Assembly (NCBI GenBank): GCA_030390025.1
Contig: CM059432.1
Location: forward strand, 65,846,001 to 65,910,000
Length of the DNA: 64,000 nt
Reading direction: 5' to 3'
Origin: Squalus acanthias
Taxonomy: Eukaryota
Part shown: one piece after another, positions 1 through 64,000 of the stretch
How positions within the stretch are numbered: position 1 is the stretch's first letter
Layout of the letters: the number at the start of each line of letters is the position of its first letter
The notes under the pieces: generated by a model
Seen by the model: only the letters and a program-made list of their open reading frames with translations
Database searches by the model: none
Told to the model about the DNA's origin: nothing
Program-made: the position numbers and the translations under genes

Positions 1-261
1 ACAAGAGCAGGCCAGAGGCTAGGGAATCTGTGGTGAGTGTCACCTCCTGACTCCCAAAGCCTTTCCATCATCTACAAGGCACAAGTAAGGAGCGTGATGG
101 AATACTCGCCACTTGCCTGGATGAGTGCAGCTCCAACAACACTCAAGAAGCTCGACACCATCCAGGACAAACCAGCCCGCTTGATTGGCACCCCATCCAC
201 AACCTTAAACATTTACTCCCTTCACCACTGGTGTACCATGGCTGCAGTGTGTACCATCTAC
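1..261 (+). mobile_element. CR1-group LINE (family A), RT C-terminal fragment, split by an LTR insertion
   Basis: Encodes YKAQVRSVMEYSPLAW...KKLDTIQDK, homologous to the copy at 48441-49402. The LINE resumes at 3379. Confidence 0.85.
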
Positions 262-634
262 TGTGAAGGAATATGCCATATACAGAAAAATACACTATCC
301 TATGAAATAATTCTGATTAATACATGACAAACTAGGCTTGAAAATCTAGAAAACCTAACAATCAGAAGCTGTAAACACCATACAGGCTTTTGAGATAAGA
401 TAAGTTGTTGACACTGAAACAATAGCTTCGTTGAAACAGAGGGTTAGAGCTTCTAGAAAGTCTGCAGCTTGGAAAAAAGACAATACCATATCTAGTTAAA
501 GGTGTCTTAAACCAACACTTTGAAATTAATCACATAAATTAAAGAAACATATGCCTTCATAAATATGACATCAATAGTTGCAACAGCCATCACATTGTTT
601 TTGTGTTGAACTTGGAACACCTAGTAGACACAAA

Positions 635-1384
635 GGGCTGGATTTTGTCTTGGGGTCGTGTAATCCGCATTTCGTGTTTTCCCCCCGACTCCAGATTAAT
701 GTGGATGCCTGATGCAATTTTCACTTAATTGGGCAATTGCGTTGGAGCATGTGGGAACCCATGAACTAATTAGTGTTTTCAGTCTGAAAGTCGCCTCTGA
801 TGATGTCATCATTGCTGACTGCCTAGTCTCAGAGACTGTTGGTGAGAGAGGACCTGTCTGGCTTACTTTTGTGGACCTGGTTGGGGGGGGAAAGGAGAGA
901 GAGAGAGAGAGAGAGAGAATGTTTTTTGCATCCAGGTCCTCTCACAGCAAAGGCCAGGCAGTCTCTGAAGACATTCAATGCAGCAGCATCAGAGGCGACA
1001 TTCACACCTAATACTACTACTAACTAACTTCATCACATCTCCGTTGTAATAGTGGACCTGCAGCCGATAGTCTGCTATCCACTTGTGCTCCCGCCAGGTT
1101 TCACTGGACTGTTTCACACCAGGCGTGCTTCACGTCAGAAGAGGGTTAAACTAGCTACAGCGTTTCAAAATGGCATTACAGAGCCAATTTAGAGCTTGTT
1201 AAGGGCTTTAATGGCCTTTCCCGCCTCTTGAAGGTGGGATGGAGTTGGGAACCCCGCGACTGATTATGTCAAAATTGCGTGGAGGCGGGATCGAGTCGGG
1301 ATGGGGTCGGAAACCCCGACCCCGCAAATTTAACCCCCCGCACGCCTCCAAACCCGACTCCATGGGTCATTCAAAATCCAGCCC
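635..1384. mobile_element. Harbinger/PIF MITE nested in LTR A
   Basis: 13-bp perfect TIR GGGCTGGATTTTG/CAAAATCCAGCCC. 3-bp TSD AAA (632-634, 1385-1387). Confidence 0.9.
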
Positions 1385-2254
1385 AAAGTCTGCTTACAAC
1401 CAGCTAAGGTGACTTAAGAATTGAATAGAAGACCTTCGTGAGAATGACATCACATAGATACATCTGTTACAACCGTTTTTTATGATGAACTTGAAACACC
1501 TAAAGGAGAGACACGAGTTTGAAAGCTACAAGCTGAACTAACTGTAAAAATAGAAGGGGTCAACAGAAAAATGACTAGAGATAATTAGCTTACATCAGCA
1601 GAAAACTTCAAAGGATATACCACTGAGAAAGAGTATAAATATAGAACTTTCAAATAGGAAGACAGAATTCGCTGGAAGGGGCAAAGCGATTCTCAGCTTC
1701 AGAGGCAATCTCAGTAAGCCTACAACTCTTTGAGTCTCGGGTAACAAAGGTATTTGATTTAGATGGATATCCTGGAATAAGACTAAGTAAGAAATGTAAA
1801 AATGTACCGAAGTTAAGATTTGAGAATAAGGATCTCTGATGATAAGAATTGTAAGCTTTTTGTTTTTAGAATTGTTAAAGTTGCGATTGAATCACCAACT
1901 GTAAATTACATGTTGGTTCTTTAATAAATCTTTATATTTTTGGAATTATCTCAAATAGTACTTCTGTATCAAATTTGCAAACTCAATCTCTGTACACTCT
2001 GTGGTGAGGAGTTGCAGAATTCTGGGGGAGTTTTCCGGACCCTCATAATATCCGGAAGGTTACAGTCTAGCTAAACTTATTAAAAGTGTTATCTGGAGGA
2101 CGGTATCATCTTCAGGCTGTTCCTTTCCTTTAGGGAGAGATAGTCTGGACCTTTAGACCCAATTAAGCGTCTTTAGGATCCGGCTACCTCTAACTTTAGT
2201 TGAAGGTGAACGTCTGGGGAATACGCCTGATCCGGGGTAGCCTGAAAAGGGCGA

Positions 2255-3353
2255 TGTAAGCGGTTTTGATCCTAGCCCAATTGCTAGACGGATGGTTCGA
2301 ATCACCCCTGCCTTACGAAAGTTCTATACCCGGGAATTATTATTCAGAGTGTAAATGAAATAAGTCACAGACAGGAATGCTTCGGTGAAAAATTGTACTT
2401 ATATTTATTTGGTCTAACATACACTGGCTAAAACATGCACTACTAAATGAAATCACTGTCTCTGTGGAGAATAAAAATCCAGGTTACAAACAACATACAT
2501 ACAGTACCGAACTGGGGACTATGACAAGCAGTAATTCCCTTGTTGCTATGGTGGACTCTAATTCCACCCCTACCAACAAATTACCCAGTCGCATAAGCCC
2601 CTTCGCCTGGCTGAACCAAACAAAGCTCTCACCCCGGAATAGCCCAAAAGCTTCACTTCTGAGAAAAACTCTGAGCCCTCTGGTTACCGGCTTGGGACAC
2701 TCGAGACCATGCTTACCCCCACACGCAGTCGGTTTCGATAGCTCCGCTCGGCGGCTCCGCTGGTACTTCTTGTTAGGTCGATCTTGTTGGAGCGAGAGCG
2801 AGAGAGATAGAGAATGGTGGGAAAGGGTCTATCTTTATAGGAGTCTCGCTACCCCTATCTTTCCCGCCAATCTTTAAAATCCTTTTGTTTCTAAGCACTC
2901 TGGTGCTTAATCAGTGATGGGTCATCCTCAGACCCATGATTGGACTAATGGCCCTAAGTCTGGGACATCTCTCGGTCTTTGTGTTGGGGAAAACTGGCTC
3001 CTCTCCGGCTGGCTAGGCCAGTGGGTTCATTGTTCTGCTTCTCTTCTGAGATGGAGGTGAGAAGTGCTTTTGCATATTAGAGTGGCTTTCTAATAGGTTC
3101 AAGTTCAACTGGTCAATGGCCCCCTTCCCTTTTTCCAGGACTGTCGGGCGAACCTATACATTCTGGATGACTGACAGTTCTTTTGTCACATCCAACTGCC
3201 ATGCGTTCTCTGGAGTTTTAACAAACCAATTTTTCACATATCTGCACAGGGTGATCCCATCACAGGGAAAATACCCTCAGAAAAATCCCATAAAGTCCAC
3301 AAAATATACTCGACTGAGTCCATTCTTCAAACAGAGACTTTGCGATCTCTTCA
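2255..3353 (-). mobile_element. Solo LTR, family B (1.1 kb), nested near the 3' end of LTR A
   Basis: TG...CA termini. TSD GCGA/GCTA (1 mismatch). Absent at the homologous site of LTR A copy 2. Minus-strand TATAAA ~2835 and AATAAA ~2405. Confidence 0.8.
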
Positions 3354-3378
3354 GCTAGGACTAGTAATAATCCTTTCA

Positions 3379-3726
3379 CTACAAGATGCACTGCAGCAAC
3401 TCGCCAAGGCTTCTTCGGCAGAACCTCCCAAACCCGTGACCTCTAACACCTAGAAGGACAAGGGCAGCAGGCGCATGGGAACACCACCACCTCCAACTTC
3501 CCCTTCAAGTCACATAGCATCCTGACTTGGAAGTATATCGCCGTTCCTTCATCGTCGCTGGGTCAAAATCCTGGATCTCCCTACCTAACAGCACTGTGGG
3601 AGTACCTTTACCACATGGACTGCAGCAGTTCAAGAAGGCAGCTCACCACCACCTTCTCAAAGGCAATTAGGGATGAGCAATAAATGCTGGCCTTGCCAGC
3701 AATGCCCACATCTATGAACGAATAAA
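3379..3726 (+). mobile_element. CR1-group LINE family A, 3' end
   Basis: Continues 1-261. Matches the 3' ends at ~49045-49400 and ~53560-53880. Confidence 0.85.
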
Positions 3727-5382
3727 GATGTGCTTAGAAGGTGTCGCTGGCTCCTGAACTGGAAAAGTCATTAAACTGTTTCTGGCATTGAATTGGTTGG
3801 CAGTTGGCATCATCTGTCCTGGTCATTTCCTTCCTCTCCCTTTAAGCGGCTTTGCTTGGAGTTTGCGTCACTCTCTTCTAAATGGGATTTCCCTCCTCTA
3901 CCTGATCTCCAGCACTTTACATTCAAGAAGCTTGTGGGGTGGGGGAGGAACTGAATCTCTGCCCTCCAGCTCACCTCCTCAATGTAATTTTTATCAAAAG
4001 AATTTGCTTGGGCACAGCAAAAACAATGATTCCTGGCCCTTTAAATTGATGCAGGCCTTTAAATCTTACAACAGCTTGCTGTTTTCAGCTGCCCAATGGG
4101 TAAGTTCCCAATCAAAGATGTTTCTGGTGCCTGATCCTCACCATAATATTTTAATGAGGTTAACCCTGGAAATTACAGCAGCGTCAGCACTCATGATGTC
4201 GGGCAAGCGCAATACATTCTCAGAAAATCTAGGTTACTGTGCCCAAAACACTGAATGTCCATGTAGAGCATTTGGCATGTATTTCGATAGCTGATTTCCC
4301 GAGAGGCGTCCACATTTAGCACTGACAAGTACAATAAAATTCAGACATGAACTGGGTGCTTGCTTGCTAGGTTATAATACAGAATTGTCTCTTATCTCCC
4401 TACATTTCTTATACATTGTCCAAAAACCGGCTGGCCTCTAAGAGGACAGCAAGTGTATGCTCAAAGCTACATATGCACAAGTTGTCCTGACTATTATCTG
4501 CCTGATCTCTCCAGCACGATCACCGTTGTAACTTTACCAACACGAAGTTCTCCCCTAGCTGCTTATGACGCCGTGATCCAATAACGCTGCTCGGACTGCC
4601 ACAAAGTTGACCCATGATCCGCAATAACAGTACTGAAACCCAGTGACCAGAAAAAGACATTCAGCCAGCAGGAGAGAGAGCCGCAGATCTATGTACACTC
4701 TAGTTACATGCTAGATAGCCTCAAATTTGCTGCTGACCTTACAACTGAGGGAGCCATCTGTTGTTATCACACATATGTGCAGAACAGCATGTGCCGGGCT
4801 GCTAATGAGGTAACTTTGGGGCAGCAAGGAAAGTTAAATCCCATGCTGATCTTTGGCAGCAAATGCTAATGAGGCACACCAGGTGATAAATGCTGATTGT
4901 CCTCATAAAAAGAGAATTCTTGGCATGTAGAACAGAGATCAGGAATTAATACATGGAAAGAGAAAAGTCAGGTCAAACATATTTTTAAATATATTTTTAT
5001 TTGGGTAATTGTTACACTCATCTAGGTGATGGACACCAGTGCTGGCAAGTGAAGTGCTTTTTGATTTGCCTTGGCATCAGTTTCGCAGTGGCGCCAGATG
5101 CAGAGTGAAGTTGCTTCCATGCTGTATCAACTGTATCCTCTGTTTGCTATTTGTCGCAAATTTCTCTACAACTAGTGAATAACAGTGTGGTATAAATCCG
5201 TCATGGGCGATAGCACAAAACGACGACAGCGAATCTATCGCCTGTTTTGCACTTTGCCCTATTGTATTTTCCAATGAGGTCGAGATGCTATTGCCAAGAC
5301 AAATTTCTATCCCACCTTACAACAGAATTATACAGATTTTCAACTGCTGCCTGTCCGTTTCTCACCTGAAAAATGGGCCACT

Positions 5383-7343
5383 AGCAGAGAAAATTCGAGA
5401 AGGCACCTTTAATACCAAGGTCCGCCTGATTCAATTTTCAGACAATCGGGGTTCTCCTTCTTCTTAGGCAGTCCCTCGGAACCGAGGATGACTTGATTCC
5501 ACATTAAAAATGAGTTCGCAGGTGACTGATGAGTCCAATGCGGGACCTACAGTCTCTGTCACAGGTGGGGCAGACAGTGGTTGAAGGGGCGGGTGGGTGG
5601 GGTGCTTGGGTTGACGTGCGCTCCTTGCGCTGCCTGCACTTGGCTTCCGCATGCTCCCGGTGAAGAGACTCGAGGTGTTCGGCGCCTTCCCGGATGCTTC
5701 TCCTCCACTTTGTGCGGTCTTGAGCCAGGGATTCCCAGGTGTCAGTGGGGATGTTACACTTTTTCAAGGAGGCTTTGAGGGTGTCTTTGAAGCGTTTCCT
5801 CTGCCCACCTGGGGCTCTCTTGTCGTGCCGGAGCTCCGAGTAGAGCGCTTGTTTTGGGAGACTCGTATCAGGCATGCGGACAATGTGACGCGTCCATCAG
5901 AGCTGATCGAGCGTGGTAAAAGCTTCGATGCTGGGGATGTTGGCCTGAGCAAGAACACTGACGTTGGTGCGCCTATCCTGCCAATGGATTTGCAGGATCT
6001 TGCGGAGGCAGCGTTGGTGGTACCTCTCCAGTGCTTTGAGGTGCCTGCTGTACATGGTCCATGTCTCTGAGGCATACAGCAGGGCGGGTATCACTGCTGC
6101 TCTGTAGACCATGAGCTTAGTGCCGGGTTTGAGGTCCTGATCTTCAAACACTCTCTTCCTCAGGTGACCAAAGGCTACACTGGCACACTGAAGGCGGTGT
6201 TGGACTTCGTCATCGACGTCTGCCCTTGTGGACAGTAGGCTCCAGAAGTATGGAAAGTGGTCCACGTTGAACTAAAGCCTTGTCGTGGATTTTGATAATC
6301 GGGGGGCAGTACTGTGTGGCGGGGGCAGGTTGGTAGAGGACCTTTGTCTTACGGATGTTTAGTGTAAGGCCCATGCGCTCGTACGCTTCGGTGAAGGTGT
6401 TGACGATGGTTTGGAGTTCGACCTCCGAGTGAGCGCAGACACAAGTGTCATCTGCATACTGTAATTCGATGACAGAGGATGGGACGACCTTGGATCTGGA
6501 CTGGAGGCGACGGAGGTTGAACAGTTTCCCGTTTGTTCTGTAAATTAGCTTCACTCCAGTGGGGAGCTTACTGAGGGTGAGATGGAGCGTTGCAGCAAGG
6601 AAGATCGAGAAGAGCGTTGGTGCGATGACTCAGCCTTGCTTGACCCCGGTTCGTACGTGAATTGGGTCTGTGGTGGATCCGTTGGTCAGGATCACGGCTT
6701 GCATGTCGCCGTGAAGCAGGTGGAGGATGGTGACAAACTTATGAGGGCAGCCGAATTTGAGGAGGACACTCCATAATCCCTCACGGTTGACAGTGTCGAA
6801 GGCCTTTGTGAGATCAAAGAAGGCCATGTACAGTGGTTGGTGCTGTTCCCTGCATTTTTCTTGTAATTGACGTGCGGTGAAGATCATGCAAATCGGGGTT
6901 CTACATGGATCGCAGGACCCCAATTGCAATTTTCATGTACAAATGGCGGGGGCGCGTGTGCCATTAACACTAGGCCTAGTTGGACCAGGCATTGAGTGGC
7001 CTAATCAGCCGTCCTTAAGGGGACCAGTGAAGGCTCGTCAGGAAAAGGGAAGTTTTTTAAAGTTTCATGCTTCTCCTGGCCCCACGAAAATCCTCCTGCC
7101 TGTTATAGACTATACTTGCTCTCCCCAGGATTGGCTCCCCTTCACCCCCAACAGGCCTGAGCTCCTGGCTGGTTCCGTGTCAAAACTGGCGAGTTGTAGT
7201 GAAACATTCGTTTGACATCCGCAGCTCGCTGGCATGAATGCAAATGAAAATGGTTCAGGCCTTTCGTCTGTGGCTTTGGGTGGATGCCGTGGATGCCCTG
7301 CCCATTTCCCACCTGTTTTGGACACAGGTTGAAATTTGCCCCC
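5383..7343. mobile_element. Degenerate Harbinger-type MITE hosting the RTE insertion
   Basis: Right end GAAATTTGCCCCC resembles other Harbinger TIRs here. Left end uncertain. Confidence 0.4.
5456..6890 (-). mobile_element. RTE-clade (BovB-like) LINE, 5'-truncated and frameshifted
   Basis: RT motifs FFDLTKAFDTV, GVKQG, QYADD. C-terminal CPTC...HLRTH zinc finger. (AAG)n tail. 12-bp TSD AATCGGGGTTCT (5444-5455, 6891-6902). Confidence 0.92.
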
Positions 7344-7825
7344 ATTGTGTCTGTTAAGGTATAATACTCCTCTTATTATAAAACAATGTATCACCCGATT
7401 ACTTGAGTAAAACCATGGGCGAGCTACTATAATGGGCCAACTAAAATTTATTTTCAACAATAAAAATTGACTAATTTGTGCACTATTTGCTTTTATAGTA
7501 TAGCTGGCATACATTCTGTGAGTGTGAGAAGCCTGGTTTATATTTACGCTCCCTAATTCATGGGCAGTGAGACCAATTGTAACATCTCTAGTAACATTCC
7601 AGACGAGATCAGTTAACTCAGCACAGATCGGGAGATGCTTTTACATATGTTGGATTTGGGTATTTATTGGCACCAAGTGTTCAATATGCTCAAGAATGTA
7701 GATAGTACAGCACTGTTCTGTAGATGAAACTATATATAGATCCAATAATTTAAAATGGTCATAGAATTGGTGAAATATCTAGATTTACTGTATTGTTGGG
7801 TATCTTCTGCACGATGAAGCGTTAG

Positions 7826-8700
7826 CTTGGCTCAGTGGCAGGATTTTCGCTTATCGAATCAGAAGTGGCTTGAGCTCATATTCTCGGCTGACAGTTCAGT
7901 ACAGCATAGAGGGAGTGCTGTATTGTCAGTGTTGCCATACTTCAAATGAAATGTCTGCCTTTTTAGAAAAAGAAAAAAAAAACTTGCATTTCTATAGCGC
8001 CTTTCATGACCTCAGCACGTCCCAAAGTGCTTTACAGCTAATGAAGTACTTTTTGAAGTGTAGTCACTTTTGTAATGTAGGAAAGGCGGCAGACAATTTG
8101 CGCACAGCAAGCTCCCACAAACAGCACTGTGATAATGGCCAGATAATCTGTTTTAGTGATGTTGATTTAGGGATAAATATTGGCCAGGACACCGGGGATA
8201 ACTCCCCTGCTTGTCTTCGAAATAGTGCCATGGGATCTTTTACGTCCACCTGAGAGAGCAGACGGGGCCTCAGTTTAACATCTCATCCGAAGACAGTACC
8301 TCCGACAGTGCAGCACTCCCTCAGTACTGCACTGGAGTGCGAGCCTAGATTTTTGTGCTCAAGTCTCTGGAGTGGGTCTTGAACCCACAACCTTCTGACT
8401 TATATAAATACAAGTTGTTGTTGGTAGAGGCGAGGTGGATGTAAAAATCTTATGGCACTATTCAAAGTGGGGCAGGGAGTTCTCCTGATGTCTTGGCCAA
8501 TATTTTTCCCTCAATAAACATGAGCAAAACAGATTAACTAGAAATTTACATCAGTTGCAGCTGTGGGAACTTGTTGTTCGCAGCTTGGCTGCTGTATTTG
8601 CCGACATAACGACAGTGGCTGCACTTCCAAATTAAGTCATTAGATATGAGGCACTTAGGAGGCCATTAGAGACATTTTATAAATGCAATTTCATTCTTTC
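7826..8700 (+). mobile_element. Degenerate Deu-SINE (SacSINE1-like) interrupted by a younger antisense copy
   Basis: tRNA-like head TGGCTCAGTGG at ~7828. The body resumes ~8436 and ends ...ATAAATGCAA. Confidence 0.65.
7975..8400 (-). mobile_element. Deu-SINE (SacSINE1-like), near full length
   Basis: Reverse complement has B-box GGTTCAAGACCC, core GAGGGAGTGCTGCACTGTCGGAGG...AAAAGATCCCATGGCACTATT and L2-type tail AAAGGCGCTATAGAAATGCAAG. Confidence 0.85.
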
Positions 8701-8755
8701 TGCACCTCTCCAAAAATTAAGCTATACAGCAGTGGAACTGAAGTTAAAGACTGCC

Positions 8756-8865
8756 GGGCCAGGGTTTTCCGTTCTGCACTTGACAGGCCACGATTTTTTT
8801 GTCCATTAAAATGAATGGACAGGAACATTGTGAGCTAGTAAACTCATAAATGGAAAACTTGGCCC
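8756..8865. mobile_element. ~110-bp hairpin mini-MITE (Harbinger-like ends)
   Basis: GGGCCAGGGTTTTCC ... GGAAAACTTGGCCC with a central inverted repeat TGTCCATT/AATGGACA. Confidence 0.55.
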
Positions 8866-9271
8866 CTGTGCCAGTATGCTGAACTGTTCCATGCAACAAC
8901 TACTAATATGTAGAACAATAATAATTCAAAGATTAATTTTGCATACACAATACAAAATAGTACACATGCCACAGCAATAATTGTCAAGAATCTCAGCAGT
9001 TAGAAAGATAGGGGGGTATATTGGTGCTTACTTTCACTATGTATTCACAATAGATGCAATAATAATATAACCCAGGAATAGCATTCTTTTTTTCAAGGAA
9101 ACATTCTCTTCACATTATATCAGAACACATGTTTTATTTTTTGATTCAAAACCCAGGGCTAGAAATTCTGTTGTGTACTTTATTTAAATTGGTTAATGCA
9201 TTCAGGTGAAATTCCTCATTAACCCATTTTTAAAATAAATGGATTAGTGACTTTGTTAAAATAGAGAATAA

Positions 9272-11970
9272 GGGCTCGATTTTGCCAGGCCCGAGGAGGC
9301 GGGATTGGAGGCGTGTGAGGTGGTAAAATCGCAAAAAATGGCGGGTGGGCCCGATCCCGTCTCCAGCCCGTCTCCGAGCAATTTTCCTAAATGCGAGTTT
9401 TCTGACCCCATTTCTATCCCGCCTCCAAGAGGCGGGATAGGCCCTTAAGGCCCTTAACAACCAGTTAAGTGCCTCTATAACCCCATTTTGAGAGGCCTTT
9501 CTGATTTTACCACTTTTCCCCCATCCTGCATGCCTCCTCTGGAACATGCCAGTGAATCCTGGCGGCCTCACAAGTGGATTGCTTACTAACAGCTGCAGCT
9601 CGACCATTAAAAAGGAGTTTTCAGCAATCATCATTTGCAGGTGGCAGAACTTTGTTGTCTCAGATCTGGGGGAACGTTTAGCAGGCATACCCATTGTTGT
9701 GGAAGTTTGGAGCCTGACACCCATCTCCAGTGTGACTTCCTGGGAAACCCCTCTCGCCACCTTGACTGAGCGCTTCCTCAACTGAGGCATATACCAGAAG
9801 CATGGGAACCATTTATTTCCTTTCCTCCTGGACATCAGATTCGGACGAAGACCAGCCGTGGCAGCAGCAGAACCATGAACAACAGCACCACCAACAGCAG
9901 CAGCAACAACAGGAGCTCCAAGCTGCTGCTTACCCACCTGAAGCTGCACAGGCCAGAACGCACCAGCGCGCGACCACATTGCTGCCCGGGATGCAAGGGA
10001 CACACTCATCTTGGCCAGATTTGCTTAGCCTGCACAATCAAACAATTTTGCCTCACACCTTCTTATCAGACCATTGACAATGGCCAAGAACCTGCGGATT
10101 CCTATCACTCTGACCACCATACTGACAATTGCAAGTCACCCTAAGCCCTCAATGTGGAAGTCCCATTAGAGAAATGACACATGCCACAACTGCAACAGTT
10201 TGCCATCAGAATTTTTTATGACAATAAGCAACTGATGGCTTTTCAAAGTTAAACACAACATTACACCCAAGTGACTACGGTAGCCAGCCTTACCATGGAG
10301 GTAGCCAGCCTTACCATGGAGGTAGCCATCCTTTCCAAGGAGGTTGCCATCCTTTCCGTGGTGATGCGTTCATGCGCCAACGCCTCCACAAAGGCTCTGC
10401 ACATGCTAACGATGGACTCCTCCATTCGCTCCACACTTGCAGCGACCCTGGAGACAAAACCTGCCAGAGACTCCTGCACCTGTTCCTGGAGTTCCAGCAC
10501 CGCTCTCCTTCTGGATGGACCCGGAGGCACAGGGTCGACATGCAGCGGAGCCGAGCTGGGAGAGTCCTGTGCCCTCCGATGAGGACTCTCCACTGCTGTC
10601 CCTGTCTCCACCATCTGCTGATGCTCACTTGTGAGCTGTGATACACCAGGTGACAACTCTACTCTATGTCCCAAAGGTCCCACCGAGGTGTGAGTGTCTG
10701 CACTGGTGCAAGGTGCACTTAATTCTGCTGACGGAGCGCCCTCAGAGGTTGCAGCTTCCTCTGAGGAGTCTGGAAGCTCAGGCTCTTCCTCCTGGACAGT
10801 GGGGACGGGAGCTCTCGATGGTCCTGTGGGGGAGTAAAGGAAAGAGTTAGAGATGTGAGGTAAAGGTTGCATGCACATTGAATTGTGCAGATGATCATAA
10901 GCCAATCTGTTAGAGCATCAGAATCATTATCAGTCACTCATGCAATGTCAATGAGAGAGATGCCAAACTATTCTGTCACCAGCTTGCTGTGATGCGCCCA
11001 CGTGTCCGTCCCCCACTTGGGAATCCTCCTCGATCCCGTCAATTTCCAGGGCCGCCTCCTCCGAGGTGGTGAGCTGGGCTACTGAGGGTGGCCCTCCTCC
11101 TGTCCTCGCTCTTTCCCTCTTATTGTGGGCTCTCTTTTCCTGCAATGAGGGACACAAGTGGAGTTTGAGTGAGAATGAAGGAGTGAGTGTAGAGAATCCA
11201 TAGCATAGATGCTTAGAAGGAGACAAAGAGCTCTGCCTGTGTGTTGTAAGTTGTTGTCATTGCGTCACAGTGATAGGGAGTGTGAGGGCTGCATGGTCGA
11301 ATAGTTAAGTGAATGTGACCATAGAGAGAGAGGGAATGGGTAAGGGTGCAGGGATGTCAGTGTCAAGTGGGATGTGGAGGAAGAGGTTGGCAAAGCAGAG
11401 TGCTGGTGAGGAGAGGCGATGGGGATGAGATTGAGGGTGATGAGAAAGTCATGCTCACTTTTCCTGTGCAGAGAAGGTCTCTTTCTGCACTGCAGCCAGG
11501 TTCTGCGGCACATAGAGATGGCATTGACCTCCTGGGCCACTTGCAGCCACACAGCTTTAGTCTGTTGTGGTGGTTTTTTTCTCCCTGAGGAAGGGAAGAG
11601 CACCTCCTTATTAAATCTTGCTCCCTGCATCAGAGCTTGGAGGGAGGGCTCATCAAAGCAAGGTGCACACTTTTGCTTGCTGGTGGACATGGTCGGTAAA
11701 TGAAGTCCTTCATACAATGTACAAAGCGTTTCCAGTCTCCAGAAGAAGCAAGGCTGCTTGCAGGCCTTAAATCCAGCAGCACTGATGACGTCATCGGAGG
11801 TGACTTTCAGGATGGAAAGACTAATTGGGCCAGGGGTTCCCACACACTGGAAATCAAGTGCCCAATTAGGGGAAAATCGCACTTTTTTCCCACTTCACAT
11901 CGGAGTCGGGGTCCTGACACGAAAACCACCTGACACACCCCAGCCCGACCCCAATGGCAAACTCGAGACC
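9272..11970. mobile_element. Non-autonomous Myb-retaining Harbinger
   Basis: TIR GGGCTCGATTTTGCCA / TGGCAAACTCGAGACC. TSD TAA. Three-exon Myb gene on minus strand. Transposase reduced to a remnant at 9802-10028. Confidence 0.9.
10261..11690 (-). pseudogene. Harbinger Myb/SANT-like DNA-binding protein gene, 3 exons (11690-11459, 11139-10980, 10823-10261), frameshift at end of exon 1
   Basis: Motif APCFDEPSLQAL...W..VAQEVN...RTWLQCRK. Exon 2 EKRAHNKRERARTGGG. GT-AG sites. Exon 1 is 232 nt (not 3n). C-terminal 21-bp heptad repeats (ERMATSL/VRLATSM). Confidence 0.8.
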
Positions 11971-12089
11971 TAAGAATTTAATCGAAGCACATTAACCAAT
12001 TTCTTAAAAATGGTGCACCAAGGAATTTCTACCCTAAGTCTATTATCATAATTTTTTTTAAAGAAAATCTTTTGTCACAATTGGGTCAC

Positions 12090-12260
12090 TTCCACTTGAG
12101 AGAGCAGACGGGGCCTCAGTTTTACGGTTCACCCAAAAGACGGCACCTCCGACAGTGCAGCACTCCCTCAACTGAAGTGTCAACCTAGATTATGTGCTCA
12201 AATTACACGGATTGGGGCGTGAACCCACAACCTTCTGACTCAGAGCGAGATTGCTACTAG
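12090..12260 (-). mobile_element. Deu-SINE fragment
   Basis: Matches 8225-8400. Confidence 0.75.
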
Positions 12261-12769
12261 TAAGTAGCATGGTGGTCACAACAGGCGGGCGGTGGGCACA
12301 TTCTGTCCGCCGACTGCCCATTGTGTTTCAAAAGTCAAAATCGTCATGGTAGCCAGTTAAGACCACAGAGCACCATAGTCCATTGCTAACACATCACAGC
12401 TGCAATGCATTGTTAGTCCGCATACTGAACTGACAGAGTTGTTGCAGAGACTGTAGTTTATGACCTGGATTCTTCAAATATGAGCTGCTTTAGTTGAAAC
12501 TTCAACTTTTTGCACACTATGAAGGTTACATTTTCTGATCTAGTAGCAATTAGCTTGTCAGAGGAGGAGCAGAAAGAATGAGAAAGGACTGTCTGTGATC
12601 TAAAGCAGCACAAAAAGTGTACCATCAGGTTCTGCCACTATAAAACATAACAAATCTATCATACCAGATACAGTTACATGGGAATGACAGAAGAGCTGCA
12701 AGGCGTGTGTCAGTTAGTCGGAAGGTTGTGTGAACTGTGCTATTTCTTTCAGGGAGAGCTCCAGATAAT

Positions 12770-13290
12770 GGGCCTGAATTTGCGGTCGGTGGCTTCCCGC
12801 GGGCAAATGCCTCCGAACCGCAAGAAAAATACAAACCTACCTGATGATCCCAGAGGTTCGTAGACTCGCATCCCTGGGATACGTGGGCCTTTATGCATGC
12901 ATACGCGTAGAGGCCCACCTATCCTGGGGCGCATGTGGTTCGCAAGCGCCCTGGGATCACGTGGGCCAGGCCAATCAATTAGAAAGGGGGATCCCCATTA
13001 TGCTTATGGGGATTCCATTTACATACGGAATCCTCATAAGCATAATAGGAATCAAATAAAAAACATAAATTTCACACAACTTAAATAAAAATAAATCATG
13101 ACATGTTCAAAATTAATTAAAGTACAATTAAATTAAACATTTAAAATAAAAATTAAATTTTTTGAAAAATAAATTTAAACATTTTCAAGGGACTAAAAAT
13201 AACCTATAACTAATATTAAAGTTTTTTTTATGTTTAAATAATTTAAAAAAATGTTTTAATATTTATTTAAACTCTTACGCTGGTAAAGGA
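12770..13290. mobile_element. Left half of a Harbinger MITE with an internal hairpin and AT-rich tract
   Basis: AAT|GGGCCTGAATTTGCGG end. Shares GCCCTGGGATCACGTGGGCCA with 31094-31843. Confidence 0.7.
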
Positions 13291-13479
13291 AGGCCCTCTA
13301 TACAGCTTGCAAGGGCCATCAAAGTCACTTTCAATTTTTATATACTAAACTCCTTCAAGGCCTGTAATCTGCTGTGTTGGCCAGTTTGATGTGCACAGAT
13401 ATCTTCATCACTTTCACTACTGACCAACAGCAGCAATGAGAGAGGGCAATATAATTCTACAGAATTACTGTCTTTCCCA

Positions 13480-13720
13480 GGAATCATTGGTTTCAGGTTA
13501 CCATTCAAACTCCTGCACACAATCTTGTGCCCTATATAAATCAAAAGGGATATTATTCACGCAATGGGCATTTGGTATGTAACCACGAGCACACAATCAT
13601 GCAGGTGAATTCCTACTTCCCAGGGAGCTTTCACAATGCTTTCATTTTAAGGAAATCAGCTGTGCCACTTTTACTGGAAGGGAAGGGAAGGGTAAAAGGG
13701 TGGCCACCCTCTGCAGCCTT
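13480..13720 (+). pseudogene. Old Harbinger transposase fragment
   Basis: YINQKGYYSRNGHLVCNH...VNSYFPGSFHNAFILRKS matches the NRKGFHSLNVQLVCDH...YPGSCHDAFIL motif of the intact transposase. Confidence 0.8.
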
Positions 13721-14659
13721 GACTTATGACTCTAATTCAAGATACCTTCTGATAAGTACCACAGCTACATCATTTCATAAAGCTGCAAACCACTTTTGCA
13801 AAGTAACCATTCCCAAAACATGTTCTCTTACACTTTCAAGCTCAATACTTCCAATACCATCTATTGTCATCGTAAACTGGGCTCTTGCTATATTGTAACC
13901 AATAGAAAAATAAATACTCAGCGCAATGTTAAAATCAAGTGCAGTTCATTTATTTCATTGTTTGGCGTGTGAATGATATCAGTTTGAGTTGGCATGTTGT
14001 GCTTGTGCCTTGTTTTAGACATGTGATGACTATCCTATTACTCCTTCTAAGTGAACTCCTCATGCAAGGGGCAGGTGTGCCAGGTTTCACTGGCAACCTG
14101 CTGGGATTTTGGTGAACCTTGGTCTTGCATTGCGAGGAACCTTCACCAGAGTCAGCCACGTACCATGGTGGCTGACTGTTCCTGCCTACTTTCTGCTACT
14201 TTCTTTTTTGTCTGCTGAATGAGGCACTTCTGGATGGGAGCATCAGTCCTATGAAGTGTGTTTGTCTCCTTGACTCGTAGTACGGCTCCCAGAGCCTGGG
14301 CAGAAAACCAATCTTTCCTCACGCTCCTTCCGTGCTTTTCTCACTTAACAGCTGTCCTGGCTACCCTGATGCTATTTCAGCTGTTTGAAAACTGTCTAGC
14401 TACAGTTCACAGCTGACTATGAAGATTATTGCTTCTGTTTTATTGGCCAGCCTGCTCTACAGCAGTTAAAGTCATTTTAGCCACCTACTGAAAATAGGGA
14501 AATCATGCGTTAAGCAGTTTTTTTTCTCCAATCCTCAAAAATCCAAAGTAACCCTCAGTTAAACCCTCAATATCACACCAACAGCAACTTCTAAGCTGCG
14601 CTAATTGATGAATACACATGAAAACAAATATTGTATAAACCAAAACATGGTTGTAATAG

Positions 14660-15130
14660 ATTACATAGGAACAGGAGTAGGCCATTCAGCCCCTCCAACC
14701 TGTTCCGCCAATCAATGAGATCATGACTGATCTGTATCTTCACTCCATCCACCTGCTTTTGTTCCATATCCCTAAACACCATTGTCGAACAAAAATCTAT
14801 CAGTCTTGCTTTTGAAATTTTCAATTGACCTAGCCATAACAGCATTTTGGGGAGAGAGTTATAGATTTCCACCACTCTTTGTGTGAAGAAATGCTTCCTG
14901 ACATCACCCCTGATTGGCCTAGATGTAATTTTAAGGTTTTGCCCCCTTGTTCTGGAGTCCCTCACCAAAGGAAATACTTTCTCTCTACCTACCCTATCAA
15001 ATCCTTTAATCATCTTAACCACCTCAATTATATCGTCCCTTAATCTTCTATACTCGAGGGAATACAAGCCTAGTCTATACAACTTGTCCTCATAATTTAA
15101 CTCTTCTAGCCTTGGTATCATTCTGGTGGA
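14660..15130 (-). mobile_element. CR1 LINE 3' fragment
   Basis: Encodes LGLYSLEYRRLRDD...RTRGQNLKI...FFTQRVV. 3' UTR resembles 52393-52480. Confidence 0.85.
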
Positions 15131-15429
15131 TAATGGGCCTGGGATGGGACAACTGACCCTCAGAGTATGAATTTGAAATCGATTGTAAGCTGCGACATTC
15201 CACAAACTAGCTTGTCTGTCTTTAATATACATTTTGAATGCTTGCAGACTTGTAGCAATTTTGTAAAACCTGCATGAATTAATTTTCTTTTGAAACACAA
15301 AACTTAAAGATATCTCATTCCCAAATCCTTTCCACAAAGAATAAAATGACCAAAAATCCCAAAACATGACAGAAGGCATGGTGTGGTTAATAGAGTTACA
15401 AAAAGTATGCTCTGAACTTCTCTACACGA

Positions 15430-15760
15430 ATCCATGCATAACTAGATCACATACTGAAGGAGTACTGTATTGTCTTTTAGATGAGATGATAAACTGAAGC
15501 TCCATCTGACTGTCCAGGTGGACTTTTTCAAAGACCTGGAAATTCTAGCGGTGTCCTCGCCAACATTTATCACTCAAATAGCACCACTGAAACAGCTCAT
15601 TGCTGTTTTGTGGGACCTTAGCATGCACAAATTGGCTGCTGTGTTTGGCCACAGAAACAACAGTGACTACACTTCAAAAGTAATTCTTTAGCCGCGAAGT
15701 GCTTTGGAACATCTTGAGGACATGAAAGATGATATCTATGTGCAAGTTCTTTGTATTTCT
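15430..15760 (+). mobile_element. Degenerate Deu-SINE
   Basis: CAAATTGGCTGC...ACAACAGTGACTACACTTCAAAAGTA...TGCAAGT. Confidence 0.65.
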
Positions 15761-17252
15761 TTCCTGCATTGTCTAATTTATTTTCAAATATATTAACTGG
15801 CTCACACAGGAATGCAAGTTAATAAATGCTCCTTTTATTTTTCCCATAGAAACACATGCCTCACATTCTGTTAATATATTTGGTTTGGCATGACATCAGT
15901 TCTTTTAGTTATGAGTACTCTGGCCTACAACTCAGTGTCATGTTGTGAACTGGCTTGTAGATAGTCAGCTAGCAGCATTTTCTGACTGTCACTTGACAGG
16001 CCAGGCAGCTGCCGAACATTTCCATGCTAAGCACATGATCCATTCCCTTTCTATAGTTACCTGAGTCTATTTGAATAAAGTTTGGCAAGTTGTCTTCATG
16101 GCAGGGATTGAATTAAAATGGCATGTGATCTGGAGCCGTGACAACACATTGGCACCAGTGATAATGTGCTGACTCAAGCTGGCCACTGGCCTGCCTGATT
16201 CTGCCAGTCCAGATGCATTGAGCCAGATAGATCACATCCAGCCTTGCAGGAAACATAATGCTACCATTGTACTGAGATCAATGCTGCAATCATAGTTTAG
16301 CCCTCAGAATACACATAGATGAAGTGCTAGAGCTGCTATAAATGTACTGAATGCTCTCAGTTGGGCAATTCCACATAGAACTACCATAATGTTTTGCATT
16401 TAATCCACAATATTGTACACAGTGAACTTGAAATCAGGTGCATGTTATATCTGAAAATTGATATTAAAAATTAACTTCAAAGTGATTTTTTATGTGATGT
16501 GCATTATTTAATGTTGGAAGATGGGCTTCAAATCCAGGTACACATATTATGTGAAATGTTTTACAGAACGCTTTACAGCCAATGAAGTATTTTTTTTTGA
16601 AGTGTAGTCACTGTGGGCTGTAGGAAGCGTGGCACCCAATATGCGCACAGCAAGCTCCCACAAACATCACTGTGATAATGACCAAATAATGTGTTTTAGT
16701 GATGTTGATTGAGGGCTAAATATTGGCCAGGACACCAGGGATAACTCCCCTGCTCCTCTTCAAAATAGTGCCATGGGATCTTTTATGTCCATCTGAGAGA
16801 GCAGACAGGGCAGGGCCTCGGTTTAACGTATCATCTGAAAGACAGCACCTTGTAAGGTTTCCAAAATTTACAGATCCCCAAAACCTAAGGAAAAAGGACT
16901 TTGGAACTACCCCAGAGTGATAAAAATGCATTTGGGCCTAACCTAAGGAATTTAAGACCAAAAACCAAGTTTTGGCATTTTTTAAAACATGTCTGGGCCT
17001 GTAAAGGGAGAAAAGGCTGTGAAGGAAGGTGGGTTCGACCTCTGTAAAAGCAGTTCTGTTTATTGCAGTTAATTGCACTGTCTGGGGAACCGGGATGACC
17101 CTACTCAAGCCCCAGCAGGCATTAACATTTTGACAATAGACCCTGGGAGAAGACAGTCCCACCCAAAATAACAGGCCCCATCAAACCAATTACAGGTCCC
17201 ATCAAAACCATGCATAATACAAATCACTCAGACCAATTTCTATAGAAAGATT

Positions 17253-18095
17253 GGGCTGGATTTTCATTGACCCGTGGAGTCGGGTTTGGAGGCGTGTGGG
17301 GGGTTAAAGTTGCAGATTCGGGGGTCCCGACCCCATCCCACCCCCAACCCGCCTCCATGCCAGTTTCGCTGGCGGCGGGTACCCGACCTGTGCTGGGACC
17401 CGCCTCACCGAGGCGGGAAGGGATTAGTGACAATTAACTGCCTGTTAACAGGTAGTTAACAGGCAGTTTTTTGCCTAATCCCTATTTTAATGGCTGAAAT
17501 GTGGGCTTCCCGACAGGTGCCAACCATGTCAAGTTATCGGGGCGGACCGTGGGTCTGCAGGGGTTGGAGGGGTCGATATGTCCGGTGGGCAGGTGAGTGA
17601 TGGGTGCATGTGTGCAGAGGTAAGTGTGTAAGGTAAGTGCAAAGTGTGGGAAAAAGTTTTACTTACCTTAACTTCCTCCTGCAGGTGTCAGCCCTTCAGT
17701 TCTCGGGAGTCAGAAATCTCACCGGCACAGAAAGCAGAAAGGCCGTGGTGTTGTCAAAAGTTTCAGCCTCTGTTTTCTGTGCTGGAATTATTTCTAACTC
17801 AGCCTGAGAGGAAGGACTCAAGTTAGAAGACAAATTGTCAGTGTTTGACAGCTTCACAGAGCTGTCAAACGCTGATATTTCATCTGTCAAAAGCTCTTGA
17901 CAGATGAAATGTCAATCTGTGACGTCACCTGTTGCCGGGTGGCCCTTAATTGTCCTGCTGAGCTCACTGGGCGGGCTCAACAAGGTCAATCAAGGGAAAA
18001 TACAGTGGGTTGGCCACATCTCGATGGAGAGGGGTCTACAACCTAAAAATTGGGATTCCCGACTCCATCACGTCCCCAGTATCAAAATCCAGCCC
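17253..18095. mobile_element. Harbinger MITE with splice-site cluster and hairpins
   Basis: TIR GGGCTGGATTTT/AAAATCCAGCCC. TSD ATT. End homologous to 635-1384, interior homologous to 43335-45775. Confidence 0.9.
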
Positions 18096-18668
18096 ATTGA
18101 GTCCAGCCTAGAAAACCAAACACAAAACCAATCAACTGTAATCAACCAAGGAGATTGACAGGACGCAAGCCATCCCAAAAACCAGTTAACACGCTAGTAA
18201 AGTCATTACTGTTAACGAGGCCTCCAAAAATCTTACAATTTGATTTTGGTTTTGATAAGGAAGCTTCAATTAGTATAATTGAAAAGGCTGTTTTCTCAAG
18301 AAGCCAGTTCTCCCGCAAAACAGTTCAAGTTCAACAGAAGCCAGTTCTGCAGTTTCGAGTTCAATTGAAAGCCTGTTTTCAGCAGAATCCAATGCTGGAG
18401 TTACAGATTTCAGGAGAAGCAAGTTGGGCAGTTAAAGAAGACAGTTCAGTAAGAAGGGAGTTCTCCAGTTCTCCAGCACAACAGTTAAAGTTCGGCAAGA
18501 AGGCAATTCCACAGCTCTGAAGAGGACAGTTCAACAAAGAAGGCCAACAGCTCCAGAAGCAGGCCGACACGCAAGAAGAAACCAGAGCAACAGTTCCAGT
18601 GACCATCAGACACCTCGTGGCAACAAGGGCCTTACGAAACCTTTTACTCAAAAGACTCTAAACCCTAA

Positions 18669-19564
18669 GGGGTAAAAATTCAGTTGGTTGCGCCTCCCGT
18701 TAGCGCCTTAAGAGGGCGCTAATGGGGCGCAAAGCCGCTAACGCCCGGGCGCAGCGATGTTTGCGCCGCTCGGGAACTTAACTAGAGATTGTGCGGCGGC
18801 GCTAAAACTTACCGCTGCGACCACCTGCGCGCGCAGATTATGACGTCATTCCATGGTGCAACGCCCTTGTGGCGCCCCGGAGCGGAAATTGAGTGGCGCC
18901 CCCTGCCTTACCGCCTGGCGCATCCAACGACCAGAAGACTGGAACGCTATCAATCGCTGTGGGGCTGGGGGGGGGGGCGCTATTTAAAGGGGGCCTCTTC
19001 CTGTCTTTTATTGTTGGTGGCATTTTTGAACTACGCATTCTGAGAGAGAGAGGGAGAGACTTCTGGAGAGATTCAACGTTGTGTGAAGGAGTTTTGGGTA
19101 CTGAGCAGCACTTTGCAGGTTCATTTTGATTTGCCATTCCTTGTATCGATTTAGCAGAGACTGTGGGAGCTGCACTCTGAGCTCTTTGCCTGGTACTCTC
19201 CATTGTTCTTTCCAGCACATTTGATGTGCAAGTCTCTCCAGGCCGAGATTCAAGGCTGCAATGAACAGGATGTGGATGGAAAGCAAGATTAACCATGCCC
19301 TTTAAGAACTGGCCCGTGCCATTGTGTGTGTGTTCCATTGCTGACTGACATTACATGAGCTTCGCCAGCGCTCTGAGTTAGCGCCTCACTCCTTGGCCTT
19401 TGCGCCTTAAGACAGGTGTGCAGCGCCTGCTTTAGCGCTCCACTCACCTCCCGGGGCGGTAAAAGAGAAGTTTCCAGTCAGTGCCGATAATTAGCGCCAG
19501 GCGCTAATATTTGCGTCCAGACGATATTTGCGCCCCAAATGGGGCGCGACCTAATTTCTACCCC
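18669..19564. mobile_element. Internal-deletion derivative of the autonomous Harbinger family at 38060-42296
   Basis: TIR GGGGTAAAAATT/AATTTCTACCCC. TSD TAA. Left arm matches 38060-~38510, right arm matches ~41935-42296. Confidence 0.92.
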
Positions 19565-20096
19565 TAAGTCTCAACTGTCAAGGATTCGTTCGGTGAGCAT
19601 TATCCCTGGTTCTCCAGAGCCCAACCTAGCTAGAGAAGTGGGATTGGGAGGGGTGAAGTATTCTTTTAATGTTATTTCCATCGCTTGTACCGAAGTGTTC
19701 CCCACCTTTAGAGTGTTAAGAGTGTTTGTGTTGTGTTTTACTTTCTTAAATAAAGATCAAAGTTCTTGCATCAAACTCAGTTGTCTGCTGCACCTTTTTA
19801 TCACAACCCCCAAATAAGTCCAAGGTCTAGAACCAAGGGAGTGGGAGCGATTCGAACCGCTCAGAAGTCAGAGGTGAAGCTAACACAAACCACCACCCTG
19901 ACAGTGCAGGGCTCACTCAGTACTGCACTGGAGTGTCAGCCTAGATTTTTGTGCTCAAAGTCTCTGGAGTGGGACTTGAACCCACAATCTCCTGACTCAG
20001 AGGCGCGGGTGCTACCCACTGAGCCACAGCTGACACGAAGCAATTTACAATCATAAAAAAAGTTATGCATCTGGAATATTTCACTTTATACAATAT

Positions 20097-21076
20097 GGGC
20101 TAGAAATTCGCCTCCTTTGCGCCTCCCGTTAGCGCCTCTGGGGGGTGATAACGGGGCGCTACCGGCTTTGCGACCAGGTGCGACGATAGTACCAACGCCC
20201 ACAAAATTGACATGGAGGTTTGCGGCGGGGGTAACCACTAGCACCAGGATCTCCTGCGCCTGGAGAACGTGACATCATCGGGCTGCGCAGCGCCCCGGTA
20301 GCGCCCAGGATCCGAACTTCGGTTCCGCCACCTGCAGCATCGCCGGGCGAAAACACCGACAGCTGCAGGAGGCGTTGTTAGGGAGGCCGGCCGCTTGAGG
20401 AGCGGTATTTAAACGTAAGGCCGCTTGTGTCAATGAAAAATTTGTTTTCACCCCTTAGGTTGTTTTTTCAATTTTTTCCGTGCCGCGATTGATACTTGGA
20501 TATGGCATTGGAAGATGAATTCACTGACCTTGACCACTCGTGTGAGGTCATTAAAATTCCTCTGGCACTGGATCCATGTCCTGGGGGAAAGACTGATGGT
20601 ACTGACGGCTTCAGCTATCTCCTCCCACTGCCTTCGAACAGTGTGCCTGGAATGCCTCCTGGCCCCATGTGGGTGAAGGACCTGTCTCCTCCTATAAACT
20701 CCCTGCACCAAGGCCTCGAGTGCTGCATCAGAGAACCGAGGTGCCCTTTCTCTGCCATGTTGAGACATTGCTAAGTTCCAGCTCCAGTCAGAATGAGGCA
20801 CTTCTCTCACAAAGCACCTCCCCTTTAAAAAGTGCAGACTACCTTTCACTCTGTAGGCAACCTTTAAATACAGAGCAGACTTCCCACGATATTGGGCTCC
20901 CTATTGATCGTTGAGCCAACCAGCCACGCATTTAGAGCTGTGCTCAGCGCTGCATTCATGTTAATGAGCAGGCAGCACGAATTTTGCATTCTGCCTGCAC
21001 TACTTTCAACAGGCGTGGGCAGAATGCGCATCGCGATCCCTGTGCCCGTTTTCGGGCCTTATCCAATTTAAATCCC
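20097..21076. mobile_element. Non-autonomous Harbinger retaining only Myb exon 1 (20768-20529, minus)
   Basis: GGGCTAGAAATT ... AATTTAAATCCC. Encodes MSQHGRERAPRFSDAALEAL...QCQRNFNDLTRVVK then a GT donor. TSD not preserved. Confidence 0.8.
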
Positions 21077-21254
21077 TTAATGTTTCCTCTACCTGCCCAC
21101 CTCATGCCTCAATTATAGTGGGAATTAAAGATAAAACCTAGAAATGCTCAGAAAATTCAATGAAGAGAGAAATATAGTAAATATTAAGCGAATGATATTG
21201 AGATCGGAGGAAGCACTTAGTGCAGTGCCCCCGGGGTTCGGTGTTGGGACTCAA

Positions 21255-21590
21255 CAACAACAAGAACTTGTATTTATATAGCGCCTTTAACATTGTAAAG
21301 TGTCCCAAGGTGTTTCTCAGGAGCGTAACCAGGTAAAAAATGACACTGAGCCAAAGTAGGAGCCATTAGGATAGATGACCAAAAGCTTGCTCAAAGATAT
21401 AGGTTTTAAGCAGCATCCTAAAAGAGAGAGAAATGGAGAAGTCGAGAGGTTTGGGGTGGAAATTCCAGCTAGGGCTTAGCTGGCTGACGGCACGGCCACC
21501 GATGGTGGAATGAAGGAAGTCGGGGAATGCAGAGTTCTAGACGTGTTGATGGGTTGGAGGAGATTACAGTGATAGGGAGGGGCGAGGCCG
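21255..21590 (-). mobile_element. L2 LINE 3' fragment
   Basis: Tail AAAGGCGCTATATAAATACAAG(TTG)n on minus. Similar to 56858-57200. Confidence 0.7.
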
Positions 21591-22127
21591 ATCCGACCCA
21601 TGGCTGCGATCCTGCTGTAATTGTAATTGCCAGGATCGCTGGCCTACTGTTTTTCTGGGCTGGCGTCTGTGGAAAATCGTATTCCTGGTAAATGGAGCAT
21701 CAGTTTAATGGATAGCAATGAGGGTCATTACTGAAAACAACAGAGCAGGACCAAGCAAGTTTCCTTGAAGTACAGTTATGCACATAAAGCAATGAAAAGA
21801 CAAATGCATGATTTACACAATCAAGCCTAACATCATTTGTGATTTTTTAAGCATCCGACCTTCACTGATAAATAGAAGCAACAGATGGGAAAAGTTGTTT
21901 CACAAGTGGAAATTATGGTTGTAACGCAATCTCTAGGATCAATGCAAATTGGTCCCCAAGTGCCGGAAGGTTGTCAAGATCAACGTAATTACAGAGACCA
22001 AAGGTGATGAATATCCTCAGGTGGGAAAAGTTTGTTCCAGCGTGGAAACAAAGGAAATGAAACTTGTCACAAGGCTGGTAATGGTGAGGAAGTTCACATT
22101 TGTTTAAAGCCAAGTTGATTTGTAGTG

Positions 22128-22253
22128 ATGATGTGGAGATGCCGGCGTTGGACTGGGGTGGACAAAAATGAGAAGTCGCACAACACCAGGTTATAGTCCA
22201 ACAGATTTATTTAAAATTACAAGCTTTCGGAGCTGTCGCTCCTTCTTCAGGTA
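22128..22253 (-). mobile_element. Penelope-like element terminal repeat fragment
   Basis: Hammerhead core followed by AATAAA on minus. Lies next to a GIY-YIG fragment. Confidence 0.7.
22218..22253 (-). ncRNA. Minimal type I hammerhead ribozyme
   Basis: Minus strand UAC-CUGAAGA-A-GGAGC(GACA)GCUCC-GAA-AGCU-U-GUA: core, 5-bp stem II, palindromic AGCU helix III, 3-bp stem I. Confidence 0.7.
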
Positions 22254-22482
22254 GGGTAGCTGTGAGAGAATCTCCCAGAATTCACAATATAAACACAGAA
22301 AAAATGTATTCAAATCTTTCCCTACATCAAAGACACACTAAGAGCACAGCCAAGACAATGAGATGTGTCCCAGGGGGTCCAACGTGTCAAAACACCTGCT
22401 GGCCGCATATCCTCTCCATTTGGGTTTGGTTCTTGTGTTAGTTTTAAAAAAAAAACCTGGAAAGACCGGCCATGATGTCAAG

Positions 22483-22790
22483 TCACGTTCTGTATCGTGA
22501 CATGAACCCGATATCGCGATTGAGGCCATCCTCATGAGTGCGGAACTTGGCTATCAGTTTCTGCTCTATGATTTTGCACTGTCGTGTATCCCGAAGGCCG
22601 CCTTGGAGAACGCTTACCCGCAGATCCGAGGCTGAATGCCCCTGACTGCTGAAGTGTTCCCCGACTGGGAGGCAACCCTCCTGCCTGGCGATTGTTACGC
22701 GGTGTCCGTTCATACGTTGTCTCAGTGTCTGCATGGTCTCGCCGATGTACCATGCTCTGGGGCATCCTTTACTGCAACGTATCAGGTAGA
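22483..22790 (-). mobile_element. Penelope GIY-YIG endonuclease C-terminal fragment
   Basis: QTLRQRMNGHR...PVGEHFSSQGHS...EQKLIAKFRTHEDGLNRD. Confidence 0.85.
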
Positions 22791-22988
22791 CAGTTTGCAG
22801 ATTAGTGAGATGTCTGTTGAGGAACTATAATGTTTGTACAACATATTAACTTAGCTAGAGCGCTGTCAGAAAATGAGAAATCTCACATTATTTTAACAGT
22901 TCAACTGTTATAGGAGAGTTTCATAATTTGGTTTTGGTGACTTGATTATTATTTTGATTTCATAGAAATTACTGCCACATTACACCGA

Positions 22989-25900
22989 GGCCTAGAAATT
23001 CTGCTCATAGTGCCCGGTTTTTCGGTGCCATGGGTGCCGTTTTGGGTCAAAAATGGCATCCGCGCCGCAGGTGCACACTTCTGGTGTGGACCACGGTGAA
23101 CGCCATTTTGGTGAGGTCATTTGTGTCGGCGCAGGTAGTGTGCGCCAATAGTATGCAGTGCACGCAGATCATAACGTTAATCAGCGTGCAATGCTGATTT
23201 GACGTCAGCGCTGCTATTTTCGACCTCAGTGCTGGAGCTCACACCCTCTCTTAACCTCCCACAGCTGAACATTCGTTCAGCAGCAGGAAGGACCTCCCAC
23301 CAGCCTTATTTAAAGGGACCAGCACGTGCTTTCAGGTTAGTTGCTGGTTGATTTCTACTGGCATTTGGTGAGTTTGTCGAAGCGTTTGTTGGTTTTGGTG
23401 TCTTATTTGAAGTTGCTGAAGTGTCCAGGGAGTGATGTGGCAAGTTATTTCAAGGCTTCTTCTCAGACCAGTTGCTCCCAGACATGGGTGCAGCAGTTTG
23501 TATCCCCCTTGGTCTGCAGAATGATAGGGAGAATGAGCAGAGGTGGCACAGAGGAGGACAAGCTCCTTAAAGAGGGCGGAGGAAGCCGGAGAGACGGGCT
23601 CTCAGCTGGAGACCATATCCACCCAGGGTCTTCAGGGAGCAATTCACCTACCTCAGTCTCAGTGAGGAACAGTGTATGCGACGTGCCCGCTTCACGAAGG
23701 AGATGCTCACTGAAATCTGCCACCTGTTACAGGCAGATCCGCAGCCTGAGAGCAGGGCGAGGACGACATTGTCAGTGGTTCTGAAGGTGAGCGTTGCCAT
23801 GAATTTTTATGCATTGGGCTCCTTCCAGGCAGAGTTCACCATTAACCGTTGCATAAGGGAGGTCATTGAGGCTCTGTATGCAAGGAGGGCTGAATACATT
23901 TCATTCTCTCTTGCCAAAGAGAAGCAGGCGGAGCGAGCATGCGGCTTCGCCAGGATAGCAGGCTTCCCCTTGGTGCAGGGTGCCATTGACTGCACACACG
24001 TCACTTTGCGAACGCTGCATGTGAGCTCGGAAACGCACCGCAACTCGAAGGGATTCCAGTCCCTCAGTGTCCAGCTGGTGTGCGACCACACTCAGCGCAT
24101 CATGCAGCTCAACGCTCAGTATCCTGGCAGCAGCCACGATGCCTTCATTCTGCAGCAGTCCGCTTGTACCATCCACATTTGATGCGCCACGACAAACCAG
24201 AAGGTGGCTACTAGGCAACAAGGGGTATCCGCTGGGCAACCGGCTCATGACTCCAGTGCGCAACTCAAACACGTGTGGCCAGCATGCATATAACAAAAGC
24301 CATGCTGTCACACGGAATGTGTTCGAGCAGACCATTGGGGCCCTTAAACAATGCTTCTGCTGCCTGGACCACTCTGGAGGAGCCCTGCAGTACTCACCCG
24401 CGTGCGTCTCAAGATTTGTTGTGGTCTGCTAAATGCTGCACAACCTCACCATCATGAGGGCACAGCCCTTGGCCACCAGGCATACGGCGACCAGCTGAGG
24501 AGGAGGAGGAGGAGGAGGAGGAAGGGAGGAGGCAACCGAGACAGCCCCTTTCTGGCCGGGTTGCCCGTTATCAACTGATCTGACTGTGGTATCAGTGAAC
24601 ACAAGCTCAAGTCCCCATTCACCCACAGTCCCACTCCCTACCATCCCTCTGTTACTGACCATCACAGCATCCTCTTGGCCACAATGCTACAATAAAAGCC
24701 ACCACAAAACAAATATTCCAAACCAACTTTATACATCAATCCATCCAATATTACATAACAAAGTCAACTAATCGCCCTTGTGCATTCCCTTAATGCCTGT
24801 CTTCAGTGTGTCTTTGCCTGTCCTAGTGTTACCCCAGTGGCTGCAGCATGGCTGATAGAAGGCTGCTGGCTTTCAGTGGGGGAGACTGCAGATGGCCTTG
24901 CAGGATGACCTCGAGCAGCTCTGGGCCTAGAAGGCCCGGCTTTAGACTACACCACCTCTGCATGGGTGGCGGCAGTCTGGGCTGGCTGGCCGACAGGCAA
25001 CACAAGGGCACTGGTGGAGTGGCAGTGGTGGAAGGACGAATGCTGTCATCCTGAGAGAGGACAGCAGATTCATGCTCCACGGTGCCACTGCCACTCCCCC
25101 AGGGCGGCACCTCAGCGATCCTAGTAATCTGTTGGAGGACAGATTGCTGGACCGCTGTGACACCCTGCAAGCCCCTTTCAACACTGGTAACAACAGTCAT
25201 GATGGCAGCAGTCTGAGCTTACATGGCAACAAGCTGAGCTTGCATGAGTTAAGTCTGAGCTTCCACTGTAGCACTCAGATATTGTGTGGCTTCTGCTTGT
25301 GCTGCAATGGAAGCTGAGACATCGGCCATCAGACGCTGCATGATGGTTGCGTCCACAAGTACACTAATGGATCTGTCCATCACCTCCACGCTGGAAAGGA
25401 TGGGCTCCAAGCTCTGCCCAAAACCCAGTGCAAGGTTGGTGCTGGACTCCTCCATGCTCCTTGACATTGCATTCAGGCAATCTGGCAGGCCTGCCAATGC
25501 ACCAAACATTTTGTTGTGCCTACCCATCAGCTTTGTTCAGTAAACCGCCCTATCGAGGTCCTCAAATGAGTCCTGTGCAGCAGAACTTGAGTGCGCACTC
25601 ACCCTCTGGGGAGCTGACACATGTGCTATCCTTTCCCCCTGCCCTGGCTGTAGCCCAGTTGTGCCCGGTGACTCACCACATGCAGATCCCGCCTCTATGC
25701 TACCCTCTAAAGTACGCGTATTGCCAGTATCTGAGCTGGTGGCTGCGAGTGTGAGATCGAGTGACGGTGCTTCTTCTTCATTAGTGTTTTCTTCCTCTTC
25801 TACCACTGCCTGCCCAGGTTGGAGTTCTTGGGTGTCTGAAGGCAAAAGGCCCAAGGGTAGGGTTGTGGTGAGGGGAGGGGCAGGGTTAAGCAAGAGGTGC

Positions 25901-26310
25901 ACGCTTACACCACGTGCAGCTTGTAAGTCAGAAGAGATTGTGGGATGAGGGGGAAGTGGGATGTGAGAAGGAGGATTAGGTATGATCATACCGTCATCTT
26001 CAATGGTTTCAACCCCACTGCTGGCCACAGGCTCAGTCACAGCCATTCCAATAATGCCAAGCACCGTCTCCTCCATTGGGGTTAGGATGTACAGGCACGC
26101 CTGCCCCTCTCCAGTTAGCTGCTGCTGCCTTCGGTTCTGTGCCTCCTTCTCCTGCAAGAGAGAGGGAAGTGGGCCATTGAGTGTGGTGCAATGTGTTTGG
26201 TTGATGTGGCTGTCATGGATGAATTGCTGGCAGTCTGTGCAAGCTGTGAGATGTGGGTGTGAGACTTGCAGCAGTGGTAAATGTGTGAGATTGAGATGGA
26301 CTAGATAGAG
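22989..26310 (+). mobile_element. Degenerate Harbinger: transposase pseudogene (~23484-24590, +) and Myb exons 2-3 (minus); right end missing
   Basis: GAIDCTH, YPGSSHDAFIL, WLLGNKGY and NVFEQTIG motifs across frameshifts. Myb exon 2 EKEAQNRRQQQLTGEG. Left end GGCCTAGAAATT. Confidence 0.88.
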
Positions 26311-27149
26311 GAGAAGCCAGCATAAATAAAGGCATGTCCCAAGGAAACAGCACCTGACATTTCCATGCATCTCATGCAAGGCCTAAAGATTGCTTTCCAC
26401 AATGTGTTGTCTGTTCCAAAAATACTCCTCAGCCAGGACAAGCCTTCTCTCAACCTTACAGCTCATTCTTTGCAGGTCATGTATACCCATACCACAAGAA
26501 GGCACACCTTCAAAATACAATGTAGAATTGGAACTTTGCCACACTCAAATCTTTCAACACCCTATCACCTCAAGTCATTTTAAAACAAACTAGCTGCATG
26601 ATGCACAAGCAGTTACTTACACCTAGTTTGGCTGCAATGTGTGTCATTGTGCCTCTCAAGCTCCTAAGCTCACAAGACCACTTTTCTACTGGTACAACTA
26701 GATGTTAGCTTGAGGGCTCAATCCCAATTCGAAGAATGGGCTCCCTCGTTAAGCCTCCTTGTGATATGCTCAAGCAGCTCCGGTGGGATCTATGGATCAA
26801 CCTACGTGGGTAATGTAAATAATTCTAACACTAAAAGGCAGCCATTTTAATAAATTCTGTAACTGCAATTTTCTCATGGTAACAATCTGTTATTGTAAAT
26901 CTCTCATTCGAACAAAGTATGTTTATTCAAAATTCACAAACATCAGTTGTTACAAACCACTTATAACACATACTGACAATACAAGTCTCTCATTGCACTC
27001 AGATTATTAGCTTCTCATTAAAAAAAAGGTTACAAACCACTCATTTAATGTTTTATTCAGTGTGCTTACAACTACTTCATTATGAAACCTCTTAAAACAA
27101 ATCTCCCATTATAGCATTATCTTGTTACAGATCTTTTTGTTATCACAAT

Positions 27150-27442
27150 TTTCTCATCCGGCCCCCTTACGCTGTGCAACAGGCTTCCTGTGCCGGTTTG
27201 TACCAGACTTAAACATTTTCAGCGTAATTACCTTGCATTAGGTGGCCAATTAGCCCAAGTTTTCGCCAGCACATTGATTTGTATGAGAGCGTAAAAGACG
27301 CAGCGAAGCCTCTGTGTAGTCGAAACTTGACAGATCGCAAGCTCGGGATTTAACGCATGTGCTTTGGAAATCCCGAACACGCGGTCAGTTTCAAAGGCGA
27401 TATGACGTCGTACACTGTCATACCAACCGCAAATTCAGGGCC
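27150..27442. mobile_element. Right half of a Harbinger MITE
   Basis: Ends CCGCAAATTCAGGGCC|AAT, complementary to the end type at 12770. Confidence 0.55.
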
Positions 27443-27700
27443 AATCTGTTTTAGTGATGTTCGCTGAGGAATAAATATTGGCCAGGACACCGGGGAGAAC
27501 TCCTCTGCTCTAGTGCCATGGGATCTTTTATGTCCAGCTGAGAGGACAGACGTGGCCTCAATTTAACACCTTGTCTGAATTGCGGCACCTCCGACAGTGC
27601 AGCACTCCCTCAGTTTTGCACTGGAGTGTCTGGATTCTGACTTGAACCCACAACTTTCTGACTCAGAGGAGAGAGTGCTAACACTGAGGCACAGCTGACA
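27443..27700 (-). mobile_element. Deu-SINE fragment
   Basis: Matches 8145-8400. Confidence 0.8.
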
Positions 27701-28109
27701 CTGTGTGAGGTGTGGGAAGGCACTTTCAGTGGCTCTATGATGGCATGATGTATGGGAATGCCTCCACATGACTCCAAATGCATAAAATCCCTGCCTCTAC
27801 GTATATTGGACTACAGAACAGCACAAGCATCCTGCTCCCTCAATGCAGGCCCAGTGTAAAACCTGGGGCAAATACAAAGCAGGCACAAGGCCTCTGCACC
27901 AGAGCATTGGAGCTGAATTTCAGTCCCATACAGCATTACAAAATTTCAGTCTCATAATGATCAACTGACGAAGTAATGTTATTTTGGTCATCTTGGTTGA
28001 CAGTCGCTGGCGACTCTGGGACATTTCAGTGCATTGGAAATTCTATAAATGTGTCAGTTGTTGTTAACCAGATCTTTTTGGCAACCTGTAAGCACCAGAA
28101 CAGAAACAT

Positions 28110-28674
28110 CTACAAGGAAATTTTGACTGTAGGCGCGAACTGGCGACGAAGAGTGATGCCTGCTCAGGAGCGGGTAAGCCCAAGGCTCACCCGATATTGG
28201 GCCTCAGGCCTCATTTAAATGAGACCAGTGAATCGACATTGGATTTCGGGCCACTGTGTCACTGGCAGCTGCCCTCAGGTAGATCCTGGGAGAGGGGGAG
28301 AGGATTGGGAAGGGAGGGAAGTGATCAGGAGAGGGGTATACGATCAGGAGGGAGGGGATAATTGGGACCTCTGGTTAGGCTGCATTTAGACCACGTTTTC
28401 CTGAACACTTCTGCCTCAGCGTTGGTGCATTCAGCGCAGCCCATTTTTACAAAAGGGGCCTCAGACAGGTGTGAGGCCCCCTATTTGCATATGCAAAGGT
28501 ACTAACGCCTGATTCACGCGTGGACCCTCGCGCTTCTTTTTCTGCCTTTACCAATATGGTAGGCAGCGCACTTCAGGCACAGAATGTGCATCTTCATGCC
28601 GCCCGTCATATTGGATGCTTTGGCACTCATTTTACGCCTGTAAAACAAGCGCGCCATCAACCAATTTCCAGGCC
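28110..28674. mobile_element. Degenerate Harbinger-type MITE
   Basis: Right end CCAATTTCCAGGCC. GC-rich subterminal blocks. Left end approximate. Confidence 0.45.
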
Positions 28675-29009
28675 TATGTGTCTGCTGAGCAGATCAATAT
28701 CTTAACAACATCAGATACACTGACGAGACTTATAACCCAATTATTGTCACGTTATCTTGTTTCCAAGTCCACTAAGACCATAGAAGTCGTCTGGAATTTA
28801 TTGATGGAAAGCTATTGAAGCAACCATTATAAATGTTTTCAAGAGTCAACTAATTAACTTTCTGGAGAGAGCATCATGACTAGACACTTCAATAAAAAGC
28901 TAGATCTGAAAAAGTTGAAAACCTGATGTTTAATGTTTACTCTTCAGGGCAGTTCTAAAAATGAATTTCTGATGAATACAACACAATCTAAAAATCTCAG
29001 CGAGATCAT

Positions 29010-29134
29010 TTGCATTGATTGCAGTAATTATTGCGGGTGTATACACTTTTTTCCCACTTCACATCGGAGTCGGGGTCCTGACATGAAAACCACCTGACAC
29101 GCCCCAGCCCGCCCCCAATGGCAAAATCGAGCCC
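29010..29134. mobile_element. Isolated right end of the 9272-11970 Harbinger family
   Basis: 29043-29134 is nearly identical to 11880-11970. Confidence 0.8.
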
Positions 29135-29346
29135 TTGGTCTGAAGCTACAGAGAAAGACGGGTAAGTACAAGACTTATAATTAATGCTTGTGTGTAGTAT
29201 AGCAGTTGGTGTGCTGTATCCTGCTTGTGAAGATGTGGTCAGCACAATACAGAAAGCATTGTTGCAAAAATGAACTTCACCATTCTTTCCAACAGAAATA
29301 TGTTTTATATTTGTCCAGAGCATCAGTCAAAAGTGTCAGTTTCTAA

Positions 29347-29851
29347 GGGCCGGATTTTGCAGTGGGTAATGACGGCAAACTACCAGCGTTCGCCATTATT
29401 ACCCCTTTGAATCTAACGCATGCACATCTAAACGCGGAATCCTGTTGCAGTCAGTCATGCGAGAGCCCCAATCTTTGTTTCACTCTCTGTAACATTTTTT
29501 AAATGTCCGGATAAAAGCAGCTTTTCATTTCCTGATTTCCTGTCTGTGAGAATTCTGCAATGCAATTGGCCGCTTCGACAGCTTGTTGATGTCACAGCAA
29601 CATCGCTCTAGGGATTCCCACTACAGAGTGCTGAAATCACTTGAGTGTCGAAAAGGCAAACTTCTCACCACAGAGATCGCGAGATGTAGTGGGAATCCCT
29701 AGAGCCAATCACATTGCAGATTGGGGCTCTCACATGGGGATAAGGTAGAACCTGAAATATCATGAACAAACTTTCTGTTCATGTGATCTCTGTGGGCAGC
29801 TTTCTTCGGGGCGAGCGCCTTTGCTTCACCGCTGACCGCAAATTCCGGACC
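29347..29851. mobile_element. Harbinger MITE (same family as 30851-32360) with internal inverted duplications
   Basis: GGGCCCGGATTTTGC ... GCAAATTCCGGACC. Confidence 0.75.
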
Positions 29852-30850
29852 TGTGTGTTTTATTTATTAATGTCTAATTCTGTTCATTAATCTAATCATA
29901 ATACTCTACCTTAACTTTTGTATTCATCTACTGAAGGCCTTATTATGTAATGTCTGGCTTCAGGCAGTGAAAGAACTTGGCTCACTATATCCGCCACAGA
30001 GTCAAACAGCTTATTGTGCACTTATTTCAACACACAGCTGCAGCAATGATGCTGTATTTACTTTTAAGGTAGAGTTCAGGACAACTTGATGATGCTGTGT
30101 GCCTACAATAATGATACAAACCACCCAGTTATCTGTGTGTGAATTCAGCTAATACACGTCAAGCAGTAAGAATATCTTTATTTCAGATTTACTAGCATAG
30201 TAGTGATTTGCTCTTGGAATATTAAACAGAATTTTATAGATATTTAGTTGGACACAAAGGGTGGCGCTGTGCTGGAAGATTCAGAGTTGGAAAAACACTT
30301 TCCTGTTATAAACAAAAGAGGCAATGAACCCACAGAAATAGAACTGTGATAATTACTTGTGATGGTCAGTAATGGGTTAAGAGGATTTTATTCACTAGGT
30401 AAACAATACCCATGTCCTTTTATTTGTTTATCTTCTGTTGACAGTGGAAAATGAAATCAGTTCTGGTGGTGACAACAGTCTGTTAACAAAGCTATTGTCT
30501 GGATTTTGTCATTGAAGAGAAACCCTTACTTTTAAAGGGAACAGCTGCCACTGCAAAAACAAGTAGGATTATGTACCTCAGGCATAATTTGTACGTAGTC
30601 CAAATATAATTGTAATGCGTATTTATGCGCATGGAACATTCTGGCATAAAAAGTGTTCACTCCAGAACAACAGCACTGCCGATGGCTGCCTTCCAAATAG
30701 CTATCAATAACAGCTAGCATCATAAACAAGGTGGCAGAACTACTAATGAAAGCAAATCTGTTATTTATGGCTCTGCAACTCTTGTTAAAATTACCAAGCA
30801 AAGTTATATATAGCATTCCTTCAATAAAATATTAATACTAAGAACTTAAT

Positions 30851-32360
30851 GGCCCGGAATTTGCGGTTGTAATGATGGTGAAACTGTCAGCACACGATGT
30901 CATTACTGTGTAAAACTGACAGCAACTTCTGGCGTCCGCACAGGCGCAGTTAAACGCGGAAATGCAGAAGTTGCTGTAAGTGATACCCTGCTCCTCCACA
31001 GGGTGTGCTGTTGCAGTCTTCGCAGATGCAATCAACACAGAATCAGTGAATTGATGTGAGTTTTTACACACTATTCTCACTGTAAAAAACAATGGCCCTG
31101 AAATTCGCCTCTCCGGCTTGCCACGGGGGTAAGGATCGCGCGCGCACTTACCTACCACGCCTGCCGTTGACCTCTGGGCCCACGGGAACTTCAGCTCCTG
31201 GGCCTGCTCCAAGTGCCGGCGCGCAGTGCTTGCGTGTCCCAGGGGCGTAGTTAGTGCGATGCGTGCCCTGGGATCACGTGGGCCATGGAGAGCCAATGGC
31301 AGCAGACCATCTTTCATTCATAGATTTGACAGGAAGACCTGTCAAATCTATGAATTGAAATCGGCCCCAAAAGAACAGCTAAACTTAAAATATATTTTTT
31401 TTAAACCATCACATTTACAAAATAAATTAACTACTTTAAACAAAAATGTAAGTTTTTGAAAAAATTAAAATACTTTTTAAGAGTGCTAAAAATAAACTTA
31501 CCTTTCTTTAAAGTATCGAAAAAAGATAAACCTGTTGAAATTTTTTTTAAATTATAATTAATTAACCACTTACCTTGTTGAAAACGGGTCCTGCGCCTCC
31601 TTTTTAAAAGCGCAGGTTCTTCAATACTTACCCTCCCGTAGAAACCTGAAAAAAACCCTAAGTTTGCGGCGTGCGCGCAGCCTCTATCGTGCACGCGGTT
31701 CACCTATGAACCGCCCCCTTCACCAGACCGGAAGTTCCGGTTTCCCGCGCATGCGCAGTGCATGCAGGAAACCGGCACTTCAGGACGCCTTACGGGTGAG
31801 TACACAGTGCGTACTCACCCGGCAAGGGCCGAATTTTTGGCCCAATGAAAATGTTAAGCCTTGTTGAATGAGGTGTAACTGAGTTTTTAATGGCGTACTA
31901 AGTGATGATTACTGCTGAACAACTACGCTGGCCCTGAAAAACTATTTTTTATAAGTGTGGAGTCTCATTCCCTCAGAAGAACAATTCAAAATTTCATGAT
32001 TTTTAAAATAATAAAAATTATTATTTTTTTAATGTTTGGTTATGATATTTCAGTTTCTACCTTAATCCCATGTGTATGTCCCAATCTTTATTTTGCTCTC
32101 TGTACAATGATTAAAATGTGAATTATAATCCCTGCTTTTTACTTCCTGCTTTGCTGTCTGTGCGAATTCTTCAATTTGATTGGCTGATCAGCCTGCTTGC
32201 TACCTGCACTGTTGCTGGATGCCACAGAAGGCACCAAATTCAAAGTCACATTGGAATAGAGGAAATCCACGCTCAAGAGCATGCTAAATCTTTGTGGGCA
32301 GCTTTTTTCGAGGTCAGCGGTGAGCGCCGTCCCTTCGCCGCTGACCGCAAAATCCGGGCC
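30851..32360. mobile_element. Harbinger MITE with a nested MITE
   Basis: 17-bp TIR GGCCCGGAATTTGCGGT / ACCGCAAAATCCGGGCC (1 mismatch). TSD AAT. Confidence 0.88.
31094..31843. mobile_element. Nested Harbinger MITE with several hairpins
   Basis: GGCCCTGAAATTCG / CGAATTTTTGGCCC. TSD AAT (31091-31093, 31844-31846). Confidence 0.85.
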
Positions 32361-32979
32361 AATAATGTTAAGATTTGGGTATGTCACACATACATTTTAA
32401 AGTTGGAGTCCAAATTATCTTGTGAATGGTTTGACAATTGCAAATCATTTATCCTTAGTTCACATTAACCATTGTCATGAAATGATTAGTGAAAAATCAT
32501 GAGGAATCTTTACTGAAGATAAGAATTCTGATAAGTCTAAATGTTAGATTCACATGATTCAAAATTTGGGTTATTTAAATCTAAATTCAGTTCTTAATTG
32601 ATGTTTGATAATTGAAGCTAGCAGCTGATAGACATATAACAGGGGTTAAAATGAGCCTGAAGTAGATTGTCATGATATTCAGACTATTCAATCAATGATT
32701 TACACATCCTATGACTCCCCCTTAAAGAAATAACTGGATACATTTACCATGTGCCTTTCCCAAGAAGGGATATTTGGATTAACCACTTAATAATATAAAG
32801 GGCTTTATAGGCTACTAAAACCCAGAATAGGTTCTCTAATCTATTTTTATTATCTGGTTTATCCTTTCTTACCTTTTTAAAGGGAAATGTACCATTGGCT
32901 ATTCTCCAGACCCCTGGCATACATTTCTTATCTAAGAGGATTGAAAAATTATGGTCAAATCCTTTGCTACCTTCTACTA

Positions 32980-33070
32980 CAAAAACAGAAAATGCTGGAA
33001 ACACTCAGCTGGTCAGGCAGCATTTGTGGAGAGAGAAACAGAGTTAATGTTTCAAGTCGATGACCCTTCT
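32980..33070 (-). mobile_element. Penelope terminal fragment with decayed hammerhead
   Basis: Homologous to 45911-46000. CTGATGA core lost. Confidence 0.75.
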
Positions 33071-33419
33071 CTCTGACTTCCATCAACAGTCTAGAGTGCG
33101 TGCTATCAGGGCTCAGTGACTTATCCATTTTGAATGCTGCCCTGCCCTGCTTGCATCAACTGTAAGACTTCCATGTGCAATTGCTGGCCAGTCGGTGGGC
33201 AAATGGCCCAACTCTGCACCAGCGGTTGCTTTTTTGTGGCCCCCGCAGATGGCCTGTTAACGCGTACGTTGACAAGCCACAAGTTCTGGATTTTGCGCAT
33301 GAGAGTATGCTGTCATACACACTGCAATTTCAGGGCCATTATGTCTGTAACAAAAATGTAATCTTCTATCTGTGCTGAATATTTTTAACTTACATTTTCT
33401 AGTGCTAGAATTAGCATGT

Positions 33420-36400
33420 AAGGGGTTGAAGGAGAATCACACAGGGCATTTCTCAAAGGAGAACACACCAATATAGGAGAGAGCAGGCTCCAAGGTTTTC
33501 GGATACTGCTCTGGAGGTCTTGGTGGAGGAAGTCAAAGGGAGGAGAGATGTCCTGTATCCGCAGGGGTTAGGAGGACCTCCAGACACATGCTCAGAAGGC
33601 AGTGGGAGCAGATAGCTGTGGAGATCAATGCGAGGAGTCAAGATCCGAGGACCTGGATGCAGTGCCACAAGAAGTTCAATAACCTCACACGAGTGGTCAA
33701 GGTAAGTGAATGCATCTTCAAATACCAGATCCTACCAACTGCACCAGTAGACTCAGCCACCGCTCAAATCACCACACCCCATCACTCACCCACCAACAAT
33801 CTCTATCAATCAGGCCTCATACCTAACATTCATATGCTTCACCTCACCCTCACACACTTAGCATTGCTACAAGCCTCACACCCACATCTCACAGCTTGCA
33901 CACACTGCCAGCTATTCAACCATGACAGTCACATCAGCCAAACAGATTGTACCACACTCACTGACACACTTCCCTCTCACTTGCAGGACAAGGTGGTGCA
34001 CAACCATAGGCAGCAAGAGCTAACCGGAGGAGGACAAGCACGCCTGCATGTCCTAACCCACATGGAGGAGATGATGCTGGCCATTATTGGAATGGCCATT
34101 GCTGAGGCTGTGGCCAGCGGCAGGGCTGTAACCTTTGAAGATGATGGTGTCCTCATACCTAATTCTCCTTCTCACATCCCACTTCTCCCTCATCCCACAC
34201 TCTCTTCTGATTTACAAGCTGCAGATAGTACTGCACCTCTTACTTTCCCCCACTCCCCGCACCACAACCTTACCCTTGTGCCTTTTTCCTTTCAGATACC
34301 CAAGAGGTGCAACCTGGCCAGGCAGTGGAGGAAAACCAAGAAGAGAGTGATGATGAAGGCGCAGTACCGTCACTTGATTTCACACTTGCTGCCATCAGCT
34401 CAGTTACTAATACTGCGCATATCTTAGAGAATAGGTTACAGGCGGGATCTGAACATGGTGAGACACTGGGCATGAGTGGTCAGGAAGCAAGGATAGTGCA
34501 GGTGCCAGCTCGCTGGAGGGCGAGGTCGCAGACGGTTTTGGCTGCAGAGGACGCAGATGAGGACTTCAATGGGGTAGCCTACAGAAGTACGCTAATGGGT
34601 ATGCACAGAAAAATGCTTGGTGCATTGGCAGGCCTGCCAGAAAGCCTGCATTCAATGACAAGGAGCATGGAGGAGTCCAGCACCAACTTGGCACAGGGCT
34701 TTGCGCAGATCTTGGAGCCCATCCTTTGAAGTATGGAAGTGGTGGCCAACTCTGTTCATGCACTTGTGGACCCAACCATGATGCAGTGTCTGATGGACGA
34801 TGTCACAGCTTCCATTGCAGCACAAGCAGCAACCATCCAACATCTGAGTGCTACAGTGGAAGCTTAGACTTCTGTCATGCAAGGTCAGCTTGCTGCCATG
34901 CAAGCTCAGACTCCTGCGATCATAGCTGCAGTTACCAGTGTTGAAAGGAGCTTGCAGGGTGTCACAGCAGTCCAGCAATCTGTCCTCCAACAGTTTACTA
35001 GTATTATTGAGGTGCCACTGGGGGAGTGGCAGTGGCTCCACAGAGCACGAACCTGCTGTCCTCTCTCAGGAAGATAGCATTCGTCCTCCCACCCCTGCCA
35101 CTCCGCCAGTGCCTGTGCTGTTGCTAGTCAGCTGGCCAGCCCACACTGTTGCCGCCCATGCCGAGATGGTGCAGCCTGCAGCTGGGCCATCTAGGCCCAG
35201 AGCTGCTTGAGGTCGCCTTCCAAGGCCATCTGCAGTCTCCTCCATTGAAAGTCAGCAGCCTTCCACCAGCCTTGCTGCAGCAACTGGGGTAGCACTGCAT
35301 AGGAGCACTAGGACAGGCAAAGGCACCTAGAAGACAGCCACTAAGGGAATGCACAAGGGTGATTGGTTTAAGTTTACATGCAATATGGCATGATTTCATT
35401 TATAAATTTGGTTTGGAATGTTTATTTTGTGGTGGCTTTTATTTTTGCATTGTGGCCAAGCGAACCCTGTGATGCTCAATGACAGAGGAAAGTAAGGTGT
35501 GGGACTGTTAGTGAATGGGGAATTGGGGTTGCAGTTACTGGTATCATACTCGGATGAGTTCTTCATGGACATCCCGGCTGAAAGGGGCTGTCTAGGTTGC
35601 CTCCTCTCTTCCTCTTCCTCCTCCTCCTCCTCATGCTCCTGCTCCTCAGCTGCTTACCGTATAGCTGGTGGCAAGGGCTGCTGCATAACCTCATGATGGC
35701 GAGGTTGTGTAGCATGCAACAGGTCACCACGAATCTTGACACCCGCTCTGCTGAGTACAGTAGGGCTCCTCTAGAGCAGTCCATGGCTTTCATTGTATGC
35801 ATGCTGCGCCATGTGCATGGGTTGCACACCGGAGTCATGAGCCATGTTGTCAGCAGAAAGCCCTTGTCGCCCAGTAGCCATCCTTTGGATTGCCATGGTG
35901 GCTGAAATGCAGCTGGCACAGCAGACTGCCACAGAATGAAGGCATCATGCCTCCTGTCAGGCATTGACCTGCATGATGTGCTGTCTATGTTCACACACCA
36001 GCTGGATGTTGAAGGAGTGGCATAGGGCAGAGTTGACATGCGGCTCCCGCAAAGCAATGTGCGTGCAGTCAATGGCACCCTGCACCATGGGGAAGCCTGC
36101 AATCCTTGTGAAGCCACATGCTCGCTCCGCCTGCTGCTCTCTGGCATGAGAGACTGAAATGTAGTCAACTTTCTTTGAATAGAGAGCCTCAGTGACCTCC
36201 CTTACGCAACAGTAGATGGCAAACTGCGAGATGTTGCAAATATCTCCAGCTCAAGCCTGGAAGGAGCCAGATGCATAAATGTTTGTAGCCACGGTCACCT
36301 TCACAGCCACTGGCAATGCGGTCCTTGCCCTGCTCTGAGCTTGCAGTTGTGGCAGCAGTAGTTGGCAGATTTCAGTGAGGACATCCTTACTGAAGTGGAG

Positions 36401-37057
36401 ACATCTCACACATTGTTCCTCACTGAGGTTCAGGTAGGAACACCCTGGGCGGATATGGCCTCCTGCTTGAGACCTCTTCTCCCCCTCCTCCTCCTCCCTC
36501 TTCCAGCAGCTTGTCCTGCTCTGCATGGCCTCTGTTCATTCTCAAGAATGCCTACTTGTGCACCCATGTCCGGCGGCAAGTGATTTGTACAGAAGCCTTG
36601 AAATCAGCAAAAAGTCATGTGCTGTGGACTTTTGAAACTTGAAACAACTATAGAAAGCACCAAACACTTGCAGAATCGCATCAATAGCCAGAAAGATCAA
36701 CCAGCAACTAACCTGTAAGTAGTTGATGATCCCTTTAAATAGAGCTGGTTGGAGGGGGCGGGGGGGAGTTCTTCCTTTGGCTGAATGCGTGTTCAGCTGT
36801 AGGAGCTTAAGAGAGAGTGTTTGCTGGAGCGTTGAGCTCCAAAATAGCACCGCTGGTGTCAAATCAACGTTGCACACTGATTGACGTCATGATCTGCCTG
36901 CTCTGTAACCTTCCGGTGGACGTTAGCTGCACACGCGCTAATGCCCTTACCAATATAGCGTCCGGCGCGATTCACCCCACAAGTGTGCAAATGCCATTTT
37001 GGTATCCAAACGGCACCCGTAGTGTCCAAACAATGGGCGCTACCGATCCAATTTCGT
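33420..37057 (-). mobile_element. Degenerate Harbinger, inverted relative to 22989-26310: Myb pseudogene on + (exon 1 ends 33701; exons 2 and 3 start 33987 and 34296), transposase pseudogene on minus (~36567-35540)
   Basis: RTWMQCHKKFNNLTRVVK|GTAAGT. DKVVHNHRQQELTGGG. WLLGDKGF. Collinear with 22989-26310. Confidence 0.88.
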
Positions 37058-38368
37058 GCTGTATGACTCTTAACTCTTATCTGAAATGGCCTAACAAATC
37101 ATTCAGTTGTATCAAACCACTAAAAAGAATAACTGCAGCAGTCCAAGAAGAAGGCCCTCCACCTGAAGGGATAATTACTAGTCCTAGCCCTTTTCGGGCT
37201 ACCCCGGATCAGGCGTATTCCCCAGACATTCACCTTCAACTAAAGTTAGAGATAGCCGAATCCTATAAGACACTTAATTGGGTCTAAAGGTCCAGACTAT
37301 CTCTCCCTAAAGGAAAGGAATGACCTGAAGATGTTACCGTCCTCCAGATAGCACTTTTAATAAGTTTAACTAGACTGTAACCTTCCGGATATTATGAGGG
37401 TCCGGAAAACTCCCCCAGAATTCTGAAACTCCTCACCAAAGAGTGTACAGGGATTGAGTTCACGAGTTTGATACAGAAGTACTATGTGAGACAATTCTAA
37501 AAATATATAGATTTATTAAAGAACCGACATGTAGTTAACAGTTGGTGATTCAGTCGCAACATTAACAGTTCAAAATACAAATAGCTTACAATTCTTATTC
37601 TCAGAGATCCTTATTCTCAAATCTTAACTTCGTTACATTTTTACATTTCTACTTATTCTTAATCCAGGATATCCACCAAAATCAAATAACTTTGATTACC
37701 CGAGACTCAAAGAGTTGTAGGCTTTCAGAGCCTGTCTCTGAAGCTGAGAAACGCTTGCCCCTTCCAGCGAATTCTGTCTTCCTATTTGAAAGTTCTATAT
37801 TTTAACCCTTTTTGCAGTGGTATATCCTTTGAAGTTTTCTGCCGATGTAAGCTAATTATCTCCAGTTATATTTCTGTTGACTTCTTTCTATTCTTACTGT
37901 CAGTTCAGCTGTTAGCTTGCTGACTTGTGTCTCTACCTTTAGGTGTTCAGAACTTATCATAAAAAACGGTTATAACAGCTGTATCTATTTGATGCCATTC
38001 TTATGAAGGTCTTCTATTCAATTCTTAAATCACCTCAGCTGGTTGTAAGCAGACTTCATGGGGGAAAATTCAGTTGGTTGCGCCTCCCGTTAGCGCCTTA
38101 AGAGGGCGCTAATGGGGCGCAAAGCAGCTAGCGCCCGGGCGCAGCGATGTTTGCGCCGCTCGCGAACTTAACTAGACATTTTGCGGCGGCGCTAAACTTT
38201 ATCGCCGCGATCTCCTGCGCGCGCAGATTGTGACGTCATATGAGAGTGCAACGCCCTTGTGGCGCCCCGGAGCAGAATTTCAGTGGCGCCCCCATCCTTA
38301 CCGCCTGGCGCATCCAACGACCGGAAGAGTGGAACGCTAACAATCGCTGTGGGGCTGGGGGGGGGCGC

Positions 38369-38376
38369 TATTTAAA
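38369..38376 (+). promoter_or_regulatory. TATA-like box of the transposase promoter (TATTTAAA), with CRE TGACGTCA at 38231-38238
   Basis: TATTTAAAGGG lies upstream of the transposase position in several copies (~18981, ~23307, ~60126). Confidence 0.5.
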
Positions 38377-38584
38377 GGGGGCCTCTTCCTGTCTTTCTCT
38401 GTGGTTGACATTTTTGCACCACTCGTTCTGAGAGAGAGAGAGAGATTCGGAGAGAGAGAAAGAGAGACTTCTGCATTGAGTCAACGCTGTGTGAGGTAGT
38501 TTTGGCTACTCATCCTAACTTCGCTGGTACTTTGGTTTCTGGCCTTCATAACTTTGCTTGCTAAGAGATACGGGGGCTGCACTG

Positions 38585-39600
38585 ATGGGGGGCGTCGTCC
38601 TGCGCCAGCTGAATCGGAGGAGACAGAGATGCAGAGAGAGAGTGGCAATGATGGCCAGATGGAGGAGGGCCAACAGGCGTCTGTACAGGAGAGCTTACCC
38701 TACCAGGGTATATCGTGAACAGCTATCCTACATTCATATGTCTGATGAGCAGTGTCTGCGAAGGCTGCGCTTCAGCAAGGAGGTGGTCACTGAGCTCTGC
38801 CACCTGCTGCAGCCAGATCTGCAGCCTCAACTGAGGTCCAGGACATCTCTGTCGGTGGCAGTGAAGGTCACAGTGGCTCTGAACTTTTATGCTACTGGCT
38901 CATTTCAATCTGCTGTTGGGGACATCGCCAATATCTCCCAGTTTGCGGAGCATTGCTGCATCAGGAAGGTCACAAATGCCCTCTTTAAAAGGAGACGAGA
39001 GTTCATCTCTTTCCCCATGACCCCAGACAAGCAGCAAGAATGCGCTCTGGGCTTTGCGAGGATAGCGGGCTTCCCCATGGTGCAGGGCGCCATTGACTGC
39101 ACGCATGTGGCTTTGCGTGCTCCGCATGAGAATGCCGAGGATTTCCGGAACAGAAAGGGGTTCCATTCCTTGAATGTTCAGTTGGTCTGTGACCACAGAC
39201 AGCTGATACTCGCTGTCAATGCCCATTATCCTGGCAGCTGCCACGATGCTTTCATCCTGTGCCAGACTACTGTGGCAGAACTTTTCGAGGCACCGCATCA
39301 GCCAGTTGGTTGGCTTCTCGGGGACAAGGGGTATCCACTGAGCACCCGGCTGATGACACCGCTCCGTACGCCCAACACCCCTGCTGAGCTGCGGTACAAC
39401 GAGAGCCATCAAGCTACCAGGAACATCGTGGAGCACACAATCGGCGTGCTCAAGCAACGGTTCCGCTGTCTCGACCATTCTGGAAGAGCCCTGCAGTACT
39501 CGCCTGAGCGAGTTTCCAACATCGTAGTTGTGTGCTGCATGCTGCATAACATGGCAATCCTCAGGACCCAGCCAATGCCACCAGGCCTTGGAGCACCACC

Positions 39601-39631
<31 letters not shown>

Positions 39632-39730
39632 GAGGAGGATGATCAGCAGCAGCACCAAGGCGTGAGGGCGGCCCACAATGGTGAAACTGCAAGGGCTGTC
39701 CGTCAGCGGCTGATAGCAAGCCGCTTCTAG
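38585..39730 (+). CDS. Harbinger DDE transposase (HARBI1-like nuclease family), 381 aa
   Basis: Uninterrupted ORF from ATG 38585. Motifs GAIDCTH, NRKGFHSLNVQ, YPGSCHDAFIL, WLLGDKGY, RNIVEHTIGVLKQRF, CCMLHN. Acidic tail. Confidence 0.95.
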
Positions 39731-40041
39731 GCCCCTGCTGTGGAAATGGCTTCTGCCATTGAGAACAGCATGAATGAACCCAACATGCAACCCCTAAGCC
39801 GGCCAAGGCACCAATGATTCCAAACACCAAACATGTATATTTTGAGTACCAAAACTTATTTATTTTACAAACTCTGTGTGTGTCATTTCTTCATGACAAA
39901 CTCATACAAATAAACACAAAAAAACAGTCATTACCATAACTGGTTCTCACAACCTGGAGATCATGTGCAAAACACTCAACAAAAGTTTGACCACGAACCT
40001 CGGCCTTTAATAAAAAAATGACCAGCATTTTGTCACACCTC

Positions 40042-41939
40042 CTACATCGAGGGTGAACTCCTTCCCGTGCGCCCTTCCCCCCTTCTTACCCTACTGCTCC
40101 TCCGCAATGGGACCTCAGTGGCTGCAGCAAGGCTGGTGGAAGGCTGCTGACTGTCAGGCCCTGACAATGCAGATGCCCTTGAGGGACGGCCTCGACCAGT
40201 TCTGGGCCTGGAGGGCCCGGCTGCAGACTGCACCAACTCTGCATGGGCGGCAGCAGTCTGTCCTACAGGCAGTGGCAACTGCAGTGGAGAAGTGACAGTG
40301 GTGGCAGCAGGAATGCTGTCATCTTGAGCGAGGACAGCAACTCCCTGCTCGACCAGCACACTGGCACTCCCACGGGGCAGCACCTCAGCATCCGGAGCAA
40401 TCTGCTGGAGCACAGATTGCTGGCCTGCTGCGGCGCGGTGAGAGCCCCGGGGAAATGTGAACGAACCAGCGAGGATGGCAGCAGACAGTGCTCGCGTGAC
40501 CTCAATCTGAGTCTGCATGAGAGCAGTCTGAGATTGAATTGCAGCACTGAGCTTCAGTGTCGCATCCGCCTGCGCTGCAGCGAAGTGCTCCACACTCCTT
40601 GCCAGTGCTTCAATGCATTCGGGCACCCTACCCACTGCAGCCATGAGCTCAGTGTGCATGCCCACCGCCTGGGTGTTCATTTCCGCGATCAGCCGCTCCT
40701 CCTCTGCGTCCAGTGCAGCAGGACTCGCTGGCATACTCTCCCTCCGGGGAGAAGGCCCCCGAGCTTCCCTACCCCCATCGCGTTGCTGCAGCCCGCTGGG
40801 TCCTGGAGCTTCACCCTCATCAGACCCTTCCCCCCTGCTCCCCTCCAGGGAAGGCATGTTCCCAGTGTCGGCATGGGCTTCCTCGGGAGAGGGTGGCACT
40901 GATGCTCCGGCTTCCTCTTCCTCCTCGGCTGCAGCTTCACTCCCACTGGCAGCTTCAGGGCCCGTCTCCTCAGCTGGTGAATCACCATCTGAAAGCAGGG
41001 AGGTACAAGAGTGGCTTTAGCGTGAGGACAGGGTGGCAGTAAGGGAGGAATAAGTGCAGCGAGTTAGTAAGTTGGATTGAAAGTGTCAAAGGCTGGTGTT
41101 GTGAGGGACAAGTGGAAGGACAGAGGACAAAAAGGTGATGACCTTACCATTGCTGTCCAGAACGGGGTCGGCGTCTCCAGTGGCGACGGGACCGATCACC
41201 CGGCTTGCCACGATCCTGTGGACGCGCTCCTCAAGATCACTGAGGGGTTGCAGCTGAGGCCGCCCTCCACCCGTCCGTTGCTGCTGTCTCCTATTATGCG
41301 CCAGCTTGGCCTGCAAGAAAAAGGACGGCGTCTGAGTAAATATACAGCCATGGTCTTGCCTGATGTGCCTCCCATAGGTGAATAGCCCTTACTGTATACA
41401 GCCATGGTCTTGCCTGATGTGCCTCCCATAGGTGAATAGCCCTTACTGTATACAGCCATGGTCTTGCCTGATGTGCCTCCCATAGGTGAATAGCCCTTAC
41501 TGTATACAGCCATGGTCTTGCCTGATGTGCCTCCCATAGGTGAATAGCCCTTACTGTATGCAAAGTATGGAATGTGTGTGTGTGCTTCATGAAAGGGCCA
41601 TAGGTGTTGGATGAGTGTTGTTAATTGTGGTTTTAAGACCCTCTGGCCATAGAGTGAGGTTGAGATGGAGGGATGGAGAGGTATTGCAAAAAAGCCACTC
41701 ACCCTGACGACCCGAGTGAGGTCGTTGAACTTTTTCCGGCATTGGACATGGGTCCTGGGCACCATGCTCCTGGAGGAGACGCGCTGAGCCACCTCCCTCC
41801 ACACTCTTCTGTAGTCGCGCGGCAAAGGCCTCCTGCCACTCTCTGGGTACAGTATTGGTCTTCGGCGCTCCACCGCGCCAACCAGAGCATCCAAGGCCCG
41901 CTCGGTGAAGTGCTCAGCTCGTTCTCTCACCCTCTCCAT
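40042..41939 (-). CDS. Harbinger Myb/SANT-like DNA-binding protein, 448 aa, 3 exons (41939-41703, 41310-41148, 40988-40042)
   Basis: Canonical GT-AG introns (phase 0, phase 1). 237+163+947=1347 nt joins in frame. MERVRERAEHFTERALDAL...WREVAQRVS...QCRKKFNDL; NRRQQQRTGGG. Confidence 0.88.
41341..41559. repeat. Perfect 54-bp x4 tandem repeat in Myb intron 1
   Basis: TATACAGCCATGGTCTTGCCTGATGTGCCTCCCATAGGTGAATAGCCCTTACTG four times with no spacer. Confidence 0.97.
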
Positions 41940-43334
41940 CCTTGGCTGGAAAATGGATTCACAGGTCTCTCCAGGCCGAGATTCAAGGCTGCAATGAGCA
42001 GGGTGTGGCTGGGGAGCAAGATCGCCCCCCCCTTTAAGAACTGGCCGGCGCCAGTGTGTCTGTGTTCCCTCGCTAACTGGCAGCACCTGTGCTGCGCTCG
42101 CGCTCTGAGTTCGCGCCTCACTCCTCAGCCTTTGCGCCTTAAGACAGGTGTGCAGCGCCTGATTTAGCGCTCCAATCACCTCCCGGTGCGTTAAAAGTGA
42201 AGTTTCCAGTCAGTGGCGATAATTAGCGCCAGGCGCTAATTATTGCGCCCGGACGATATTTGCGCCCCAAACGGGGCGCGACTGAATTTTTCCCCCCATG
42301 TCTCCTAACTGTTCCAAGTTCAACACAAACACACTGTGATTGCTTGGTGCATCTATTGATGTCATATTTACAAAAGTCTTCTGTTTGTATCTTTTTACAA
42401 CATGTAAATTATAAACACTTCAACCGAGTACATGATTGTCTTCCTAGCTACTTCAATTGGTTGTACCAAGAATTATGTCTCCTGTCTCATTTGATGTCAT
42501 ATTTATGAAGGCATATGTTTCTTTAATGTTCTGTGTTTCTGTTTGAAGTGTTAGTTTATAACACTTTAAACTGGGTATAGCTATTGTGTTCTTTCCAAAC
42601 TGCAGACTTCTTGGAAGCACCAACCCTTTGCTTCAATAGGGCCATTGTCTCAGTGTCAACAACCAATTCCCATTTCAAAAGCTTGTCTGGTGTTTACAGC
42701 TTTGTGTTAACAACTCATCTTATTTCAGAAGCCTATATTTACAGCTTTGTGTCGTTGAGGCTTTTAGATTTTTAAACCCAGTTTGTCATGTTTAATAAGG
42801 CTAGAATTCTGTTCATAGGATGGTGTATTTTTCTGAATATGGCTATTCCTTCACACACCACCTTCTTAAGAATGATGAATAAATGCCGGCCTTGCCAGCA
42901 ATGCCCAATTGCCCATATCCTGAGACTGAATAAAGAAAACCACAATGATAAGGATGTCACTGAGCCCACCAGTAATGCTATGTTGCTACAAACCTCAGAG
43001 GTGTGTTACAGCCCCCACTCCAGGTGAAGGCCAGAGATCTCGCAAAAATTATGTAAATGACCGTGAGACTGAAAATCAGCTGGAGTCACTCCTGTCATGC
43101 CAAAGTTCACCCCAATTGCACAAAATTAGAATATCTCGGCTATTACTTTGAACCCAAACTAACTTGGGATAATTAAAATTAACCAATATTATTGCCCTGA
43201 TGTTCTTGCATATCTCACTGAACTGTCTGCAGATCTCCCCTCTATTTCATCTTCACTATTATTTTCTCCTTCCCCCTTCAATATTAGTTTAAACTCTCCT
43301 GCACAGCATTAGTTAGTTGCCCAGCAAGGACATT

Positions 43335-45775
43335 GGGGGCAATTTGTGAATGGAGGCGAGTTGGAGGTGGGACTGCTGCTTGTCGGATTTCAGTCCCGCC
43401 TCCATCGAGTTGTGGCCAACCCATGCTATTTTCCCTTGATTGACCTTGTTAAGCCCGCCCAGCGGGCTTAGCAGGCCAATTAAGGGAAAGCCGATTGCAG
43501 AGCATGTCAATGTATGACGTGTCATCTGTCAAAAATTTTTGACAGATGAATTGTCATCATTTGACAGCTCTGTGAAGCTGTCAAACAGTGACAATCTCTG
43601 CAGTTTGATGAGGTCTTGCATACAAGACCTCATCAACCTTCTTTCTTTTACAAAATTGAGATGTTTGTTGCATCTGAGAATGCAACAGACATCTCTCATC
43701 TGCAACACAGAGGTGCGAGACTCCCCATATAGAAACCGACTGAAGCCTGCAGGAAGAAACAAAGGTAAGTACACTTTTAAAAACACTTAGGACTTACTTC
43801 AGATACTCACCTCTACACTCTTGCACCCATCACTTACCTTCACACCACACTTTTGCACCCCCCCGACCCCCGCAGACCCACTACTCACCTCGCTGAGCTG
43901 GCGGGTTTTGGAGCCGTCGTGATGCCCGCACTTGTGAGGGCAAAAACGGGATAATCCTATTTTTTGCCTGTTAACTCCTTCTCTTCTTAGGCAGTCCCTC
44001 GGAACCGAGGATGACTTGCTTCCACATTAAAAATGAGTTCTCAGGTGACTGATGAGTCCAATGCGGGACCTACAGTCTCTGTCACAGGTGGGCCAGACGG
44101 TGGTTGAAGGGGCGGGTGGGTGGGGTGCTTGGGTTGATGTGTGCTCCTTGCGCTGCTTGCACTTGGCTTCTGCTTGCTCCCGGTGAAGAGGCTCGAGGTG
44201 TTCGGCGCCGTCCCGGATGCTTCTTCTCCACTTTGTCTTGGGCAGGGATTCCCAGGTGTCAGTGGGGATGTTGCACTTTTTCAAGGAGGCTTTGAGGGTG
44301 TCCTTGAAGCATTTCCTCTGCCCACCTGGGGCTCTCTTGCCGTGTCGGAGCTCCAAGTAGAGCGCTTATTTTGGGAGTCTCGTATCGGGCATGTGGATGA
44401 TGTGACCCGTCCATCGGAGCTGATCGAGCGTGGTCAAAGCTTCGATGCTGGGGATGTTGGCCTGAGTGAGAACACTGACGTTGATGCACCTATCCTGCCA
44501 ATGGATTTGCAGAATCTTGCGGAGGCAGCGTTGGTGGTACCTCTCCAGTGCTTTGAGGTGCCTGCTGTACATGGTCCATGTCTCTGAGGCATACAGGAGG
44601 GCGGGTATCACTGCTGCTCTGTAGACCATGAGCTTAGTGCCATGGTTTGAGGTCCTGGTCTTCAAACACTCTCTTCCTCAGGTGACCGAAGGCTGTACTG
44701 GCACACTGAAGGCAGTGTTGGACTTCGTCATCGACGTCTGCCCTGGTTGACAGTAGGCTCCCAAGGTATGGAAAGTGTTCCACGTTGTCCAAGGCCTTGT
44801 CGTGGATTTTGATAATCGGGGGGCAGTACTGTGTGGCGGGGGCAGGTTGGTAGAGGACCTTTGTCTTACGGATGTTTAGTTTTAGGCCTGTGCTCTCGTA
44901 CGCTTCGGTGAAGGTGTTGACGATAGTTTGGAGTTCGACCTCCGAGTGAGCGCAGACTGATCTGTGTGGCTCCTGGGTTGGCAGCTCCCTAGGGAGCTCC
45001 TTTGCCATCCTTGGCCATCCATTGCCATCCTTTGCTCTCTCTCCCCCAGTCTCCTATCTTCTGCTGTATAAGTTCCCCTGGCTCTAACAGTGGGTGCATT
45101 TTATTCCTAACTGCAAGTTGAAGCTGCAAGTTTAAAGTTACCTGAGCCCACTGCCCATCCCCTGACCATGCCTGTTCTTTGTTCTCATCAGTGAGCACTG
45201 GCTCTTCACTTAAACTTAGCTCCCAAATTCCCAGACCTCTCTGCTGTCAAAACTATGCTTCTCCACTGGACTAGTGATCTAGTGACTAGTGGATCGCGAG
45301 TGGAGCTCGGGGCCAGGGATCACGAGAATATCAGTGCTAATTTGATCCTGTGAGAGACAACATCATCCATGTCCGAGGCCGGGACCCAGGAGCGAGGACA
45401 AGCCCAGCAGAGAGGTCAAGGCCCAGGAGTGGCGCAGCGTGGACCAGCAGCGGGGTCAGGGCCCAGGGAAGGTGCAGCACGGGCCAACAGCGAGGTCGGG
45501 AGGACCACAATGCATCCTACAAAATCCAGGCAGAGAGGACCTGCGGGAAGGAGGGAGGAGGACAGTAGCAGTATTTTTGTGTGTGTGTGCTAGGCCGTTC
45601 TAGCAGAGCCTGGTCTCCAATCGCCTGTTAACTACCTGCTAACTGCAACCCGCCTCCTGGGAAGATGGCATGGAGGCGGATTGCGGGCGGGTTTGCCATC
45701 CGCCCCCAAATTCTGTCATTTTCCCGACAGTCCCGCCTCAATATCCGCCTCCTCGGGGCTGAGAAAATTGCCCCC
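43335..45775. mobile_element. Harbinger MITE (relative of 17253-18095, inverted) split by an RTE-derived insertion
   Basis: GGGGGCAATTT / AAATTGCCCCC. Flanks ATT/ATA. Confidence 0.82.
43977..45622 (-). mobile_element. RTE 3' part (43977-~44957) fused to ~665 bp non-coding sequence within one TSD
   Basis: Highly similar to 5456-6440. 11-bp direct repeat GCCTGTTAACT at 43966-43976 and 45623-45633. Confidence 0.8.
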
Positions 45776-45909
45776 ATAGGTTCTAGGTTTGTTTAGGTAA
45801 AACCTGTTCATGAAATACAGGCCACTCCTACCCCAGCATTAGTCCCCACGTCGCAGCAATCTGAGCACTTCCTACAACATCTCTGTAGTCTCACATTTAA
45901 CTCCTTTAA

Positions 45910-47585
45910 TAAAAACAGAAAATGCTGGGAATACTCAGCAGGTCAGGCAGCATCTGTGGAGAGAGAAACAGAGTTAACGTTTCAGGTTGATGACCCTTCA
46001 TCAGAACTGGAAAAAGTTAGAGATCCAACAGATTTTAAGCAAGTGTAGGGGCAGGGAAAGGGGGAGGGGAGGAAAGAACAATAGGGAAGGTCTGTGATAG
46101 GATGGAAGGCAGGAGAGATTAAATAACAAAAAGTATGATTGTACAAAGCAAATGTAGATGATAATGGGACAAGTAAAGAAACAAAAGGTGGGTCTAGAAG
46201 AGGTGTAACTGTGAATAGCAGAATCATCAACAGCTACCATCTGAAAAAACATGGGCAGAGGTTATGGTCTGAAATTGTTGAACTCAATGTTGAGTCCAGA
46301 AGGTTGTAAAGTGCCTAGTCAAAAGATGAGGTGCTGTTGCTTGAGCTTACGTTGAGCTTCATTGGAACAGTGTAAGAGGTCGAGAACAGAGAGATCAGAG
46401 TGGGAGTGGAGCAGAGAATTAAAGTGACAGTCGACCAGAAGCTCAGTGTCACGCTTGCGGACTGATGGAGGTGTTCCACAAAGCGGTCGCCCAACCTACG
46501 TTTGGTCTCCCCAATGTAGAGGAGACCGCATCGTGAGTAGCAAATACAGTATACTAAATTGCAAGAAGTACAAGGAAATCACTGTTTCACCTGGAAGGAG
46601 CGTTTGGGGCCCTGGACAGTGGGAAGGGAGGAGGTAAAAGGGCAGGTGGTGCATCTCCTGCACTTGCACGGGACGGTGCCTTGGGAAGGGGAGTGGGCTG
46701 TTGGAGGTGATTGAGGAGTGGACCAGGGTGTCGTGGAGGGAATGGTCCCTTTAGAATGCTGAAAGGGGAGGGGAAGATGTGTTTGGTGGTGGGATCACGC
46801 TGGAGGTGGCGGAAATGGCGGAGGATGATCCGTTGAATGTGAAGGTTGGTGGGGTGAAAGGTGAGGACAAGGGGAGCCCTATCGTGGTTCTGGGAGGGAG
46901 GGGAAGGGGTGAGAGCAGAAGTGCGGGAAATGGAACAGATATGGTTGAGGGCCATATCAACCATTGGAGAGGGGAATTCTTGGTTGAGGAGAAAGGAAGA
47001 TATATTGGAAGCACTAGTATGGAAAGTGGCATCATCAGAACAGATGTAACAGAGACAGAGAAACTAGGAGAATGGGATAGTGTCCTTACAGGAAGCAGGG
47101 TGGGAGGAAGTGTAGTCCAGGTAGCTGTGGGAGTCAGTTGGCTTATAGTGAATGTTTGTTGATAGCCTCTTCTCAGAAATGGAGACAGAGAAGTCGAGAA
47201 AGGGAAGGGAATGGAAGGGGAGAGTTGGAGATGGACCATGTGAAGGGGAGGGAAGGGTGGAAGGGCTTTGCGGAACACCTCTGTTCAGTCCGCAAGCCTG
47301 ACCTGAGCTTCTAGTCACCTGTCACTATAATTCTCCGCTCCACTCCCACTCTGACCTCTCTGTCCTTGGCCTCTTACACTGTTCCAACGAAGCTCAACGT
47401 AAGCTCGAGGAACAGCACCTCAGCTTTCAATTAGGCACTTTACAGCCTTCTGGACTCAACATCGAGTTCAACAATTTCAGACCATAACCTCTGCCCCTAT
47501 TTTTTCAGATGGCAACTGTTGATGATTCTGCCATTCCCATTTACACCTCTTCTAGGCTCATCTTTTGTTTCTTTAGTTGTCCCAT
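45910..47585 (-). mobile_element. Penelope-like element (RT C-terminus plus GIY-YIG) with an inverted terminal segment at ~47263-47585
   Basis: LPFLDFSVSI...HYKPTDSHSYLDYTSSHP...IPFS; PLVLTFHP. 47263-47585 is an inverted homolog of ~46165-46483. Confidence 0.88.
45972..46008 (-). ncRNA. Minimal type I hammerhead ribozyme
   Basis: Minus strand AGUU-CUGAUGA-AGG(GUCAUCAA)CCU-GAA-ACGU-U-AACU. Confidence 0.75.
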
Positions 47586-49737
47586 TACCGTCTCCTTTTG
47601 GTTTGTCGTGGTGGCTCAATTGCTGATGGTACAGCGGACTGCCGCAGAATGAAGGCATCATGACTGCTGCCAAGATACCGAGCATTGACTTGCATGATGT
47701 GCTGAGTATGGTCGCACACCAGCTGGACATTGAGGGAGTGGAATCCCTTCCGGTTGCGGTATATCTCCAAATTGAGATGTGGCGCCACAAAGCGACCTGT
47801 GTGCAGTCAATGGCAGCATCGGGAAGTCTGCTATCCTGCTGAAGCCGCGTGCTCTGGCAAGAGAGAAGGAAATGTATTCGGCTCTCTTTGCCGACAGAGC
47901 TTCATTCACCTCCCTTATACATGAGTGGACAACAACCTGGGAGATGTTATAGATGTCGCCTATTCCAGCCTGAAAGGAGCCCGACGCAAAGAAGTTCAAG
48001 GCCACGGTCACCTTTACAGCTACTGACAATGCTGTCCTCGCCCTCAGTGAGCACCTCCTTAGTAAAATGGAGATGTCGCATGCACCGTTCTTCACTGAGG
48101 TTGAGGTAGAAGAATTGCTCCCTGAGGTCCCTGGGTGGATATGGCCTCCTGCTGAGAGCCCCTCTCCCCCTCCTCCTGCCTTTTCTAGCAGCTTGTCCTG
48201 CTCTGTGTCGCCTCTGCTCATTCTCCCTGTCTTGCTGCAAGCCAAGGGGGATACAAACTACTGCACCAATGTCTGGGAGCAACTGGTCTGAGCAGACCCC
48301 TTGCAAGTCAGTACCAAGTCCTTGAGCACGTGCCACGCCACGCCACGCCACGCCTTGTAGACTTTCGGCAACTTTAAAGAAGTCTAGAAAGCACCAAACA
48401 ATTGTTCAAACTCAGCAACAGTTGGTAGAAATCAATCAGCTTTAGCTGCTTCATCAATGACCTTCCCTCCAACATAAGGTCAGAATAGGGATGTTCGCTG
48501 ATGACTGCACAGTGTTCAGTGCCATTCACAACTCCTCAGATAATGAAGCAGTCCATGCCCGCATGCAACAAGACCTGGACGATGTTCAGGGTTGGGTTGA
48601 TAAGTGGCAGGTAACATTCGAGCCACAGAAGTGCCAGGCAATGACTATCTCCAACAAGCGAGAGTCTAACTACCACCCCTTGACATTCAATGGCATTACC
48701 ATCACCAAATCCCCCACCATCAACATCCTGGGGGTCACCATTGACCAGAAACTTAACTGGACCAACCACATAAATACTGTGGCAACAAGAGCAGGTCAGA
48801 GGCTAGGTATTCTGCAGCGAGTGTCTCACCTCCTGACTCCCCAAAGCCTTTCTACCATCTACAAGGCACAAGTAAAGAGTGTGATGGAATACTCTTCACT
48901 TGCCTGGATGAGTGCAGCTCCAACAACACTCAAGAAGCTCGACACCATCCAGGACAAAGCAGCCCATTTGATTGGCACCCCCTCTACCACCTTAAACATC
49001 CACTACCTCCACCACCGGCGTACTGTGGCTGCAGTGTGTAACATCTACAAGATGCACTGCAGCAACTTGCCAAGGCTTCTTCGGCAGCACCTCCCAAACC
49101 CACGACCTCTTCCATCTAGAAGGACAAAGGCAGCAGACGCATGGGAACACCACCACCTCCAAGTTCTCCTCCAAGTCACACATCATCCTGACTTAGAAAT
49201 ATATCGCCGATCCTTCATTGTCGCTGGGTCAAAATCCTGGAACTCCCTACCTAACAGCACTGTGGGGGTACCTTCACCACACGGACTGCAGCGGTTCAAG
49301 AAGGCGGCTCACCACCACCTTCTCAAGGGCAATTAGAGATGGGCAATATATGCTGGCTTTGCCAGCGACGCCCACATCCCATAAAAAAAACGAATTAAAA
49401 AAAATCAGCAACTAACCTATAAGTAGGTGATGATGTCTTTAAATATTGCTGGTGAGGGGTCCTTCCTGCTGCTGAACACATGCTCAGCTGTGTGAGATTA
49501 AGAGAGGGTATTAGCTCCAGCTTTGACGTCGAAAATGGCACGCTGATTGACTTCATGATCTGCGTACTTTGCATACGTCCAGTGCACGTTCCCAGCGCCG
49601 ACATTAATGCCCTCACCAAAATGGGATCCAGTGCTGCACGCGCCAGAAGTATGCGCACTGCTCGGTAGCCATTTTCAAGCCAAATCAGCACCCATAGCAC
49701 CCAAACTACGGGTGCTACGCAACTGAATTTTAAGCCC
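47586..49737 (-). mobile_element. Harbinger fragment (transposase pseudogene plus one end), split by LINE A
   Basis: YRNRKGFHSLNVQLVCDH...GSSHDAFIL. End CTGAATTTTAAGCCC. Confidence 0.82.
48441..49402 (+). mobile_element. CR1-group LINE family A, 5'-truncated, with an open 281-aa RT C-terminus
   Basis: FADD motif. ORF 48491-49336. TSD AATCAGC (48434-48440, 49403-49409). Confidence 0.9.
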
Positions 49738-49942
49738 AGCACCTTTGAGTTCCACCAGGACCTCTCGGCTCCAGACCTCATTACCTTGGTCAAGACATGG
49801 ACAATAGACCTGAATTCCAGAGCTGTGTTGAGAGTGACTGCCCTAGACATCAAGGCAGCATTCGACTGGCTTTGAAGTCATATTTGCATAAAGAAAGATG
49901 GTTGTGATTGTTGGACATCAATCAACTTGGCCCCAGGACATC

Positions 49943-51724
49943 GGGCTGGATTTTCCGGGGGGTGGGTGGGGGGGGGGGGGGCGGGCGGCAGCAGGTGCGA
50001 TTGGTGGCGGGCAGGGTGGGAAAGTGTTTTTTTTCCCACTTGATCGGGACCACGCTGTGAACCTGCCGCCACACGCCTTTACCAAATGTCGAGTCTGCCA
50101 TCGCTGAGCAGACCTGACAGGCAGTGGCGGGGGAGGCAATTAAAATCATTAGTGGCTTGTTTACAGCCACTTATCAATGGTTTATCCCCAGCTTTTTGGA
50201 TTTGACAGGTCACCCACCGGTTTCCCGCTATGCCGAGACCTCATCTGTGAAGCTGAGGCGGGAGGTCAGTGGCCATTGATTAGCTGATCAGTTGACAGCT
50301 TCAAATGTTAAGTCAAAGCTCCCAGCTGATTGAGATATGTTCTCTTAACCATTAGCTTCTCTAAACTGCATTTCCACTACAGATTCAGGATGCTGCAATT
50401 CTTTACATAAGTCTCCATCCAGTCTGATCTTATTACCTCTCCCACCATTGACAGATCTCTTCTGTCATCTCCACTTCACCTGCCGTCTATTCCATCAGCA
50501 TGGGTGCCCTTTATACTGTCTCACCTTCGTCCTCAGAATCCCACCATGATCAGCCCCAACACCAGCATCACCAGGCACACCAGCAGCACCAACAACAACA
50601 CCAACCTTCTCCGTAATCAACAGATGCTGCACAGGACGCAGGGCATCAGCACCCGACCACATTGCTGCCCGGGAGGCCATGGATGGCTTCACCATGGCTA
50701 GATTTACTTCACTTGATGCTGTACACCCTGGCTACCACATGATACGCCAGGTTGGCACCACCCCACACCAATACCATAAACATCCCTACAATGCCCAAGC
50801 CATTCCTTTCACACTCAGCACCACTGCGGGGGGGTACCGTTATGTCTCACCATTCACTGCAACTCATTAAGCCACTTCCAAAGGTGCACAAAATCTGTCC
50901 ATGAACGCAAAGTGTTGAAAATAAAGGTTTCAATGTTTGACACCACATTAACAGAAACTTTACATAAACATTGCATACAACACCCAAGTGCCTACCCTTG
51001 TGTGTTGTTAGTTGGTATGATTGGACTAGGATGAGGGTGAATGTGAAGGTTGGCTACAGAGATGGAGATGTGATAATGTAGATAGAGCGGGATGGGTGGA
51101 CGTGCAAGGTAAGTTGGTGTGAGTAAGGATGTGCAGGAGTAGGATAGGGAAGGCAGAGTGATGGGGATGTGATGAGAGGCACAGCAGGATGAGGCTGAGT
51201 GTGGCTTTGTACTAACGTTTCGTGATCTACTGAGATTATTGAAAATTTAGCGACACTGCACCCAGGTCCTCCTGACCACATCCCTGCTTGTGTCCTCCTC
51301 TGCAATGTGTAACCAGCCTGTGTTGATCTCCTGGGGAGGTCTCTTCCGCCCATTGGAAGGGAAGAGAACCTCCCTGCATGCTGTGACTCCCTCCATAAGC
51401 ATATGGAGGGAGTCATGGGAGAGCCTGGGTGCTGCCCTGCGACTCGGTGCAGTGATTGTCAGTGTTTGCAGCAGCTCAATGCTGTAGAACACTTGACAGC
51501 ACAAATGTCAAAATAAATTTGGTCATGGTCCCTTTAAGGAAACCGGCTGATGACATGCATCAAATGACGCTTCCTCTAATTGGCCAGCAAATGTGCTGGG
51601 CGGGCTTAACAAGCCCAATCTAGGGAAATTAATTTCAGAGGCCGGGATGGAGCCAGCAGTGGGGTCGGGACCCGCCACTGACATTGTCTGCCATGGACCC
51701 GCCGAGGTTAGTAAAATCACGTCC
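49943..51724. mobile_element. Non-autonomous Harbinger with transposase remnant (+, ~50500-50710) and Myb exon 1 (minus, ~51480-51215)
   Basis: GGGCTGGATTTT ... AAAATCACGTCC. APRLSHDSLHML...EVLFPSNGRKRPP...RRTWVQCR. Confidence 0.8.
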
Positions 51725-52392
51725 ACTGTTGCAGGAGTTCCTCAGGGCAGTGTCCTGTACCCAACTGTCTTTAGTTGCTTCATCAATGACCTCCCTTCCA
51801 ACATAAGGTCAGAAGTGGGACTGCTCGCTGATGATTGCACATCATTCAACTCCATTCACAATTCCTCAGATAATGAAGCAGTCCATGGCTGCTTGCAGCA
51901 AGACCTGCACAACATTCAGGCTTGGGTTGATAAATGACAAGTAACATTCGCGCCACACAAGTGCCATGTAATGACCATCTCCAAAAAGAGAGTCTAACTA
52001 CCTCCCGTTGTCATTCATTGACATTACCATCACTGAGTCCCCCACCATCAACATTCTGGGGGTCACTATTAACCAGAAACTGAACTGGATCAGCCACATA
52101 AATGCTGTGGCTACAAGAGCAGGTCACAGGCTGGGTATTGTGTAGTGAGTGGCTCACCTCCTGACTCACCAAAGCCTTTCCACCATCTGCAAGGCACAAG
52201 TCAGGAGTGTGATGAAATACTCTCCACTTGCCTGGCTGAGCGCAGCTCCAACAACACTCAAGAAGCTCGACATCATCCCAGGACAAAGCAGCCTGCTTGA
52301 TGGGTAGCCCATCCACCACTTTAAACATTCTCTCCGGAAACCACCGGCGTACCATGGCTGCAGTGTGTACTATCTACAGGATGCTCTGCAGC

Positions 52393-53558
52393 ATAGAAAC
52401 ATAGAAACATAGAAGATAGGAGCAGGAGTAGGCCATTCGGCCCCTCGAGCCTGCTCCGCCATTCAATGCGATCATGGCTGATCATCCAAATTCAGTACCC
52501 TGTCCCTGCTTTCTCCCATATCCCTTGATCCCCTTAGCCTTAAGAAATATATCTAACTCCTTCTTGAATATATTTAATGAATTGGACTCAACTGTCTTCT
52601 GTGGTAGAGAATTCCACAGGTTCACCACTCTCTGAGTGAAGAAATTCCTCCTCATCTCAGTCCTAAATGGCTTACCCCTTATCCTTAGACTGTGACCCCT
52701 GGTTCTGGACTCCCCCGCCATCGGGAACATCCTTCCTGCATCTAGTCTGTCTAGTCCTGTTAGAATTTTATAAGTTTCAATGAGATCCCCTCTCATTCTT
52801 CTAAACTCTAGCGAATATAAGCCCAATCGACCCAATCTCTCTTCATACATCATTCCTGCCATCCCAGGTATCAGTCTGGTGAATCTTCGCTGCACTCCCT
52901 CCATGGCAAGAACATCCTTCCTCAGATAAGGCGACCAAAACTGCACACAATACTCAAGGTGTGGTCTCACCAAAGCCCTGTACAACTGCAGCAAGACCTC
53001 CTTGCTCCTGTACTCAAATCCTCTTGCTATGAAGGCCAACATACCATTTGCCTTCTTAACCGCCAGCTGCACCTGCATGCTTACCTTCAGCGACCGGTGC
53101 ACAAGGACACCCAGGTCTCGTTGCACTTCCCCTTTTCCCAATCTATTGCCGTTCAGATAATAATCTGCCTTCCTGTTTTTGCCATCAAAGTGGATAACCT
53201 TGCATTTATCCACATTATACTGCATCTGCCATGCATCTGCCCAATCACCCAACCTGTCCAAATCATATTGGAGTTTCTCTGCATCCTCCTCACAGCACAC
53301 ACGCCCACCCAGCTTTGTGTCATCTGCAAACTTGGAGATATTACATCTAGTTCCCTCGTCTCGATCATTAACATATATTGTGAATAACTGGGGTCCTAGC
53401 ACCGATCCCTGCGGTACCCCACTATTCACTGCCTGCCACTCGGAAAAAGACCCGTTTATTCCAACTCTTTGCTTCCTGTCTGCCAACCAGTTTTCTATCC
53501 AAGTCAGTACCTTACCCCCAATCCCATGTGCTTTAACTTTGCACGCTAATCTCTTATG
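52393..53558 (-). mobile_element. Young CR1 (HER1-like) LINE, 5'-truncated, with an open 359-aa RT ORF
   Basis: GVPQGSVLGP, KFADD, LYRALVRPHLEYCVQFW. (TTTCTATG)n tail. Confidence 0.92.
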
Positions 53559-54344
53559 CAATTCACCAAGGCTTCTTCAACAGCACCTCCCAAATCTGTG
53601 ACCTCCACTACCTAGAAGGACAAGGGCAGCAGGTGCATGGGAACACGACCACCTCCAAGTTCCCATCCAAGTCACACACCATCCTGACTTGGACATATAT
53701 CGCCATTCCTTCATGGTGGCTGAGTCAAAATCCTGGAACTCCCTACTTAACAGCACTATGAGATGGACTGCAGTGGTTCAAGATGAAGGCTCATCACCAC
53801 CTTCTCAAGGGCAACTAGGGGTGGTCAATAAATATTGGCCTTGCTAGCGACATCCATATCCCCAGAATGAATTAAAAAAAAATGTGAATTCAGCTTGAGT
53901 AGGTCCTAATATTTCAGGTTTTTGTGATGTTCGAGTCAAAAATCTAAATCTGATCCTGCTGAATGGAACAGAATTTTCCCTAGAATGCCAGGGAGTATGG
54001 ATACATTCTCTCAATATAATTTTTGGAATATAAGTGCATTCTCACCTCTACACCACCATATTTCCCTTCTTAAAGGATGACACCAGAAATAAGGGACATG
54101 CTTCATTACTCAAACATTATAGATTTGATGCCTGACCAATAGACCACCAGGGACTGGATTCCTCCACTACAACATCAGTAATACCGCTGCATACATACAC
54201 CACCAGACTGCTGCCAGTCAATCAACTCACTTCTCATTGCCTGGCTAGGAAAAAAAAGTGATTCATTGCTTGCGGAAATTGGAGTCTCCCCACTGAGTTA
54301 TATAGGTAATAACAACCGCATAGTAGACTCATGACTAAGTCAGA

Positions 54345-55483
54345 GCATGTGGCATCAGGGGGCAAGTAGCAGAATGGATAGCAAGTTGGCTACAGAACTG
54401 AAAACAGAGAGTAGGGGTTAAGGGTAGCTACTCAGACTGGCAAAAGGTGGGAAGTGATGTTCCACAATGATCGGTGCTGGAACCACTGTTGTTCACAATT
54501 TACATAACGATTTGGACTCAGGAATCGGAAGTACAATTTCAAAATTTGCGGACGACAGCAAATTTGGGAGTTTAGTAAAAACTGAGGAAGACTGCAACAA
54601 AATACAAGAAGACATTAATAAACTTGCAGAATTGGCATGTAATTGGCAAATTAATTTCAATATAGATAAGGGTGAGGTGTTACATTTTGGTAGGAAGAAT
54701 AAGGAGGCCACATATTGCTTGGAGAGTCTAAATGGGGTAGAGGAGCAAAGGGATCTCGGGGTACAGATACACAAATTACTAAAAGTAGTGGTTCAGATTA
54801 ATAAGACCATAAAAAAGCAAACTAAGCACTGGGGTTCATTTCTAGAGGGACAGAATTGAAAAGCAGAGAAGTTATGTTAAACTTGTATCGAACCTTGGTT
54901 AGACCACACTTGGAGTACTGTGCAGTTTTTTGGTCTCCATATTATAAAAGGGATACAGAATACAGAGGCACTGGGGAAAATGCAAAAAAGATTCACATGG
55001 GTGATACCAGAAATGAGAGGATATACTTATCAGGAAAGGCTAAACAGACTGGGGCTCTTTTCTCTAGGAAAGAAAAAGCTGAGGAGTGACCTGAAAGAGG
55101 TCTTTAAGATTATGAAAGGGTTTGATAGGGTAGACACAGAGAAGATGTTTCCACTTGTGGGGGAGACCAAAACTAGGGGCCATAAATATAAGATAGTCAC
55201 TAATAAATCCAATCGGAATTCAGGTGGAACTTCTTTACCCAAAGGGTTGCAAGAATGTGGAACTTGCGACCACAAGGAATAGTTGAGGCGAATAGCATAG
55301 ATGCATTTAAGGGGAAGCTAGATAAGCACAGGAGAGAGAAAGGAATAGAAGGTTATGCTGATAGGGTTAGATGAAGAGGGGTGGGAGGATGCTCATGTGG
55401 AGCATAAATGGTTACATCAGCCAGTTGGGGTGAATGCTCTGCTTCTGTACTGTAGACTCTATGTAACTCTATGTAGCTATGTA
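54345..55483 (+). mobile_element. Degenerate CR1 LINE 3' part
   Basis: SKFADD; LYRTLVRPHLEYC; (CTATGTAA)-like tail. Confidence 0.85.
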
Positions 55484-56857
55484 ACAAAACGCATTAAACT
55501 GAACAAAAAACATTTACTTCCAATCCTGTGTCTCCATCCACAAATGGCTACAACTTACCTGCCACAAGTTATTTACAATTGTGTGGTTCAGGCACAAAGA
55601 TGGCTTTTGCAATGTGTTACTGGGAAATGAAAGTGAATTCATCATATTCAGGTCAAATTGGTATTGGGGTCCTACGATCAAGTAGGACCCTGATTTGGAT
55701 ATGTAAGCAAGCTCCTGCCAGAATTGTATCAGAAGGGTTTTTGGGCATCAATGAGGCAGCCAAGGTGTCTCTCCGCCACCTCAATTTTCACCTACCAGCT
55801 TCCCGTTTTTCCGGCTGTTGAAAATTGCTCCCCCCTAGATTTTTAACTGGAGTCCCAGGACCCCTAGGGGTCCTCAAAAGGACCAGGAGGACATCAAATT
55901 TCTACCCAGCTGTCATCAAATTTCCATATTTCCTTGTATTTCTTGATTTACTCCCTCACTATTTCTGTTGCTGTATAACAAAAACATTCCACAATTTTCC
56001 TTTTGGTAGTTGACCTTGTTTTTTGGAGATTACAACAGGACATCCACAGGGGTATATCAATATCTCCAAGGGTCCTCCACACACAAACCTGAAATCCATT
56101 CTCTAAATTAATATTGTAACATATTTGCCTGTAACCTTTCCATTTTAAAATTTAAAGCTTGACCTTTGCTGATAACATTCTGAATTGCTTTACAGGATAC
56201 TCAGAGTACAGAAATAACAACATGCTGTGACTTATTAGCAAAAAATATCTCAAATTGACCTACCCTGCAGCTATGCATTGTCTGTGTGGATGCACTTGTT
56301 TTCCTTAGTTTACATAGGGTTTAATCATGTATGCAATAAAGATGTATTTGAAAATACAGTATACATACACAATTTTCTGGAAAAGACTAATTTTCATATC
56401 GGCATTTGCACTGGCAAACTGAAGTAAAATACAAGTTTAATGATTGACAGTTACAACACTACCAAAAGCTTTAAAATGAAATGGGGCATAAAACAAATGA
56501 GTCTTTGTTGAGCAGCAGGCAGTCGACCTGATGAAGTCAGTCAGACCGCCCTAATTAGGATTAAACCCAAGCAATGTGGAGAGCATGGAAGAAATATGTT
56601 AACTTCTTATTAGTACAACAGAAAGAAAAAAAATCATCAAATAGCTTGTTATTAGTGGTTAAAATCCTTTGCGTAATGAAACCCGCATCTACTAGCTGCT
56701 GAAAACACAGTTTTCCATAACATTTAAAATATAACATCACTTAAGTGGTCATTAACACATTAAAATTGGTTACTATTTTTGATATTACAACTGTTGCTGT
56801 ATATGTTGGGGGATAACTTTATATGCTACACTTCCTCATTTGTGAAATTTATTTAAA

Positions 56858-58148
56858 AGCAACTCGCATTTATATAGCACTGGTAATGTTAAAACATTTC
56901 CAAAGTGCTTCATAGAGGAATAAGCAGACAAAAATGGATGCCGAGCCAAAGAAGGAGATATTAGGAAGTGCGAACAAAACCTTGGTCAAAGAAGTGGGTT
57001 TTAATCAGGGACTTAAAGGAGGAAAGGAAGATGGAGAGGTGGTGGAGTTTAGGGAGGGAAATCTACAATGTGGGCACCAATGGTGATGCAAGTGGAGGGA
57101 ATGCATAAGAAGCTAGAGTCAGAGGACCAGAGAGCTCTGGGAGTGTGTAGGGCTGGGGGAGGTTACAGAGATAGGGAGCAGTGAGGCTAGAAAGAAATTT
57201 AAACACAAGAAGCATGTAGGTCAGCAAGGAAAGAAGTGATGGGTAAGTGAGACTTGGCGTAGAATAGTATATGAGCAGTAGAGTTTTAGATCTGCTGAAG
57301 TTTATGGAGAGTGGAGAATGGGATGTCTGCCAGGAAAGTATTGGATTTGTCTGGAGCTGACAAAAGCATGGGTAATAGTTTCAGTAACAGATGGGCTGAG
57401 GAAGGGGCAGAGGTGGGAGATGTTACAGAGGGAGAAGTAGGTGATCTTTGTGATGGAGAAGATATGAGTTTGGAAGTTCAGCTCAAGGTCGAATAGGATG
57501 CCAAGGTTGCAACAGTCTGGTTCTTCCTGAGACAATGGCTGGGAAGGGGGTGAAATTGGCAGTGAGTGTACAAAGTTTGTGGCAGAGGCAGAGGATGATG
57601 GTTACATTATTCCCAATACTTAGCTGGCGGAAATTGCAGCTCATTCAAGACTGGATATTAGATAAGCAATCTGACAATACAGAGGCAAGGGTCAAGAGTA
57701 GTGGTGCAGAGGTAGAGCTGGGTGTTGTCAGCGTACATGTTAAAGCTGACCCCAGTGATATCACCAAGGAACAGCATGTAAAAGAGGAAGAGGGGGTCCA
57801 AGGATTGATCCTGGGGAGACTCCGTAGGCAATGGTGTGTTGGCAGGAAGAGAAACCTTTACTGGTGATGGTTTGGCTACAATTGGACAGGTAAGAGTGGA
57901 ACCAAACGAGTTCCATTGGATGAGGGAGGCATTGGAAGAGAATGTTGTGATGCGGTCGACTGTGTCAAAGACTGCAGAAAGGTCGAGGAGGATAAAACAA
58001 GATAATGTGCCAAGGCTACAGTCACAGAGGATGTCATTTGTGACTGATTATGGTAATTTCAGTGTTGTAGCAGGGACAAAAACCTGAATGGAGAGATTCA
58101 GACACGGAGTTGCGGAAAAAATGATCATGGATTTGGGAAGCGACAACA
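56858..58148 (-). mobile_element. Degenerate L2 LINE
   Basis: NLGILFD.EL.F..HI..ITK..YF.L.NI motif. L2-type tail GCTATATAAATGCGAGT. Confidence 0.75.
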
Positions 58149-58574
58149 AAAATAGCCCGATTTTTCAAGTCTTTCTTCATATTTGTATTTCCTCATACCA
58201 GACAGCATCCTAACGAATCTGCACTGTATCCTCTCTATTGTCTAAACAGCCTTCCTATAGTGTGGAACCTAAAACTGCACATAGTACTCCAACTGTGGTT
58301 TTGTTAGATTTATCATTACATCTTGACTTTTATATTCTATGGAGTAGAATTTCCGCAGGGTTTCCCAATCACAAACTGTAACTTCAGCGGAAGATTGGTG
58401 GTATCCCCGGAGAAAATGCATTAATGGTCATTTAAACATATACCTCTTGCCTTAAAACCCAATATTCCATTTGTTAATTATGGCCTTATCCACTTGAGGG
58501 GCTGCATTTAATGTGTTGTGAACCTGACCCCCCCAATTACCTCTGTTCTTTCCCCCATTCAATGCATAATTAAT

Positions 58575-59333
58575 GGGCCAGAATTTACTGTAGTCTGCCA
58601 ACAAAAGGTGCACGCCATTCATTAGACTTGCCCTTGCCATTTAATTTCCATGAGATTTTGCACTGCAAGTTGCTGTAAGTGGGAGATCCAAATGGTGCGG
58701 TGCTCTTTACAGGGCATCTGGGATCTGAGTGAACAGGGAAAGCAACTGTGTATCTCCTTAACCAAACAGATTGAAGAATTCGGAAATAAACAGCACAGAG
58801 TCTGAACCAGGAAGTGTCAGTTAGAATAGTGCATTCAATGTCAAATCAGGTACAGAAAGCAAAATAAAGAGAGGGAAAGAAAGATTTGATTTAGAAAGAG
58901 ACAGAAAGAAAAAGTAAGAAAAGTAATTGTTTTTAAAAATCTCCAACATCAATTAAAAGCTGAAGGCATGAGACTCCACTCTTGTAATAGTTCACTTTCA
59001 GTGTCAGAGAGGTTGTTTGGCAGTAATTAAGACTTATCACTCCGTTAAAAAGGGTAATTAGACTGAAATGGACAAGTCCTAACTATACGTGGCATGTTTA
59101 CATTGGATCTACCATGCAAGTACAGGAACTTCACGCCATTCAATGCATTTCAATGGTGAGGCAGACTACGAGATGCCGTATTCGCAAAGCTAATGGTGGA
59201 ACGGCACATTCTGGACAGTAATGTCTGGATTTTCGCGTTTAACCACGTCCTCGCCTGAAGTTTCTGTGCGATGTCCATAAATAACGGTGAGCGTCGTTAG
59301 CCTCACTGTTATTTTGACAGGAAAATCTGGGCC
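58575..59333. mobile_element. Harbinger MITE related to 30851-32360 (inverted)
   Basis: GGGCCAGAATTT / AAAATCTGGGCC. Flanks AAT/ATT. Confidence 0.72.
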
Positions 59334-59826
59334 ATTACTTTTAGTTTATTTTTTAACCAAAATGTACCACCTCACATTTAATGTCACTGAATTCATCTGT
59401 CTTGGACATTCATTGTCCTGGAGTCTCCAAGGATCTAAGGTTAATCTCCCGAGCACTGCTGTGAGCATTCTGGAAGAAATGCGTAAAAAGAGTTTGCGAT
59501 TCACACAGAACTCCTCACACCACAGCTTCAAGTTTTGGTTCCAAACCCTTCCTGCCCCTATGTTCATGTAAGAGAATTCATCTGGGAAACGGCACGGGCG
59601 GCACGAGTGGGCGTTGCCAAGTTTGGACCAAGGCCAAAACCGAACAACAGGTGAGATGGATTCACAAAATATGTTAAACCACAAATAAAGGAATGGTTTA
59701 AACAAATTTTAAAACAGAAATAACTTCAAACTATATTTCTTAAAATAGATGTGTTGTACAAATAGAATACAAAAAAACATGCATAACCACTATTTTATTT
59801 TCTATTTAAAGCACTTGATAAAACTA

Positions 59827-61030
59827 GGGAGAAAAATTCATCCCCTTAGCGCGCCCGTTAGCACCAGTAGATGGCACTAATGCGGCATTGAGACCAGGGC
59901 GAGACAAATCCAGCACCGCACGCCAAATTGGGCCTCCCCATAGCGCTGCCGGTAACATCTATCGCTGGGGACCTCAACGCCAGGGAGATCATGACGTCAG
60001 TGAGTGTGCAACGCTCACTGAACACCCAATTTCCCAAATTGCTTTAACCACTTACCTCACCACCTGGAGTAAACACCGACAGGGAGAGCTGGCATGCAGC
60101 ACCAGGAAGCCGGCTGCAGGGATGTTATTTAAAGGGATCATCAGTAATCACTCGCACCTGTCAGGTTAATGCAGTTTCAATGGCTTTTTGTTAGATTCAG
60201 CTACTGCAACAGTTTCATTGAGTAATTTCAAGGTTCTTTTTTATCAGGAGTCTTGTGGCAAGTAGAAAGTAGCTACATTTATTCTTCAAAGATTCAAACT
60301 GCAACACTTGGTAAGATTAATGGGGGCTGTACTGGCATGCCACCTCGCCCTCCAGGATCTATGGCGGAAGGAGTGTAGGCAGCGAGAAAGACGGAAACAT
60401 ATGCACAGCGGGAGGAGGACAAGGACGAGGAGGAAGTTGATGAGAAGGAAGAAGATGAGGAACAGGAGGGAGGGAGGAGGCAGCCGAACAATCGGGGTTC
60501 CGGACAGGCGTTCTGTGATGTGGTGTACCACCTCCCTCCACATAGTGCGGCAGACTGGTGGTGAGGGTCTCCTGCCAGTTGATGGGTAGGACTGGCCGCC
60601 TCCAGCGCTAAAACCAATGCCTCCAAAGCTTCATGGGAAAACCTATGGGCTATCTCCCTGGGGCAGCGATCTTCCATGAGGATTTGTAAATAAGTGCTTC
60701 TCCTTGTCCTTCTTCTTATAGTTGTTGAGGTAGCTGCACAGCTAACAATGCTGAGAATGAGGTGCTGCAGCATCAATAAACCTCCCCTTTAAGTAGTGAA
60801 AAAAGCCTGTGGCAATCATGAGTTGCGATTAGACTGCACCCAATATTGGTCCAGTCTTTAAGTGTAACGCCAATGAGCTTGGGTTTTTAGACCTGATTTA
60901 AGACTCCAATCATTTTATTGAGCAGTGAGGACAAATTTTGCATGCAGTCTAGAGCATTTTCGTCTGGTGCTAATTTGCCATCTTTTGTCCTAACACCACC
61001 CATTCCTTGGCTATAACAAATTTCTAGCCC
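59827..61030. mobile_element. Miniature Harbinger with remnants of both genes
   Basis: GGGAGAAAAATT / AATTTCTAGCCC. Transposase N-terminus joined to the acidic tail (~60320-60490). Myb start MEDRCPREIAHRFSHEALEALV on minus. Confidence 0.78.
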
Positions 61031-61209
61031 TAGGAATATAGGAACAGTTTTTTTTTTAAGCTTGAACAAGATTCATTTGAAATAAAAATTTAGTTGACAT
61101 GACACCTTTGCATTTCAATAACCGTACAGCTATGAATATGTAAAAATTGGATCAAAGTACATGGGACATAAAACCAGACAAACTATGATTTTTCTTCGTT
61201 AAAGTAACT

Positions 61210-61675
61210 GTTGGAGAATTTTAGCTATGAGGAAAGATTGGATAGGCTGGGGTTGTTTTCTTTGGAACGGAAGAGGCTGAGGGGAGACTTAATTGAGGTG
61301 TATAAAATTATGAGGGGCCTAGATAGAGTGGATAGGAAGGACCTATTTCCCTTAGCAGAGAGGTCAATAACCAAGTGGCATAGATTTAAATTAATTGGTA
61401 GAATGATTAGAGGGGAGTTGAGAAGAACTTTTTTCACCCAGAGGGTGGTGGGGGTCTGGAACTCACTGCCTGATAGGGTGGTAGAGGCAGAAACCCTCAT
61501 CACATTTAAAAAGTACTTAGATTTGCACTTGAAGTGTAGTAACCTACAAGGCTACGAACCAAGAGCTGGAAAGTGGAATTAGGCTGGATAGCTCTTTTTC
61601 AGGCAGCACAGACACAATGTGCCAAATGGCCTCCTTCTGTGCCGTGAATGTCTATAATTTTATGATTCTATGCTA
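61210..61675 (+). mobile_element. CR1 3' fragment
   Basis: SYEERLDRLGLFSLE...FFTQRVV. (ATTCTATG)-like tail. Confidence 0.85.
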
Positions 61676-62044
61676 TAAAATCTAGTACATAGCTCATATC
61701 TTCTAAATTTACGAAAATGACTTGGACTGATGTAACTTCTAAGGTTTCCAAAAGAACAAGCCTGCCAATGTGGGCATGCCTTACCAATCTTGACTTTATA
61801 ATAGATAAGATGGTTACAAACAAAACAGAATACATGACAGTGTTCACAGTCTACTTTTACACATAATGGGTAGATACCTTTAACTATTGTATTTTTTTCT
61901 AAAAATGCTGTTAAGTACGAGCAAAGACACTGAACTACTGGGGACCCAACTTTTATAAGATAAACACAATAATATTTGCAAACTGCAGGTAAAGATCACA
62001 CAATCAAACCTCCAGGAAACGTCCAACCAGAGTTGCCAACCCTA

Positions 62045-62370
62045 ACCTTAAACCTTATGGTCACTGCTCTCGAGGAGCTCACCCACATTTAACTCACCTA
62101 CTTGATCTATTTTGTTACTCATAACTAGATCTAGCAGCACCTTGTAGGTATACGAACATATCGCTTGAGGAAGGAGTTTTGCACACATTTTAGGAATTCC
62201 ATTCCTTTTTTTCCCCATTTCCTCCCTCCCTCTCCCAATCAATGAATGGACAATTAAAATCTCCTACAACAATGTTTTATTATACCTACTCAATTCCCTG
62301 ATCTGTTTGCAGATCGCCTCTTCCATTTTCCTCCCACAATTCGAAGGTTTACAGTACAATTAATTCATAA
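62045..62370 (-). mobile_element. CR1 AP-endonuclease fragment
   Basis: LLDLVMSN...V.ELNVGE.L..SDH motif. Confidence 0.6.
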
Positions 62371-62389
62371 TTCTCAACAAATATACATT

Positions 62390-63839
62390 CCGTTGAGGAA
62401 TAAAAACTCCACTGGAAAAGTGGTACAACCATGGCTAAGTAAAGAAGTTAAGGATAGTATTAGATTAAAAGAAGAGGCTTACAATGTTGCCAAAAATGTA
62501 AGCCTGAGGATTGTGAGGATTTAAAAATAGCAAAGGATGACCAAGAAATTGATAAAGAGGGAGAAAATAGAATATGAGCGTAAACTAGCAAGAAATATAA
62601 AAACAGATTGTAAGAGCTTTTACAAGTATGTAAAAAGGAAGAGATTAACTAAAGTAAACGTGGGTCTCTTACAGAGACAGGAAAATTATAATGGGGAATA
62701 AGGAAATGGCAGAGACATTAAACAAATATTTTGTGTCGGTCTTCGCAGTATAAGACACAAAGAACATATCGGAAATTGTGGGGAACCAAGCGACTAATGA
62801 GAGTGAGGAATTAAAGTAAGTAGTTTTAGTAAAGAAAAAGTACTGGAGAAATTAATGGGACTAAAAGCCGACAAAGCCCCTGGACCTGATGGCCTACACA
62901 CTAGGGTTTTAAAAGAGGTGGCTGCAGAGATAGTGGATGCATTGGTTTTGATCTTCCAGAATTCACTAGATTCTAGAATGGTCCCCGTGGGTTGGAAGTT
63001 AGCAAATGTAACACCGCTGTTCAAGAAAGCAGGGAAATTGCAAACAGAGACCTACAGGCCAGTTAGCTTGACATCTGTAGCAGGAAAATGCTGGAATCTA
63101 TTATTAAAGACGTGGTAACAGGGCACTTGGAAAATCACAATATGATTGGGCAGAGTCAACACGGTTCTGTGAAAGGGAAATCGTGTTTGACAAATCTGTT
63201 AGAGTTTTTTGAGGGTGTAACTAGCAGAATAGATAAGGGGGAATAAGTGGATGTAGCGTATTTGGATTTTCAAACAGCATTCGATAAGGTGCCACACAAG
63301 ATGTTGTGACACAAGATTAGGGCTCATGGTATTGGGGGTAATATATTAGCATGGATGAAGATTAGTTAACAGACAGAATACAGAGAGTAGTGATAAACGG
63401 GCCATTTTCAGGATGGCAGGCTGTAACTAGTGGAGTGCCACAAGGATCAGTGCTTGGGCCTCAGCTGCTTACAATCTATGTCAATGACTTAGATGAGGGA
63501 ACTGCATATAATGTATCCAAGTTTGCTGATGATACAAAGCTAGGAGGGAAAATAAGCTGTAAGGAGGATGTCAAGAGGCTGCAAAGGGATATTGACTGGT
63601 TAAGTGATCGGGCAAGAAGGTGGCAGATGGAGTATAATGTGGGGAAATGTGAAATTATCCACTTTGGTAGGAAGAATAGAAAAGCAGAATATTTTTTAAA
63701 AGGTGAGAGACGAGTAAATGTTGATGTGAAGAGTGTTTTGGGGGTCCTTATACATGAAGTACAGAAAGTTAACATGCAGGTACAGCAAGCAATTAGGAAG
63801 GCAAATGTTTTGTTAGACTTCAATGCAAGGGGGTTGGAG
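62390..63839 (+). mobile_element. Degenerate CR1 ORF2 interrupted by LTR A
   Basis: KAPGPDG; YRPVSLTS; GVPQGSVLGP; SKFADD. Confidence 0.88.
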
Positions 63840-64000
63840 TGTGAAGGAATAGCCATATTCAGAAAAATACACCATCCTATGAACAGAATTCTAGCCTTAT
63901 TAAACATGACAAACTGGGTTTAAAAATCTAAAAGCCTCAACGACACAAAGCTATAAACACCATACAGGCTTTTGAGATAAGATGGGTTGTTGACACTGAA
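63840..64000 (+). mobile_element. LTR family A copy 3 (5' end; runs off the window)
   Basis: First 113 nt identical to the reverse complement of 42743-42855. Confidence 0.88.

Follow-up and report, generated by a model that had tools for sequence, protein, structure and literature searches.

Two unrelated Harbinger elements 2 bp apart in two copies of one shark LTR: a likely case of target-site preference

In the passages cited here, the target preference of PIF/Harbinger transposons spans 9 bp in plants and 15 bp in vertebrates (PMC2836001), and the target consensus of Harbinger3_DR of zebrafish is given as AAACACCWGGTCTTT (PMC3016246). The Dada DNA transposons, as described in the part cited, comprise families that are strictly specific for small-RNA genes (PMC3706591). 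The cited part of PMC4482050 assigns a CWG TSD to the NuwaI group and calls PHIS elements absent from sharks, and the section concerned of PMC9179366 reports no PHIS elements in elephant shark and recommends other cartilaginous fish for checking. Among titles and abstract starts, with most subscription papers outside the scope, no literature was found on Harbinger hot spots in shark LTRs.

The window, which denotes the whole stretch of 64,000 nucleotides of Squalus acanthias DNA that was analysed, contains a 750-bp MITE (635–1384) and a 4,237-bp Harbinger (38060–42296) that interrupt homologous positions of one LTR, called LTR A below. In the aligned left flanks of the LTR, the TSDs of the two elements are offset by 2 nt. 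The preliminary description had reported that two copies of one LTR were hit by different Harbingers at sites no more than 2 bp apart, and the coordinates, TIRs and TSDs behind that report were confirmed. It is quite likely that the two unrelated elements lie 2 bp apart because this position carries an extended target preferred by Harbingers, which is offered there in two overlapping registers.

The locus resembles Harbinger3_DR, as characterised in the cited passages, in the two-gene PIF/Harbinger organisation, the 3-bp TSD and the extended 15-bp target, whose flanks are matched at 5–9 of 12 bases by all 14 paired insertions of the window. It differs from that system, as far as those passages go, in its A/T-rich TSDs (AAA, ATG, TAA, ATT, AAT), which are not CWG, in a preference that is looser and common to several families, and in an elasmobranch-type host. 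A MITE with an autonomous partner, an A/T-rich 3-bp TSD and a flank preference are shared with PIF/mPing and the Tourist MITEs of maize and rice in the account cited (PMC2836001), whereas the plant preference is put there at 9 bp and the bias of the shark Harbingers reaches at least +6 on each side. As in the cited account of Dada (PMC3706591), one position of a multicopy sequence was hit repeatedly, but the Harbingers of the window lie in a LINE, a MITE, other Harbingers, another LTR and unannotated DNA, with no strict target. A strictly target-specific transposon of the Dada type was ruled out, as relatives of both elements occur in other hosts, and membership of the NuwaI group by its TSD was rejected, with CWG in 0 of the 14 paired insertions.

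The two elements and their LTR hosts

The two elements and the copies of LTR A are located in the window as follows.

635–1384, no strand assigned: 750-bp non-autonomous Harbinger (MITE), 12-bp perfect TIR GGGCTGGATTTT, non-coding
632–634, + strand: left TSD AAA of the MITE, right copy at 1385–1387, flanks AGACAC / GTCTGC
38060–42296, no strand assigned: 4,237-bp Harbinger with both genes open, TSD CAT/CAT on the + strand (ATG in LTR orientation), + strand flanks AGACTT / GTCTCC
38552–39730, + strand: DDE transposase frame, 392 codons stop to stop, DDE_Tnp_4 E 2e-40
40042–41939, − strand: Myb/SANT gene with three exons (41939–41703, 41310–41148, 40988–40042), GT-AG sites, 448 codons open, predicted splicing
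262–3378, + strand: solo LTR A copy 1, TG...CA ends, 4-bp TSD CTAC, LTR part about 1.26 kb, interrupted by two nested insertions
37164–42855, − strand: solo LTR A copy 2, TG...CA ends, 4-bp TSD GGTG, about 1.45 kb of LTR
63840–64000, + strand: start of LTR A copy 3, which ends at the window edge before the target site
1634–1928, + strand: TATA-like box (1634) and AATAAA (1923) of LTR A
2255–3353, − strand: second LTR nested in LTR A copy 1, TSD GCGA/GCTA

The PIF/Harbinger characters found here are the 3-bp TSDs (AAA/AAA and CAT/CAT), the TIRs, a DDE transposase gene, a Myb/SANT gene, whose product gives a Myb_DNA-bind_5 match at E 3e-9, and the extended target preference. Both genes belong to the large element, and the MITE is tied to the superfamily by 69–79% DNA similarity to parts of a Myb-encoding element at 9272–11970. 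The TIRs of the large Harbinger differ from each other by one A. Those of both elements are G-rich and 12–16 bp long, which is shorter than the 25–50 bp described as usual for Harbinger TIRs in the section cited from PMC9179366. The transposase has 264 matches at E 1e-50 or better; among the 120 listed, those closest to it come from sharks and rays and carry the name 'putative nuclease HARBI1', the best at 66%. Intron 1 of the Myb gene contains a 54-bp tandem repeat (41287–41610), in which adjacent units are 98–100% identical. The large element, intact and with open frames for both genes, allows target choice to be tested with a vertebrate Harbinger that is natural and not reconstructed.

From their TG...CA ends, 4-bp TSDs, TATA-like box and poly(A) signal, both complete copies of LTR A are classified as solo LTRs. 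The TATA-like box is followed by AATAAA in both, and no internal retroelement region adjoins either of them. The TATA-like box follows about 250 bp downstream of the insertion site, which probably falls within U3. A passenger could hardly be carried by solo LTRs, which argues against the earlier proposal that the Harbingers hitchhike on the retroelement. The host of copy 1 is a CR1-type LINE, whose halves (1–261 and 3379–3712) match 48785–49378. The labels CR1, RTE, L2 and HE1-type SINE are presumed from the appearance of the sequences, and one LINE frame has an RVT_1 match.

LTR A is present three times in 64 kb, and copies 2 (42738–42855) and 3 are 99.2% identical over their first 118 nt, with different flanks. 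The second LTR (2255–3353) is solo and inverted relative to copy 1, some 20 bp before its 3' end. It is missing from copy 2 and also from contigs of three runs (48, 70 and 136 contigs), which lead directly into the end of LTR A. About 120 bp of copy 2 (42370–42491), located between short direct repeats, are missing from copy 1 (at 574). Related organisms have loose contig ends at 574 and 585, which points to the longer form of LTR A as the usual one.

The right arms of copies 1 and 2 are 91.5% identical over 861 nt. The two copies differ inside the target site by CA (copy 1) versus TG (copy 2), and both TSDs of each element carry the form of their own LTR copy, which indicates that each insertion postdates this change. 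A CA-versus-TG pattern between copies is typical of CpG decay. In the contigs of one related organism, CG and TG were found at the same positions of the LTR site. The two elements themselves show no DNA similarity, the best match being 17 nt (E 0.39). Independence of the two insertions, as claimed in the preliminary description, is supported by the different families, the different TSDs and the base specific to each LTR copy in each TSD pair. The near-identical position in homologous repeats might instead point to one ancestral insertion that was replaced by another element, either through excision and local re-entry or through conversion between copies. Such a replacement is largely refuted and has next to no probability, as it would have to join elements without DNA similarity and to leave TSDs that are perfect yet different and offset. 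It is also opposed by the separate 4-bp TSDs and hosts of the LTR copies, by a CA/TG difference older than each insertion, and by the fact that solo LTRs are not copied onward.

The target-site motif

The target site is the palindrome AGAC-N5-GTCT. Copy 1 reads AGACAC[AAA]GTCTGC and copy 2, on the opposite strand, reads AGACTT[CAT]GTCTCC, and both events fit AGAC-NN-[3-bp TSD]-GTCT, one per strand. The offset is exactly 2 nt because the palindrome offers this arrangement twice, 2 nt apart.

The general flank preference of the Harbingers was determined from 35 non-focal ends in the window, which were chosen by hand on TIR and element evidence; many are old and some are unpaired. Matches that were SINE-internal, element-internal, duplicate or isolated and unsupported were dropped from the hand list, and ends with TIR changes that miss the rule were added. 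An uncurated TIR rule gave 51 ends, with about 19 chance matches expected per window. Counted outward past the TSD, position +1 is G in 18 of the 35 ends, and T occupies +2 in 20, +4 in 26 (p 7e-9) and +6 in 25 (p 5e-8). The word GTCT was found only at offsets +1 and +3, in 3 ends each, and in 0 at the ten other offsets (p 1.2e-7). The pattern recurs in the uncurated list of 51 ends, of which 2 have GTCT at +1, 3 have it at +3, and 0 have it at nine other offsets.

The flank matrix derived from the hand list generalises in a leave-one-out calculation, with about 1.6 bits per half-site and a best weight of 0.75–1. With the focal ends left out of the matrix, the used sites rank 5th of 1,232 LTR positions in copy 1 and 18th of 1,438 in copy 2, that is, in the top 0.4% and 1.3%, where the LTR end used for the ranking was 4 nt short and few scored positions are affected. 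Their matrix shares are 4.6% and 1.2%, compared with less than 0.1% each under uniform choice. The partner register also scores high in both copies (4.9 and 3.6), and every odd register is negative. The focal half-site GTCTGC has a near-zero score under the symmetric matrix. The simpler pattern A-N-N-Y[TSD]R-N-N-T fits both registers in both copies, and 21–22 other such sites with a central A/T are present per LTR. The window has 0 empty AGAC-N5-GTCT sites, which is uninformative since fewer than 1 is expected (estimated by hand).

The comparison with the flanks of Harbinger3_DR gives a similar picture for copy 1, whose site agrees at 9 of 12 bases; of the 1,215 other LTR sites, none exceeds this and 2 equal it. 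For the site in copy 2, the agreement is 7 of 12 bases, a score that 11 of 1,427 sites surpass and 45 share. Each of the 12 non-focal paired insertions agrees at 5–9 of 12 bases, where the background probability of at least 5 is 0.24.

The preliminary description had suggested an insertion hotspot or targeted integration into an LTR enhancer. The status of the position as a preferred site is supported in that it is, on the matrix ranking, one of the best matches to the Harbinger motif in the LTR, and the targeting of an LTR or enhancer is unsupported. In the mechanism we propose, a complex of transposase and Myb protein would read about 6 bp to the left and right of the TSD, which is the behaviour reported for Harbinger3_DR of zebrafish. 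Because both sides of the TSD would be read over about 6 bp, an LTR of 1.3–1.45 kb would contain only some tens of effective targets, and the repeated use of one such target would be unremarkable in a region with about 43% Harbinger. The AGAC-N5-GTCT site may therefore be a modest family-wide hot spot through its sequence, not through being part of an LTR or an enhancer. The focal pair is a real observation that likely has an ordinary cause, namely, sequence preference at a palindrome with a double register. As such, it is a small, clean example of something already known, in that divergent families in a shark-type genome share a target motif like that of the zebrafish Harbinger, and it implies that apparent Harbinger hot spots in repeats need a motif-based null.

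Odds of coincidence and the share of LTR hosts

Two insertions would come to lie within 2 nt of each other with a probability of 0.4% under a uniform target and of 0.55% with matrices made from random positions (200 trials, maximum 1.0%). This probability is 1.4–3.2% with the flank matrix and 4.4–5.1% when a TSD term is added. The motif raises the odds of coincidence 4–12 times, yet only to about 1.5–5%, and the focal pair is still somewhat lucky given the motif. A pure coincidence under near-uniform insertion, found because many windows were read, could be argued from the fact that there are two events only, that Harbingers cover about 43% of the window (with rough boundaries), and that the focal pair was picked after the fact. 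The insertion of Harbingers here is non-uniform, as the flank bias indicates, and the matrix shares of the used sites are far above those of uniform choice, which leaves such a coincidence very improbable.

The 1.5–5% that remains after the motif is also an argument for integration directed to LTRs, where open germline chromatin or a bound host factor at U3 would add a hot spot beyond the motif. The position of the site upstream of the TATA-like box is compatible with this, and so is the proportion of insertions with perfect TSDs that lie in LTRs, which is 4 of 7 compared with an LTR share of 14.5% (p 0.011, a post hoc value that includes the focal pair). In addition, close relatives of both focal elements occur in a further LTR-like repeat.

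16851–19885, + strand: another LTR-like repeat with relatives of both focal elements, namely, a MITE at 17253–18095 (TSD ATT) and an element at 18669–19564

The element at 18669–19564 has the TSD TAA and the flanks AAACCC / GTCTCA, and is 84–86% similar to the large Harbinger. The LTR-like repeat itself sits in a SINE.

When all paired insertions are considered, 4 of 14 lie in LTRs (p 0.13). Without the focal pair, the number is 2 of 12, where 1.7 are expected, and for perfect TSDs it is 2 of 5 (p about 0.16 by hand), with both insertions in the one LTR-like repeat described above. They occupy positions of that different repeat that are unrelated to the focal site. The same flank motif accompanies Harbingers in a LINE, a MITE and another Harbinger, and one short motif is fitted exactly by two families in both registers. 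Among the 24 loose contig ends listed, no filled copy was found, which is weak evidence, while empty joints occur. Overall, directed integration is unlikely. LTR- or enhancer-directed targeting is not supported, and the targeted integration into an LTR enhancer that was proposed earlier does not agree with the choice of hosts. The accompanying idea that Harbingers disable the retroelement is likewise unsupported, as the non-focal insertions show no LTR excess and other hosts are used too. A broader version, in which several families of young shark Harbingers would be directed to LTR U3 more than the motif predicts and the double-register palindrome would act as a genome-wide trap that gathers DNA transposons in one retroelement promoter, is quite improbable. 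If it were true that insertions exceed the motif genome-wide, this would be a vertebrate DNA transposon steered to retroelement promoters.

Empty sites in public contigs and related elements

From 4 of the 24 listed runs, contigs were aligned to 230–2290; contig depth, which does not equal copy number, was not used. Empty copies of the site are common: among the 15 of 62 joints listed, the empty site was bridged by at least 1, at least 2, at least 11 and at least 11 contigs in the four runs. Judging from these alignments, the LTR A family is common to two other organisms. No other element was found at the site among the 24 of 2,300 loose contig ends listed. At 1389, 11 contigs among the listed loose ends stop with a tail that starts with GTTT (agreement 0.46, dependent on the alignment), which may reflect the same half-site bias but is too weak a signal to count. 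Further LTR copies suggested by an exact-match scan with short patterns, at 7 metagenome and 13 viral loci, were rejected as chance matches, since 0 of the 20 align beyond about the seed and the longest is 28 nt.

The middle of the MITE (851–1057), which is partly skipped repeat, has little or no cover in the runs of two related organisms, and the LTR and the ends of the MITE are covered. The subfamily to which this MITE belongs may be lineage-specific.

The transposase of the large Harbinger has more than 100 close relatives among the shark and ray proteins that bear the name 'putative nuclease HARBI1', and many of the annotated elasmobranch 'HARBI1' genes are likely transposases. Other Harbinger-related structures in the window include a small hairpin-like MITE (9156–12034) that is split by the 2.7-kb Myb-encoding Harbinger (9272–11970, TSD TAA). 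A similar nesting is found at 30851–32360, which contains 31094–31843. At 46143–47606, there is a 1.46-kb element with inverted arms of about 340 bp (88%).

Follow-up and report, generated by a model that had tools for sequence, protein, structure and literature searches.

In PIF/Harbinger elements, a Myb-like protein attaches to the ends of the element and also to the transposase, both proteins being required according to the accessible part of PMC9179366. Myb-only Harbingers are already known, and the idea is not new. Harbinger-Snek of Laticauda comprises multi-copy solo-ORF variants; the accessible part of PMC8437027 gives 452 intact DNA-binding-only copies for one sea krait, outnumbered by 2263 transposase-only variants. 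In Caenorhabditis inopinata, Harbinger-1M_cIno includes expanded MADF/Myb-only derivatives with terminal inverted repeats (TIRs) and TWA duplications, for which DDE transposase supplied in trans has been proposed. The accessible part of PMC13668399 describes a fresh insertion, intact MADF at 14 of 19 loci, expression and a single intact DDE gene, and terms the trans model hypothetical. Finally, the Ozma-derived Gnome, Elf and Goblin MITEs of Aedes aegypti, which are one-gene Tc1/mariner elements, arose by deletion between imperfect repeats of 6-8 bp, with right breakpoints 28-52 bp ahead of the transposase stop (PMC3814204, accessible part).

Here we describe E1, a PIF/Harbinger element at 9272-11970 of a 64,000-nucleotide stretch of Squalus acanthias DNA (the window). 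Compared with Harbinger-Snek, the shark family has mapped breakpoints that recur in two diverged subfamilies and in several shark species, while its copies in the window are broken. Unlike Harbinger-1M_cIno, it has core-bearing relatives, but it is known from sequence alone and its Myb copies in the window are damaged. The right breakpoint of E1 lies about 57 bp ahead of the transposase stop; whereas breakpoints differ among the Gnome, Elf and Goblin families, one breakpoint pair is present in two diverged shark subfamilies, which is the new detail. The first-pass annotation had referred to Myb-only Harbingers from the newt Pleurodeles, but this attribution could not be traced: the accessible text of PMC5741667 describes Harbingers with a Myb-like gene, and neither there nor in the accessible text of bioRxiv 10.1101/2022.10.19.512763 are Myb-only elements described. 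In the open literature on shark Harbingers (subscription papers and Repbase/Dfam lying outside this scope) we found no account of the E1 family.

Structure of E1 and related elements

The window is eukaryotic DNA crowded with LINEs and Harbinger elements, and its protein relatives come from sharks and rays. Twenty sequencing runs from 8 studies, none of them RNA runs, matched it, and pieces of four runs (X5, X6, X15 and X16, from 4 organisms) were aligned to it at 80% likeness. E1 is flanked by the target-site duplication TAA (9269-9271 and 11971-11973) and bounded by 16-bp TIRs at 9272-9287 (+), with imperfect subterminal symmetry for about 55 bp beyond, and at 11955-11970 (-), complementary at 14 of 16 bases. 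The hallmarks of PIF/Harbinger elements, short TIRs beginning with GG and a 3-bp TWA target duplication, are thus both present. The left TIR is exited into unlike flanks by 235 contigs of run X15. The transposase relics of E1 and of a second element, E2, are of HARBI1-type DDE ancestry, since their ends match proteins with PF13359 cores, and tblastn gave no match of any transposase core within either element. We conclude that E1 is a true PIF/Harbinger deletion derivative without a transposase core.

A solo right end of the E1 family lies at 29044-29134 (+; 94.6% identity over 92 nt), and a non-coding MITE at 635-1384 (-) is related to both E1 ends (69% identity across 354 nt and 79% across 105 nt). 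This MITE and another at 17253-18095 have like TIRs, with target-site duplications AAA and ATT. The left subterminal part of E1 holds a perfect hairpin at 9414-9440 (12-bp arms, 3-nt loop). The left flank (9080-9268) is matched at 96% by an 816-nt contig of run X16; the match ends just before the TAA, and the contig, 479 further letters of which did not align, possibly represents an empty or a different site in its organism.

Other Harbingers were also observed. A near-complete two-gene element of another clade occupies 38065-42267, with an open 381-aa transposase at 38585-39730 (+), Myb exons at 40042-41930 (-) and, within the first Myb intron, a tandem repeat of 54 bp (41341-41562). Two decayed two-gene elements in opposite orientation (22996-26382 and 33337-37018) share 70-79% identity, and a transposase fragment lies at 47594-48306.

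Transposase relic and parent clade

The transposase of E1 had been described as collapsed to about 225 bp, with its N-terminus joined to a C-terminal piece, and the relic indeed measures 227 bp, from the ATG at 9802 to the TAG at 10028. Both pieces are present on the forward strand. The N-terminus (9802-9969; 56 codons, MGTIYF...Q-rich...HQR) matches that of the sawshark HARBI1-like protein P0056 (E 4e-9), while the C-terminal relic (9970-10028), reading DHIAARDARDTLILARFA up to the stop, matches the C-termini of P0042, P0152 and P0175. However, the two lie in different frames (227 mod 3 = 2; the tail is 2 bases on), and the frame of the ATG continues for 91 codons, passing HIAAR in the wrong frame. 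An in-frame mini-transposase was therefore rejected, as the out-of-frame fusion encodes no two-ended product. The stretch at 10029-10278, between the convergent genes, is presumably 3' untranslated.

Contigs related to E1 document what is missing. Among the 24 loose ends listed of 5315, two, representing 18 contigs from run X16 and 15 from run X5, exit E1 exactly after 9969; they continue as ATGGAAGC, translated MEARRRRRYP, which is the basic motif upstream of Harbinger cores in related proteins. About 1 kb of transposase must have been lost, because this motif lies 330 and 339 residues from the tail motif in two sister-clade proteins. With the breakpoints and the parent protein both seen, the claim of an internal deletion in the E1 transposase is upheld: related contigs run past 9969 into the basic motif, and a contiguous junction in a full enzyme was not seen. 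Another propagated deletion in the same family, from 9794 to 10132, was found in three runs. Junction-bearing copies must borrow transposase, and the earlier statement to that effect stands.

The enzyme with which E1 had initially been compared, the intact one at 38.6-39.7 kb, belongs to a different clade in a quick tree and was rejected as the parent of E1 or E2. A protein search with this transposase, and then with an alignment of four of its matches, yielded 246 proteins, 49 of which were selected by us for the tree. The relic head is matched by P0056 and P0152 and the tail by P0042, P0152 and P0175, while P0060 has the tail motif as judged by eye. These five proteins, all from Pristiophorus japonicus, fall in one 14-row clade of the tree (SH-aLRT 100; 49 of 246 proteins). 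The sawshark models, named 'putative nuclease HARBI1', share the transposase head and tail of the relics and define the parent clade. They keep the DDE core that E1 and E2 lack, and in those matching both relic ends the matching parts flank a complete catalytic core. They are automatically predicted genes, for the most part in damaged copies, and do not represent curated families of transposons. The models P0042, P0003 and P0183, named in the same way, are chimeras that combine several transposon fragments (a relic in antisense, exon 3 of Myb, and Myb exon 1 fused to cores) and are therefore not to be taken for host genes. A protein search with the relic N-terminus gave no matches, a weak negative, and pattern scans with the C-terminal relic gave none in JGI metagenomes or in viral contigs.

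The deletion joint and the relation of E1 to E2

E2 is a 1782-bp element at 49943-51724 (+) with decayed TIRs and the flanking triplets ATC and ACT, hence no clean target-site duplication; it is inserted in what we take, from ORFs and sequence, to be a CR1-type LINE fragment. Its transposase relic (50500-50709, +) is likewise out of frame and carries the same joint (50643-50652), as the first-pass annotation had pointed out: at the joint E1 and E2 align ungapped and in register, agreeing at 44 of 55 bases, and the alignment of 152 nt has an E value of 4e-22. Of the Myb gene, E2 has exon 1 (51217-51450, -; stop TAA at 51249), while tblastn queries with exons 2 and 3 gave no match there. A perfect 14-bp hairpin was observed at 51384-51415.

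Outside the joint, the two elements appear not to be one subfamily. Their non-coding parts align globally near shuffle level, with 55% identity in the 5' subterminal part, 56% in the 3' untranslated part (shuffled control 52%, maximum 54%) and 54% in the 3' subterminal part; the values are 61% for Myb exon 1, 65% for the relic head and 77% for the relic tail. Behind the tail, E2 shares 15 of 28 residues with the read-through of the core-bearing P0042 and 4 of 26 with E1, and in the same frame its head scores 123 against the core-bearing P0152 and 57 against E1. Against such separateness, the coding-frame scores of E1 and E2 with P0056 and with each other are nearly equal (100, 85 and 92). Each deleted type thus has core-bearing kin of its own, those of E1 in the loose-end contigs and those of E2 in the sawshark models. 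The earlier view of an old, propagated subfamily uniting E1 and E2 can be kept in part: the joint is multi-copy and present in several sharks, but the near-shuffled non-coding identity and the closer match of the E2 3' end to a core-bearing element do not support a single subfamily.

The joint at 9969 is bridged with at least 31 letters on each side in 5 of the 32 pieces listed (X6 records 25-28 and X5 record 18), these 32 being picked from about 210,000 by length, with a bias to bridging, and the longest having about 400-450 aligned bases. The bridging pieces have 82-87% identity or better, and X6 records 25-28 contain 35-72 other letters and 1-12 gap letters apiece. A multi-copy deletion form with a common joint, as known from solo-ORF variants, is therefore found here too. 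No contig links the joint to the Myb exons, at the length of the pieces listed. Inside E1 the summed depth of the three large runs amounts to about 1e5 to 1e6, compared with 7-13 for the left flank, a ratio of about 1e4 or more; this indicates great abundance but does not equal a copy number, and the listings covered 15 of the 220 joints and 24 of the 5315 loose ends. The family is very abundant and spans several species. Residues 1-61 of P0042 read a relic of the E2 type in antisense, agreeing in 42 of 64 columns with no gap across the joint. The sawshark therefore also has a deleted copy of this type, unless the P0042 model has an intron exactly at the joint. The joint has been propagated and is old enough to be present in several sharks.

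The Myb gene and the origin of the family

The second gene typical of PIF/Harbinger elements, with a Myb/SANT trihelix domain, is present in E1 on the reverse strand but broken. Exon 1 (11459-11690, 232 nt) matches PF13873 (E 8e-6; best atlas matches 0.94-0.90, all PF13873) and carries a frameshift near 11480, which puts it out of phase with exon 2 by one base, in agreement with the frameshift noted before. Exon 2 (10980-11139, 160 nt) has AG/GT borders, and tblastn matches it to the second exon of three other elements in the window. Exon 3 (10261-10823) is open over 187 codons, contains a 21-bp repeat four times (10258-10361) and is 40% identical over 96 aa to the Heptranchias model P0003; its natural end is probably missing. 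Depth is at its minimum over 10180-10279, position 10278 is spanned by none of the 32 pieces listed, and X6 records 29 and 28 have 277 unaligned letters before 10302 and 143 after 10211, respectively. Exon 3 was thus probably truncated by a second break at 10278/10279, although the 21-bp repeat could also break contigs. A protein search with exon 3, covering longer proteins only, gave no matches (a weak negative), and an atlas search gave only leads under 0.9. One of 273 candidate loci in an exon 3 scan of metagenomes (L001) was dismissed as chance, with one shared 8-residue word and no DNA similarity; no relatives were found in JGI metagenomes.

The statement that a three-exon Myb gene remains thus applies to E1, its frameshift aside, and not to E2, which has exon 1 only, and the notion that the family supplies its own adaptor is not borne out in the window, where the gene is intact in neither of the two junction-bearing copies. 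Relative to the majority letters (16 of the 40 difference rows listed, out of 743), the E1 Myb gene differs in 15 codons, 11 non-synonymously and 4 synonymously; this ratio is as expected for drift after insertion and, coming from a small selected set, is silent on selection in the amplifying founder. Exon 1 lies close to an element end, which may explain its survival of internal deletions. Two further loci, at 20448-20900 and 60294-60788, seemingly have Myb exon 1 only, like E2. The palindrome TGACGTCA, presumably CRE-like, occurs seven times in the 64 kb (11786, 17920, 18841, 23200, 36882, 38231 and 59992), each time in or beside a Harbinger-type element and in E1 about 100 nt ahead of the Myb ATG.

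We consider it fairly probable, taking the account as a whole, that the family stems from a founder born by microhomology-mediated deletion, which borrowed transposase from intact relatives while its Myb gene was passively carried and decayed. An autonomous two-gene element would have lost about 1 kb of transposase between two short similar sequences, perhaps during repair after excision, and the shortened copy, with both ends kept, would have been mobilised by the transposase of intact relatives and then multiplied. Past mobilisation in trans is suggested by the TIRs and target-site duplication of E1 and by the many divergent joint copies. The Myb gene, untouched by the deletion, would have travelled along, later copies losing it piecewise. 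On this account, which we think the best explanation, E1 would be a dead representative of a non-autonomous Harbinger variant of the 'solo-Myb' kind. E2 would have arisen in like manner within a sister subfamily, most likely through a deletion of its own at that built-in repeat or through recombinational transfer of the joint.

The joint itself allows such a repeat to be proposed. In the ten bases ahead of it (9960-9969, +, in E1; 50643-50652 in E2), the head frame ends in HQR and HQH, respectively, and the tail frame starts with APA and ASAP, while full proteins read IPPAPKHIA, ASAAAHIAAR and TPAVLHIAAR at the same place. Because head and tail readings overlap there, both parental breakpoints probably had a similar word of 7-10 nt; the putative direct repeat is seen in DNA on the 5' side and deduced from proteins P0042, P0152 and P0175 on the 3' side, so that the microhomology is a probable one, derived by back-translation rather than from parent DNA. 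Independent deletion at a built-in repeat would explain the matching joints without shared descent, recombination transfer being the alternative, and we hold repeated microhomology deletion to be as likely as shared descent for the joint of E1 and E2. It speaks against separate deletions that E1-E2 identity is highest at the joint (74%), a pattern equally expected from one old deletion. That one ancient deletion predated the E1/E2 split, with later recombination adding the ends of different intact subfamilies, nevertheless seems quite improbable to us: the register is identical in E1, E2 and the sawshark copy, and some recombination is described for fish Harbingers in the accessible part of PMC9179366, but immediately on either side of the joint E2 resembles the core-bearing sequences of the sawshark more than it does E1, so that recombination could have swapped a very short tract only. 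The joint is precise and recurrent, which would suit a functional intron, a regulatory rearrangement or the retro-copying of a spliced transposase transcript, yet such an origin is extremely improbable; the skipped part in the loose ends starts with ATGG and not GT, which largely refutes a splice origin, the product is out of frame, and E1 retains its TIRs, target-site duplication and both Myb introns.

More serious, though still unlikely, is a selected split system, in which junction-bearing copies keep a working Myb protein that alone, or best, recognises their ends and recruits borrowed transposase. E1 does keep three exons with splice sites, exons 2 and 3 being open over 240 codons; together with the deep coverage of the Myb region, this agrees with a founder whose Myb gene was intact and speaks against passive decay. 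Family-specific adaptors are also suggested by congruent Myb and transposase trees in fish (PMC9179366, accessible part), and the MADF-only Harbinger of C. inopinata is active, with the 14 of 19 intact loci given above (PMC13668399, accessible part). Set against these points are the absence of an intact Myb gene from both window copies, the existence of core-bearing relatives at least 80% identical to E1, which should bring their own Myb, and a joint from 10607 to 11208 that removes exon 2 (3 contigs of X15, 2 of X6), a weak observation given a short side of just 22 letters. Moreover, a protein made in the cytoplasm would serve all like-ended copies, leaving weak selection on each non-autonomous lineage. 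We thus favour passive carriage of the Myb gene by a deletion founder living on its relatives' transposase.

A shared breakpoint of diverged transposons need not, therefore, imply descent in common. The abundance of the family, its span of species and a joint that tags deleted copies make it well suited to a dN/dS test of Myb retention. A bolder reading, which we regard as quite unlikely, is that a deletion hot spot in one shark transposase clade repeatedly spawned Myb-only lineages, with Myb under purifying selection to recruit the transposases of other subfamilies. If true, this would be a long-lived adaptor-carrying parasite in vertebrates.

Follow-up and report, generated by a model that had tools for sequence, protein, structure and literature searches.

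The 843-bp stretch at 17253..18095 (plus strand), hereafter copy A, is a full-length non-autonomous Harbinger-type element (MITE), and the family it represents is an abundant, non-coding one of the PIF/Harbinger type. Within the 64-kb window, which is the whole stretch of DNA analysed here, it stands as an ordinary Harbinger MITE whose interior holds an unusual block of motifs: a 137-bp cassette of splice signals at 17549..17685 that can be read as an intron on either strand. The reading that we favor, although we hold it at somewhat less than even odds, is that this cassette represents the promoter-proximal 5′-leader intron of a parent's transposase gene, retained in the MITE.

The ends of copy A are marked by a 3-bp target-site duplication, ATT (left 17250..17252, right 18096-18098), and by a left TIR at 17253..17266 (plus strand) that is perfect over 12 bp and matches the right TIR (18082-18095) at 13 of 14 positions. 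Contigs that skip the element exactly or almost exactly occur in all four of the runs analysed, with empty-site joints from 17250 to 18099 in runs X16 and X13 and from 17231/17232 to 18099 in X14, X16, and X1; these contigs confirm the ends of copy A and place it within another repeat, whose flanks lie at 17150-17250 and 18099-18173 and whose empty form is found in all four runs. At 85% likeness, about 55% of one DNA run yielded 10,440 family contigs, a number of contigs rather than of copies, whose loose ends at the TIRs are unrelated to each other; three presumed RNA runs yielded 518, 346, and 497. Some of the stretch is present in 20 of the 24 runs listed; seven coded organisms have shares of at least 0.34, runs from two were analysed, and five runs with shares of 0.34-0.36 are presumed, by guess, to be RNA, none being recorded as such. 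Two runs of organism H, with shares of 0.13 and 0.05, contribute nothing to the results. Copy A contains no ORF of 120 aa. Neither it nor its relative copy B nor the window elements U and V yielded any trace of a transposase (no match better than E = 0.15), and a 28-sequence Myb profile scores below 0 bits at best in copies A and B and in a further MITE, C. The 3-bp duplication, short TIRs, lack of coding capacity, dispersed abundance, and ends akin to those of gene-bearing Harbingers together support the PIF/Harbinger assignment, as the available text of two sources gives 3-bp duplications for this superfamily (PMC9179366, PMC4482050) and short TIRs that generally begin with A or G (PMC4482050). 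That this was a non-coding MITE family had been proposed from the letters alone, and it is borne out. The family motifs returned no matches in viral contigs, metagenome contigs, or prokaryote genomes, and a scan of metagenome contigs for the transposase confirmed no locus; a viral match (L001) to an 18-letter pattern was dismissed as chance, being an isolated match of 22 bp.

By alignment, copy B (45775-43335) is a diverged subfamily relative of copy A. Its main part (43335..43976, minus strand), comprising the cassette (43889-43747), the hairpin array, and the right TIR, has 70% identity to copy A over 493 columns, and its left end with TIR lies at 45623..45775 (minus strand), with flanks TAT/AAT that differ by one mismatch. 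Between the two lies a LINE-like insertion (43977..45622, minus strand), putatively RTE-type, bounded by an 11-bp duplication (45633-45623 / 43976-43966) and matching 5454-6440 of the window at 93%. The copies are 75-77% identical within 17549-17684, more than on either side of the cassette, where identity is 57% (left) and 49% (right). The spacer that follows it (17685..17834) is made of subfamily-specific hairpins and shows no homology between A and B (z = −1.2, a score attained by 474 of 500 shuffles); loose contig ends at 17836 in X1 and X16 show the B-type spacer. Conservation returns in an array of TGACAG hairpins at 17835..17915 (minus strand; 70/81 identical) and in a right subterminal block at 17943..18030 (minus strand; 76/86).

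The cassette has complete U2-type geometry (GT donor, branch-point-like word, pyrimidine tract, and AG) on both strands. A plus-strand intron-like unit of 92 nt (91 in B) runs from the first donor to a CAG|G acceptor (17593..17684), a minus-strand unit of 112 nt (111 in B) starts at AAG|GTAAGT and ends in a C-rich tract with CAG (17555..17666), and the two overlap within the one 137-bp block. In copy A, every motif named in the sequence-only reading is in its place: AG|GTRAGT donors at 17593, 17620, and 17633 (plus strand), an opposing AAG|GTAAGT donor at 17666-17661 (minus strand), and an acceptor ending at 17684. Copy B carries minus-strand GTRAGT hexamers at 43888-83, 43837-32, 43810-05, and 43797-92, a plus-strand opposing donor at 43765, and an acceptor ending at 43747. 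The mirrored layout reported for it stands as to position, but the 43792 site reads AA|GTAAGT and is without the exonic AG; likewise, the layout is shared by the two copies except for the donor at 43883, which has no counterpart in A, so that three donors face four. As regards the recruitment of U1 snRNP that had also been proposed, the donors agree with the 11-letter donor consensus at 7-9 positions. The inner donors at 17620 and 17633 would yield units of 65 and 52 nt, lengths at or below the usual vertebrate intron minimum. The word TACTTAC (17660..17666, plus strand), called branch-point-like by comparison with the branch-point consensus, has its A 19 nt ahead of the acceptor G, and the pyrimidine tract with its CAG occupies 17670..17684 (plus strand). 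The same letters serve as TACTTAC, as the opposing donor (its reverse complement), and as the 3′ arm of a hairpin in the cassette, and they fall in a run (17660-17669) that is identical in A and B.

The enrichment of these words is clear, while their preferential conservation is less so. The A block contains three GTRAGT against 0.37 expected (reached by 5 of 500 shuffles) and the B block four against 0.63 (1 of 500); across the 64-kb window GGTRAGT occurs 32 times against 13.7 expected, a count that none of 100 shuffles reaches. It had been claimed that the motifs persist while the intervening sequence differs, which is overstated. Compared across the two copies, donor columns match at 29/32 and the acceptor tract at 11/15, against 64/89 for the other columns; within 17549-17684, the donor excess over these other columns has a Fisher p of 0.023 for a motif chosen post hoc, and the hairpin array and right subterminal block reach roughly the level of the donor columns. 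The sequence units that precede two of the B donors are alike (z = 4.0; 0 of 300 shuffles), whereas the equivalent similarity in A is not significant (z = 1.3); the alignment suggests a tandem duplication of the donor unit in B.

Three features had gone unremarked in the sequence-only reading: the continuation of copy B past the LINE-like insertion to its TIR at 45775, the complete intron-like unit of the minus strand, and the complementarity of the acceptor tract to the donor repeats, with 17613-17625 as its partner. A hairpin masking the donors and the acceptor is predicted, with modelled pairing in copy A of 0.87 (donor 2), 1.0 (donor 3), 0.99 (branch point), and 0.85 (acceptor), against 0.67 overall; donor 1 is paired only in part (0.57 in A, 0.51 in B). 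Of the 28 pairs in this stem, copy B retains 23 (16 unchanged, 6 with a change on one side, and 1 with changes on both) and has lost 5. Against shuffled sequence the local fold is unexceptional (z = −1.6 in A, −0.9 in B).

The arms of the MITE, unlike its middle, can be traced to relatives in the window. The left arm of copy A (17267..17548, plus strand), with GC-rich hairpins and GGCGG repeats, is homologous to the left ends of MITE G (1384-635; z = 64) and of element V (9272-11971; z = 33.5), with 0 of 100 shuffles reaching either score. The right arm is homologous to the region upstream of a Myb-like gene in U and V (A-U z = 12.8, B-U z = 18.4, B-V z = 10.2). Its match to U, whose Myb domain lies at 51447-51223, spans the TGACAG hairpins and reaches the position of the Myb start codon, with which 17835-17860 of copy A aligns. 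This homology indicates that the hairpin array, which had been taken for a second exon, is instead the promoter and 5′ end of an oppositely facing Harbinger Myb gene, read backwards. U and V carry Myb domains of the PF13873 type, and the 28-sequence profile finds the domain in five window elements. In element Z, a transposase (PF13359; 38552-39730, plus strand) and a Myb gene (PF13873, minus strand) face each other; nearly all of the 120 best relatives listed for this transposase are shark or ray proteins named 'putative nuclease HARBI1', with 45-66% identity among its top matches, which marks the host as a cartilaginous fish. From the convergent arrangement of the two genes in Z, the plus strand of the MITE is inferred to be transposase-sense.

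It is this orientation, together with analogy to four leaders in the window, that argues for a retained transposase-leader intron. Four of the nine left ends examined, those of elements X, Y, W, and S (22990-26300, 33280-37075, 47594-49740, and 59844-61035), carry a TATA-like box followed after about 30-40 nt by AG|GTTAGT or AG|GTTAAT, in X and Y upstream of the transposase ATG, and the box with its donor likely marks a non-coding first exon. The Harbingers of this genome thus possess leader-type donors that agree with the donor cluster of the MITE in both strand and side. Copies A and B share the donor, the branch-point-like word at −19, the pyrimidine tract, CAG|G, and the 92/91-nt spacing, and the best, if weak, matches of the cassette to other left ends are on the plus strand (A-Z z = 4.9, A-U z = 4.4, B-Y z = 3.1). 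Under this reading, a parent transposon whose genes stood tail to tail, as in Z and X/Y, would have contributed its two ends to form the MITE, with the plus strand in transposase sense; the leader intron would have been carried along, mostly unspliced and masked by the predicted hairpin. The extra donors may have arisen through tandem duplication of a unit of about 27-32 bp, the opposing donor may be mainly the branch-point word read backwards, and the MITE would presumably be mobilised in trans by a Harbinger transposase and a Myb-like protein.

The suggestion that the block could be a relic 5′UTR intron had already been raised, and it emerges as the best supported, by orientation and by the four leader analogues rather than by direct alignment to a parent. 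No parent with the cassette is found in the window, where the nearest relatives, V, U, and MITE G, are without it, and the TATA box of the X/Y/W/S type is absent from A. The similarity of the cassette to transposase leaders (z 3-5) is not above its similarity to Myb intron 1 on the opposite strand (z 2.6-4.8), and both sets of scores are drawn from many pairs tested; a seeming resemblance of the acceptor in A to the leader of V ranked below the top matches of the leader comparison and was set aside. The excess conservation of donor columns also counts against a decaying relic, unless A and B had different parents. If the leader-intron reading is correct, this is a very abundant MITE preserving its parent's leader intron, of use for the annotation of shark repeats, and its cassette may introduce cryptic splice sites into the introns of its host.

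A second possibility, unlikely but live, is that the cassette has been kept by selection on the MITE itself, as a self-contained mini-intron that works in both directions and in which the donors of one strand serve as the branch-point-like words of the other. Copies inserted into host introns in either orientation would then neutralise their own splice sites, or would recruit U1 so that the site stays transcribed and accessible, and in either case would spread better. The GT...AG units of conserved length on both strands and the higher identity of the donor columns are consistent with such selection, as is the fact that the conserved block is bounded by two outward-facing acceptors, with identical runs at 17549-17558 and 17677-17685. 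What keeps this alternative alive is MITE C (31094-31846), a second Harbinger-type MITE, nested in another element that begins at about 30851, which is unrelated to A and B (only weak scores) and yet repeats their layout in the same order: a TGACAG hairpin, one GTAAGT, and three opposing donors. These three are strong minus-strand donors at 31501, 31573, and 31631, donor-containing hairpins lie near both ends, and GTRAGT occurs five times against 0.33 expected (0 of 500 shuffles). A and B, together with C and the element that encloses it, account for 14 of the 32 GGTRAGT sites in the window. Against this, the alignment is limited to two copies; a reversed donor naturally resembles a branch point, and part of the two-strand symmetry thus comes free; and CTGCAG stands at the same place in the left ends of V and G, so that the acceptor on the minus strand may have been inherited as a word of the promoter side. 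The stronger claim, that a two-way, hairpin-switchable mini-intron has arisen repeatedly among the Harbinger MITEs of sharks, selected as a host-tolerance device that makes intronic insertions splice-neutral or U1-protected, we regard as improbable. Were the cassette indeed under selection in the MITE, it could account, in a way open to testing, for the very high copy numbers of some MITEs, which the available text of PMC2836001 treats as an open question, and RNA-processing signals would be seen to shape a DNA transposon that needs no RNA stage. The 31846 end of MITE C also bears CpG-promoter-like words, presumably NRF1- and ETS-like.

It is also conceivable, if distinctly improbable, that the genuine signal belongs to the minus strand. 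The opposing donor would then be the splice donor of exon 1 in a parent Myb-like gene, and the donors of the plus strand would be its CA-rich intron 1 seen in reverse complement. Several features fit: the right arm tracks the Myb end of U as far as the start codon, Myb exon 1 of element Y ends in AAG|GTAAGT as does the MITE site, the 12 nt before the donor region can be read as C-R-R/K-K, as in a Myb helix, and the cassette has the weak same-strand similarity to introns of U and V noted above. The Myb profile nevertheless recovers five window elements and nothing in A, B, or C, and five real Myb introns show no enrichment on their reverse strand (0-2 GTRAGT against 0.6-1.1 expected), two results that weaken this reading. 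In addition, the distance from start to donor is about 170 nt, against about 235-240 nt in intact exons, and the spacer is without A-B homology.

Less probable again is that the words are features of the DNA, with no role in splicing: binding sites for a Myb-like (trihelix-type) protein, or by-products of duplication and inversion. The element strand is predicted to fold over its whole length into a hairpin array (ssDNA z = −14.4), the donors and acceptor form the arms of one inverted repeat, and palindromic internal repeats are known from a Xenopus Harbinger MITE, according to the available text of PMC12676858. Yet GGTRAG occurs only 0-2 times per end across the 18 element ends counted, the subterminal motifs that do repeat are different ones, such as GGCGG in the A/V/U clade and GGCGC in Z, and a binding site would not require the exonic AG, the branch-point distance, and CAG|G to be retained jointly.

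The RNA data bear on the original proposal, a non-coding RNA transcribed from the left arm and spliced to a hairpin-array second exon. None of the 15 joints listed, of 17 in total, has GT..AG or CT..AC ends or fits either intron, in a set sensitive enough to recover empty-site joints with sides of 21-40 nt. The cassette block is present unspliced in contigs of three presumed RNA runs, two of which have high-depth contigs that keep the intron interior, each with two differences: an X16 contig at 17589-17699 (record 30, depth 678) and an X14 contig at 17601-17699 (record 21, depth 1090). With at least 31 letters on each side, both cross the donor at 17633 and the minus-strand donor unspliced, and the X16 contig also crosses 17620; under the same rule neither bridges the donor at 17593 or the acceptor. 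The RNA status of the runs is a guess, contigs lose rare forms, and host pre-mRNA would look identical; contig depth, moreover, cannot rank the parts of the element and is no measure of expression. The contigs show that an unspliced form is present, with which rare splicing is compatible. Splicing out of the element into host exons would leave loose contig ends at 17667 or 17685; none of the 24 listed, of 471, lies there. The plus strand of the MITE has neither of the poly(A) signals AATAAA and ATTAAA, and no Rfam 15 family reached its gathering score (eight matches with E of 0.12-0.72, scoring 17-24 bits where 55-230 is required). Although both subfamilies have canonical plus-strand intron geometry, strong RNA structure is predicted downstream (z = −10.4), and family sequence is abundant in the three presumed RNA runs, the spliced RNA is highly improbable given these results, a 'second exon' whose first 150 nt are unrelated between A and B, and an array that belongs to the Myb end.

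Compared with known systems, copy A has the general features of the Tourist-like PIF/Harbinger MITEs mPing/Ping and Harbinger3N_DR, which are likewise short and non-coding, with short TIRs, a 3-bp duplication, high copy number, and ends in common with two-gene (transposase plus Myb-like) elements (PMC2836001, available text). mPing is, in that account, a perfect deletion derivative of Ping, whereas only the arms of the present MITE align to relatives and its middle matches no parent in the window; the same text mentions no internal splice cassette. Mass expansion of vertebrate non-autonomous Harbingers is likewise described for Harbinger-Snek, with its solo-ORF and short non-coding variants (PMC8437027), and for Harbinger-N12A_XT, which shares the palindromic internal repeats (PMC12676858); in the available parts of these two papers, clustered donors or a two-way intron are not described. 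Introner elements, as presented in part of PMC11282704, are also MITE-like DNA transposons with splice signals, but their splice sites are terminal or lie in the duplication, and the whole insert is removed. The sites of the MITE (17555-17684) lie 300-430 bp inside and would excise about a tenth of the element; being internal, they led us to set aside copy A as an introner. Internally symmetrical fungal (stw)introns, a loose analogue, resemble the cassette as repeated intron sequences with splice elements within an inverted repeat, but in the available text of PMC8469720 they are whole introns without target duplications, with a genuine intron on one strand only; the unit described here is internal to a TIR transposon and intron-like on both strands. 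Searches by title and abstract returned no literature on donor clusters in Harbinger MITEs, and none was found pairing a MITE or DNA transposon with U1 snRNP; Repbase and most subscription journals lay outside both searches.

The window is vertebrate DNA crowded with repeats; Harbinger-type elements, delimited by eye, make up about 26 of the 64 kb, or about 41% of the window. The available text of PMC9179366 reports no Harbinger in the elephant shark, and its authors call for checks in further cartilaginous fish. Element Z (38058-42300) has an open transposase frame of 392 aa and four identical 54-bp repeats within an intron of its Myb-like gene, and a MITE at 18668-19566 that matches both Z ends at 84-86% looks like a plain deletion derivative. 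Z and MITE G (635-1384), members of different Harbinger families, sit at almost identical points in a single host repeat, with flanks that align at 1386-2252 with 38056-37187 (90%) and at 560-630 with 42370-42299.

Follow-up and report, generated by a model that had tools for sequence, protein, structure and literature searches.

Among vertebrate Harbinger transposons, the zebrafish Harbinger3_DR is a reconstructed two-protein system that pairs a DDE transposase with a Myb-like protein (PMC2836001, PMC3016246), both of which are needed for transposition (PMC2836001). In the sea krait Laticauda colubrina, Harbinger-Snek is present in 269 intact copies, was acquired by horizontal transfer within 15–25 My and makes up 8–12% of the genome (PMC8437027); intact-looking vertebrate Harbingers are thus already published and not new. 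As to class boundaries, short TIRs beginning with G or A are a criterion for PIF/Harbinger (PMC4482050), and Han et al. (2015) associate PIF/Harbinger in the narrow sense with a TWA duplication, and NuwaI with a CWG duplication, TIRs starting with GGG and two ORFs with Myb/SANT (PMC4482050). A 2022 survey reported no such Harbingers in the elephant shark and urged that other cartilaginous fishes be checked (PMC9179366). Our literature search, which had subscription journals and Repbase outside its scope, returned no description of the shark family presented here and no mobility assay of a natural vertebrate Harbinger; on vertebrate Harbinger mobility it returned the reconstructed system and expression data only. 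DNA transposons and PIF are not discussed in the Squalomix preprint, and PMC9392472 and PMC13668399 contained nothing on shark elements.

In the window, the whole 64-kb stretch of shark DNA analysed here, a full-length two-gene cut-and-paste Harbinger of a very abundant shark-type family spans positions 38060–42296, with CAT on either side (Table 1). The first-pass annotation had described a complete two-gene Harbinger lying in an LTR, with both TIRs, a CAT duplication and two open frames, and our analysis agrees on each of these points. Contigs from three of the four public sequence runs aligned (X2, X6 and X16) contain a joint, 38056→42297, that omits the element and one CAT. Given that empty paralogous sites lack the element together with one CAT, this triplet is a true target-site duplication, and its length of 3 bp is that of PIF/Harbinger, as are the short TIRs, which begin with GGGGG. 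The two TIRs are not identical; the left one falls one base short of the right one and also of its counterpart in a related MITE in the window. Regarding the TWA of narrow PIF/Harbinger, the studied copy has CAT and the MITE has TAA, two sites that cannot define a consensus; neither corresponds to the CWG of NuwaI, with which the element shares the GGG start of the TIRs and the two ORFs with Myb/SANT. The subterminal motif TTAGCGCC and its variants gave 12 matches in the window versus 0.81 expected, five of them at the element ends, six in the MITE, one at 20129 and none in the element interior. By analogy, these repeats are likely binding sites of the Myb-like protein. The CpG observed/expected ratio is 1.11 and 0.86 at the element ends versus 0.44 for the window. 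A 33-nt left-end pattern had no match in metagenome contigs.

Table 1. Features of the Harbinger element, its host LTR and the related MITE (positions in the window)
Feature	Position	Strand	Evidence or remark
Host solo LTR, left part, starts TG	37164..38056		4-bp duplication at 37160-37163; 90% over 872 nt to 1386-2252
Left target-site duplication, CAT	38057..38059	+	Flank reading and empty-site joint
Left TIR, 15 nt	38060..38074	+	One base shorter than right TIR
Left subterminal repeats, TTAGCGCC and variants	38078..38195		Motif match
Family transposase start codon, ACG in studied copy	38570..38572	+	Five codons before 38585, in the same frame
DDE transposase frame, 381 aa	38585..39730	+	ATG 38585, stop 39730; DDE_Tnp_4
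Convergent 3' region	39864..40014		AATAAA on + (39909, 40009) and on - (39864); motif match only
Myb-like gene, exon 3	40042..40988	-	Frame; loose contig ends near stop
Myb-like gene, exon 2	41148..41310	-	Frame; joint 40988->41148 in X16 only
54-bp tandem repeat, 4.1 copies, 100% matches	41341..41559		Within intron 1 of the Myb-like gene
Myb-like gene, exon 1 (Myb/SANT domain), H10 vs family R	41703..41939	-	Domain search, frame
Right subterminal repeats	42131..42266		Motif match
Right TIR, 16 nt	42281..42296	-	Sequence comparison of ends
Right target-site duplication, CAT, then GTCT	42297..42299	+	Flank reading
Host solo LTR, right part, ends CA	42300..42855		Followed by 4-bp duplication at 42856-42859
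Non-autonomous derivative (MITE), TAA duplication	18669..19564		84-87% identical to element ends

The host of the element is a solo LTR (37164–42855) bounded by TG...CA and flanked by a 4-bp duplication, and a second copy at 262–3378 has the identical end type and a 4-bp duplication of its own, so that both complete copies in the window show the TG...CA ends and the 4–6-bp duplication of solo LTRs. The left part of the host LTR lacks ~1.1 kb found in the second copy; between the host LTR as a whole and that copy, identity is 90% (872 nt), 87% (71 nt) and 71% (368 nt). The insertion had been regarded as young on the grounds of 113 LTR nucleotides identical to another copy. The identical run is real, with 114 nt (42743–42856 versus 63952–63839), but the adjoining part of that copy reduces identity to 93% over 157 nt, the rest of the LTR matches the second copy at 71–90%, and zero differences in 113 nt are compatible with a divergence of up to 2.6%. 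The argument for youth is weak, since 114 bases identical to one paralog do not date an insertion. Of the seven TIR pairs called in the window, two (23044–29405 and 31094–31843) may be chance pairings.

The transposase matches DDE_Tnp_4 (PF13359) with an E value of 2e-40 in a profile search, as PIF/Harbinger transposases do, and the acidic residues D171, D221, D247 and E283 are all present, which upholds the earlier reading of an open transposase with D-D-E motifs. All of its closest proteins come from sharks and rays, the best of the 339 matches reaching 66% identity; short proteins covering residues 140–340 gave 33 matches (best 63% identity), none of them of the studied family. The top structural matches of the transposase model are DDE transposases (piggyBac, Z 10.1, rmsd 4.9, 236 aligned), with no solved PIF/Harbinger transposase among those listed; Foldseek returned nothing with an E value of 0.001 or below and the PDB sequence search low-complexity matches only. 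Of 140 conserved columns, the protein deviates at only seven, which ranks it second among 121 proteins (median 16%), most of which are decayed copies themselves. Two of its residues, W255R and G301R, stand out when judged against homologs and not against contigs of the family itself: position 255 is W in 103 of 112 aligned homologs and in 34 of the 36 that retain all four acidic residues, and position 301 is G in 98 of 113. R255 is also found in one older copy within the window and in one elasmobranch protein (P0006). Moreover, H214, C226 and H298 occupy positions at which R is commonest among homologs.

The three exons of the Myb-like gene join in frame through GT-AG introns to encode 448 aa, as annotated before, and exon 1 matches Myb_DNA-bind_5 (PF13873, E 2.7e-9), giving the element the second gene of PIF/Harbinger. 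Longer relatives of exon 1 were absent at E 1e-8 among 262 candidates, which is weak evidence. Of the two splice joints that had been predicted, that of intron 2 (40988→41148) was found in three contigs of X16 and in no other run; X16 is taken to be an RNA run by guess, no run being on record as RNA. The 15 contig joints listed, out of 70, do not include that of intron 1 (41703/41310), and one X16 contig continues unspliced over the intron-1 donor (41597–41843). Family contigs have nine extra bases right before the Myb stop, so the C-terminus is shorter in the studied copy; loose contig ends occur at 40045/40047 in X1, X6 and X16.

Copies of the family are very abundant in public contigs. We aligned 35,643 contigs of X1, 56,449 of X2, 12,224 of X6 and 1,215 of X16 to the element region, and the summed depth within the element, which is no copy number, is ~2e5 to 2e6 (X1, X2) versus 9–25 for single right-flank contigs. 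Contigs at least 99% identical to the element number 7,285 of 35,643 in X1 and 12,886 of 56,449 in X2, all being short, too short to span whole copies. The family is also present in organism B, with the same majority bases as in organism A, and nine organism labels share 0.27–0.70 of the element's words, the contig alignment having covered A and B only; organism J (share 0.06) and four runs with a share of 0.00 were left aside. The empty-site joints were considered as presence/absence polymorphism, a reading that was rejected: their depth (83 in X2) far exceeds that of a single-copy contig (9), and they therefore come from paralogous LTRs. Among the contigs listed, none ran from flank to TIR.

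Comparison with the family reveals how far the studied copy has departed from it. Twenty-seven of the 40 differences listed (208 in all) fall within the element, and at six of these 27 sites the other base makes up ≥85% of depth in every one of the four runs: 38571, 39041, 39521, 41911, one synonymous site and one non-coding site. Differences whose shares conflicted between runs were set aside, such as 40087 (6% in X1, 55% read; 99.7% in X2). At position 38571, 100% of the depth in all four runs has T in place of C, so that the family start codon is lost in the studied copy; close homologs of the transposase start with MGA, and the second in-frame Met lies five codons past the lost start. All four runs likewise disagree with the studied copy at transposase R153C (39041) and F313I (39521), I being present at position 313 in 23 of 102 homologs, and at Myb R10H (41911). 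An active autonomous element should match the family majority at functional sites, and it is at these four, the start codon, R153C, F313I and Myb R10H, that this copy differs; the suggestions that it is intact relative to its family and naturally active are accordingly not borne out. Inactivating substitutions relative to the family consensus had been named as evidence against activity, and this expectation is borne out in part: the start codon and the three residues depart from the family majority, and W255R and G301R lie at conserved positions, all of them candidate inactivating changes.

Given the loss of the family start codon and the other changes away from the family, it is probable that we are dealing with an ordinary ageing copy, slowly decaying and no longer mobilising, whose frames have remained open by chance. 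The best runs contain 0.69–0.70 of the element's words, which translates into ~1.1–1.2% of differences private to this copy (0.5% if the most lenient assumption is made). This corresponds to 7–16 million generations at the shark mutation rate of 7e-10 per generation (PMC10587355), an indirect estimate, considering that contigs drop rare variants and that the rate comes from another species. From these comparisons we infer both the age of the copy and its loss of function. The probability that both frames stay open by chance is 0.025–0.45 at 0.5–1.5% divergence, and in so large a family many open-frame copies are therefore to be expected. Because the lineage mutates slowly, low divergence and open frames are no proof of activity. 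Against decay speak the open frames, the canonical splice sites, the perfect duplication, the few deviations of the transposase at conserved columns, its confident structure model, the second in-frame Met, the CpG ratio at the element ends and the many short contigs at least 99% identical to the element, as well as the occurrence of R255 and I313 elsewhere.

The differences might instead mark a minor, younger and still mobile subfamily, the studied copy being a recent insertion. In favour of this, loose contig ends point to several subfamilies, at some sites (e.g. 41736) the prevailing base in organism A is not the one that prevails in B, neither frame is interrupted, and summed depths would drown out a lineage in the minority. 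However, no depth at 38571 carries the base of the studied copy in any of the four runs, and about 1% or less does so at 41911; ~30% of the sampled words are absent even from the deepest runs, and R153C and Myb R10H are transitions expected under CpG decay, all of which renders this subfamily improbable. We consider it less plausible still that the studied copy is itself functional, starting at the second Met, tolerating its substitutions and moving both itself and MITEs. Such a view could draw on the catalytic residues, on a confident structure model (pLDDT 89.5), on promoter-like, splice and poly(A) motifs that are all intact by motif match, and on one X16 contig identical to the element at 159 of 159 bases (39860–40018), but it must contend with W255R, G301R, the arginine losses and Myb R10H, with the shortened C-terminus of the Myb-like protein and the missing base of the left TIR, and with X16 contigs that carry the family bases, not those of the studied copy, at 38571, 39041, 39521 and 41911.

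Presence in several organisms would be no sign of age if the family had recently passed between species by horizontal transfer. This has been documented for a Harbinger in sea kraits (PMC8437027), and the sharing of words across nine organism labels could be read in the same way, but the shares form a gradient between 0.70 and 0.27, and the transposase falls within an elasmobranch clade (quick tree of 29 of 155 proteins, SH-aLRT 98). Organism B, moreover, also has empty sites of the same host LTR, in keeping with shared ancestry, and we regard recent transfer as very unlikely. Least likely of all is a gene pair that was domesticated and retained to serve the host, as HARBI1 and NAIF1 were: the two frames are indeed open and homologs are labelled 'putative nuclease HARBI1' in their source records, but such a pair would be single-copy, free of transposon ends and conserved across species, whereas here there are TIRs, a target duplication, an LTR insertion and a very large family, and no protein among the 339 matches exceeds 66% identity, the exact protein being absent from the collection searched.

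For the family to which this probably decaying copy belongs, zebrafish Harbinger3_DR offers the model. By analogy with it, the subterminal repeats would be bound by the Myb-like protein, which would also deliver the transposase to the nucleus and on to the element ends. The transposase would then excise the element and reinsert it at preferred targets, duplicating 3 bp that are followed by GTCT. By the time related species split, the family had likely reached a size of thousands or tens of thousands of copies. There is some chance, albeit a small one, that unaltered, spliced full-length copies are still transposing in a shark. If some copies are mobile, they would provide a natural vertebrate Harbinger system in which to study two-protein transposition and target choice without reconstruction; their target would be sequence-biased, and the studied copy would serve as a near-intact marker of the family.

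A large two-gene Harbinger family is now documented in elasmobranchs. Elasmobranch models annotated as 'putative nuclease HARBI1' (e.g. P0002 and P0006 of Pristiophorus japonicus) belong to the same transposase clade, at 63–66% identity, but with a best match of 66% they are not of the same family. LatiHarb1 and other coelacanth Harbingers are likewise abundant, in a vertebrate that evolves slowly, and their expression has been reported (PMC3787270, PMC9179366), although they belong to another lineage and the likeness is one of description. Harbinger-Snek resembles the shark family in its massive expansion in a vertebrate, its open two-gene copies and short derivatives and, if X16 is indeed RNA, in the RNA reads across coding regions; activity of Harbinger-Snek is suspected (PMC8437027). 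The shark family appears to be vertically inherited. With Harbinger3_DR the element shares two proteins, a 3-bp duplication and an extended target preference, including GTCT after the duplication, as in the published target AAACACCWGGTCTTT. The duplication is CWG in Harbinger3_DR but CAT in the shark element and TAA in the related MITE, and the shark element, placed in an elasmobranch clade, is a genomic copy known from sequence and not from reconstruction.

The element is real, a well-preserved member of an abundant Harbinger family of elasmobranchs, and the first-pass annotation described its anatomy correctly, from its ends and CAT triplets to an open transposase with the D-D-E residues and a three-exon Myb gene encoding 448 aa. 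The terminal inverted repeats (TIRs) measure 15 bases on the left and 16 on the right, the left one being a base short relative both to its partner and to the left TIR of a related non-autonomous derivative (MITE). An 8-bp motif is clustered beside both ends: 0.81 matches would be expected in the window and 12 occur, of which the element ends and its MITE account for 11. The transposase keeps the acidic residues D171, D221, D247 and E283, and its AlphaFold model is confident (pLDDT 89.5), resembling DDE transposases (piggyBac, Z 10.1; Tn5, Z 9.0). It is matched by 339 proteins at E 1e-20 or better, the best 73 of which all come from sharks and rays (top identity 66%); in a quick tree of 29 proteins it falls among elasmobranch sequences, adjoining Pristiophorus models, so the source organism is likely an elasmobranch. 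Many decayed Harbinger fragments of other families crowd the same 64 kb.

Repeat features of the window and their coordinates
Feature	Position	Strand	Details
Harbinger element	38060-42296		4,237 bp; CAT triplets on both sides
Transposase frame	ATG 38585 to 39730	+	381 aa; DDE_Tnp_4, E 2e-40
Myb-like gene		-	Opposite to transposase; three exons, GT-AG introns; 448 aa
54-bp tandem repeat	41341-41559		Myb intron 1; 4.1 copies, zero mismatches
MITE related to the element	18669-19564		Duplication TAA
Host solo LTR	37164-42855		Interrupted by element; TG...CA ends, 4-bp duplication
Second, longer solo LTR copy	262-3378		Same ends, own 4-bp duplication; ~1.1 kb extra sequence vs host LTR
750-bp TIR element	635-1384		Inside second LTR copy; unrelated to Harbinger element
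Short TIR element	17253-18095		3-bp duplication ATT; TIR common to 635-1384
Short TIR element	30851-32360		3-bp duplication AAT
Decayed transposase and Myb fragments, other Harbinger families	23032-26298, 33840-37018, 47594-48306, 13404-13703		
More decayed fragments, other Harbinger families	11265-11894, 20529-20753, 51226-51441		
Another repeat, two 990-bp copies	5454-6440, 43975-44957		93% identity

Sequence of the element was found in 20 of the 24 sequencing runs listed, spanning 11 studies, and the share of its words ranged from 0.27 to 0.70 across nine organism labels. Contigs of four runs were aligned in detail: from organism A the DNA runs X1 and X2 and the presumed RNA run X16, and from organism B the DNA run X6. 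They cover the entire element, including both genes, at a summed depth about four orders of magnitude above that of single right-flank contigs, which suggests that copies number in the thousands or tens of thousands, although summed depth is not itself a copy number. The predicted intron-2 joint (40988 to 41148, CT..AC) occurs in X16 (3 contigs, depth 336) and in none of the three DNA runs, which makes transcription and the predicted splicing of the family likely; the other joint proposed in the first-pass annotation, 41703/41310 of intron 1, was absent among the 15 of 70 joints listed. Since X16 shows the family base (the majority base of the other copies) at 38571, 39041, 39521 and 41911, the copy in the window is not the main source of these contigs. 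In the flank at 42878-43215, X2 is identical over 338 nt and X1, which bears the same organism label, differs at 6 of 337, a high number for a shark that mutates slowly.

The proposal that this copy is naturally active fares less well. Comparison with the family rests on 40 listed of 208 differences, 27 of them inside the element, and at 6 of these 27 sites another base makes up at least 85% of depth in all four runs. At 38570 the family reads ATG in frame and the copy, changed at 38571, reads ACG, so that its translation would start five codons late; close homologs start MGA, as the family frame would. Three more sites alter residues (R153C, F313I and Myb R10H), and the other two are one synonymous and one non-coding. 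The first-pass annotation had named inactivating substitutions relative to the family consensus as evidence against activity; the copy has potentially inactivating changes at the start codon and three residues. Arginine is retained at Myb position 10 in two other Myb fragments of the window, and loose contig ends in X1, X6 and X16 carry nine extra bases before the Myb stop. Measured against homologs rather than its own family, the copy also has W255R, where 103 of 112 homologs have W, and G301R, where 98 of 113 have G; positions 214, 226 and 298, most often Arg in homologs, are His or Cys. Against reading it as a decayed copy, the transposase departs from only 7 of 140 conserved columns, the second best of 121 proteins; R255 occurs in two other sequences, I313 is common among homologs, a second Met lies downstream of the lost start codon, and CpG is well preserved at the ends. 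Judged from sequence, the copy is very unlikely to be functional; that some family member still moves is somewhat less improbable, but we consider it unlikely.

Youth had been proposed from the identity of the host LTR to another copy. The identical run is 114 nt and is shared with a third copy, a partial one at the end of the window (93% identity over 157 nt), whereas the complete copy at 262-3378 matches in three blocks at 90%, 87% and 71%. Divergence of up to 2.6% is compatible with zero differences in 113 nt, and a subfamily match among LTR copies cannot date an insertion made afterwards. The best runs contain 0.69-0.70 of the sampled 31-letter words. If missing words are private differences, this corresponds to a private divergence of about 1.1-1.2%; the most lenient assumption gives 0.5%. 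At 7e-10 mutations per base per generation, as in the epaulette shark (PMC10587355), 0.5-1.1% gives 7-16 million generations, a rough figure because the rate was taken from a different species and decay is quicker at CpG sites; an age of about a million generations remains even with a tenfold error. With neutral decay at 0.5-1.5% divergence, both frames are still open with probability 0.025-0.45, and a large family should therefore contain many open copies without selection or activity. Despite the drift of the copy from its family, the first Myb intron holds four perfect 54-bp units, which reflect either tandem expansion in recent times or an effect of the assembly.

CAT is a true target-site duplication, since X2, X6 and X16 contain a joint omitting the element and one CAT. 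In X2 such joints reach depth 83, compared with 9 in a flank contig, so they derive from other LTR copies and are uninformative on polymorphism. Uninterrupted LTR copies in X1 and X2 carry CA, TG or CG at 38057-38058, a CpG-decay pattern, and the flanks of the LTR at 262-3378 match 48785-49378, a region overlapping a reverse-transcriptase frame. The two LTR copies were each struck by unrelated TIR elements (635-1384; 38057-42299), the insertion points differing by two bases at the homologous site. Both insertions show a 3-bp duplication followed by GTCT; counting the MITE, GTCT follows the duplication in 3 of the window's 7 identified TIR pairs.

GTCT matches the Harbinger3_DR target AAACACCWGGTCTTT in its right half (PMC3016246), and a 15-bp target preference is known for vertebrate Harbingers (PMC2836001). 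Harbingers make up 9.3% of the coelacanth genome (PMC3787270), and expression has been reported for teleost Harbingers (PMC9179366). One sea krait carries 269 intact copies of Harbinger-Snek; another has a single intact copy, both genes of which are covered by reads (PMC8437027). The element is PIF/Harbinger in the broad sense; Han et al. 2015 already catalogued 88 PIF/Harbinger families with two intact ORFs and describe a TWA group and a CWG group (NuwaI); the CAT duplication matches neither, and the MITE has TAA (PMC4482050).
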